Positions 1 through 64,000 of a stretch of 64,000 nt of DNA are shown here, piece by piece (positions within the stretch are counted from its first letter, which is position 1; each line of letters begins with the position of its first letter). This DNA is from Tubulanus polymorphus (Eukaryota > Animalia > Nemertea). Location of the stretch: positions 1 through 64,000 of the forward strand of contig NW_027437432.1 in the NCBI RefSeq assembly GCF_964204645.1, in the 5' to 3' direction. Both the position numbers and the translations under genes were made by a program. The notes under the pieces were generated by a model. It was not told where the DNA came from and did not search any database. It saw nothing but the letters and a program-made list of their open reading frames with translations.

Positions 1-770
1 CCTGTTTAATAGCTGTTCGTAGCTCTATCAATACCTGTTTAATAGCTGTTCGTAGTTTATCAATACCTGTTTAATAGCTGTTTGTAGCTCTATCAATACC
101 TGTTTAATAGCTGTTCGTAGTTTCTCAATACCTGTTTAATAGCTGTTCGTAGTTTATCAATACCTGTTTAATAGCTGTTCGTAGTTTATCAATACCTGTT
201 TAATAGCTGTTCGTAGTTTCTCAATACCTGTTTAATAGCTGTTCGTAGTTTCTCAATACCTGTTTAATAGCTGTTCGTAGTTTATCAATACCTGTTTAAT
301 AGCTGTTCGTAGTTTCTCAATACCTGTTTAATAGCTGTTCGTAGTTTATCAATACCTGTTTAATAGCTGTTCGTAGTTTCTCAATACCTGTTTAATAGCT
401 GTTCGTAGTTTCTCAATACCTGTTTAATAGCTGTTCGTAGTTTCTCAATACCTGTTTAATAGCTGTTCGTAGTTTATCAATACCTGTTTAATAGCTGTTC
501 GTAGTTTCTCAATACCTGTTTAATAGCTGTTCGTAGTTTATCAATACCTGTTTAATAGCTGTTCGTAGTTTATCAATACCTGTTTAATAGCTGTTCGTAG
601 TTTCTCAATACCTGTTTAATAGCTGTTCGTAGTTTCTCAATACCTGTTTAATAGCTGTTCGTAGTTTATCAATACCTGTTTAATAGCTGTTCGTAGTTTC
701 TCAATACCTGTTTAATAGCTGTTCGTAGTTTATCAATACCTGTTTAATAGCTGTTCGTAGTTTCTCAATA
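1..770. repeat. 32-bp minisatellite, about 24 copies in window; unit = TRABD exon end plus splice donor
   Basis: Unit cctgtttaatagctgttcgtagttt(a/c)tcaata. The last copy is the coding end of exon 740-880. Confidence 0.95.
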
Positions 771-2199
771 CTGATTGTTTTTGCTTCCTCCAGTAAAGTT
801 TTCTCATCCAATGAAAGAATACTAACTCTTCCTGGACATAATTCAACCATTACTATATCTGGTTTACATTCCTGAATCGTCTATTAATACAATAGAAAAA
901 ACAATCTTTGATTAATAATAACACGATTACGAGGAAAGAGAAAATTAATCAGATTTATGACGACACAGACCTGAGCTACATCGGCCTGACTCTCCTCACT
1001 GAAATGAGCAGTTCCTACAATATACACCTTACTGCCGTCTGCTGTCTCTAGCGTCGTGACGGTATCCGGTAAATTAGGATACTCAGGGCGTTCGATCGCT
1101 CGTTGAGACGGGAATAAATGATCCATCGCTGAATCCTGTTGATCATTATCTTCAATATCAGATTCATCACCGCTCTCAGCATCATCCTCATCTGAATTAT
1201 CATCTATTTCACTTTTATCATCAGTTTCCTCAACTGGTGTTAGTTCCTCCAATCTGGGTCCGTCTGGTCCGGGTCCGTCTGGTCCGGGTTTCTCTGGTCC
1301 GGGTTTCTCTGGTCCGGGTCCCTCTGGTCCGGGTTTCTCTGGTCCGGGTTTCTCTGGTCCGGGTTCCTCTGGTCCGGGTTTCTCTGGTCCGGGTTCTCGC
1401 GCTGTGTGGTTTGCATTGTTTTCCAGACTTGTTTTTAAATGTTTCTCACTCAACGTTTTAACTTCATCTTAAAAACAATATCAATCATTTTAAATATTTG
1501 ATTCACCCTGTGACACTCACCGCATCTTCCAGAGGGTGACCCTCACTACCACCACACTGATGGTACGAGGGTCACAACTTATACCCAGACAGACAGCAAT
1601 ATGATCCTCCTCTCTCATTCTATAGGATACCTCTTATTAAGCTAAAGGGGTAAACAAGTAAGTATTGGACTAGAAGATACACAATATCCGTGTATGATGA
1701 TAACGAGAGAAATCCCACAATAACGAAGTCAAGATTGAAAAATTATATATCACAATGATTGTATTTGAGATATCTGATATAGAATTTTTCAATCTTTACT
1801 TTGTTATTGTGGGATTCCTCTCGGTAAACAAGTCGGTCTCTATCTACTAGCCCGGGCTAATACTAACTAGTCAGTAACCTGTCTGTGGTTTAGTTTCACG
1901 ATAGCATATTTTCACAACCCTCATAGTATAAGCCAATCCGATTATAAAAAGCTTACCACCAACAAGGAGTAACTAACTAGCCCGGGCTAGGCATCGATCG
2001 ATTGGATCAGCTGTTCACATCTATCTATCATCATCCGGATCGACATCTGTTCATCATCAATTAGCAGAGATTAATTTTGTAAGTCTCTCCCCGGCCCGAG
2101 AATGACCACGGTAAGTGGTATTACAGGCCGGGCTCCAGGTGTTCCATAGTTGCTTCGTGATTTAGGTCTTAATTAAGTATAATTACCCGTAATTTCCAT
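740..2199 (-). CDS. TRABD: TraB domain-containing protein, 5' part (coding exons 2187-2199, 971-1467, 740-880; gene continues beyond window start)
   Basis: The spliced translation MEITD-EVKTLSEKH...LPDTVTTLETADGSKVYIVGTAHFSEESQADVAQ|TIQECKPDIVMVELCPGRVSILSLDEKTLLEEAKTISIEKLRTAIKQ carries the TraB-family motifs VGTAHFS and PDxVxVELC. GT-AG junctions are phase-compatible. The 13-nt first coding exon is inferred. Confidence 0.9.
1254..1397 (-). repeat. 15-bp coding repeat, (EKPGP)n-type, in TRABD N-terminus
   Basis: About 9-10 copies of tctggtccgggtttc, in frame in ORF 884-1453. Confidence 0.9.
1704..1823. mobile_element. Fold-back/MITE-like hairpin in TRABD intron 1
   Basis: About 48-bp inverted repeat (cgagagaaatcccacaataacgaagtcaagattgaaaaatt...aatttttcaatctttactttgttattgtgggattcctctcg) with 4 mismatches. 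Confidence 0.6.
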
Positions 2200-3487
2200 T
2201 GTTTATTAAACAATATGCTGCCGTTAGTTCACAACAGGGTTTTCCCAATTACGTCATTCAGGGTTCCCGAAACATGACGGCATCGCTAGTGAATGGATAT
2301 CCCGCAGAGGAGGGTGGCAGCACCGTCTAGACTGTTACTAATTTCCCACAATTAACTAAGCCAAGGTGACTTATTCTCTTGGATCTAGTTTATTTAACCA
2401 ATGATATTCATGTATAAATAAAGAAAAATTATAGGACGGAAACAACAATTATATTCGACAATTTCATATATCACAGATCTCTGATATTAAAACAATTATA
2501 CAATTTATCATATATAAATATCATCATTACAAATAAATAAATAAAAGACTTATCCTAAAACTGGCACCAATAAAACAAAACAAAAGAAAAATAGTCAAGA
2601 TTCTAAAATCCGAATGTCTCGGAGCAATGAAGCTATAATGGGAGCTTATTCCTTAAGAAAAATAAAATATAATTCCAGTATTTAACAACCTCCACACTGC
2701 CCCGACGCGAGACATTTTCTAGTAAATAGTTAGTTCCATGGTTTAGTAGAAAATATATAACAGGATTTGTAAATTTTTTATAACCAAAAACCCAGTGAAT
2801 TCATTATAGAGAGACTGATATTGTTTTAAGGCTGAATACATTCAAGTTTAACCCTTAGATGCTAATCGAATGTGAATGATGAGGCCTAGTATATGCCAGG
2901 CGACAGTGGTCAGCGTGTGAGAGGGGTTACTGTACAGAGTGCTAGCAACAGCCCAGCCCGCTGCGCTCGAAGGCTTCTACTGAGGGCGCTAGCTGCAGAT
3001 GGTGGTCTAACGTAACATTACAATTGTTGTCTAAAAACCTAATTTCTACTACGAGCAAATAAACACATAATATCAATATTACAGTGTATTACATTTAGTA
3101 CAATGTATAATGATGTATTACGCTGTATTACAATGAATTACATGTTGTTCAGTTTTCACGATATTGAAACAAATACCGATTATAAATACATAAAATCTGT
3201 ATTCAAAATGTATACAATTTTTCCTTTATCAATATCAAAACCAATAAAATGAATACAAATTACATTTTTTCATGAATAAATTATCTAAATATCTATATTT
3301 GATATTTCTAGGTCATGTGACGAGCTGAAACATGTGCGACTGACATGTACATGTTTTATTATGTTGTATTTCCCTAAAGTAAAGAGAATTGGGAGCAAAA
3401 ATCGGTGACAAGACACAGAGAAATATAATAAACACCCAAGTCATCGGCAAACAGTTTAACAACTCATTGAAATTCTTCTCTCCTTAA

Positions 3488-6400
3488 TCAATATCGATCT
3501 TTTCTCATTTTTCTAGTTTTTGTTGCCAGGGGTGACTGGAATTTCTCTAAATAAGGACTCGTTAATTGAGCGTTTAAATTTCCTGAAGCTGAAAACGGAC
3601 GTTTATTTACAGATAGTTTATCTTTCCTCGCGCTGGTGCTGCCACCGGCTCCGCTCCGAGATTTACTACTCTTGATAAATAGTTTTGGCGACCCGCTGTT
3701 GCTCATACCGCTGTGTTTCGGGGATGTTAAACCATCGCGACTGTGACCGTTTATGAATCCGTTGCTAGGCTGCGGATGTAGTGTCGTTATAGCGGGAGTC
3801 GAATGCTCACTAGAGGGCGTATGAATCAGTAAACTCGCAGTTTTCTTACGATATTTTGACATATCTGAAATTATAGGTTTTTAGTTTATAGAATTTCTGG
3901 TGAATTTGAAGCGATCAGATCGAGAGAACTGGACCGATATATTACCGAGGAATTCTGAAGTGATATCAGTACTAGCGCCATCTATATCATCTAAACCATC
4001 TACTTCAGTCATCGTCGTGTAAAGTGTCTGATCGAGAAATGCAGAAAATGACGAATAATCAAAACTGCAGTTACGACCTTGCCATACGAGATTATCTGAA
4101 ATATTTAAAATTAAAGATCAGTCTTAGACCATGGGTTATAGATGATTGTTCATGATATCGCGAGGCAGGTTAATTTATACATTTCACTTACTTTGTGGAT
4201 ACATAATAGTAATGTACGGAACTCCTTGAATCTTTAATTTCTTACTCAAATCCTGATCTTTTCTTCCTTTAGAAGGCGTGCTTTTCGGAGTAGAAGGATC
4301 TTTATTATCTAATCCTACGATTTGACCGGTTGTATGTCTGATTATTACGTCATCTCTCCAACCATTCTTCATTAGAACGTGAATCAATTCCTGACGTTCA
4401 GCGATTATATTACTGTCTAAACCAACGGCAACCGTCAGGAAATTGCACTGAAAATCATTTATTTGAATCCAGTTTCATGAAAACAGAATTGAAATACAAT
4501 GAGTAATAAACAGAAATGTTAACTTACAGTTGTGTATTTCTCTTTAGCGAATTTGAAGAAGTAACTGGCAACTTTCATCGAAGCCAAACACCTGAAATAC
4601 AATCAAATAACACGAATAAATGAGGTTTCACGAAGGCCACTCACTTCCCCTCAGAGAACCGTAGCTCTCCTTCCTCGCACAGGAAACGTTCACTTACCAG
4701 TGAGTCCAGAATAAGATGACTGTTGGTTTATCGGTATTACCAGCAATCATCGGTTTAAATTCTCCATCAAATACATCTCTTAAAGCGCAGGGTGGTGCGG
4801 GTACGGGCTGTGAGAGGGCGCCCTGGTGAATCGGACGGTTTGGCGTGTGCATCTCCATCCTATATGTATCTGGATAGTGACAGCAGCCTTGTGACGGAAA
4901 CCTACAAACATAAACAATATCATTGCAGTCACTGTAGTAAATACTGATGTCATACAGGCATTCAAAATATGAAGAGACCTTAATTTCAACATGAAACATC
5001 AGTTGAATTTGTAGAATATCTCAAATTTTCAAAAAAAAAACTTTTGAGGAAATGAATATTTATAAGTAGAACTTACTTGGATTCTTTATTGTGCATATTA
5101 TTGAGACAGTAGAATGAGAATGGTTGGAATGGATGTGTTAATAATTCGACTATATTTGACTCGACACTGTTTGCGTGTGGTTTATCAGCTATTGCTATCA
5201 TACTCAATCTGTGACTAGGTTCACCTAAATTCAACTACAAAACAAACAATTCATTTATACAACAGTTGCATATTCAGTTATGGTAACAATGCTTAAATCA
5301 AGGAATTCTTTTGAAGAACCTTTGAAAGAAGAAATGTATGTATGACCTGATCGATTGAAATGTTAGTCGTGATCTGCGTGATCCAAGATGGCCACCAGTA
5401 ATTCTACACTTACCTTGATTCTGACAGTTTTGATGCCAGCGTGTAAAGTACAACCATACTGTTTACCATCAACCAGTACTTTATAACCACTGACATTTAT
5501 ATCTGCATTACTCTGAGGACATTGCCAACTGACATGTGCCAACAGGTGACCTGAAAGAACAACAACAAACAGACCTCATACAGTTTGTGAGGGTTTCAGT
5601 TGCTTATTAACCAGCGGACCTAGATAAAGTGATGCTGCACATTTAACTGCTTCAACTTTTGAGGGGAGGGGAGGGGGAACAGGAGGAGGGGTGTCTGTTA
5701 AATGTATAGTTCAATCATTTGAAATGAAGTTATCTCGAGTCAAATGGTATAAACTAAAAACTGTGTATTTTGATTGTCTAATCTACGAACCTGTATAATG
5801 AGCTAATGATGAGAAACAATCCTCTAACATGTCTTCAACAAGCACCAGACTTTCATTTACTTTAGAACCAACCTAAAAAAATATAAAATATTTCATTAAC
5901 CAACGATTTCATTCGATGAGTTCCAAATCAGTCTCAGAAATGTCAAAATTCATTTTACCTCAGAATCGAGTTTCTTCGATGATTTATTTAAAGTCAACAA
6001 TCGATCTCGTTTATTCAATAAATCACACGTGATTTTCTCGATTCGTCTGCGCTCTTCTAAACCGACGACGGTGATAGCAATAACCGGCGGATCCGGACTT
6101 AAAGCCGGTTGGATCGAGATCGACTCCGACCGACTAATTTCACTCGTTCCGTGAACCTAAACAATAACATCGAAAACCAAAATTCAAAATAACTGTCAAA
6201 TGGATCTAAAAATAGTAACTAACATCCAGCCCCCCCCCCCTTGAAGTCTCTCTCAAATAAACTAGAAAATCAATACTTACCAGAACCTCAAGATGCACCC
6301 TGTAAGTTCCTTTCTTTAGATTCTTTAATTCAGCGACTCTAGTTTCAGGATGAATCGGACTAACAGTCTGTACAACTTTATCAGTTCCTTCTTCCGTACA

Positions 6401-9400
6401 ATACAACTAGAAATTATTGATATAACATGAAACCATTTACAAATAGCAAAAACTACCAGGGGAGAGTAACAGTAATAGTTGAGTGATTTTACCTTAAACT
6501 GTTTAATTTTGACACCTCCCGTGCAGTAAGGATCAGTCCAGCGAACTCTTACAGCATTTCCTGTGATACTTTCAGCTTGTGTTAACATCGGTGCTTTTAC
6601 TCCGGGCCACGTGACAAATAACGGTTCTGACGGTTTACTGTGTAGTTTCTCATTAATACATAACGCCTATAAACATAAACACATGTGAAATACATAACAT
6701 CCACTTACACAACATCCACAACTGTGGAACTGTGGAGTCCAGAACTGACAATATATACCTGTATCTGGAATGCGTATTCCATGCACCATTTTCCGTGTGT
6801 AAATGTATAAGTGAGTTGATCAGGTCCGAGCATGGCTTCAACAACTCCATTTACAAACACTTTAAACCCACTAATAACACCCTCACCATACGTATTAATC
6901 TTATCCCATTCAATCGCGATATATTTGAAGTTACAAGCTCTGAAAAAAATATTTGAAAAATTCGATGAATAGCTTAGAGAGGAGAGAAGGGGGAGAGAGG
7001 AAAGAGAGAGGAGAAAGAGAGGAGAAAGAGTAGGTACCTGAGAGATAGAACTGGTGTATCTGGTGGAGCTGAAGTCTGAACTACAATCCGTGATGATTTC
7101 TCTAATACATCTTTATCTTCACCCAAAACGAGTAAATGAATAAAATGATTTGTTCCCGGGAAACAACCATTAATGATGCAATGCTGCTGATTGGATGCAA
7201 CCGTTACTTCTTTTTGCTGAAATAAACATGTCGAAAAATGTATCAGACATTCCACGTGTCAGTTACAACTGAGTCCACAGATCCACGTGTCAGTAACAAC
7301 TGAGTCCACAGATCCACGTGTCAGTTACACAGACTCGGGTAAATCAGACATTGTACAAACCATTGGTTGTGCCATACTGCTCCATTGTACTTTATAACCA
7401 GTAACTCCCTCTGGTGTTATATATCCGGACCAATCGAGATGAATCGAATCATCGGTTGTTTGTATTGATTTTAATGGAATGATGTCGTGATCTTCCTCAG
7501 CAGACGTATATTCTGAGAGATGTAAGCTGCCAGCTTCTGGTAGATAGCTAGCGCCGTCTTGTGTACTGATATATAACGTATTAGACAGTGCCGATTCACT
7601 TCCCGATTCATTTATAGCGATTAGATTCACTTTATAATGTCGATTCGCGCGGCACGGAATCACTGCTTTATGGTGTTTATGAGTCAATGATTTACCAACT
7701 CTTTTATCGTCTAAAAGCAACTGTGGATAAAATAGATTCATACTTAGTTAAAAATCAACAGCAGCCGCAGTGAGAGGGACAGGGTCAGGGTCTGGGGCTG
7801 GGTTAGAGTTAAGGGTTAGGGGAACAGTGATTGTTTCTAACCTGATATCCTTTGATTTTATTTTGTCCATGAATTCGAGGTTCTCCCCAAACAATACTGA
7901 ATTCATCACTTTCAATCGAGCGTAAAAATATCTCCGGAGCAGTGGCGACACCTGGTATCAGTACTTGTAAGTGCGGATAATTCGGCGTGGTCGATTCTTT
8001 TTTATGGATCACTTCTAAACCGAGTTCATAAATGCATCTACAACAAGAACATGTCAAACTCAGACCAATTTCTTAGTGTAAAATCATTCAGTTTAGTTGT
8101 ATCAATATTTTATACCTGTCCTCATTCACAGCTATTGAACATCTATTCACATTAGAATCTAATACTTTACTCTTTACGACTGGTTTCTGTTTATTGTAAT
8201 AATTCACACGGAATTGTTTGATTTTATCGTTTTGTTCGTGTATTTTCCAATCGAAGTAAATTTCACCTCCGCCGGTTTGAGTCGCGGATCTAGGAACAAA
8301 TACAGCACTCATTTCAGAAATACAACCTGAAAATAGAGAGACCAGAAAACTGGGTCAACTGTGAGATAACTAAAAGAAAACTGGGTCAACTGTGAGATAA
8401 CTAAAAGAAAATTGGGTCAACTGTGAGATAACAACAAGAGAACTGGGTCAACTGTGAGATAACAACAAGAGAACTTGGTCAACTGTGAGATAACAACCAG
8501 AGAACTGGGTCAACTGTGAGATAACAACAAGAAAACTAGGTCAACTGTGAGATAACAACCAGAAAACTAGGTCAACTGTGAGATAACAACCAGAAAACTA
8601 GGTCAACTGTGAGATAGATGTTCTGGTGATGTGAATAGCATTCAAATTAACACGATTGTGAAATTGATATTAATGAATAAATCTCTCTTACCGGGATAAA
8701 GTTCAGGTATCGACACTGACACAGATTCAGACATCGATTCATCATTTTCTATTTGTTCATCTCCAGAAAGACTGACGAAACTGGTGCGAGAAATAGAGTC
8801 ATCTGTACCGGAACTAATTACAGCATCTTCACCATTCATCTGTTTATAAATATTACAATTAGAAGCACATCACCCTATGACATCACTATATCAACCTATG
8901 ACATCACAACTGACCTTTCTCTTGCGATCTTTCTTCACCTCATCGACGCACGTTACAGCTGTTAATACAATACTGTATGTTTTACCTCCTCTACATTTAG
9001 TGAGAGTACACGTCTGAGCGAGAGGTGATAAACATCGGTGGAATTTACCGTTAATAATCAGTTTATAACCCTGTAACGAACGTTGTAGTAACCGTGGTGA
9101 CCCGTCACACCGATATTTACCGATTACAGAGTATAAAACTGGTTTATTCCACGCAAGTTGTATCGTATTCTGCGTGTAACCACGGATACCGATTACGGGC
9201 TGTTCGCACGGAGCTCGCGTACGTATAAACAACGAACTCGAAACGACGTGAGTCGTCCGTCTGTTCATCATTTCAGTCGTCGTCGACGACGATGAGTCCA
9301 TTGTTGTTTTAACGCTAACGATCGCCTCGACGACGATTTTATACCGAATTCCGGGCAGTAAATTAACGATCGATATCGTATTATCACCGGGATTTAGATT

Positions 9401-12400
9401 CATGTGATCGGCTGTATTTAATTCATCTTGTTTACGAGGATATAACGGAGCCTCGGACCACCGGACGATCTGACCTAATAAACGATTCGATCCATAAACG
9501 GTCGGTGGTTTCCAACGGATAACGATACAATCAGTATGTATTTGATCGGCTGATAGGTTATAGGGCGCGTCCGTTCCCGAGGTTAGAGCAATAACGGTAG
9601 CCTGCGGCAACCAACGATTGTCTTTCGGGATTAAACTGAAATCTTGCGGTAATTTCTGAAGTCGTTTCGTCTCGTCGCGATCGGGAAGTTCGTAAAAGAA
9701 TTCTTCGGTTACCGTGGTGATCGTAACAATGTGTTCTACGCGTTCTCCGAGATTCTCGATCGTACAACTCGTCGCGTCCGGCAACAGATCTAACGTTACT
9801 ATCTCAGGATTTGTCGCCATAGGAACGCAATCAACTCTCAAACCTACAAATAACAATCAAATCAGTTATCTATTTTCAAACTGAGCAGTTTGAGAACTGA
9901 AGAGTTTTAAACTGATTTATACCGATGACTTCAACTCCGTGCTCTTTAGGTGGATCCCAGGCTAGTTGAATACTGTGACACGTTGTAGCTGTGACTCCGA
10001 TATTTTTAGGTGGATGCGGAGGCCTAGCCGTGTGAATATTCAATTTATTTGATTTTCCAGTTAGAATTAACGTGTTATTTCCGTTCTCAACGAGGTTCCC
10101 ATCAACATCTACAACAATACAATCACACGAGTTTACTGTAATGTTTGATATTTTAGATGGATTATAGAAATGAATTGTAGAGTGATTACGGTAATCTGTC
10201 TACCTTCATCATAAGCCGAATAAGATCTGGTGCTTCTTCCTTCTATGATCACCGTATAAGTTGTGTCCGATTTTAGATCATCTAACAACAAGTGATCCTC
10301 TAAAAACAATGAGAGAGATTGAGAAAATCAAGGAGCTGCAACAATAAGGAGGAGATGGAAGGAATGTTAGAACAAACCTGATGTAATCTGACTGTTAATA
10401 TCTAATTCGGGTTGGTCCCCTGGCCACCATGTGACTTCATAACTCTCAGGAGCTACGAAGTGAGCCTGCGGTTTGTTAGCTATAAATAAACACATCTCAG
10501 CGAGATTAGACAATTATTGAAATAATAATAGAATTGATTGAGACAACAATGTGAATCACAGTGAGTACTTACATGTATTCCAGACAATGAATGCTGAATG
10601 ACCGGTAACTGTTTCACACCACACTTTAGACGGTGGTTGTACTAACCCTGTGTAGTGAACTGACAGTTTAGGTCCTGCCTTACAAGCTGTATACTGATCA
10701 TGTTTAATATTATCTGTAAAAACATCGATGAAATAATCTTAAAATATCTGAAAATATGGAGTATCATTCATCAGTTTACAGAGAGATTGTTGCTATGGAG
10801 CCAAATTTAGAGTGAAAGAAAGTTTGCTAAGTTTAGTAGTGTTCAGTATTAGAACACGCAGTTCCACAGTTCATCGTTGATATTTGACTGTATAGAGTTT
10901 AAACATCGAACATTAACTGTTTCTAACTAAACCGAGAATTGTAGAAGAATTAACACTAATCAATGCCTGGTTTATAAGTTTACCCCAGTCATCTCCGTTC
11001 TCTAATTTCTCATTGCCCTGACCGACTGGATGTTCCGTCAATGCTATCAGTTGTAAAACGACTTTATCACCGAGTTCAACATCTTTAATAGTGAAATTCT
11101 GTACATCGGGAGGAACCACTGAACCATACAATTTACCATTCTTTAATATCTGATAACCCTGAAAATATACAATTTAAAATCCATCCAGATTTAGTGAACA
11201 CAACACGTTGAATATTTCCAGTTTCCAGGGCCTTCAAATTCCCTGATTTGTTCTCGAGGTTTTTCCTCGTCAAACAGACACCTCTCTAGTGATCTATACT
11301 AGGAGGGTACTCTACAATCACGAGATACTCACAGATACTCTAGCGTCTCCGTATTGCTGCGGTGTTTGCCACGTGAGATGAATGCCCTCAGTATCGAGAC
11401 CCTCAATTCGTAAGTTTGGAGATTGCGGTGGTGCTGAACTGACAACAGTGATTACATTAGACAATTGACTCTCAGATACACAATAAACGTGATCAGTTTT
11501 ATTATCGGTCTTCGAGTAACCTGCATACGCCTGGAAAATACAAAAACACTAAACCATCAATAATATTTCTAAAACAAACTCTTCGGCCTAGAGTCAGAAA
11601 TGGTTGAATTCAGGGAAGATTTGAGAAATATTTGACCTTCACTGAGACTTCGTAAGCTTGTCCCGGGATAAGATCGGTCAGATAATACTGATAACCATTC
11701 TTATCAGCCGTATTAACAGATTTCATTTCACCGTGCCATTTCCCATCTACAAATATCCTACAAATAGAAAACGCAATCCCGGTCAGACAAGCTTTATCTC
11801 CTCTACCCGTCGTAGAGCTACAGCCGAGCATTCGGCAATTTTGAAGGTCTTTTGAAATATCTCATAGCAAATAAAATTAACAATTTTATAATAGGCCACA
11901 GATATATTCTTGTGTTCCTAGAATAAGATGTTTCATCGATATTTCTGAAACACTGGATGAAGTACTCACTTGTAGTAAGAGACATCCTCTAATCGGGGAA
12001 TACCTCCCGCTGTCGGTTTATCCCAACCAATCACAACCACTCCTTTTTTAAACGAAGGTTGTTGACAGATGAATGTCGGGGGTGGAACGTTCGGACATGT
12101 TACTTGTATAGTTTTAGACGGTAGACTATTCCCTACTGCGTGATCAGTAGTAGCTATCACTTGAATGTTTTTCGTGGTTCCTAAAATATCAAAATATTCA
12201 GAAATCATTCGAAATTCATCAATTCTAAAATATTGAAGGGAAAGATGGATTAAACACCGAGAGTTACATAAATAATCATATACAACAAGAGTAGATGATG
12301 ATAAACTGACCTGGTTGAAGACTATCAATAACAGTTCTAGTAACTTTAGGATTCAGTTTCTCACCAAGTTGTTGACCATCGACCATTATCATAAAACCAG

Positions 12401-15400
12401 ATATATCCATACCATCGATAGCTTCATAACCATCCCACTCTAAACACACCTGAACATAGAGACACATAGCTATAAACCACCTCATTCCATAGGCAGAATC
12501 CCATTCCATAGGCAGAATCCCATTCCATAGGCAGAATCCCATTCCATAGACAGAATCCCATTCCATAGGCAGGGTTAATTGCTCAAATACTCTTATGGCA
12601 GACTGGCAATTAAAGGAGGAAGGGAAAACAAAAGCTAACTGAAGAATTTCAAGGCAATTTCTTCGCAAAAAATCATTGGAAGTCTGTTAAACTAGTCAAA
12701 CCAGGGAGGGGCCCAGGGTCAAGTTTTATATATAACATATGGCTTTACCAAGTCCACATCTTTTAACCTAGAAGCTTTATAGAAAGGCTGAAATAAATCA
12801 ATGGTTGATAACAGATTGGTTTGTAACGTACCTGATAAAGATCAGCTTTATAAACTTTAACATGAGGAGAATCTGGAGCACCTAATGCTGTATAATATAT
12901 CACAGATGAAGACACTTGTATTTCACCGGGCTGCCGAGCATCAACCATTGAATAATTCGCAATTACAAATATCCTACAATATACAAATCATTTACGTACT
13001 GGTTTTTTAATTAGTACATTTTATGATGGTACAATACCGCGTTTAATGCTATATTTACCTGTATTTTTGAGATGGTACGATACCATGTACGACGCATTCA
13101 TTCTTATCAGCAATATTCCATGAATGTTGAATTGCTCTCGACATTTTACCATCAAATTCCTGATCACATTCAAAACTATAAAATAAAACACCAAGAAATT
13201 CGTATCAAATCAGCTCCTCATTGTTCGTCAAATCAGCTCCTCATTGTTTGTCAAATCAGCTCCTCATTGTTTGTCAAATCAGCTCCTCATTGTTTGTCAA
13301 ATCAGCTCCTGTTTGTTTGTCTTGATTTGCAGTTTTAGGTTCAGATTCACAACCAAAATTATGCAGTTAAAATACTTTGTAAAAATGGGTTGCTCTCGAT
13401 AAATGGGCCCCTCCCTCAGTTGTTTTGGCGGCTACAAATTCTATATGTGAGTGAAGAAACTAAGTTCAGCCTACCTGATATCACTGTTAACTTTCTTCTC
13501 AAATTTCTGTCCAATCACATTCACTACGTACAACATGAGTTTGTATGGTTTTAGCGGAGGATGTGGTAAACTCCATTCTATTACTATAGAATTCAACGCT
13601 TCTGGTTCCACTGTTACCGACGGCGACGGTAAATTATCAGCCTATACAAACACAACAATGATACAGTCAATAAAATACAATTAACAATGAGAGATGATTA
13701 GTGATTGCAATTCAATGTACCTCCATTGCTGTTCCAACTGCAGCTGATTTATCTTTCTTAGCATCAGTGGGAACAATTATAGCTTCCTCAACCTCAACTG
13801 CCGCAGCAGCCTCCTGTTGATTTAAACTCAAATCAGCAGTTTCTTCAACATTCACTACAGCATCACCTGCAAAACATTCACAACATTCTTATAAATCTAT
13901 ATCTCATAGAAATATATCAGTTTGAATTGTCTTTTTTTACCATAAATTAAAGAATTGAAGCTTTGTTCTAATATTTTTATTATTCAGTGAAGTTCAGTCC
14001 AAAGAATAGATTTTTGATAGAATTGGATCTTTAAAAAATATTCTTTTTATTATTTTCATCTTTATCAAGTGTAGATTTTTCACTTAAAAAAGAAATGTTT
14101 TATTTCTGTCATTGGAAAGTTCAAGATTCTTAAGTAAAGTGATGTTTATACAATAAATAAAATCAGCTGATTTCATCATGCATTCCAAATATAATCTGAA
14201 ATAAAATCAGTTATTTTCAAATCTTAAAAATAGTTTTTTTTATTGTGAATGATTCAAACGAACAGTTGTGTTTGGTGCAGGAAAATAATCACTTCAAATA
14301 TAGTAATTCTAGGTTCCTGATTGGTCTAGTTTGCTTATCATTATGCAAATAAACAATGATATAGCTGACTAACCCTAGGGTTAAAATGGAATAATCCTAA
14401 GGCCAAACTAGCTACTAACCCTAGGGTTAGAATAGACTGGCCCAAGGCCAAACCTAGGGTTTCAATGGTTTACTAACCCTAACCCTAGGTTCTGATTGGT
14501 CTAGAGTCAGGCCACACCTAGGGTTCCATAGCTATCAACCCATGGGTTAAAATGGAATAACCCTAATAACCCTAGGGTTAGGGTTGCTATCTTACCCTGG
14601 AGTTGCTAAAATGGAACAACCCTAGGTTTGTGATTGGTCTAGAGCTGGTCACCTGATACAAACCTAGCTTCAGAGTAAAGTGACAGATTGTTGTGATGTG
14701 ATTACATGCAGCATAAGAGGATGTATTACTGTAATATTCAACATGAAAATGTTTTTGGTTCGTTTTGTGACACGAAAACTTTGTGAAAGAATGAACGCAA
14801 TGTTTGTAACCCAATGATTTAGGGTTTGGACTGGAGTGGGTTAAAATGTAAAATCATGTTGAATTAAACAGAACAAAAGATACATATAAATGGTTTATCA
14901 CAATGGGAATCATTTTCAAATCATCAAGTGAATATAAAAGCATTGATTTCTGTTGATTTTCTGTAATAAAAATAAAATAACTTATCCATGCCTGATTCAT
15001 GCCTGCAGGTGTAGGTGTCGCCACCGTGCAGGTGTAGTGACAATTAATAAATTCTCAACCTTTTCTCTGTTTTTGTCGTTGTTTGACTTTTTCTCGTTCC
15101 AATTTATATAAAATCTTTCCCAGATCTTTTTTCTTTTTTGGTTTTCGCTGAGGGGTATCTAGGTCGCTGATATCGCCGATAGAAATGATCTCGTCGTCCC
15201 CAGCGATACTCTTCGTTTTAACTACATTGTTAACCTGTGATTTACGATGTAAATAGTCGACAGCCATCCGAGCCCCGGCGACTGTTTTTAGTTTATTCAT
15301 CCACGGACCTTTAGTCGCATCAATCTCTAAAACATCGCAACCATTTTCTGATTCATCGCTAATAGAGGGCGCTGCTATCTGCTGGTTTACGCTACCCGCA

Positions 15401-18400
15401 CCGCTATGTACTGAACATTCAAGATGGCCGCCATCGTTATCCAACTGATCAGATTCTTCATCAACTCGATCTACAACAATATTATCATCGCTAGGATGTA
15501 TCGGTGCGTCTATTTGACCTTGAACTTTGACGTCTGCTGCGGGGACTTCATGAGAACGACCTTCAACTTCAATAGAAACAGAAAATAATATTTCTATACG
15601 AACAGAAACAGGTCTAATTTGAGCCCGTAAAATCTATCACAATCTACCTGACGTTTCTTCGTGAATTTCATCATTTTCTTCATCTACATTTTCATTTCCT
15701 GTTTTCATGCTTTCCTCCTCATCCTCATCTATAATTTCCTCCTCAATTGCGCTTCCATCATCTTCACCGTCATCTAAAACTTCTCTTAATTTACTCATCA
15801 TATTGTTGAATGTTTTCTGTCTGTTTTCGCGCTCGGCTTGTGAAATTCTTCCCAATTGTTTCGGTTTTAAATCAGTGAGTTTATTTATAATTTCAGTAGC
15901 AATTTGTCTCTTATTCGATTTATCAGAAGATGAACTTTTAGTTCGCGTGATTGGTATAGGTGGCGTTGTTGGTTTAAATGTCTCATCGCTGCTGGCTCTA
16001 GGTTGAACTGGAGACAGGGCTGGTTTAAATCTCGGACCAGACGGAGGTTTAGAGTCAAGCGAACGGGGAAATCCAGCCGGTAAACTCACTACAGATGGTC
16101 GCCTAGCAACCACATATCTACTGGTTGAATCAATCGATGGTATTGTTGTGTTGCTAAGCCGTAACGGAGATCGTGGTTTTTCGATTGTTGGATCAGTTTT
16201 AACACGGCTTTGTTTTGGTGAAGTTTGTGGTTTAACAATTGAATCTTGTTTCACTATTTGTTTCTCTGTTTCAGGATCTTGAATTGTAGCTAAAGGAGCC
16301 TCAGGATCATCAGCTCCTTTCTCCTCTCCCACCTCTTCTCTGTCCTCTACCTCCTCCTCTACCTCCTCCTCTACCTCCTCCTCTATCTCAGGCTGAGTTA
16401 TAAACTCTCCAGTTGTAGCTCTATTCAGTAGTCCACGGATACCAACAATGTGATGCAGTTTCCCAATTTGTCGATCGATATTCAATGATTTTCTGGCTAC
16501 CGTCTGCCAGAATGACTCCGCTAAAGGAGGGGAGAAAATAGTCATTCAAATGTTAGAATTTGTTAGACAAACAGATAATGTAACAGTGTACTCTGGTCTC
16601 ATAGATACAGTGTACAGTGTACTCTGGTCTCATAGATACAGTGTACAGTGTACTCTGGTCTCATAGATACAGTGTACAGTGTACTCTGGTCTCATAGATA
16701 CAGTGTACAGTGTACTCTGGTCTCATAGATACAGTGTACAGTGTACTCTGGTCTCATAGAAACAGTGTAACAGTGTACTCTGGTCTCATAGATACAGTGT
16801 ACAGTGTACTCTGGTCTCATAGATACAGTGTACAGTGTACTCTGGTCTCATAGATACAGTGTACAGTGTACTCTGGTCATATAGATACAGTGTACAGTGT
16901 ACTCTGGTCTCATAGATACAGTGTACAGTGTACTCTGGTCTCATAGATACAGTGTACAGTGTACTCTGGTCTCATAGATACAGTGTACAGTGTACTCTGG
17001 TCTCATAGAAACAGTGTAACAGTGTACTCTGGTCTCATAGATACAGTGTACAGTGTACTCTGGTCATATAGATACAGTGTACAGTGTACTCTGGTCTCAT
17101 AGATACAGTGTACAGTGTACTCTGGTCTCATAGATACAGTGTACAGTGTACTCTGGTCTCATAGATACAGTGTACAGTGTACTCTGGTCTCATAGATACA
17201 GTGTACAGTGTACTCTGGTCTCATAGATACAGTGTACAGTGTACTCTGGTCTCATAGATACAGTGTACAGTGTACTCTGGTCTCATAGATACAGTGTACA
17301 GTGTACTCTGGTCTCATAGATACAGTGTACAGTGTACTCTGGTCTCATAGATACAGTGTACAGTGTACTCTGGTCTCATAGATACAGTGTACAGTGTACT
17401 CTGGTCTCATAGATACAGTGTACAGTGTACTCTGGTCTCATAGAAACAGTGTAACAGTGTCCTCCGGCCTCAGAGATTTGAATATTTGAGTAAAAACTCT
17501 TCAATGAAACCAGCTTCCAAAAGATGGCTGCAAAACCACTAAATCTAGTTAGAGCATTACAGTGAAGTTTAGAGATTGTGTATTACTGAGTTACTGGGTT
17601 ACTGGGTATTACAGAGGTATTACTGAATATTACAGGTATTACTGAGTATTACAGGTATTACTAGCTACTTTAACAACATTGACAATTAATATTACATAGA
17701 AACACTGAAACCATTAAATACAAATAGTAACTACAGGGATCAGTTCTATAGACTGGATCAGTTCTATAGACTGTATCAGTTCTATAGACTGTATCAGAAT
17801 GGATCAAAATCCAGAATTTTCAGTCACAGAACTGAATACAGATTGAACTGAACCCTGCTGTTATTAGCAGTTTAATTGAGGAATATAAAACTATTTTCTT
17901 ACCCTGTTCTGTTTTACCATTATTTTCGATTCCCTCTTCAGTCATCACAGGTACTGCTTGTTCAGCACTAACTTCTTGTTTGATTATTACATCTTGACTT
18001 ATTAGTTCTGGTTCTAATTGAGCTGCTACAAATAAATCATTAATCACATCATCAAATTCCAACAAATCATCTAATAATAGCACAGTAGGGTTTAACAGTA
18101 GGCTCTATCAATAGGCTCTATCAGTAGGCTCTATCGGTAGGCTGTAGCAAACAGATTTTCTGATGCTCCTAATTTTGTTTTATTGAGGCTTCTTTAACAA
18201 AGCTAGGATTCGTTCAATATATTCTTTTCCAGATGGAAACCTATTCCTACTGAAAACTGTGAAACATTTCTCAAATATCAGTCAAGTTTTTAATTAGGAC
18301 AGTAACTGTGGAACTGTGTAAGGAACGTACGTCTGTCCATATCTGGTAAATATCCCGAACCTTCACGAACTTCCACATATTCCGAATACATATCAACATC

Positions 18401-21400
18401 ATCCGTTCTCAACTCAATATCCGGCAGGTCAATATTCTCTGTATCTAATGGCAACGATAGTTCCAACTGATTGGACAGTTTCGGTCGTAAACTTAAATCT
18501 GTAAATAATATATGAAATTATATAAATAAGTGATTAGACTGCGTTGAACTGGGATTGAGAGAGAATGTATTCTTACTATCACCAGCTGGTATAGCCATTA
18601 CTGCTACTCTATACACTATATCCAACTGACATCCTTCTATTACTACTTTACATCTCTGACAATCTTCATCGGGTACAACCTACAATCATTCAATATACAA
18701 CCTACAATCATTCAATATACAATATCTACAATCATTCAATATACAATATGTTGATAAAGATTTAAGTTAGCGAATGGTTTCATTGTTTAAAAGATTCAAA
18801 CATGTCATCGGACGCCAGTTTCTGAGAAGTTGGTTGAACAATTAAAAATATATATCTGATTGTTTAAACTTCAAATTTTGAGCAACTGGACTCAGCTCAG
18901 GTGGATTAGAAGTAACTGGACTCAGCTCAGGTGGATTAGACCATTACGTACCATTCCTCCACATTGTTTTCCGTTGAGATATACTTTATAACCGGCTACT
19001 GGATATTCAGGAGTAGAGATAGACATCCAGATAATAGCCATAGCGTTATCATTATCAGTGATGCCTAGTGATATTAATGGACCTCCAAGAGCTGTTGTCT
19101 TATCACAATGCATTGTCTGAAATATTCAAATATCAGTTCATTTCCCAAGAATCCAATTTACCGAAGAACTATGGAACTGTGGAAATTATCCTGGACTCAG
19201 TTCTACTGTTGTGAGTTGAAGTTTGAACTCTTGAGACACCTTCAATTCTTTAACACAAGTAAATAAGATTTATACTCAGAACTGCGGAACTGGATCCTAA
19301 GGGATGATTTAGGTTCGATATTTTGTGCACAGAGTTGACTGGGAAACTGAAAACTTACCAAATGATTAGATTTATGCGGTAGAAACATTTCTTCTTCGGG
19401 GAAAACTTCCAACCAGATATCGTATGTACGTCCACCAGCGAGACCTGCGATATTTAAACTGTGGTGATTGTGAGGAAATATCTCACAATATGAGATTCCA
19501 TTTAGATATATCTGAAATATCAAATTAGACAAATGTGAAATGATTGACAATGAGAAGATTGAGAATTCGTTACGTTTAAACAGCCCTTCAGTTTACCTCA
19601 TAACCTTTGATCAGATGCAAACTTTCTTGAGGAGGTGGGTCCCAGAAAACTTCTAAAATTCCAGGTCCGGTGAAACAGCCTTTTATTTTCGGGATACAGC
19701 CCCACCATTGCCAGGTTTTTGTCTGCAATAAACGTATTAAGTAAATGAAATACCTGCGGCAAGCGAGGATTTATAGTTACTCATCTTTCAATCAACTTTT
19801 CTCTTGATGTTTATGAAAACTTACAGTAGTTTCTGCTGTATCCAATTCATCGTTTACCGGTTCGGTATCAGACGCCTCTGATTCACCTGATTCTTCATCT
19901 GATATTTTACTCAACACCCAAAAACGTCTGCAAAAATACACATAATCACAATCAATTCATCTGCATTTGAAAATGGAGTCTAAATTGTGAACAAAAACCA
20001 GCACATCAATCCAGCTCTGACTCCATAGAGTTAAACATTTCAAAATTTGGACCTGTTTCGGGTAAAGGAACTAATTGACAAACCTGGAAGTCATGACATC
20101 GCTTTGTAAACAGGAATCACTCACAGCTAAAGCTCTGATTACAAATAAACCACTTTCCTTCAATACAATTCCTTTATCAGGTTTATAAATCTAGAAAACA
20201 ATAAAATAAAATCAGTTTCTCTGAAAGACGATGAATAGAAATATCAGAAATGAATGATTGAAAGACCTTTGATTGTTGTCTATGAGGTTCAGGTAAAGAT
20301 CCGTCTAACGTGTAGAATATCTTAGCGTCCACAGTTTGACAGGTCAGTTTAACGACGTGTCCTCGATCACAGACTCCACCGATCTTATCAGAGCAAATAT
20401 CAGGACAATCGGTCTTTTTACCTAAAATTGATGAGAAATACCTGAGAATCCTTTATGAGAAACAAAACCACGTCAGGATTTAAACATATGAACCCTGAAT
20501 TGATGAGAGACCAGTGAAAGACTGATGCATTAAACCACTCGGGCCCTGTACCACTCGGGACACTGTACCACTCCGGCACTGTACTACTCGGGACGCTGTA
20601 CCACTCGGGCACTGTACTACTCGGGACGCTGTACCACTCGGGCACTGTACCACTCGCACACTGTACCACTCGGGCACTGTACTACTCGGGACGCTGTACC
20701 ACTCGGGCACTGTACTACTCGGGACACTGTACCACTTGGGACGCTGTACCACTCGGGCACTGTACCACTTGGGACGCTGTACCACCAGAAATTCTTACCT
20801 TCTAACAGAACCTGTACAGTTCCAGCGAAACCCGGAGCACCTTGAGACGCGACACAGAATTCTCCAACTTCATCAAACGTATAGAGGAAGCTGTTATTAG
20901 GAACCGGTCGTCCGCTGTTGAATGATTTACTGCCTTGTATTACACTGAGTGGAGTCTACAAATATACATACATCATATATACATGTACATCAGCTAAATA
21001 CATTATACATGTGCACAACAGATGTATATAGGCGATACATACCTCACTACTAGGAGGGTTCACATGTACTATATTGTGTTCCTCTTCTCCGTTGTTTTTC
21101 CAAGTCCACAAAACCGACTGACCCTAAAACCACGAACCCAATAACTGTTAGTTTATCATTAAAAAGTGTACAGCAATTCAAACAACTCCTTCATGAATGG
21201 TTTATATATTAAACAACATTTCATCAAATAATCATCGTGATGTGGTAGCTACTGATAGCTGTTCTTGGCTGCCACTCTCTTCAGCTACCCTTCCTTAGAC
21301 TCCTTTCCTCTGACTCCCTTTCCCTGGCAGCTTCCCCTCCTTGGTCTCCCCTCTCCCTGGTTTCCCTTCTCCCTGACTCCTACCCCCCTGAGCTAGGTTA

Positions 21401-24400
21401 CAAACAAACATACCTTTAGAATGTTGACTTTAGTCGGATTGAATCCTTTAGTTGAGACCTGAACCGCAATACAATCATTACCTTCATCTACTATAACAGT
21501 ACTGATCTTAGAATCATTATACTGAGACTGAAATATTATAAATAAAACAATTTATCAATCATAAAGTAACAATGAGAATGGAGAGAGGAGAGAGAGGAGA
21601 GAGAGGAGAGAGAGGAGAGAGAGGAGAGAGAGGAGAGAGGAGAGAGGAGAGTGGAGAGACACAAACCTGATCTTTCTTGCCCGGTTTAATAAATGCTTTG
21701 CTACAGAAATGATAAATTCCACTGTTTGCAAATGAGCGATTCATACAGCGACTAAAATACAAACAGATTTATATTGATTATACGACTAACGCTTGGTTCC
21801 TGTTTCACATCCATTCACAGAGAATTTCGTATTCTAGCAAAGAACCACAGTCAGAAGAAACAGTAGCTATATAGAATCATTCTTTGAATAGTCTGATACA
21901 ATCTCGACATTTTAGGATTAAATCTAAAATCTCAAAGCGTTTCTGAAATATGTTTGTTCCAATCACAGTTTAGTGAGACTTACCGCGGAGCGTGAGTACC
22001 GGGCATCGACGATATATTCAACAATTGATCAACTGATTCTATTTGTTGAACGTCGTTTTGTTTCAAACCTTTAAACGACCAACAGACGACATCGTTAGTG
22101 TTTATAATTAGGGGATCTGGATTTAACGAGGTTGAATTAACAGCGATGTTGTGAACTCTCGGCTGAGATGAGACGACTATAGCACCGAATACCTTCGCTA
22201 TATTAGCACTGAAATATATATGTAACATGTGAGACACTGGGCCATGTTTGTACATTACTGGGGTCGGTCCGAAGTGTAGTTTGAGGTCCTATTACGAGTG
22301 ACAAAAATTGTCAAATTGCCCTTTTTGGATTTTACAGCCCCAGAATCATTGAACTATAGATAGAGGTTTCTATGTTTACCTGATATAATAGTAAACACCA
22401 GGTGAAGTGAACTGATTGACGTAAGCAGACGGACAATCCATCGCAGCTCCGCTACAGAATCCATCTTTAACGTGAAAACCTTGATGAGACACCTATGATA
22501 TAATAATATAACTACTGGTTATACAAACACCGAGTCCTCACAACTGAGCAGGTCCTCACAGCTGCGCAGGTCCTCACAACTGATCAGGTCCTCACAGCTC
22601 AGCAGGTCCTCACAGCTCAGCAGGTCCTCACAACTCAACTGGTCCTCACAGCTCAACTGGTTTATAGATATTTTAGAGCATTTTATAGAGCATTTTTCTC
22701 AGTATTTTTACCTGGATAATGTTGTGTTGTTTTGCGCTAGTTTGCCAAACCCACCAAACTCTATCATTACTGTGCACACTGAGAACCTTCGGTTCAAATC
22801 CTTTATCCGTCACATGAACCGTGTAATTCTACAAATATACAACAAATATATAGTCACTTCATCCGATGAGAACATAGATAAACTATTAGGAGGAAGATGG
22901 ATAGATAGACAGACAGATAGACAGGTAGATAAACTACTAGGGGGAAGATGGATAGATAGACAGACAGATAGACAGGTAGATAAACTACTAGGAGGAAGAT
23001 GGATAGATAGACAGACAGATAGACAGGTAGATAAACTACTAGGAGGAAGATGGATAGATAGACAGACAGATAGACAGGTAGATAAACTACTAGGAGGAAG
23101 ATGGATAGATAGACAGACAGATAGACAGGTAGATAAACTACTAGGGGGAAGATGGATAGATAATACTTACCCTTGATCCAGGATTGACTACGACTGATGA
23201 AGTAGAAATGTTATTAGGACTATCAGCTATTCTATAGTGATATAATCCAACTGCGTTTAAACTCGTAGATTCAAATCCGACTAAAGACTTTGTCAAAGCC
23301 GAGGATTCATCTAGAAATTCACATTTATCTGAAAAATATGATTGCAAAGTGATAGTTATATACAGAGGGAGGGAAAGAGGGGTGACGTAAGAGCCGCTCC
23401 TCGGAATGAAACGATGACTTTTGAGTCTATTAGAACATTAAGTATCTCTTTTATGGTCCTGCTTTACCCTGCTAGGTAGCAGTCCATCGAGGTCCCTAAT
23501 TCTATCATGTTACTCATCACAAAATTATGATTTAATGATGAAACAGTAGGACTTACTTTTACAATCGAAAGGTAGAGCCTCTTTAGCGATAGGAGATAGA
23601 CTCCGTTCAACTTCAACGAGCGAGAATGTAGTTTTATTATCTAATAAACTGTTAGTTTTCCAGCTCCACCAAACCTGATCGCCGGTCTCCACGTACTGTA
23701 AGTCTGTTATTATACAGAGATTCAGTGTTCAGTTTATAAATAAACGAAATAAAGAATACAAATCCGACAATTAATGAAATATCTGGTGTAAAATAAGCAG
23801 ATAATTCATCAATTGTATGATTAATAATTTGTCTAAATTGAATATTTTGAAAACGTTAAAACTGGGTGTGAAATATTGAGACACGAACCTGGTGCGAATC
23901 CTTCTGGAGAAAGTTCAATGAAATGTTGTTTTTGTTTTGGACGTACGATGATCGTCCCCAGATATTCAGCAGCTTCATGGAAACTATGATCGGAGTAATA
24001 ATATACTCCAGGAGTTTTAAACTCATGAGACACTAGTCCACATTTACTCGGTTGAGGCCATTTAAAACCATCTTTCTTTTGCTGTAAATATATCAAACAG
24101 AAACATTCAAAACTGGATCTCAGTTTTACATTTGATGACATTTAAAATTAGTTCAATTTGAACATTTCCCAGTTCAACAGTTCTTACTTAGAATTGACAA
24201 CTTAATGGATTAAAACATTAAACTAATCTTAACTCATATTTCACTGACAAATGTAGAACTGGAAATGTGTGACTCACTTTAAATGATTCATCTGGATTGT
24301 GGTTGAGATTTGGAGCCTCAGTTTGATAAATACAATGATGTTTTTTGACGTTATTTTTATCCCACGACCACCAGACGCGATCTCCTTCCTCAATCAATAA

Positions 24401-27400
24401 TATCATCGGTTTAAATGTTCGATCTTCAACTTCTATTCGATGCTCCCTAAAAATAAACAGATTCTTCATGATGTCAACCAGTTCAATATGAAACAAACAG
24501 ATTCTTCACAATGTCGACCAGTTCAATATAAAACAAACAGATTCTTCACAATGTTGACCAGTTCAATATAAGACAAACAGATTCTTCACAATGTCGACCA
24601 GTTCAATATAAGACTAACAGATTCTTCACAATGTCGACCAGTTCAATATAAGACAAACAGATTCTTCACAATGTCGACCAGTTCAATAAACGACTCCTGT
24701 GTTAAAACTTACTTTTGTGAAGCTCTAACTCGAACTATTGTAAGATGTTTTTTATCAATAGTTCCAGCTTCAGCTTGGAAATAATAGATACCAGGATTTC
24801 TAGAAAACAGTAAAAATAGAAAATTAATCAGTCTCACAAATTACAGTCATCCAAAATAAACCAAACTGGAAACTAATAAAGAGCACATCTTACCTGAATT
24901 CATGTTTGTAAACACCAGAAGAAGTTGCTATCCCGGTTCTAAAAATAAATCATTTCATCATCAATGCGGTTCAGTCAGATGGTAACAATTAACACTAGTA
25001 AATGTAGATAGACGAACAGCTAGAATATAATTGATATTTTACCCTGATGTATTTTCTGGTTTGATAATTCCACAGTGTTTTGAGCAATATTTCACTTCAT
25101 ACATGAGATGTTGTATTTCACATAGTTTCCATTGCCATTTCACAATCGTTCCTTGATCAATGTGTAAAACTGGATTAGTAAATCCTGCGTCCGTTAATTC
25201 AGCTGTTAATTCTTTCCTTTCTTGAACGACGACGATCAGAGGGGTACAGCGTAGTCCGGCACTAGAATTATACACATAAAAACAATGACGATCAGAGGGG
25301 TACGGCGTAGTCCGGCACTAGAATTATACACATAAAAACATTGACGATCAGAGGGGTACGGCGTAGTCCGGCACTAGAATTACATATACCAGTTTAAAGA
25401 GAGCCAAGTATACCCCGTTCTACAAGAGTTGGATTTAACTATCTTTAACTGTTTGAAATATCAATAAGTGTTAAACCTGATGTTCAGAGTTAAATATTAA
25501 AGATATAACCGTTAAAATGAGTTGATAATTTGACAGTAGAGGTAAAATATCGGAAATAAACTTAACAACTTATATTCTAGAATTAAACAAACAACAACTG
25601 CGGAACTGGATCCTGGATTCTTCAGTCAAGAGACATGTTTTTTACCTGACAAATTTATATTCTCCGGCTAAATTGAACTGATGTTCATAATGACCTTCTT
25701 TAGTTAACGGTCCGCTGTAAATACCGCCGGTAACCGGTCGAAACTGGTCTCCATCATGCACTACCTACAAATACAAATACAAATCAAAACTATCAACGTA
25801 TAAACAAGAGTAATGGATCTGATATTTCTGGGCGCAGTTTCTACGGGTAAATCCTCAATCTAGTTATAACCATGGTTATAACTGACAAATTTCAAACCGT
25901 TCCCAGGGACTATCTGTCTTCCATATCTATGAAACCGAGCCCTGATGTTTAATGGTTACATATTGATTTCTTAACGACAAAAACAAGAAAATCATTTATT
26001 TCGCTACAAAAGAAATCAATTTTCTACTAAAGGTAAAATCTGCATTATTTATTGAACTGTTCCGTTAAACAGGTCGATCACGATCAAGAAAATAATAGTT
26101 CCTTAGTAACTGCTCAACTGGTCTCATCTGTTATGGTAACCAGTGACAGCGCGATTATTAAAATGACCTTCACAGCATTAATTAATGACCTTCACAGATA
26201 TAAGATCCAGATCAACAATAATTTACTGAATATATTCTAAAATCATCAATAAACTAGTATCTCGTCAGAGTTTGTATCGGCACTAGATGACTCGTAGAGT
26301 ATAGTAGTAGCTTTATTGATAAAATCATTTGATTCTAGATTTCTAGATAGGTTGGCGCCTAAAGGGAGTGTAATATTAGCAACTGTTGAGTTAGTGAGAT
26401 TGGATGGGGACTGATGGGGGTAGATACTGTACAGTGTGATGTCACCGACTTCAAACAAACAGCACAAAAAAAAATATCAGCCGATATATTACTATCAGAT
26501 CAGCGTAACCCATGGCAACAGAGAATATAAACGGAGTGATGAATCTATTTATAGACACAGATTCACTGACAAGGAGTGGGAAGGGGAGAGGAGTGGGGAG
26601 AGGGAGTTAGTAGAGAGGGGTAGGGAGAGGGAGTGGAGAAAATGGGGAAGTGGAATGTGTCTAAGAACCCCAGTGTGGTCTAGATTTACACCAGACCCCG
26701 ACACACTCAGACCCCAGTGTGGTCTAGATTTACACCAGACCCCGACACACTCAGACCACAGTGTGGTCTAGGTTTACACCAGACTCCGACACACTCAGAC
26801 CCCAGTGTGGTCTAGGTTTACACCAGACCCCGACACACTCAGACCACAGCGTGGTCTAGGTTTACACCAGACCCCGACACACTCAGACCACAGCGTGGTC
26901 TAGGTTTACACCAGACCCCGACACACTCAGACCCCAGTGTGGTCTAGGTTTACACCAGACCCCGACACACTCAGACCACAGCGTGGTCTAGGTTTACACC
27001 AGACCCCGACACACTCAGACCCCAGTGTGGTCTAGGTTTACACCAGACCCCGACACACTCAGACCACAGTGTGGTCTAGGTTTACACCAGACCCCGACAC
27101 ACTCAGACCACAGTGTGGTCTAGGTTTACACCAGACCCCGACACACTCAGACCACAGCGTGGTCTAGGTTTATGGTAAGTTTCACATGGATTGTGCTGAT
27201 CTCTATTACCGGTATAATATTATATGATCAGATTAAAATGTGTTGTGTATTTTACTAAGAGGATTAGAGAAACTCAAACAGAAATCAATCACACGTTTCT
27301 ACTGCTTTCTACTGAATTTAATCCTCCTTCACTGGCAATTCAGCTGCTGATGATGGGAGAGACTGGGGTACTGATGAAATTCAGCTGCTGATGCTGGCGC

Positions 27401-29001
27401 TGGTGATGTTGGGAGAGACTGGGGTACTGATGAAATTCAGCTGCTGATGCTGGTGCTGGTGATGTTGGGAGAGACTGGGGTACTGATGAAATTCAGCTGC
27501 TGATGCTGGTGCTGGTGATGTTGGGAGAGACTGGGGTACTGATGAAATTCAGCTGCTGATGCTGGTGCTGGTGATGTTGGGAGAGACTGGGGTACTGATG
27601 AAATTCAGCTGCTGATGCTGGTGCTGGTGATGTTGGGAGAGACTGGGGTACTGATGAAATTCAGCTGCTGATGCTGGTGCTGGTGATGTTGGGAGAGACT
27701 GGGGTACTGATGAAATTCAGCTGCTGATGCTGGTGCTGCTGATGATGGGAGAGACTGGGGTACTGATGAAATTCAGCTGCTGATGCTGGTGCTGGTGATG
27801 TTGGGAGAGACTGGGGTACTGATGAAATTCAGCTGCTGATGCTGGTGCTGGTGATGTTGGGAGAGACTGGGGTACTGATGAAATTCAGCTGCTGATGCTG
27901 GTGCTGGTGATGTTGGGAGAGACTGGGGTACTGATGAAATTCAGCTGCTGATGCTGGTGCTGGTGATGTTGGGAGAGACTGGGGTACTGATGAAATTCAG
28001 CTGCTGATGCTGGTGCTGGTGATGTTGGGAGAGACTGGGGTACTGATGAAATTCAGCTGCTGATGCTGGTACTGTGATAAAACTGACAGCTAATGAAGAC
28101 TGACAAGATCCGGCTAATCACTACTTATAAAACACACATTGACAACGTGTAAGTGCAGTGAAACTAACCACCCTGTGGGGGGGGGGGGACTGACGGGACT
28201 GAAGTGGTTCACAGAGAGAGAGAGTGGCTGTGTCCTCCACTTCATATTGATATTTACAGTGGAAATTGCTCACTATCCACCTCTATACAAACTACATGTA
28301 CTGGGTGAGAAGGTGTCGTCATTAGTAACTAATCATAATTTTACTGAATTGTTGAGAAGAGAAGTTCATCATTAGTAATTAATCATAATTTAGTTTTCAC
28401 TTCACCCGTGGGACAGGGTAGGATACTAACACGCAATGGAACAAGTCTCATGATGGATGGATGGATGATCGACATAGTGTTATCCATATAACCCTCAAAT
28501 CGTGTTACCTTGTATAATCCTCAAAGTGTTACCCCTATAACCCTCAAATAGTGTTACCTGTATAACGTTATAACCATTTCCAACCGGATCATCCCAGGCA
28601 AATGTTAAAACCTGTCCCTCTGATAGTGTTACCGCTTGTAATGAAAATCCACTGCGAGATATCACTACAATATTCAACGGTCCTGAAATATAAAATATAA
28701 TTCCTCCAATGACATCATCGCAATGGTTGGTTCTAAAGTAGATCGGGTTTAACTCATTCAGGTTCTTACCTTTCCGTTCATTGTTTAGAGCTGAAACTTT
28801 TTTCCATGTTTTTTGACTGGCAGCTGACCGGGCGGATAAAACAGGTCGACTGGTCGCAGGTCGACTGGTCGCGGGTCGACTGGTCGTTGTGTTACTAGTC
28901 GATTGTTGAACTAGTTTAGGAGATTGACGAGTGGATGATGAAACGACTGATCCGTTACCGGACGGATCCACATCACCTTCAACTGAAGCTCCCGTTCCCA
29001 T
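3488..29001 (-). CDS. Giant uncharacterised multidomain protein: myristoylation motif, 7 cupredoxin-like repeats, Fn3-associated domain, about 16 FN3, TlpA-like thioredoxin (CxxS), basic tail; more than 50 exons
   Basis: Chain of short minus-strand exons with GT-AG junctions from ATG at 29001 (MGTGAS) to TGA at 3488. Phases were checked for the N-terminal half and the C-terminal exons, and only partly across the FN3 array. Continuity across 13.9-16.5 kb is inferred from phase, so two isoforms or two genes are possible. Confidence 0.75.
3946..4800 (-). other. Exons encoding a TlpA/redoxin-like thioredoxin-fold domain with WCLAS (CxxS)
   Basis: Spliced: PVPAPPCALRDVFDGEFKPMIAGNTDKPTVILFWTH-W|CLASMK...LSKKLKIQGVPYITIMYPQN-NLVWQG. 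This matches the TlpA layout PAPxFxLxDxDG...KPVVLxFWAxWCxxC...GVPxxxxIDxxGxIVW. Confidence 0.75.
5160..13641 (-). other. Exons encoding about 14 fibronectin type III repeats (2 more at about 18577-19722)
   Basis: Repeated PxxP...IxLxW..P...GYxVxxNG...LxPGxxYxVxVxA patterns, e.g. in ORFs 8891-9856, 7325-7741 and 11610-11831. Confidence 0.85.
8340..8615. repeat. About 31-bp intronic minisatellite next to an acceptor
   Basis: About 9 copies of agaaaactgggtcaactgtgagataac plus a short variable tail. Confidence 0.9.
14310..14670. promoter_or_regulatory. Module of palindromic TAACCCTAGGGTTA, inverted CCAAT boxes and an octamer
   Basis: Multiple taaccctagggtta, three tgattggtctag and one atgcaaat. 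A related module lies in reverse orientation at 32690-32980. Regulatory function is inferred. Confidence 0.4.
16580..17460. repeat. 31-bp intronic minisatellite, about 28 copies
   Basis: Unit acagtgtactctggtctcatagatacagtgt. Confidence 0.95.
20084..20421 (-). other. Exons encoding an Fn3-associated/CHB_HEX_C-like domain
   Basis: VKLTCQTVDAKIFYTLDGSLP...IYKPDKGIVLKESGLFVIRALAVSDSCLQSDV carries the I(Y/F)YTLDGSxP and (I/V)(R/K)AxAV hallmarks of this family. Confidence 0.8.
20536..20785. repeat. 15/18-bp composite intronic minisatellite
   Basis: Variants of ctgtaccactcgggca / ctgtactactcgggacg. Confidence 0.9.
22875..23162. repeat. 51-bp intronic minisatellite beside a donor
   Basis: About 5.5 copies of tagataaactactaggaggaagatggatagatagacagacagatagacagg. 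Confidence 0.9.
24455..24690. repeat. About 40-bp intronic minisatellite abutting an acceptor
   Basis: About 6 copies of aaacagattcttcacaatgtcgaccagttcaatataagac. Confidence 0.9.
25231..25382. repeat. 56-bp triplication spanning a splice acceptor and exon start
   Basis: gacgatcagaggggtac(a/g)gcgtagtccggcactagaatta... at 25231, 25287 and 25343. Confidence 0.9.
26505..26519. promoter_or_regulatory. Second RFX X-box in the long intron after coding exon 2
   Basis: GTAACC-CAT-GGCAAC. Further partial matches are gttccttagtaac (26098-26110) and gttatggtaac (about 26130). Confidence 0.5.
26668..27172. repeat. About 44-bp hairpin-containing minisatellite
   Basis: Unit cagtgtggtctaggtttacaccagaccccgacacactcagac(c/a)..., about 11 copies. 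Confidence 0.95.
27337..28072. repeat. 56-bp minisatellite, about 13 copies
   Basis: Unit gaaattcagctgctgatgctggtgctggtgatgttgggagagactggggtactgat; not a multiple of 3. Confidence 0.95.
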
Positions 29002-29186
29002 TATTTATCAATCAATATCTAATTTAAATAAAATATCAATATTTTAAAATTAAAAATATCAACAATTGAAATATGTTTTTTTTTATGAAAAAAATAGCGT
29101 TGACTCCAAAATAAATATCAGACAATGTAATATTTTCAGGTGTGTTACTTGACTTCCTGTTACTGATTACACCAATTATCAGCTTA

Positions 29187-29201
29187 GTTGCCCTCGGCAA
29201 C
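29187..29201. promoter_or_regulatory. RFX X-box about 190 bp upstream of the giant gene ATG
   Basis: GTTGCC-CTC-GGCAAC fits the consensus GTNRCC(N0-3)RGYAAC. Confidence 0.6.
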
Positions 29202-29473
29202 AAACGACTTTATACGAACAATGTATTTCTAAAAGCGACAAAAAATATTGAGCAGAAATTTCAGGCGTCTTTGATTTTGATAAAATGAATGGTGAGGAAC
29301 AAAAATTTGGAAAATGAGACTAAAAGCTAGAATTTTAATCTAATAACAAGAGAATTATTGATATGTGACTGATAGAATTCAATCAATATCATTTACTTCA
29401 GATAAACAAATAATTATTAAACATATTGAACGATTTATTGTCATTATACAAATATTACCCACACTTACTTATA

Positions 29474-29590
29474 CAAACAAGTGCCGCTAATATTCACAAA
29501 CAAGTGCCGCTAATATTCACAGACAAGTGCCGCTAATATTCACAAACAAGTGCCGCTAATATTCACAAACAAGTGCCGCTAATTCACAGT
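29474..29590. repeat. 23-bp minisatellite x5
   Basis: Unit acaaacaagtgccgctaatattc. Confidence 0.9.
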
Positions 29591-32500
29591 ATAATTTGGT
29601 ACAAATTCCATTGTTTAAGAATAAGAAAACCTACCTGAAATGAGATATCATAGTGAAGCAGTGTACTGTGTTTGGTTACTATGCTTTCATTGAACACACC
29701 GCACGGCACTGGTACCTGCCGCCCGCCCAGTAACTGTAATTAATAAATTAAATATTTATTATTTATTTCAACACGATGACTCTCCCCATACACCCCCTTT
29801 CTCTCTCTTAACTCCCTATTGGATATATAAATCAGATGTGCTATGACTTGAAGTCTAACTGTAGTTACAAATACTGCATGAATATATCTTCAAATCTCAG
29901 TGCAACAAAACGAGCAGATTCCGGTCTATAGCTAAATATAGAGAGAATCTTCCTCTAGATGATTAACACGGTGATTCCACCTACTCATCCCTCCTCCTCT
30001 CTCAACCTCCCCCAAAACACAGGTGATCCCCATTCTAAAAATAAAATGGTATCCATATTAACCCTAACCCAGGGTAACCCTGTTAACCCTAACCCAAGGG
30101 TAACCCTGTTAACCTTAACCCAAGCCCATCATCTAGAGAAGACAGATTTTGAGTAATTGAACTGAATTTATTTAATCATTTATCAAATTAATAAATAATT
30201 TTAACAATCTGTGAGTGATAAATAATTAATATCATCAATTCAGTCAGTTAACAGATACTGGTCTAGTGAGCAATCATTGTGTCGACCATTAACTATTCAT
30301 CAGTAACACCTCAGCACTACATTCATTCATTCATTTCTGCTTCTTTTACACATATCTTAAAAATACATTCATTTGGAAACATCAAACTGTTAAATCACAA
30401 TCACTGTTTTTACTGTGTATTGACTTGGAGTCACAAACAGTCTAATTAAACGTACGTACAACTAGAACCTACTTTCAAATATACTCTAAAAAATTGAATG
30501 GAGTTAAACTTATTTTGAAACTGAATCCAGGAGAAGTGAGTTAGGTTTATAACATCACCTTGCCAAACACCAATTTAGATCAAGTTTGATTTAGACTGGT
30601 TTCAATGTGTGTTTTATTTCTAGGTGACGTTGGAATGAATGGATGCGATATAAATGTCTATTTAAATCATTCAAAACGGCGTTAAATAGAAAAACAGCTT
30701 TGACAAATAAAAACACGACCAGTTTCTAAAGAGTGGAACTCCTACTGTCAACAATTTATAAAATACCTAAAAGTCCTAGATACGTGAAACGACAATGGAC
30801 CTCTAGGTTTCTGTATGATAAAGAATAACTATAAATATTCAAAGATTATTCCAGAATTTTATATCAAAATCAAACAAACGATAAAAATATTTTACGATCT
30901 AAAAACTTGCAGTAAATCGAGATTCCTTTGGTTCTGTTGAAACATAAATTCTGTCGTTGAGATTTCATCTTTTTAAGAAGTTTCGTTTTAATCTATTTCT
31001 GAATGTGTAGATTTTCAAGCAAATTTAAAATGAATATTTTTCACAAATTGACATAAAACAATTTGAAGGTATTTGATTAATGTTACTTTAATAGCACCTA
31101 CCTGACGTACACCAGGCCAAGTTTTAATCAATTTTAATGATTGATTCCTACTTATAAAACCTTTTTCAATTCTATTTTCCAGAATGAAATATATATAAGA
31201 GCTTTATGACTTTTGGAATTTTTATTTCATATTTATGTCAAACCAGTCGAAGCTTTCATTTCTATATATGTATAATATATAGCGACATAAAAAGGCGTCC
31301 GTTGTATGAAATACTCAATCACCATGGAGCGAAACAACTTTCTATAACAAATGACTTTATCTTAAAAATTTCACGTTCAATTGACCCAATTTACGACAGT
31401 TTTTCAGTGGTTTTCATTACATTGAAATTAAAACGAGATTTATTTCAATGATCTAATGATTCTCAAGGTGTCTAGCAACCGCAGAGCGTAAATAGATCAA
31501 TTTATATTTTATTGAAATTATCGGGTTCAAGAGGTTCAAATGAATTTAAAAGCGTTTAGCAGCGAATAGAGATTAATCGATAGGACTCAGGAGGGGAAAG
31601 GGTTAAATTATTGGAAGCGTTAAAGTCTATAAACTTAGTTTTATTTATTCATTGTAAAACAATAAATCAATTTTCTAATTAAATCTTTTTTTCTTGTACG
31701 GCATTTGATAAAATAGAAACTGATAAAGTTTCATGGATGGAATTTTCTACTGTAGGATTAGATCCAGTTCTTCAGTTCTGGGTTTAGTTTAACTCTATAC
31801 AATTTAAAATCAATTTATTTTCAATGTTTTTAAGTTGAATATTGTTGAACTGAAGCCACAACTAAAAGTTCGGGCGCCAGGGAACCGAATCAGGTATTTC
31901 ATGACCTTCTTGGTAGAAAATTGGACCAATTGCATTTGAAGAATTTCAGGCTATGTGTCCTTAGACAAATATTTCAGAATATTAAACTCAGCATGAACCA
32001 AATTCCTAGTGAAACAAGTTTAAGGAAAGAAACGCTCGACACGCACGCAATGGTATAAATAACAGGTTATTCACTAATGAGGCTTTTATAAAATATGGCA
32101 GTCAACATGGCAGCCATTAGAGTCAGACGTGGTTACACGGCTATTTATATGAGATTTTTAAATGTAGACTCGAGACATTATAAACCCCTAACCTCCTAAA
32201 CATTACATGTCTCCAATATTACACAAAGTGAAATCATCAGTCCACGAGTTCAACGAAGAGAAATGAGTTTGAATGAAATCAGACATTTTTATTTAGATTT
32301 CATTTCAGGGCTGACAAAGAATTAGTCTCTGAAACTAGTTGGCTGTGTGATGATAATTGAAAGTCATAGGATTTAGACTGAGATGTCAATTCTCCAATAG
32401 GTTCAGCTCCTTCCATTCGAGTAGAAAGGGCTTTTAGCTTTTTATTATGAAATTACTTTAATATCGGGCGTGATGTGTTAATTAATGCTTGAGATATTAA

Positions 32501-32689
32501 GTTCTATTATTAAGGACATCCATCCCAATGTAGGCCTACATGAAGTTTTAATCAGCCCCAGTCAACAGGTAGTAATGTATTGTAACCTATTGTAGGGTAT
32601 TGTAATGTATTGCAGCTGATTCTGTGATATGTAACATCAGAATTTTATCGATATAACTTTGGAATAAATCAAAGTTATGAGACTTGATG

Positions 32690-32980
32690 AAACTCTAGGT
32701 CTGGCCTCACTTGACCAGTAGTAACCCTAACCCTAGGGTTAGTCTATTAGTCCGAGAGGTGATGTAGCTAGGGTTAGTAAACCACACTAACCCTAGCTGT
32801 GGCCTGTATCATGTGATCACTCTTGACCAATGGCGTAACCCTAACCCTAGGGTTAGTTTATTTCAACCCTAGGTGAGGTACCTAGGGTTAAACTATAGGT
32901 GTGACTAAAGTTGATTTGCATCACAGAGGACCTGAGCTCTTGACCAATGACAGTCTATTGACCAGTCAGTAAGCCATGTG
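32690..32980. promoter_or_regulatory. Second CCAAT/octamer/TAACCCTAGGGTTA module, reverse orientation to 14310-14670
   Basis: taaccctaaccctagggttag x2, ttgaccaat x2, atttgcat, ctagggttagtaaacca. Confidence 0.4.
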
Positions 32981-35409
32981 TAGACTCGTCTGTTTGTTTA
33001 TACAGATCAGTATCAGCTGCTGCAGCCTCCTACCCACCCGGACCTTGACTTTATAAGTTCTTAAATTGAATGTCTGATGCCATAGTTATAAACATAGCAT
33101 ACACTACAACCAACAAGGGAACAGGTGGCAGTCGCGGGGCGCAGTGTGACTGTTGTGTCACTTCCATCCTTCTTGAAATCCATGACATAGCCTACCTACC
33201 AACAGTGACTATTGTGCCAATTTAAAGACCCCTTACTTCACGGAATCAACCTCTTGTATGATATGAGCAGCTGGAATGAGATAGGCCAATTGAATCAGTG
33301 ACACATATCGCGCGCCGGACGCGACGGGTCCAGTAGCCAGTCTCTCTCTCTCCGCTCCCATCCCGGCGGCCCGCTTCTCATTCAAAATATATTAACTATT
33401 TGTATATTTGTTCCACGATAAATTGACGCCAAAATGTGTTAAATAAATATCTGTTACTTACATAAAGAGACAAACGGTAGAACTGTATTTAATGATAGTT
33501 TAATTAAGAACCGTTCGATTAGGCGAGCACTGGTCTCCGCGTTTCAACGACTGAGTAATGATTGTTTACACTCTATATCCATGCGACGTCACAACGATTA
33601 TAAACACATATAAATATATTACTCCTCTCACTAAAACACGTCATTCCGTTCTAATAAAATTCTCTCTATTTTATCTTTGAATAATTATGATCAATTTTAC
33701 GAGATGAATTATGATTTACTGGTGAAAATAGAGTTTTTATTCATGTCACATCGATTTCGGGCGTTCAATTAGTTCATCATTCGAGCGACAGAGGGAAGCA
33801 CTGGCTGGTACTAATGAGTTTAACTAATTAAAGAATCAAAAAGCTCCGTTAAAAGCAAAAACACGAACGCACATTTATATTTTTACAAAGTTTTGATATT
33901 TTTATTCTTTTTATTTTATAAAATGAAAACATTCTACAGGGTTTAAAAGCTAACCAGTATTTTTTTATTTTTTTTATTTTCAAAATTTACATGATTACTG
34001 AGTTGTTTTTTTTGTATTTGTTTGTAATTATTGCACAATTTTAAAAATTATTTTCATTTACACAAGTAACGGTTTGATGTTGTTACGCCAAGCATTTCAC
34101 TACACAGTGACTCTTTAGGGACTCTAGTAATTGAACTGCTGAACTGAGTCCTGAAACTGAGTTCTACAGCACAGCTCAGAATCCAGTAACACTAATGTGG
34201 AACTGGGTACCAGTACCGTACGTGCATCCACTGAGTAACCACTGATCAGATCATTGACCAAAATAACTAAAAAATAGTCTTATTCTAAAATATTTCATTC
34301 TCAGATTAAACCTATAAGTTGAGATGTAGTTGACCTAATGTCGAAATGCAGCCAAATATAATTGAAGTAAATTCTATCAGGCAACAATTCAATGTTCTCA
34401 AATTAACCGAATTCTGTTGAATTATTATTCATTTCAATTACGTATGATACACCTACATTCAAACATTACTGGCGCAACGCCAATTTTTGGGTCACAAGAT
34501 AATTGATAATTATTTTACTGGAGCCATTTTTCAAACATTAACAAAAACATATTTACAATTTTACAAGTGATAGATTCATTCTGTATAGTTCAGACAGTTA
34601 CCCTGGTCAATGTTTGGATTCTGACCTATGTCAGCCGTTACTCAAAGTTAAAAACATTTGTATGTTTTATCTGACATCAAGGTGTATTTTGATTTTTATA
34701 CAGTGCATAAGGCTGAGCTGGGCACTGTTTGGTGCTGGGAGCATTTCCTAATCACATCATATGAAAAATATCCAGCGCGATCACACAAGTTCTTGATCAT
34801 TAGGGATCACGAGAATGTAACTAAAAAAGCATTGATAATTTCAATCACCTTCCGATTAAATTCATAATGACCACAAAAATAAACTTTCAAAGTATGGATA
34901 ATTTTGATAAAATTGGACCGTGATCACCTTCAGATCATATGCATGGTGATCGCGATACCTAACTAGTAAAGTATTGATGATTTTGATCAAATCAGCATCT
35001 GATCAAAAGTTGTTCTAACTCGCTCGTATGATGGGGCAGTGTTAAAATTCTAGTTGAAACTCATGAAATGTTTAACAAGTGCCATGATTTCAGTCATCAT
35101 AGAGGCGGAGGGTGGCCCGGGGGCTGCGGCCCGAGGGCAGGTGGAGGGTGGCCCGGGGGCTGCGGCCCGAGGGCGTGGTGGTTTATCTCTTCAAATGCAA
35201 ACATTTTAGACTCAAATTTCAGATACCGGTATGTTTTGATTTATTTGATCGATGGAATATCGGAGAGACAGGAAGTTAGAACTGATGTGATTCACGCGTC
35301 GTCAATTTTACACTTGACTGAAAGAAACTCGTTATTCCCTACAAAGCACATTATAATAATTACAAACAAGACAGGTTTCGAAATATACAAAAACAAAAAT
35401 AAGTTTCTT

Positions 35410-35942
35410 CGAGCAGTGGCTGAGCGATGACCTCATCACTTTGAGGAGACCGAGCAGTGACTGAGCGATGACCTCATCACTTCGAGGAGACCGAGCAGTG
35501 ACTGAGCGATGACCTCATCACTTTGAGGAGACCGAGCAGTGGCTGAGCGATGACCTCATCACTTCGAGGAGACCGAGCAGTGACTGAGCGATGACCTCAT
35601 CACTTTGAGGAGACCGAGCAGTGGCTGAGCGATGACCTCATCACTTTGAGGAGACCGAGCAGTGACTGAGCGATGACCTCATCACTTTGAGGAGACCGAG
35701 CAGTGGCTGAGCGATGACCTCATCACTTCGAGGAGACCGAGCAGTGGCTGAGCGATGACCTCATCACTTTGAGGAGACCGAGCAGTGGCTGAGCGATGAC
35801 CTCATCACTTCGAGGAGACCGAGCAGTGACTGAGCGATGACCTCATCACTTTGAGGAGACCGAGCAGTGGCTGAGCGATGACCTCATCACTTTGAGGAGA
35901 CCGAGCAGTGGCTGAGCGATGACCTCATCACTTTGAGGAGAC
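35410..35942. repeat. 41-bp minisatellite, about 13 copies
   Basis: Unit cgagcagtg(g/a)ctgagcgatgacctcatcactt(t/c)gaggagac. Confidence 0.95.
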
Positions 35943-36249
35943 ACTAAATGAACTTATAGCAGCACTTGATGACATCATCTTCATACAAACCAGTACATTA
36001 TAATTATAGTTACAGTGAAAAATAAAACATAATAGAATACATTTAAATATGACACTTAATGAGAACATGGTGTTCAGTACCCCCCACCCCCGCCCACTCC
36101 CCCCCCCCTCCTGTTACTGACTCAACCAGTAACAATACTCCTATGGCAGGGTATACTCTTAGGAACTCAGGTAATCAGATAGTCCTGACTATTCAGTACC
36201 TATAGCATTTAATAGATACTTGTAAGTAGTGTCTCATTGCAGAGCGCAA

Positions 36250-37237
36250 AAACACATTACCCCTCACAGTGCGAGCGAGGAGATAGCGCACATTACCCCT
36301 CACAGCGCGAGCGAGGGGATAGCGCACATTACCCCTCACAGCGCGAGCGAGGGGATAGCGCACATTACCCCTCACAGCGCGAGCGAGGGGATAGCGTACA
36401 TTACCCCTCACAGTGCACCTAACACACTGATTGTTACTGTTCATTTACAATAAAACTGTGAATTAAAATATAAACATTTTAGCGTTGCTTGCATATATTC
36501 AATTAGGCATTTCTTACAATAGCCACAGTATGTGCCATAAAACAGGAGTTACCTTAGTCCCACTGACCTGAAACAGAAGTCAGTCTCACTGACCTGAAAC
36601 AGAAGTCAGTCCCACTGACCTGAAACAGAAGTCAGTCACACTGACCTGAAACAGAAGTCAGTCCAACTGACCTGAAACAGAAGTCAGTCTCACTGACCTG
36701 AAACAGTTCACCGAAAGTGAACATAATATCTCATAAAACCGCTGTGAAAGGAGAGTAGCGGTATTCAAAAGGGAATCACAGTGGTTGAATCTGTAGGATT
36801 TAAATACCTCTCAAATCAGGGGTATCCTGTCCACATCGGCAGAGTTAGGGGTATCCTGTCCACATCAGCAGGGTTAGGGGTATCCTGTCCACATCGGCAG
36901 GGTTAGGGGTATCCTGTCCACATCGGCAGGGTTAGGGGTATCCTGTCCACATCAGCAGGGTTAGGGGTATCCTGTCCACATTGGCAGGGTTAGGGGTATC
37001 CTGTCCACATAGACAGGGTTAGGGTTGTCTAGTCCATGCAGTGCACACCGGACCAGATCAGTTGAATATCCGTGAATCTTGGCTTCACAGAAACACAATA
37101 TTCCTAAACAGATGAGAGTAATGAATGAGGGTTTTTCTTCCTCGCGAGGGATTGTCTCATCATCCCCTCGCGAGGGATTGTCTCATCATCCCCTCGCGAG
37201 GGATTGTCTCATCATCCCCTCGTGAGGGATTGTCTCA
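36250..37237. repeat. Cluster of four unrelated minisatellites (33, 26, about 29 and about 26 bp units)
   Basis: cacattacccctcacagcgcgagcgaggggatagcg; cactgacctgaaacagaagtcagtc; agggttaggggtatcctgtccacatcggc; ccctcgcgagggattgtctcatcatc. Confidence 0.9.
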
Positions 37238-37338
37238 TCTCCTATATATAATTGCAGATCACTTTATGTCAATGCATTAATATCACAAATTGTTTCGTCT
37301 ATAATTTCTATATACAATAACTTATTACACAATATACA

Positions 37339-37398
<60 letters not shown>

Positions 37399-38475
37399 CG
37401 TCATCATCATCATTGCTGTACAGAACATTATAAATCACCATTAAACACTGAACTGTTTCTTTCATTTACACTTTCCGATGTTGCCCGATGTTGCCCGATG
37501 TTGCCCGATGTTGACCCCGCACGCTGCATTCAAATATTCAAAGCCTTTTTCATATTAAAGTTGTCAATTCATGTCCTACAGTCAGAGACACCTTCAGTGA
37601 TTTATCTGAACTAAACACGAGTTTAGACCGCGTTGTCGTTATATTCAATTAGGACTCCTACTCTATTTACATCTAAACCTCTACAAATAATCCTTATCAT
37701 CTTACGAGCTCTAATAGTTTCCCTGCTCTAGAGCTTCAGCGATTCTTCAAATAATCTCAATCATATCTAGTACTACATGACTCTATTCTATCCAGGTTTA
37801 ATACCAGTTTTACCGATCTGTGACACTTTAAAGGTGGGTAACATAAGCCTGATTAATTTGATCATCATCGAGCCAAAATCTTTACCTAACTTAACAAAAT
37901 CTAAATTTCTTCTCCCCTAAAAAAAAAACTTATCTAAGCCGCACGAATTATCAGCGATTCATTAAATTCACAAAATTTCTTTAATTTGACTTCAGAGAAC
38001 GTGACAGTTTGAGTCGAGGTTCAGTTGAACTCGTAGTTCATTAAATTGTAACCAGAAAACTGTTAAACCGTGCATCAATAAGCTGTAAATATTGAATGAC
38101 TTTTGTTCACAGATCATTTCAAATAAACTTCTAAAACTAAATCAACATTCTACACACCAGTCTCCATCAGTGCACGAGGTTCTAACGAGGGTTTCTATAA
38201 AAGCAGGATTCACACACACTACAAACGGACAAACCTCAGGATTCTACATTATTACACATCGAAATAAACGCGTTAATGGCGGCCATTTTTGAAAATATAA
38301 TTATACCATGGGGACAATGAAAACCGTTAACGGTATTTTCCACTTTGTTGCTACGACTACCTAATTGGTATATATGTCAGGCACTTATTGATATTATTAT
38401 GATTATTATCAATATATAATTTTATGATGTGACTTTATTTTTTTGTAAAACGTCTTTTTAAATACACACGACATA

Positions 38476-38745
38476 TGGTACAGAGTACAGTACTGAGTAC
38501 GGTACCGGGTTCGAGTACGGTACCGAGTACGGTACAGAGTACGGTACCGGGTTAGAGTACAGTACAGAGTACAGTACTGAGTACGGTACAGAGTGCGGTA
38601 CCGGGTTAGAGTACGGTACCGGGTTAGAGTACGGTACAGAGTACGGTACCGGGTTCGAGTACGGTACAGAGTACGGTACAGAGTACGGTACAGAGTACGG
38701 TACCGGGTTCGAGTACGGTACAGAGTACGGTACCGGGTTAGAGTA
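38476..38745. repeat. 12/18-bp composite minisatellite
   Basis: gagtacggtaca / gagtacggtaccgggtta. Confidence 0.9.
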
Positions 38746-39371
38746 GTATGATTGATATTTATGAAGTTTGAGATTTTGGCTAAAACACATTTCTTCAGTT
38801 ACGCATTAAAACAACAGAAATAAAATTCCATTTCTATTTTTACAGACAAACTCAAAACAGCACATTTTATCAAATGCAAATTAATAGTTCTTTTTCAGCA
38901 CAAATATCGTTATTTCGTTTTATATTAAAAGCCATGCAAGCAGCGCAACCAGCTGCAGTTGCTGAAAACATTCAGATAACTGACGGATGAATACCATAGT
39001 AACATATGTCAACTATCCACCGGTAAATCCTAACCAACTTTTGAGCAACTGACCCCGGGCAGATACACAGACAAGAAAGCTAGCCAACCAGCCAGTCACG
39101 GTACACACAGCTAGCTAGAGATAGCCAGGCAGGTTCATAGGTAACCAGCTAGTCCAGGCACAACCAGCCAGTCAGGCAGCTATAATGGGAGTCAGTTAGC
39201 CAGCCAGTCAGGCAGCTATGCTGAGAGTCAGTTAGCCAGGCAGGTGTGCTGAGAGTCAGTTAGCCATCTAGCCAGGCAGCTATGCTGAGAGTCAGTCAGT
39301 CAGGCAGCTATGCTGAGTCAGTCAGCCAGGCAGGTGTGCTAGCTGCGTACATGATTTATCCTGCATTTCAT

Positions 39372-39695
39372 TTATATATCATTTTAAGGAACTCACTGAG
39401 AGTGATATATCATTTTACGAAACTCACTCAGTGTGATATATCATTTTAAGGAACTCACTGAGTGTGATATATCATTTTACGGAACTCACTCAGTGTGATA
39501 TATCATTTTAAGGAACTCAGCGAGTGTGATATATCATTTTACGGAACTCAGTGAGTGTGATATATCATTTTACGGAACTCACTGATTGTGATATATCATT
39601 TTATGGAAACTCACTGAGTGTGATATATCATTTTAAGGAACTCACTGAGTGTGATATATCATTTTAAGGAACTCACTGAGTGTGATATATCATTC
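39372..39695. repeat. About 31-bp palindrome-rich minisatellite
   Basis: About 10 copies of tgatatatcatttta(a/c)ggaactcactgagtg. Confidence 0.9.
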
Positions 39696-40687
39696 ACTCG
39701 ATATCTATTGAATATTTGTAAAAACCTCGTATTATCAACTTATAAAACATTTAAATACATTCAACTGTTACCGTTGCTGTGGTTACGAGTTCTAACAAGC
39801 ATCGCTGTTAAAATAATGAGATCGAATTTGAATTTTAAATGTTTGCCTGAATTACGCGTGCATCAGTACTGTCAATAGACATCAGAGGGCAGCACTATAC
39901 ACATTTACAATATGACTACTAATGGTATATATGAGACAGTTCCCTGTCACTTACTGACCACACAGGAGTATTCCCAGTCATGTACTGACTAGACCGGAGC
40001 ATTCCCAGTCATGCACTGACCGGAGCATTCCCAGTCTTCACAAACATTCATATGACACTTTCTTAGTTTTTGTTCTTTTCTGATTTTTTTTTCAAATTGT
40101 CCTTTTTTATTTTCTAATCATCAATAATTGAAATGACCGCGACCCCTACTAGTACTATACAACAACTCCCCCTATATTCATAGCTATATATTATAATTAT
40201 TATTATGATTAATATAACGGAATGTTTTTTACACTAATTCAACTCTCGCTCACAACCCTACCACCCCTCTTTACACAATCGACTCTTCTTCACTTCAAAC
40301 AATCTACAAATTATACTCAACAGTCTCGATTGTTGTTAACTGTTGACACGACGACAGCTTTTTGAATTTTTTTAAGTTGGAAAATATTGGAATGAATTAT
40401 TTACAATCAATTCCTGAAAGGGTATGACAACCCTGAAGGGTCCCCTGCCTTTACAGAGTTAGAATCTAGAATCAAAACCAACCAGATTTAGCTTCATTCA
40501 CATGAATCTAGTGTAGATCTAAAGTAGATCTAAATAAAGTGACTTCGTCCATTCTAGATTCATTGAAAAATGTCGAAAATCAGAAACGAAAGAAAATCCA
40601 ATTCTGTTCTTACTTTCTTTACTAGTAGTAGTTGTTTAAAGTACTCACTCCCTTTCACTCCCCTCCCCCCCCCCGTATGATTCGTTA

Positions 40688-46706
<6,019 letters not shown>

Positions 46707-46803
46707 ATAAACCAAAACTCGCCCAAATATATCCTTGATTTCCCTACAATCAGTTAGTTCTATAATCCAACAGCATTCACTTCGAGAAACGGGATTCACA
46801 CAG

Positions 46804-46814
46804 TACGCATGCGC
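46804..46814. promoter_or_regulatory. NRF1/Ewg-type site upstream of TENT4
   Basis: TACGCATGCGC about 100 bp upstream of the ATG. An identical 11-mer lies upstream of VAP. Confidence 0.55.
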
Positions 46815-47176
46815 CGATACGACATGGGCTTCCGGTTCACAGCCGACATTTCGTAAAGCATGCGGGGTCGAATCCCGCAGAATGATGTGCCGCCCGTTGA
46901 TTTCAGAAAACCTTGAATAATTGAGATCATATTTTTAACATTTATTGAGATATCATTCTCTACACTTATAATTGAGGAATATCTGAAACTCGTCTCTTTA
47001 CGTCGAACCGCGGCGCTATCAAATCAACTGGCAGAAACTCCAAATAATCTAATCCAATGTTCAGCCATTTTTCAAAAGAATGTATCTGCTCATCATTCAA
47101 AGCCATAGCAATAACATGGTCAGACTGAGTACACATGACTTTATTCGTATCTTTTAAACAAAAAAACAAATTCACC

Positions 47177-47960
47177 GCAACAGTAAAAAATAGTGAGGTC
47201 AGATTTCGACCGTCTATTGCTGCCCCTATGTATAACGATAGCGGGGAAACTGTGAACTAACAAAATACTCGCTTGCCAGACTCTTTGACCGGCAGTATTG
47301 TGGACATACTATTTACCGATTTGCGGGCCGGATTCCGAGAAAAATCTCAGACATAAAAAAAGCATTATACCAACTCAACATGTAATTTTTCTATAAAAGA
47401 ATCATTTATAGTTTATGATGAGTCTGTGATGAATAAGATGTCTAGTAGACCGAGTGAGTTCAGAGCTTATGAAATATTCACCTTAAACAATATGAAATCT
47501 ATTATCATATAGAATTTCGAACAGATTCAGAGTATCATAGTTTATTAGAATGAGGCACCACACCGGTCCGTATCGTACGTAAAAAGGAAATTCAAATTAC
47601 GGCAATTAAATTTGTTACTATTTTAGTTCACAGAAATTCCGCTATCGTTATTGATAGGGGCAGCACTGAACGGCTGAGATTTAAACACCGCCTCGTTACT
47701 CTACTGTGGCATGCGAGGAAAAAATATAAATTTTTCAAGTTAGATACCATTCATCACTCCCAACACTAGATCAGTTTGAATGACTAATTCTTTTTCGACG
47801 TAAAGGCGTCATTTAAGGGGATTTTTGATAGAACTCTTTTCTCAGCGAATGCATTAGCATCCGGTAAAGCGGCAAACTCACATGCCACAGGAAGAAATTA
47901 AAGCAAATTAAAATTTATTCTCGAATATTTTAACAGACCCACTGAATATATTAATATAGT
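47177..47960. mobile_element. Dispersed repeat copy 1 (probable non-autonomous DNA transposon) with internal inverted repeats
   Basis: Colinear with 62091-62930; 39-bp identical block actatttaccgatttgcgggccggattccgagaaaaatc. Arms 47177-47262 and 47623-47710 are imperfect inverted repeats. Termini and target-site duplication are not resolved. Confidence 0.6.
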
Positions 47961-48439
47961 CTGTATTGTAGGTATATTAATTAATTAATTTTACACACGC
48001 AGTAAATGATTACACATTTCTGGGATGTCACGTGACTTAATTGTATTTCTCATCTACCGAACACTTTTCAGAAACAGGTTTAAGTAAAAAATGTTGTTTT
48101 CAGCACTTCATGCAAAAAGTTAGCACAATTTAGTCTAGCCCTTCCGCAAATTAAGCTTTTCAAAAAAGTAGCACTAAGAAATAGACTTACAAACATGATT
48201 CCAAAACATCCAACTGTGGTTTGAATCAACCGAGAAATATTTAAAAAAAAACACAAATTTAATTTTTCGACAACTTTTTCATTTAATACCATAAGTGAAC
48301 AATTTGTTGCTGTACAACACCTTATTATCATTAATCATGTATCAATATGCTAAAAAAAAAACTTCGCGACCAAGGAAACCTCCGACACAGGAGTGATTTG
48401 GTATCGGTACCTGTAACTTGCATTGGACCAGATATCAGT

Positions 48440-51400
48440 ACCTGATCTTAGTATCTGATGGTGACGGTACCTGATCTTGCATCAGTACCTGATCATAGTA
48501 TCAATACCTAATCATTGTATCGATAATCATAGTATCAATAACTGATCACAGTATCAATACCTGATCACAGTATCGATACCTGATCACAGTATCGATACCT
48601 GATCACAGTATCGATACCTAATCACAGTATCAATACCTGATCACAGTATCGATACGTGATCTAGTGTCAGTACTTCATCTCATATTCAGAGATAATTCAA
48701 TAATCAAACAAAAAATACTCATCATCAAATACAAGGAGGTAACATTAACGTGCCAGAGAAGGAGCGGCCAGAAAATCAATTTTCAAACTTACATACAAGT
48801 TATAAATCTCGAGAGGTGTTGTATAAACCTCTATTTTACCACAACTGCAGCTTGACTAGCTCTGCTCTATAAATATATCGAAATATACGAATGTTTCATA
48901 GGCTTTTATCGAAATAGTTGTCATTTTGCTCCGACCCCAAATTCTTATCGAATTCTGTTTCTATAAAAACTAAAATTATTGCAACTTAATCATTTAATCT
49001 GAATTACCATCGCAGCTTGTTTCTATCTTAGAAATACAGACAAGCTTCAATTATATCTAATGAAAATACCATTTTCTTCGTTGAATACTATTCTGATTTA
49101 ATTCACAAAAATAACACAATTCGAGAGATATTTTTAGGTTCTAATTTCGAAATTAAAGATGGCCCAAACATTATTTTGGAGGTTGCTCCAAAATTAGCCC
49201 TAAACGCAGCTATGAATTTACAATTTGAGAACCAACAAATTTCACATTCGACCATCATTCACTACATACAATTAACTGCGTGAAAATTAGTGTACTCAAA
49301 AAAGTGGCATTAATTAATTTTCATCAAATATTTGTTTTACATGAATGTAATTTAAAACTACTGACCTCAATACAAAAACAATCTCAATATCAATTTATTT
49401 CTATATGAAACAAGTTCTGTAAGACACTATAGGAAGAAAGTTTCAACCATTAAACCAGATTTAATAAAACCAGACTAAAACTAATCCATGTCAATAAATG
49501 TTTATCAACAGTTGCTGTTTTTGAGTTGTCGCATTCTAGAAATTCAAATCAATGAAAATGACGAATTAGAATATTACAGGAGTCATGGGCTGCGTGTGGG
49601 ACTCCGGGGTCGCTGGGCTGTCGGACTCTTCAGTCACTAGGGCTACACTGTTAGATTTAACATAAATATTTATATTCGTTTACTATCAATAAATCATGGA
49701 TTTTAAACCTGTGGAACCAGGACTGGGTTGTGAAATCCTAAACATCTTTAAAACGACACGGTTAAAATGGTGAAATACATCTTGATCACGGGGATTAAAA
49801 AAGCTATATGTGATCACATAGAGATTAAATCACCAAGTGATCACAGAGATGGAATCACAGTATGATCACATAGAAATTGAATTACTATGTGATCACATAG
49901 AGATTAAATCACCAAGTGATCACAGAGATTGAATCACCGTATGATCACATAGAGATCGAATCTCTATGTGATCACATAGAGATTAAATCACCAAGTGATA
50001 ACAGAGATTGAATCAACGTATGATCACATAGAGATCGAATCTCTATGTGATCACATAGAGATTGAATCATGTTTAAATCATCTATGTGCAATTCATAATT
50101 TTAGCAGCAGAAAATAAAGTATTTTACACATTGACATCGATTAGAAAATGTAGAAAATTATCTTTCATCCTTAGTCCGAGAGGAACCCTGGCATGCGGGA
50201 ATCTACGAGAGGAACCCTGGCATGCGGGAATCTACTAGAGGAACCCTGGCATGCGGGAATCTACTAGAGGAACCCTGGCATGCAGGAATCTACGAGAGGA
50301 ACCCTGGCATGCGGGAATCTACTAGAGGAACCCTGGCATGCGGGAATCTACTAGAGGAACCCTGGCATGCGGGAATCTACTAGAGGAACCCTGGCATGCA
50401 GGAATCTACGAGAGGAACCCTGGCATGCGGGAATCTACTAGAGGAACCCTGGCATGCGGGAATCTACTAGAGGAACCCTGGCATGCAGGAATCTACGAGA
50501 GGAACCCTGGCATGCAGGAATCTACGAGAGGAACCCTGGCATGCGGGAATCTACTAGAGGAACCCTGGCATGTAGGGATCTGAGACAACCCAGTCATGCA
50601 GGGGATCCAAGACAAACCCTGGCATGCAGGGGATCTGAGACAAACCCTGGCATGCGGGATTCACACAGTACAATGTATATTTCTGTACACACCACTATGA
50701 ATGGTCATAATTAATTAATACAGCTTAAGAATTATGAATTAATTAATTTATCTTAGTAACTAATGAACAACTAGAAGCCAATTGTTTTTTTTGCTACAAA
50801 TCTTTGTTATTTTCGCACACAATAAAAACAATAGTAATTATTACTGTTATTATTAATAAAGCAATTTATATATATTTATATATATTACATGTTTATAGTA
50901 ATCAACACCCGGAGAACCAGGTGAATAGTGCCACAGCCTGCTCCTAGCCGACTTCACTACAGCAAAATGCACGAGTGGCGCCATCTATAACTGTATCAGA
51001 CAGCATTCCCATAAACCACAGAATAGGTGAGCGGTTCAGGACGTGGGAAACACAAGCCAACCATTGCTAGACCTATAACTACCAGCCCCGGTGCGGAGTT
51101 AACCCATAACTAGTACCAGACGCAGAACGGAGGCCTCGCCCACAGATACCTGATCCAGAATAGGTAAATTTACAATAAAACATCATTGACAAATTATTGA
51201 TTGTTAGAGAGAAGATTTAAACAATACATAATGATGAAGGAGACTATTATCACTTATCTGTGATTGTTTGCATAAAATATAGACAACCAACCGACTGACC
51301 GACCGACCAAGGGCTAGGGTTTAATTATACTCTGTTGTCTCTTGCTGTTTAAACTGTGGCTTAAGTGACCGACAACCACGCTAGAGTTATAATAAAACCT

Positions 51401-51710
51401 GGGTTTAGTTAATCCAGAATCACGTGCATTTGAGCATAGTTTACATTTTATTTACAGAGAACAAACTGATGCCTCAGACCCTCAACTCACTGACCCCTCA
51501 GACCCTCAACTCACTGACCCCTCAGACCCTCAACTCACTGACCCCTCAGACCTTCAACTCACTGACCCCTCAGACCCTCAACTCACTGACCCCTCAGACC
51601 TTCAACTCACTGACCCCTCAGACACTCAACTCACTGACCCCTCAGACACTCAACTTACTGACCCCTCAGACACTCAACTCACTGACCCCTCAGACCCTCA
51701 ACTTACTGAT
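48440..51710. repeat. Four unrelated minisatellites downstream of VAP (about 48440-48660, 49808-50070, 50179-50660, 51470-51710)
   Basis: cagtatcgatacctgatca (19 bp); tgatcacatagagatt... (about 21 bp); gaggaaccctggcatgcgggaatctac(t/g)a (29 bp); cctcagaccctcaactcactgacc (24 bp). Confidence 0.9.
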
Positions 51711-52233
51711 GCATCAGTAACCAGGGAAATATCACCAAAGAGAAATTCAAACAATTCTCAATCTCTCATATAGAAATACACTATGTATTATAATTAGCTG
51801 TATTCATGCCAGTGAGAGGAGAGAGAAGAGAGGAGGGGGAGAGAGGAGGGGGAGTGAGAAGAGGGAGTGAGAAGAGGGAGAGAGAAGAGGGAGAGATCAG
51901 TTCATATTTCTAAGTTGTATGAAGCTATAATTATAGTACATATTCATGTATAGAATAATGATCACTTTTTTTTCTCAGTCGAAACTCGTCACAAGGCAGA
52001 AAATCTTTTTTTACAAAAATTTGTCAAAGTTTTTTTTCCACATATTTCATAAGTCCTTTTCATCGAAGTAAAAAAAGTTCAATTTTCGCGATAATTTTTT
52101 TCAAATTAATTCGATGAACTCCAAAAAGCGATAAACGAATGAAGAGGACTTATACAGAAAACTCGTCCTAATCGCGAAATAATGCACAAACCCTCGGACC
52201 AGGGGGAGAGAAAAACGCGACGTAAAAATGATT

Positions 52234-52416
52234 TCAAAGTATGAATTTTCCGATGATAAAACCGAAAAGCAGCGCAGCAAACAGCAAGATGTAAGGAGGA
52301 ATTTGATTGGATTGTTGAATCTGCGTCGATGGTTGGTGGCTCACTGATCCTGATTTAACTGTATCAGAAATCGCTACTTTCCTCAAACGTACTTCACTTT
52401 CCTGAAAATAGTATCA

Positions 52417-52458
<42 letters not shown>

Positions 52459-54521
52459 CAAACATTTCACTAATTCAACCAATTATTTCAATCATACAAT
52501 TATCTGAACCCAGTTTCATCGGTTTAAATACCACTGGATCTACAACTGTGGAACTGGATCCACGACTGTGGAACTGGATCCAGGACTGTGGAACTGGATC
52601 TACGACTGTGAAACTGGATCCACGGCTGTGGAACTGGATCCACGACTGTGGAACTTGATCCACTACTGTAGAACTGGATCCACGACTGTGAAACTGGATC
52701 CACGACTGTGGAACTGGATCCACGACTATAAGACTGTTCAGATTGATACCTAAACCAAACGGAGTGATATTGTTGAATGAATTGAATATGTTGAGAAGCG
52801 CCACCTACCTTCAAAGTTGAATTTTCATGTCTTAATTGATTAATTTCAGAGTGAAGTCGTTTGCATTCTTCAGTCGTTTTCCTCAATTCTGACTCGACAT
52901 TACTGGCCTAAAAAACACAAATATTCTGACGAGTCAATACCGCAAATTAATTCACCCCCCTCCCCGCAGAGAGGGGGAATCCCGCCCCAAGCTCAGAGGG
53001 GAGATTAAAATCATGCTGAAAATCAAAAACCCAGAATTCTAGATTGAGAACCTCGACTGCCAGAGGAAGAATAATCTAGCTGGTCGGTTCAGTAAAACTT
53101 ACTTTAATAGTTGACTGTTTCTCAGGAGATGATGTAATATTAGTGGCGACCTTCACCTTAGTATTATCTTCATGACTTGTATCTAGATTGTTCTGAGAGA
53201 CGAGAGAAATAAAATCACTACTGTATCGCTGATAGAGACAGATAGGTGGCACTAGCGGTCTGACACCCGAAGACAAGGGACTGAGACTAATTTCTCTAAG
53301 CTGAAACTGTTAGCTATTAATATCAAGTGTATATGCAACCGATCACCACTGACACAGGCGGTATAATACATCCAGTAACAGTGAAAGGGTTAAACTTCTC
53401 AAAATCATCACTGAACTGAATCATTGCGAGGGTTGGGAGGAGTGTGGGGAGGGAGGAGTGTGGGGAGGGGGGAGTGTGAGGAGGGGGAAGTGTGGGGAGG
53501 GGGGAGTGTGGGGAGGGGATGAGACTTACCTGTACCGTGCTTTCAACCGGTAATTCAAACACACATCGAAGTTTTGAATCCATTAATGTTTCAGGAGCAG
53601 CTTCTTTCCACTAGAAATAATTCATAAAAACAATTTTAAACGTGAAATTAGATTGCGTTATATGGAATAAACGTAGAATGTAATTATTGTTACCAGATTA
53701 TCGACACTTTCAATCGGCCCGTTTGGAGCAAACATCGACTGAACCATAAATTTATGTTTATTTTTCTCTGAAGGGTCGTAGTCAAACGGTTGTAACATCA
53801 CTGCAGAAATAATTGACAATTAGTTCATTACACATTTTAACTCAGCTTAAATAGCCCCAAGTTCCACCTAATCATCAGACCAGCCCCCAGTTAAGCCCGG
53901 TTCCGCCTGAGCCTAAGTAAAACTCACCTGCTACATTGACTTTAGAGCCCGGATCTACGATACCGCTGTTTGGACGCACGCAGTATTTTTTGGGTGCTGT
54001 CGTTTTTACTTTGAAACAAACTCTTTTTTCTGTAGGGTTCGATAGCTGTAGGTCGGCCGTGACTACATCGGTAAATGGACCTGAAAAAAACACAATGAAT
54101 CCAGTGTTTACAGGAATTACAGGATCTTGATCTATCCGGTATCAGAATATCAGAATCCTCGACTGACTGACAGTTCAGACATTCCGCGCAGGAGATGATC
54201 AGATCAGCAGCCACGGGATTGGTCAAAATCTGATCCAGCCTCCAAAATTAACGAAGTTTAATTCATAAGTAACTTCTGTAATACCCAGTCCCTGTTCTAA
54301 ATTATGATATGGAAAGTAGTTTATGATCAGTGGAAGGAGGGAAAGGGGCTGTCATACGTCAAAACCCTAGAGAGAGATAGTCTGTTCAAAATTCATTCAG
54401 TTTCACAGAATTCAAACAGTTTTTATTGAACGCTGATTGATTTAAACGATGTTTGAGTCTTACCTCTAAATCTCAGCTCATATGCTGGCTCTAGAGCTAA
54501 TACCTGCTCGAGTTTAGACAT
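52234..54521 (-). CDS. VAPB: Vesicle-associated membrane protein-associated protein (VAPA/VAPB co-ortholog), 7 coding exons
   Basis: [19 protein letters not shown]|[40 protein letters not shown]...[26 protein letters not shown]...[13 protein letters not shown] forms the MSP domain. A coiled coil and C-terminal TM segment ([18 protein letters not shown]) follow. Confidence 0.95.
52533..52728. repeat. 20-bp intronic minisatellite in VAP
   Basis: About 10 copies of actgtggaactggatccacg. The same core recurs singly at about 19282 and 25598. Confidence 0.9.
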
Positions 54522-54590
54522 CTTACTGTGTGTTAGAGAGCGGGTTACAGGTTACAGGCTCCTCAGTACGGGCTATCTATTAACCACCAC

Positions 54591-54601
54591 TACGCATGCG
54601 C
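54591..54601. promoter_or_regulatory. NRF1/Ewg-type site upstream of VAP
   Basis: TACGCATGCGC 70 bp upstream of the ATG. Confidence 0.55.
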
Positions 54602-55769
54602 GGTAATTATGCGTCAATCGCCGGTTTTAATTCTAAAGCCGAAACGACGGATTTGCCTTGAGAAAAAAATTCGTTTAATATTCATTCAAATGGAAATGAA
54701 TAAAGAATCTGAATAAAATTTAACGTCAAAGGCATCAAGTGGGAGCACTTTACAATGTCTGTGATAATTTGATTCCTTAAGTTTTTTCAGAATCTTTAAA
54801 AAACCGTATAACATATAAAAATTTCGAATTTCTGTTGAAGTTGTATACACCAAAAAAATGGTATTACGTTATTTAAGTTTATCTGCTAAAAACATTAATA
54901 TACTAAAAAATGCATCTTTCGATACTTCATTAGTAATTAGTTAATAGTTTTCAACTTAGTTGCGACAGGGGTAGCAACCATTTCATAATCGTCAGAATCA
55001 TTTTCAATTAAATTCAATATAATTTTTATTGTACGTTATAAAGGTGGATTTCCGGGCAGCGTCCAATGTATTCATGTGTTTAGTGACATATTCAAATGAC
55101 AATATTGCTTTAATATCCAGATTTTAAAAAAAACCAGATAGATTTCTGATAATAAAGCTGCGGGCGGGACGGGTTCCACGGGTGGCATATTAGAAAATTA
55201 AATCGCATAATGACACGCCCGCCGGGACCGCCGATAGTTCGTTTCGAGAGGTCTTTTGCCCCGTGGCTTTGAAGTAGTGGGCCGACAAATGCGGGCCAAT
55301 TTTCAGTGTGGGAGGTGGATGCCCCGGGCCCGGCCCCGGTTTGCAGGCCCATGAAACCTTGAAAATGACCGAAAAGCCTCGAATTACGGCCAGGGTGGGA
55401 CTATAGTCAAAGGCTGTTTGGAAAAATTACAAGTCATGATTTCCAAGAAAGGCAAGAACAAGGCTTTTTTCGCCCGGGTTAGCACCGGTCGTTACGAGAG
55501 ATTCGACTCGCTTGAGAGTTTTGAAAAATTCCATGTGAATAAATGCGTCGACCTCTTACTGTCACGGTCCGCCCCCCCCCACCTCAGAGTTGTGGTGATA
55601 TCGCGTGGATATTCATTGCGTTGATCGGTAGCCAGGTGAATAGTTGGGTCACTCGTGTTTTACGTGTACGTGAATAACGCAAGAACTGATCGACTCCTTA
55701 CAACAGATTTATATTTGACAGATCACATTGAAACGATAGAAATTGTTTTGAAAGTCTCTCCACGACAAA

Positions 55770-57296
55770 ATGAAGTCTATCACAGTTGCTTTACTCGTGG
55801 TAAGTTCACACTTTAGTTGAACAACCTTTACTAATGTTATATCAATCCACAGAATATTTAATTTCTTTAACATTATAAAACTTGATGATTTTCAATCTAA
55901 TGCGTTAAGTATTCGGAATCCATTATTTGTATCTACTGTATTCTATATATTGCAGTTTGTTTTTGTGTTTGTGGCTGAATTCAGTTTCTCACTGGCTGCA
56001 AGAACAAACAAGAATCCTCGCCCCCAACAACAAGGTGATCAAAGATAACGAATTTAATTTATTACATAGAGGGGGTTCGGGAGTAAACAGTACACTGTTC
56101 CACTGTTCCACTGTTCCACTGTTCCACCGTTCCACCGTTCCACTGTTCCATTCATTGTTTATCAGCAATGTATAGTTTGTTTGAGTCTTTTATGATCTTC
56201 ATCGCTGTATTTTGAAAAACATATATGGAACTATAAATAAGTGTATGGTACTTGTTTGTGAACTGAGTTGTTATGGGGTCAGGTCAGGAAACACTAAAGC
56301 CCCATTCAACAACGGCTCATAAGTAAATACACCATTGTCAATAACTACAGGAGGCCTCTGCATAAAACCAGGGATTCCTACCAAAACAAAATCAAAAACC
56401 TTTAAAATCCTTACAGTAAAACTAGATAACAAAATACAGAGCTTCAGAAATAATAATTTCGGTTGAAAGAACACTTTAAAAAGCGGGGAATGCGCATGTT
56501 CTATAGACCAGTCCTAGCTACATGAGACGTAGTGCTGCTGCAATACAACTAAACGTTAGTGTTAAATAGGTATGTCCATTCATTTTGTTTTTAATGTGTT
56601 GTAGATGTCTGTTCACTTCCGAAGAAGGTCGGACCCTGCAGAGCGCGAACATTGCGATACTTTTTTAACAAGAAAAGAGGACAATGTAAGGAATTCTATT
56701 ATGGAGGTTGTCGTGGGAACCAGAATAACTTCCAATCAGAAGCGGAATGCGCTCAAAAATGTGTGAAAGGTAATTAATTATACAGGTCCTCCATCTTAAG
56801 AAATGATGGAGGATCGGTCTGGGGGAGGGACAGGAAGGGGGTATCGGGGCGGCGGCGGTTAGGTATTTGACTGTTAACTGTTGAATAAGATGTTAGCTGA
56901 AATGAACTCGATTCAGCGATTTGGCGACTTTCCGAGTTTTCCTGATAATCTGATATTATGTTGTAGATTCACCTATCCCGCAGCTAGATGGCGCTGATAC
57001 GTGTTCCCTACCAGCTGAAACCGGCCAGTGTAGAGGAGCCTTCCAGCGATATCACTTCGATCAACTACTGGGAAAATGTGTCAAATTTACTTATGGAGGA
57101 TGTGACGGAAATAGTAATAACTTCCGAACCAAACGAGCGTGTGTTTTACAGTGTGCAGGTGCTCGCAGAATTAACAGGTATTCTTCAGTCCAACATGTTC
57201 ACCAGCAGGGGGCGCTGGGTTAACGGGGTTCCCTGTTCTCGTGAGGCAATCTCATCTCTAGGTTTAATATTTTTATAATTTTCTAGAAGAGGTTAG
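55770..57296 (+). CDS. Secreted protein with two BPTI/Kunitz domains (exons 55770-55799, 55956-56034, 56605-56769, 56967-57177, 57287-57296)
   Basis: Signal peptide MKSITVALLV|FVFVFVAEFSFSLA. Domain 1 is CSLPKKVGPCRARTLRYFFNKKRGQCKEFYYGGCRGNQNNFQSEAECAQKC. Domain 2 is CSLPAETGQCRGAFQRYHFDQLLGKCVKFTYGGCDGNSNNFRTKRACVLQC. Each has all 6 Cys and the domain exons start in phase 1. AATAAA lies at about 57399. The gene is absent from the ORF track, and the last exon is uncertain. Confidence 0.9.
57202..57216 (+). promoter_or_regulatory. CTCF-consensus motif
   Basis: CCAGCAGGGGGCGCT matches the CTCF core CCASYAGRKGGCRS. Similar sites are at 59422, 59637, 53239, 39880 and 50975 (reverse). Confidence 0.5.
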
Positions 57297-58071
57297 AAGA
57301 GAAGAAGAACTGAGTGGTGTGTTAAATCTGAAAATCGACAAGAAAAGGGTTAGGGTTGTATGTGTAATTTCTGAGATATATTTGTTGGAGATTAATTGAA
57401 TAAACTTCACGACACTGAATATGACTTTATTCAATTTGGTTTAAAAAAAATAAATTTCATGAGTTCTAACTGAATCAAGTTTTCGAATTTTATAAGATTA
57501 TGGGGTCGTTGGTGCATTGTAAACATCCTCGCTTGCCAGGGTTTGATTGGAGCCCGCTGTAGTCAGAAACTCGTAAACACTCGGGGTTAATGAATTTTTA
57601 ATGAATCGCTTTCTTTTTTAGTAAAATATAATAGATATGTTTAGCTGTGTGAGTGAGAACATTAAAACTAGTTTAAAGTGTGAGTGACTGCGGAGAACTT
57701 GATAATGAAAAAAACAGTCTTACAAATATCGCCATCACCAGGAGAATAGCAACTATAATGTGTTATATCGAAATCAATAGAGTTTTATGTCCATAGAATT
57801 GGCAACATAGACACAAACACCTCGCTACTGTATAAATTACAGACTGAATCGCTGCGCTGTGAAGACGTCGAGCTAAACACACGTCGAGAGAGAGAGAAAA
57901 TTATAGGCATCGCACATATATAGCTGCGCCAAATGATGATTACAGACTTCAAAACTGTGAACAATAATAAATGGGTATGAACTGCACGAGTGCGCGCATC
58001 ACTCACATCAGTGGAGTCGACTGCTTCGTGACGCCGTGATTCTTACAGTTTTGCGCATTACACCAAAAACA

Positions 58072-59118
58072 ATGTCGTTACTAATGAATGAAACAGCCGC
58101 AGATCCTGCGCTGATTTGTTGCGGTAGATATTGTGATGGTTCAGGCACGATCTTCACGTACAAGACGATCATGACATTAACTCGTGGCATATTTTATACA
58201 ATCGGTATCATCTCAAACTGTCTCGCGTTTATCGTTATTCATCTGATGAAACTTAGAGGTAGCAGTATTCTATATTTGGAGATGCTGGCTGTAGCTGATT
58301 GTGTAAACTGTCTGACCGGTTTGTTCGGACGCGAGTTGTTACTGATCTCCAGACGCTTCCCATTTGAACATATTCGCTACAATCACATTTATCAACAATA
58401 TTATCGTTATATCAATACTTACGTGGACGCCATCTTCCAAATGACGACGACCACCAGTTCGTGGCTACTTTTCGCGTTAAGTTTAGACCGTTATGTAGCT
58501 ATTAGATTCCCACTGTCTGCTAGGAATATTTGCACGATTCGAAATGCATTTCGTGTTTCTGTTGCAATTTGGATTCTAACTTTTATTTTCGATTTACCGA
58601 CAATTTGGGATAAAGAAGTGTACGTAAGGCTGCCTGGTCGGGTCTGTAGTTTATTGGCAAAAAGGAGATTCTTGCTTCTCAATACTCAATACGCTTTGTA
58701 TTACGATTTTGTATTCGGTAAAGTAGTGTTGAAGTTTATTCCGGGTTTGATTGTTTTAGGTTGTAATCTACACATGGCGATATTAGTTCGTTTGGCGGCT
58801 CGTCTGAGACACAAACTTCAACAAATCGACGTCAAAGATGAAGCTTCGACAAATAGTAAACAAGGACGACAAATAACTCTGTCAATATTAGCTTTAAATG
58901 TAATATTTATGGTTGAATATGGAATGTCTTTAGTAAATACAATGTTACCAGCGATTTTACCGGAAGGGGGATCAAAATTTCGCCCGTTTAATTCGGGTCA
59001 GTTGATTCACGCTATTAATTCTACGATAAATTTATTCGTTTATTTAGGAATTCGAAGAGGTTTTGGAGAAACTTTAGTTTGGTTTTTGAGTTGTCATCGT
59101 TTTGGAAACCGAATGTAG
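58072..59118 (+). CDS. Single-exon class A GPCR, FMRFamide-receptor-like orphan
   Basis: Seven hydrophobic segments with GIISN (TM1), LAVAD (TM2), SLDRYVAIRFP (TM3), W (TM4), FIP (TM5) and NSTINLFVY (TM7). N-terminal NET sequon. First ATG at 58072 within ORF 58036-59118. Confidence 0.9.
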   Translation: MSLLMNETAADPALICCGRYCDGSGTIFTYKTIMTLTRGIFYTIGIISNCLAFIVIHLMKLRGSSILYLEMLAVADCVNCLTGLFGRELLLISRRFPFEHIRYNHIYQQYYRYINTYVDAIFQMTTTTSSWLLFALSLDRYVAIRFPLSARNICTIRNAFRVSVAIWILTFIFDLPTIWDKEVYVRLPGRVCSLLAKRRFLLLNTQYALYYDFVFGKVVLKFIPGLIVLGCNLHMAILVRLAARLRHKLQQIDVKDEASTNSKQGRQITLSILALNVIFMVEYGMSLVNTMLPAILPEGGSKFRPFNSGQLIHAINSTINLFVYLGIRRGFGETLVWFLSCHRFGNRM

Positions 59119-59141
59119 TTGACCCAACTTAAATGCTGGGC

Positions 59142-59308
59142 CGCCGGCCGGAACACTCGAGACGCCGATAAACTGTGACCGGTCGAACATGGAACACTGA
59201 TCAATGGTTAATCTACACTCAGTATCCAAATCACTCTGAAACCGTCTCAATCTCGGGTTCGAACCTGGACCCCCCCCCCCGTTTTCCTCTCTAGTGTTCG
59301 GCCCGGCG
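59142..59308. mobile_element. Small MITE-like element just 3' of the GPCR stop
   Basis: Imperfect terminal inverted repeats cgccggccggaacactcgaga / tctctagtgttcggcccggcg. Confidence 0.5.
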
Positions 59309-59707
59309 CGTGCATAAAACGTGTGGTTTTATATAGACTTGTTGCCGGTCTCCACCTACACTTATAGACTGGTCACCGGTCTTGACAGGCAACCAGTCTA
59401 ACATTCGCCTTCAGAAAAATTCCAATAGATGGCGAACGGGGCGGGAGTCAATGCAAACCGAACCGTCGTTTGGTCATACAAGCTTACATTTCTATGACAA
59501 AAGAAATACTTTTTACCACAAGACAAATCAAAAAACCCAGATGAAGATTCAGAAGAAATCCAGTGTTTCGATAAAGTTTAGCGAGGATAGGAATAATCTA
59601 GTCGCTCGGACGTTTCGGGCTCAGAGTCAGCTACCTCGACTAGGTGGCAGCACAGTCTGGGTATATTCAATTCAATTCACTAAATTGATTCCTTCAAATT
59701 GTCAGAA

Positions 59708-61477
59708 ATGTCAAAACGAATTTCTGATGGTTTGTTAAGACTGGTAACACAACGATGTAATAGTTATCTTTTACCAGGTAAATCACAGATATTGCATTCT
59801 TTCTCCTCCTCCCATCCCCGCGAGATACTAAAAAAAAACTAAAAGCTGGCAAATTTTAGTTTTAGATAGAGCCAGGCCCCTGGCCCTGCTGCACAAAACT
59901 GTCTCACTCAGAAACTGGACTATTTCCAGGTTCGATTAGAGAGAAATGTAGCGATTTTTATATCGGGCGACATCGAGTCGGGACAATTCGAGCTGATCAT
60001 TTGAAAGAGCTACTTCAATATCGGGATACATTCACAATACGTGATCAAACTACTGGTAGTATACAGCTGAATGAATCTGAATCATCACTGGATTCAACAC
60101 GACAACGTGGCGTTACTGAATCACTGGATTCAACACGACGTGTTACTGAATCACTGGATTCAACACGACATGTTACTGAATCACTGGATTCAACACGACG
60201 TGTTACTGAATCACTGGATTCATACAAACACAGAACACAACGTGTTAATGATGTGCTGCTCGATTTAAAACAGAAGAGCAAACTAGAAGCGTTGAACGGC
60301 TGGAGAAATGAGGTAGAATCTCACTCCTCATTCTATGCCTCGCGAGTGCAAATTGAACCCATCTTTATTAAATTATTTTCTAAATTTCAGTTCTATGAAG
60401 TCTGGGCAAATGATAGACGATGTTCACTGATGAAAATAGAAAGGGCAGCAGCGTGTAAGTATTGTAAGTTCTGGTTAGAAGATCCTTTGAGAAGTTTCAC
60501 AGTCTCTCACCACAGAACACTTACATTATTTCAGGTATATTTGGTATAAGGACGTATGGAGTTCATATAAATGGATATGTTAATCATTCTACGGAAGGAC
60601 TGTGCGTTTGGACTGCCCGCCGGTCACCTACTAAACCAACTTATCCAAACAAACTCGATCAAATGGTCAGTACTGATTATAGGTAAATAACGGCTGAATA
60701 GTTCCAATATTCAGTATTTATTCGTGATTGTTGATTCAGGTTGCCGGTGGACTGACTGCTGGACTAACGGTTTTAGATTGCGCAAGGAAGGAATGCGGCG
60801 AAGAGGCTTCAATTCCAGAACAATTCCTCAATAAATTAAAACATGTTGGATGTGTCAGGTTTGTGCATTTTAAAAATCACCAGAACTAATCTGCAACCTG
60901 GAGCCACCCTGTTCAATTTGGAGCCACCCTGTTGATTATTTTCAGTTATTGCTATGAAGCGTCACGTGGTATTGTCCCCGGTGTTGAATATTGTTTTGAT
61001 TTAGAACTTCCACAATCTTTCACTCCGCACAACTCCGATGGAGAAGTCGCTGATTTTCAATTACTTCCTGTACAATCGGTAAATTTTACATTAAACTAAG
61101 ATGAAAATGTTCAGAGGTTGGAGAAATGTTTGCGGTGAAAGATCAGACTTTATTGTGACCTGTCTCTTATTAACATGTAGTTTATTTGTTTTATTTTCAG
61201 TTATTAAGTAAGATGATTACTGATGAGTTTAGGGCTAATGCTGCCCTCGTGAATTTAGACTTTTTAATCAGACATGGAATTATAACTCCTGATAACGGTA
61301 CGTACCAAGAGTTGGGGGGGAGGGGGTACGTACCAAGAGTGGGGGGGGGGGGGGTAGGAGATATCTGTCAAACTATGAGATTTTAAATGTTCATTGTTTC
61401 TATTTTCAGAGCCTAATTATGCAATGTTAGTCGAATGGATGCATACAACACCCTGCCTCCCCTCTGAGAGAGTTTGA
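59708..61477 (+). CDS. Nudix hydrolase, DUF4743/YJR142W (plant NUDX20-like) family, 8 coding exons
   Basis: Spliced: MSKRISD...LNGWRNE|FYEVW...IERAAA-C|IFGIRTYGVHINGYV...WTARRSPTKPTYPNKLDQM|VAGGLTAGLTVLDCARKECGEEASI...FDLELPQSFTPHNSDGEV...LDFLIRHGIITPDN-EPNY...RV*. The GWRNE, GVHINGY, RRSxTKxT(Y/W)P, AGG...KECxEEA and DGEV motifs are diagnostic. Confidence 0.92.
60084..60222 (+). repeat. 30-bp in-frame repeat (VTESLDSTRR)n inside Nudix exon 2
   Basis: About 4.5 copies of gttactgaatcactggattcaacacgac(g/a)t; the frame stays open through to GWRNE. Confidence 0.9.
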
Positions 61478-62090
61478 CTAGTCCTTCCACCCCTCTAATG
61501 AGTGAATAACCTGGTCCACCCTGTATCCACTAATATGATTTTACTAAATTCTGTCTCAATTTAACGATCACCGCGCCTTTGCCTCAGCAGCTCCTATTTA
61601 CCTTTTAGAATAAGATCCTGCAGTGATGTAGTTACTTATAAAACTGAGCTGAAAACTTTTCTGTTTAGGCAATATTTAAATTGACTGTTTTAATTTGTGT
61701 TTATAGCCTTGTTTATTTGTAAACCACGCTGAAATTGAATTGTAAACTGAGCGCGGTAAATAAGAAATAAATACCGGTATTATTATAATGTTTGACTCTT
61801 GTCCACATTTCACTTTAGAATTGTATTGATAGTTTAATAGTATTTTAATAAACAATATATTCATAATATAAATTGTGTTTTTATGCTCAATGTTTGTGGT
61901 ACAAGTAAAGTGACAACTTTTCAATTTCAGCACTTATAATGCACCGGTCCACGATAGGACTGTGTAACTGCTCCTGTGAATCGCCTGCACGCAGAATGAG
62001 TCTACAAATTCTTTTTTTAGAATCGTTTTCTTTTTTCTATCAATTGAGGAATTTATTAAACAAAGCGTTGATGGTACATACAATTAGCCC

Positions 62091-62930
62091 GCCACAGTAA
62101 AAAATACCGAGAGTCGTATATTGACCGTCCAGTGCTGCCTCTATGTATAACGGTAGCGGGGAAAATGCGAACTAACATGATACTCGCGTGCCAGATTGTT
62201 TGAGTGGCCGTATTGGGCAAACTATTTACCGATTTGCGGGCCGGATTCCGAGAAAAATCGAACTCTTTTAAAACAGCACTGTCACTACTTAAATGACGGA
62301 AAAGTTAGTTAAAAAAAATAGTCAATTTGTATCGGGGTGTCTTGTGCATGGTGGATAGATTCACAATGTTTTCTGACCATTACTTTCTCGAAAACGCACC
62401 GCGCCCATCATGCGCCCAAACTGACTGTGGAGAGGACAAAAGGAGAGCTAGTATGATTTGTTCAAAGGCGCAATTAGAAAGAAAACAACAACAAATGATT
62501 CTATTTTGATTGCACAATTTAATAAGAAAATTTAAATACCGGCGGTAAATTTGCATTAATTCACAGAAATTCCGCTGTCGTAATTCATTGGGGCAGCACT
62601 GAACGGTTAAGATCTTATAGAGCCTTGCAATCTTACTGTGGCACGCGAGGAATTCAGATATTTTTCTAAGCCAAATTTCATCCATTACTCAACACTTCTT
62701 TGTTAAGAATTAAAAATCATATCAACATTTACGCTTTTCTAAGGAAAATCTGCTTTCAAAATCAATTCTAAAGCCACTTTTGATATAACTCTTTTGCTCA
62801 GCGGATATTAGCATTCGGTAAAGCGGCAGCGTAGAGTGATAACTCACATGCCACACGAAGAATTTAATTCAAATTACATTTTATTTTCAAAGAATTTCAG
62901 ACCATTTAAATAAATCGATATTAAACTAAC
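62091..62930. mobile_element. Dispersed repeat copy 2 (same family and orientation as 47177-47960)
   Basis: Shared blocks include tgctgcc.ctatgtataacg.tagcggggaaa, ttcacagaaattccgct.tcgt, ggggcagcactgaacgg, tactgtggca.gcgaggaa, cggtaaagcggca and aactcacatgccaca. Confidence 0.6.
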
Positions 62931-64000
62931 AGATTATTTTGCACTTTCCTCAGATCGCGCGGGACCAGTTAATTTCATTCGTCAATCATGCACTTAAGAC
63001 ATGTTATATTGCCCTGAAGTGACGTGTGCTTGGGCTACGGTGACAAATTGAGATAAACTAAAACTTTTTGTGTTCAAATCAGGGGGGGGGGGGGGGGGTC
63101 GGGGAAGAAATATTTGTTCTTCAAAAATAACACTTAGTAGAGTAGACTTCAATCTGTGAATGATTGAAGTTTTTACAGCCAATCAAACATACTAGTGATC
63201 AACTACGGCATGGCTGGTTATTTGACTGAGTCTCCAGTACTGACGTGTTGTAGACAAACTAAGATGTCACATGCGACACGGTATTAAGAATGAACTACAT
63301 GTAAAGTGAGTTGCGAGATGATCAGCCGTCAGAGACGATGGACACAAGAGATGAGGAAACTGCACCTTCAGTCCGGATACAATAGGAAGGAGTCAAATAA
63401 ACAAACAACAAACTAGAAATATTTCACATAAATCAATGATTTATTTTCACACAAAACCAAGCATAAAAATAGCCCAGGTTTGATTAAATCCCGACCCCGA
63501 TAACCTGGTGTCTTTATCAATCCCAACCCCTGAAATCATATAATATATACACAATAAAATCCTCACATAATTTATTAGTTGATGTTAAATGAAACTTGGT
63601 TAAAGGAAGACACAATTCACGATGAATTCATAAAGATGCATAGTTTTTAATCAATCTATGTTTAATGAATGATCTGTAAATTTACTGATTTTCAAAAACT
63701 ATCAGTCCTTTCCGTAACCCCCCCTTCATAGTAAGGATACCATGTGACACATTGTCCTATAGTAGAACCCAGGACCAAAGCTAGTTAACTGATTCCCCTG
63801 AACCCTGATCGGATTCATGTGAAGCAGGTTATTTCACGAGCAAAGTACAATAATTGTTTACATCTCGGGCCAAACGGCTTAAATTCAAACAGATCCAAAT
63901 GGATTTGAAGCCGGCGCTTCAAAAAAAAAAAAAAAAAAAACAATTTCTGACTATTCAGTTATAATAACGGTTTCTCATAGTAACCTTGGAGATAACTGTC

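What the first reader, a model, noticed from the sequence alone, without database searches (positions are those of the whole stretch)
3488..29001. Giant cupredoxin x7 - Fn3-associated - FN3 x~16 - thioredoxin protein: candidate undescribed membrane-tethered ciliary scaffold
Seen: one minus-strand exon chain with no signal peptide or evident TM segment. It starts MGTGAS and carries 7 cupredoxin-like repeats, an IFYTLDGSLP domain, about 16 FN3 repeats, a short helical insert, a TlpA-like domain and a Ser/Lys/Arg-rich tail. Established: MGxxxS is the N-myristoylation consensus, and the IYYTLDGSxP domain occurs in the ciliary protein DZANK1. I know of no characterised protein with this combination. 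Inference: a protein of several thousand residues forming a beaded filament, lipid-anchored at one end with a thiol domain at the other, possibly linking ciliary membrane and cytoskeleton.
Basis: partly seen in the sequence, partly recalled or inferred. Interest (0 to 1): 0.85.

Follow-up and report, generated by a model that had tools for sequence, protein, structure and literature searches.

The report
Unstudied giant myristoylated FN3 scaffold protein
A ribbon worm gene encodes a 3,700-residue protein that has kept the same unusual layout from sea anemones to acorn worms and that I found in no paper; it probably anchors to the inside of a membrane and braces the cytoskeleton, perhaps in ciliated cells, but that location is unproven.

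Summary
Confirmed and refined. The window (Tubulanus polymorphus, a nemertean) holds one 59-exon, all GT-AG, stop-free gene of 3,694 aa. Collinear 3,000-4,000-aa orthologues, all 'uncharacterized', occur in molluscs, annelids, Lineus, echinoderms, hemichordates, Intoshia and Nematostella; five of six loci checked share 40-49 of its 58 introns. Layout: conserved MGxxxS; seven cupredoxin folds that all lack the copper-binding cysteine and pack with a DZANK1-like domain into a compact head (AlphaFold pTM 0.83, Lineus orthologue); two FN3; a 565-aa acidic spacer; fourteen FN3; a TlpA-fold domain with CxxS instead of CxxC; a basic tail with a conserved RP[YF]SA motif. No signal peptide or TM segment. 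Best reading: an N-myristoylated cytoplasmic membrane-to-cytoskeleton scaffold (about 0.75). A ciliary setting is about even odds: a rare palindromic RFX X-box lies 200 nt upstream (423 in 268 Mb; near-matches in Lineus and Capitella), but I obtained no expression data and found no chordate, sponge or protist orthologue. No earlier scan note covers it.

The parts
29187..29201 (.). Palindromic RFX X-box (GTTGCC N3 GGCAAC), 200 nt upstream of the ATG
   Evidence: 423 sites of this class in 267.8 Mb against 94 for the reversed pattern
3488..29001 (-). Whole gene: 59 coding exons, 11,085 nt, 3,694 aa, single copy
   Evidence: own-genome searches hit only this locus
28770..29001 (-). Exon 1: MGTGAS N-myristoylation consensus and a 77-aa Ser/Thr/Arg-rich extension; followed by an 87-nt in-frame intron (28769-28683)
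   Evidence: sequence
20799..28682 (-). Exons 2-17: seven cupredoxin-fold repeats; residue at the copper-cysteine position is S, A, D, I, S, S, S
19825..20421 (-). Exons 18-20: Fn3_assoc / CHB_HEX_C_1 domain (IFYTLDGSLP), nearest PDB sequence DZANK1
   Evidence: Pfam above cut-off
18331..19722 (-). Exons 21-25: FN3 repeats 1-2 and a conserved linker
13721..18070 (-). Exons 26-29: about 565-aa acidic low-complexity spacer (20% D+E); not conserved in sequence; exon bounds rest on splice signals and phase only
   Evidence: the spacer is 19-710 aa in orthologues
5077..13641 (-). Exons 30-54: FN3 repeats 3-16
5791..6070 (-). Two-helix hairpin inserted after the first strand of FN3 repeat 16 (approximate bounds)
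   Evidence: model helices 34-59 and 72-98; FN3 aligned across them
3946..4901 (-). Exons 55-58: TlpA/ResA-type thioredoxin fold, FWTHWCLAS (CxxS, split by the intron at 4697-4592) and the cis-Pro motif GVP
3488..3864 (-). Exon 59: Ser/Lys/Arg-rich tail with the conserved KLSVNKRPFSA motif; stop

Best explanation
A single ancient eumetazoan gene for a cytoplasmic, N-myristoylated structural linker, most likely working in ciliated cells. Shown: layout, folds, conservation, no signal peptide or TM segment, loss of the copper cysteine, CxxS motif. Inferred: the myristate holds the N-terminus on a membrane; the seven copper-less cupredoxin domains and the DZANK1-like domain form a compact protein-binding head beside it; the acidic spacer gives slack; the 14 FN3 domains form a spacer rod (about 50 nm if extended, at roughly 3.5 nm per FN3; my estimate); the FN3-hairpin-thioredoxin block is a docking unit whose single cysteine could form mixed disulfides or be redox-modified but cannot run a CxxC cycle; the basic tail with its RP[YF]SA motif binds an acidic polymer such as tubulin. 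The cell type (motile or sensory ciliated cells under RFX control) is the least certain step. About 0.75 for a membrane-tethered scaffold, about 0.45 for that scaffold acting at cilia or basal bodies.
For: Full-length collinear orthologues; shared introns 45/58 Lineus, 40 Capitella, 49 Lottia, 46 Glandiceps, 41 Nematostella; tree of named rows follows animal groups; MGxxxS conserved; no Cys at the copper site in any repeat column except 3 of 33 rows in repeat 6; C 27/29, S 28/29, cis-Pro 29/29; tail net charge +5 to +18 and RPx[ST] 73 against 5.7 shuffled; perfect X-box at -200, one-mismatch boxes at -274 (Lineus) and -21 (Capitella), none within one mismatch upstream of 19 housekeeping genes; DZANK1 is a transition-zone doublet MAP (10.64898/2026.06.11.731632); UNC119 carries myristoylated proteins into cilia (PMC9266639 abstract); kept by ciliated Intoshia and meiofaunal Dimorphilus.
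Against: No expression, proteome or localisation data. No orthologue named from chordates, sponges or ciliated protists, so it is not a core axonemal part. X-box absent near the ATG in Lottia and Nematostella and 2-3 kb away in Glandiceps and Dimorphilus; only 1 of 5 known ciliary genes here showed a perfect box; PMC2375033 warns that a degenerate box in one species is not predictive. Myristoylation and FN3 arrays are not cilium-specific; best FN3 hits in PDB are titin, with RIM-BP weaker. Folds were predicted for the Lineus orthologue from 32-33 sequences.
Confidence: 0.45

Rival explanations
1. The same membrane-tethered FN3 scaffold, but at neuronal or secretory release sites or the muscle cell cortex, working like RIM-binding protein or a titin-type linker.
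For: Pfam Ig_RIMBP2 scores E 1e-11 to 1e-16 over whole orthologues; titin is the best PDB sequence hit and RIM-BP appears at E 0.008; range (cnidarians and bilaterians, no sponge or protist found) matches nerve and muscle as well as cilia; RFX also controls non-ciliary genes (own knowledge).
Against: No SH3, Ig or kinase domain; hits are generic FN3 similarity; apparent absence from arthropods, nematodes and vertebrates, which keep synapses and muscle.
Confidence: 0.27
2. A sperm or spermatid-specific structural protein (flagellar base, manchette-like or annulus-like), that is a germ-line version of the ciliary reading.
For: X-box, and RFX2 is a main regulator of spermiogenesis (PMC4498915 title and abstract); basic tail; all named species have flagellate sperm (own knowledge).
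Against: No expression data; kept in lineages with very different sperm; not found in vertebrates.
Confidence: 0.12
3. A metal or redox sensor or chaperone: the cupredoxin repeats bind a non-blue metal and the CxxS domain passes or senses it, as TlpA does for Sco and cytochrome oxidase.
For: The first copper histidine is kept in repeats 2, 3, 5 and 7 (26, 33, 29, 31 of 33); repeat 3 has invariant His plus invariant Asp at the cysteine position; Cys-less cupredoxin folds such as EfeO score Z 10.5; bacterial cupredoxin + AhpC-TSA and FN3 + thioredoxin fusions exist.
Against: Cys, second His and Met ligands are missing in all repeats; the His may be structural; no CxxC; two thirds of the chain is spacer.
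Confidence: 0.11
4. Two adjacent genes or a mis-joined model, split in the acidic region.
For: Exons 26-29 have no sequence or intron-position support; no reads; some databases hold halves (Lingula, Macrostomum, Solemya); Clytia has the head twice with no FN3.
Against: About 30 single-chain models across five phyla, including RefSeq models with several isoforms; spacer always present; all splice phases fit without a stop.
Confidence: 0.05

Closest known systems
Uncharacterised orthologue family (Lineus LOC135491376, Owenia, Capitella CAPTEDRAFT_219540, Aplysia LOC101845075, Crassostrea LOC105321045, Strongylocentrotus LOC577931, Ptychodera XP_070557721, Nematostella LOC116611762, Intoshia OAF69324)
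   Same: Whole layout, 29-55% identity, 40-49 of 58 introns in five of six loci checked
   Different: Only spacer length; none has a name or function, and the eleven identifiers searched occur in no held paper
DZANK1
   Same: One Fn3_assoc domain with YTxDGSxP, E 2.9e-6; intracellular
   Different: DZANK1 has zinc ribbons and ankyrin repeats, 752 aa; no cupredoxin, FN3 array or thioredoxin
Titin/twitchin, MyBP-C and RIM-binding proteins (intracellular FN3 scaffolds)
   Same: Cytoplasmic FN3 arrays used as spacers and binding platforms
   Different: No Ig, kinase or SH3 domains here; lipid anchor, cupredoxin head and thioredoxin end are not found there
Type-1 blue copper proteins (amicyanin, plastocyanin) and multi-cupredoxin proteins (ceruloplasmin, factors V and VIII)
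   Same: Fold: Z 14.1, rmsd 1.3 A over 87 residues to a Nitrosopumilus cupredoxin; first His often kept
   Different: No Cys/His/Met ligands; cytoplasmic; seven-domain packing unlike any solved chain (TM-score by query at most 0.13)
TlpA/ResA/DsbE thioredoxin-fold oxidoreductases; CxxS monothiol folds
   Same: Fold Z 15.0, rmsd 2.5 A over 140 residues; WC and cis-Pro in place
   Different: CxxS instead of CxxC; fused at the end of a 3,700-aa chain; Cys lost in Dimorphilus and Intoshia

Membership tests
Type-1 copper cupredoxin | Cupredoxin beta-sandwich fold | tested here: met
   (model of the Lineus orthologue)
Type-1 copper cupredoxin | His, Cys, His, Met ligands | tested here: not met
   Cys column holds S/T/D/V/S/S/S in 33 rows; only the first His is kept, in four repeats
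TlpA/ResA disulfide oxidoreductase | Thioredoxin fold with N-terminal hairpin and cis-Pro | tested here: met
TlpA/ResA disulfide oxidoreductase | CxxC active site | tested here: not met
   CxxS in the window and nearly all orthologues
N-myristoylated proteins | Gly2 with Ser at position 6, conserved | tested here: met
   24 of 35 models start MGxxxS, 7 more carry it internally
N-myristoylated proteins | Myristate actually attached | not testable with these tools
   needs mass spectrometry or labelling
DZANK1 family | Fn3_assoc domain | tested here: met
DZANK1 family | Double zinc ribbons and ankyrin repeats | tested here: not met
   no such Pfam hit in three full-length orthologues
Titin/twitchin or RIM-BP | Ig plus kinase domains, or SH3 domains, around the FN3 array | tested here: not met
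RFX-regulated ciliary genes | Strict X-box near the start, conserved across species | tested here: inconclusive
   perfect here; one mismatch and near in 2 of 6 orthologues, far in 2, absent in 2
RFX-regulated ciliary genes | Expression in ciliated cells or presence in a cilia proteome | tested here: inconclusive
Core motile-cilium proteins | Orthologues in vertebrates and flagellate protists | tested here: inconclusive
   none named; the word-index searches missed known orthologues and several metagenomic clades are unnamed

The most novel reading that the evidence does not exclude
An undescribed, roughly 600-million-year-old membrane-to-microtubule linker of invertebrate ciliated cells, lost in ecdysozoans and possibly chordates, whose head is a new cytoplasmic assembly of seven copper-less cupredoxin domains and whose far end carries a redox-sensitive CxxS domain.
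Probability: 0.4. Interest if true: 0.78.

Novelty: new variant of a known kind. Interest (0 to 1): 0.6.

Why it matters
Very large, single-copy, unnamed proteins conserved from cnidarians to hemichordates are rare, and this one can be tested in Nematostella, sea urchin, oyster or Platynereis. Cupredoxin folds are normally extracellular, periplasmic or lumenal (own knowledge); seven copper-less ones packed into a cytoplasmic head is an unusual reuse with no solved counterpart. If ciliary, it would be a large part that fly, worm, mouse and alga studies could not have found, and a candidate for unassigned linker densities in invertebrate cilia.

Tried and rejected
Following the operators' note, the joined model was sent to no search or fold tool: searches used single exons by reference or fetched orthologues, and both AlphaFold jobs used the Lineus orthologue. 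Cilia-proteome tables of Sigg et al. were not held; single-cell supplements lacked the identifiers or were not held. Rejected: an apparent hydrophobic segment near residue 100 (intron read-through); blue-copper function; CxxC oxidoreductase; homology between head and C-terminal block; Pfam noise hits Ntox46 and DpdA; Foldseek hits to central-apparatus chains (generic beta-sandwich repeats, TM-score about 0.1); Atlas hits (bacterial or diatom look-alikes only).
Full report
Source. The assembly has 267.8 Mb in 77 contigs. Its contig 1 is 32,063,560 bases, the length given for the contig of a Tubulanus polymorphus twitchin, and that protein matches the genome at 88-98% per exon. The window is therefore almost certainly from this nemertean. 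The closest orthologue found is from another nemertean, Lineus longissimus (55% identity).

Gene model. I read the minus strand and fixed exon ends on AG/GT signals. The result has 59 exons, 11,085 nt and 3,694 aa, with consistent phases and no internal stop. One correction came late: the first ORF contains an 87-nt in-frame intron with strong splice sites (28769-28683); removing it removes the only hydrophobic stretch and gives an N-terminal extension as long as that of Lineus. The gene is single copy.

One protein, widely conserved. phmmer with the largest exon against 1.84 billion representatives gave 127 hits. Full-length ones align along the whole chain in order and come from Ptychodera, Anneissia, Bulinus, Intoshia, Lingula, Saccoglossus and Dimorphilus. 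A search with the Ptychodera head added about 30 proteins of 3.2-4.0 kaa from molluscs, annelids, Lineus, echinoderms and hemichordates. Nematostella has a 3,805-aa orthologue and Macrostomum has head fragments. Intron positions are shared at 45, 40, 49, 46 and 41 of 58 sites with Lineus, Capitella, Lottia, Glandiceps and Nematostella, and 12 with intron-poor Dimorphilus. A quick tree (the careful search did not finish) groups named rows by phylum. Only exons 26-29, the acidic spacer, lack outside support. No arthropod, nematode, chordate, sponge or protist orthologue was named. That is not proof of absence: the word-index search missed known orthologues, and several metagenomic clades are unnamed.

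Anatomy. MGxxxS opens 24 of 35 models and a like motif lies inside 7 with longer 5' ends, while the residues after it are not conserved. There is no signal peptide or TM segment. The head of the Lineus orthologue (831 aa) folds at pLDDT 87 and pTM 0.83, which suggests that the seven repeats and the Fn3_assoc domain pack as one block; I did not see the PAE. Repeats are cupredoxin folds (amicyanin E 0.002; Z 14.1), but nothing solved matches the whole (TM-score at most 0.13). Aligned on amicyanin His53 and Cys92, the His is kept in repeats 2, 3, 5 and 7 and the Cys is replaced in all seven, so these are not blue-copper sites; repeat 3 has an invariant His and Asp. The Fn3_assoc domain passes the Pfam cut-off and its best PDB hit is DZANK1. 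Sixteen FN3 follow, two before and fourteen after the spacer. The C-terminal 431 aa fold at pTM 0.80: the last FN3 carries a two-helix hairpin and abuts a TlpA/ResA fold with WCxxS and cis-Pro. The tail is basic and holds a conserved K[IL]S[VI]NxRP[YF]SA-type motif; RPx[ST] occurs 73 times against 5.7 in shuffles.

Cilia question. A perfect palindromic X-box lies 200 nt upstream of the ATG and fits the least degenerate consensus used in PMC2375033. The genome has 423 such sites, 4.5 times the reversed control; even if all sat at promoters, that is about 2% of an assumed 20,000 genes. One-mismatch boxes lie at -274 in Lineus and -21 in Capitella (background 2-15% per 560 nt); Dimorphilus and Glandiceps have boxes 2-3 kb away; Lottia and Nematostella have none. 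None of 19 housekeeping loci had one, but only one of five ciliary controls had a perfect box, so the control is weak. DZANK1 is a transition-zone doublet protein (10.64898/2026.06.11.731632) and UNC119 delivers myristoylated cargo to cilia (PMC9266639), but both features occur outside cilia.

Mechanism. Most likely a myristate-anchored linker: compact binding head at the membrane, slack acidic spacer, FN3 rod, docking block with one reactive cysteine, and a basic tail for an acidic polymer. The parts are shown; their roles are inferred. I give 0.75 to a membrane-tethered scaffold and 0.45 to its acting at somatic cilia or basal bodies, against 0.27 for a neuronal or muscle cortex role, 0.12 for a sperm-only role, 0.11 for metal or redox sensing as main job and 0.05 for two genes.

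Novelty. Every domain is known and the orthologues sit in databases as 'uncharacterized', but eleven of their identifiers and the domain combination return no paper in the held library, which lacks most subscription journals. It works like an intracellular FN3 scaffold yet fails membership of titin, RIM-BP, DZANK1, blue-copper and TlpA families. Verdict: real, conserved, undescribed architecture; new variant of a known kind; interest 0.6. The scan's earlier notes held nothing on it.

Noticed in passing
P0163 (Clytia hemisphaerica, 2,312 aa): Holds the seven-cupredoxin + Fn3_assoc head twice in tandem, then an acidic tail, with no FN3 or thioredoxin: the head can stand alone and duplicate.
   Followed up: partly
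P0013 and P0160; L012, L017: Dimorphilus has two copies close together (DgyrCDS1941, DgyrCDS1945); L012 shows two convergent copies beside a GFO_IDH_MocA gene, the same neighbour as in L017. Both have lost many introns; P0160 has lost the thioredoxin Cys.
   Followed up: partly
L016:688-1965, L017:1706-2386: An SH2-domain gene lies divergently upstream in Capitella and Dimorphilus; no such ORF was obvious upstream in the window.
   Followed up: no
window:704-1650 (minus): Downstream gene looks like TRABD (weak TraB Pfam hit) with a 15-nt PGPEK coding repeat; the contig starts with a 32-nt repeat derived from its exon end.
   Followed up: partly
window:40688-46800, 53875-54093, 58036-59118: Neighbours: probable TENT4-type poly(A) polymerase (by reading only), a VAP-like MSP-domain gene and an intronless rhodopsin-family GPCR.
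   Followed up: partly
window:16583-17477, 20534-20785, 22875-23162, 24450-24688, 25231-25382, 26667-27172, 27343-28078: Many introns hold their own minisatellite, several copying the adjoining splice region; the 56-nt unit at 25231-25382 repeats the acceptor and start of exon 4, leaving decoy acceptors.
   Followed up: no
orthologue isoforms P0148, P0150, P0156, P0157, P0158, P0162: Several mollusc models have long N-terminal extensions ahead of the MG motif; if real, these isoforms would not be myristoylated.
   Followed up: no
P0009, P0021, P0030 and kin; L011, L014: Intron-poor, divergent orthologues in metagenome contigs form unnamed clades, probably small invertebrates; hosts not identified.
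   Followed up: partly
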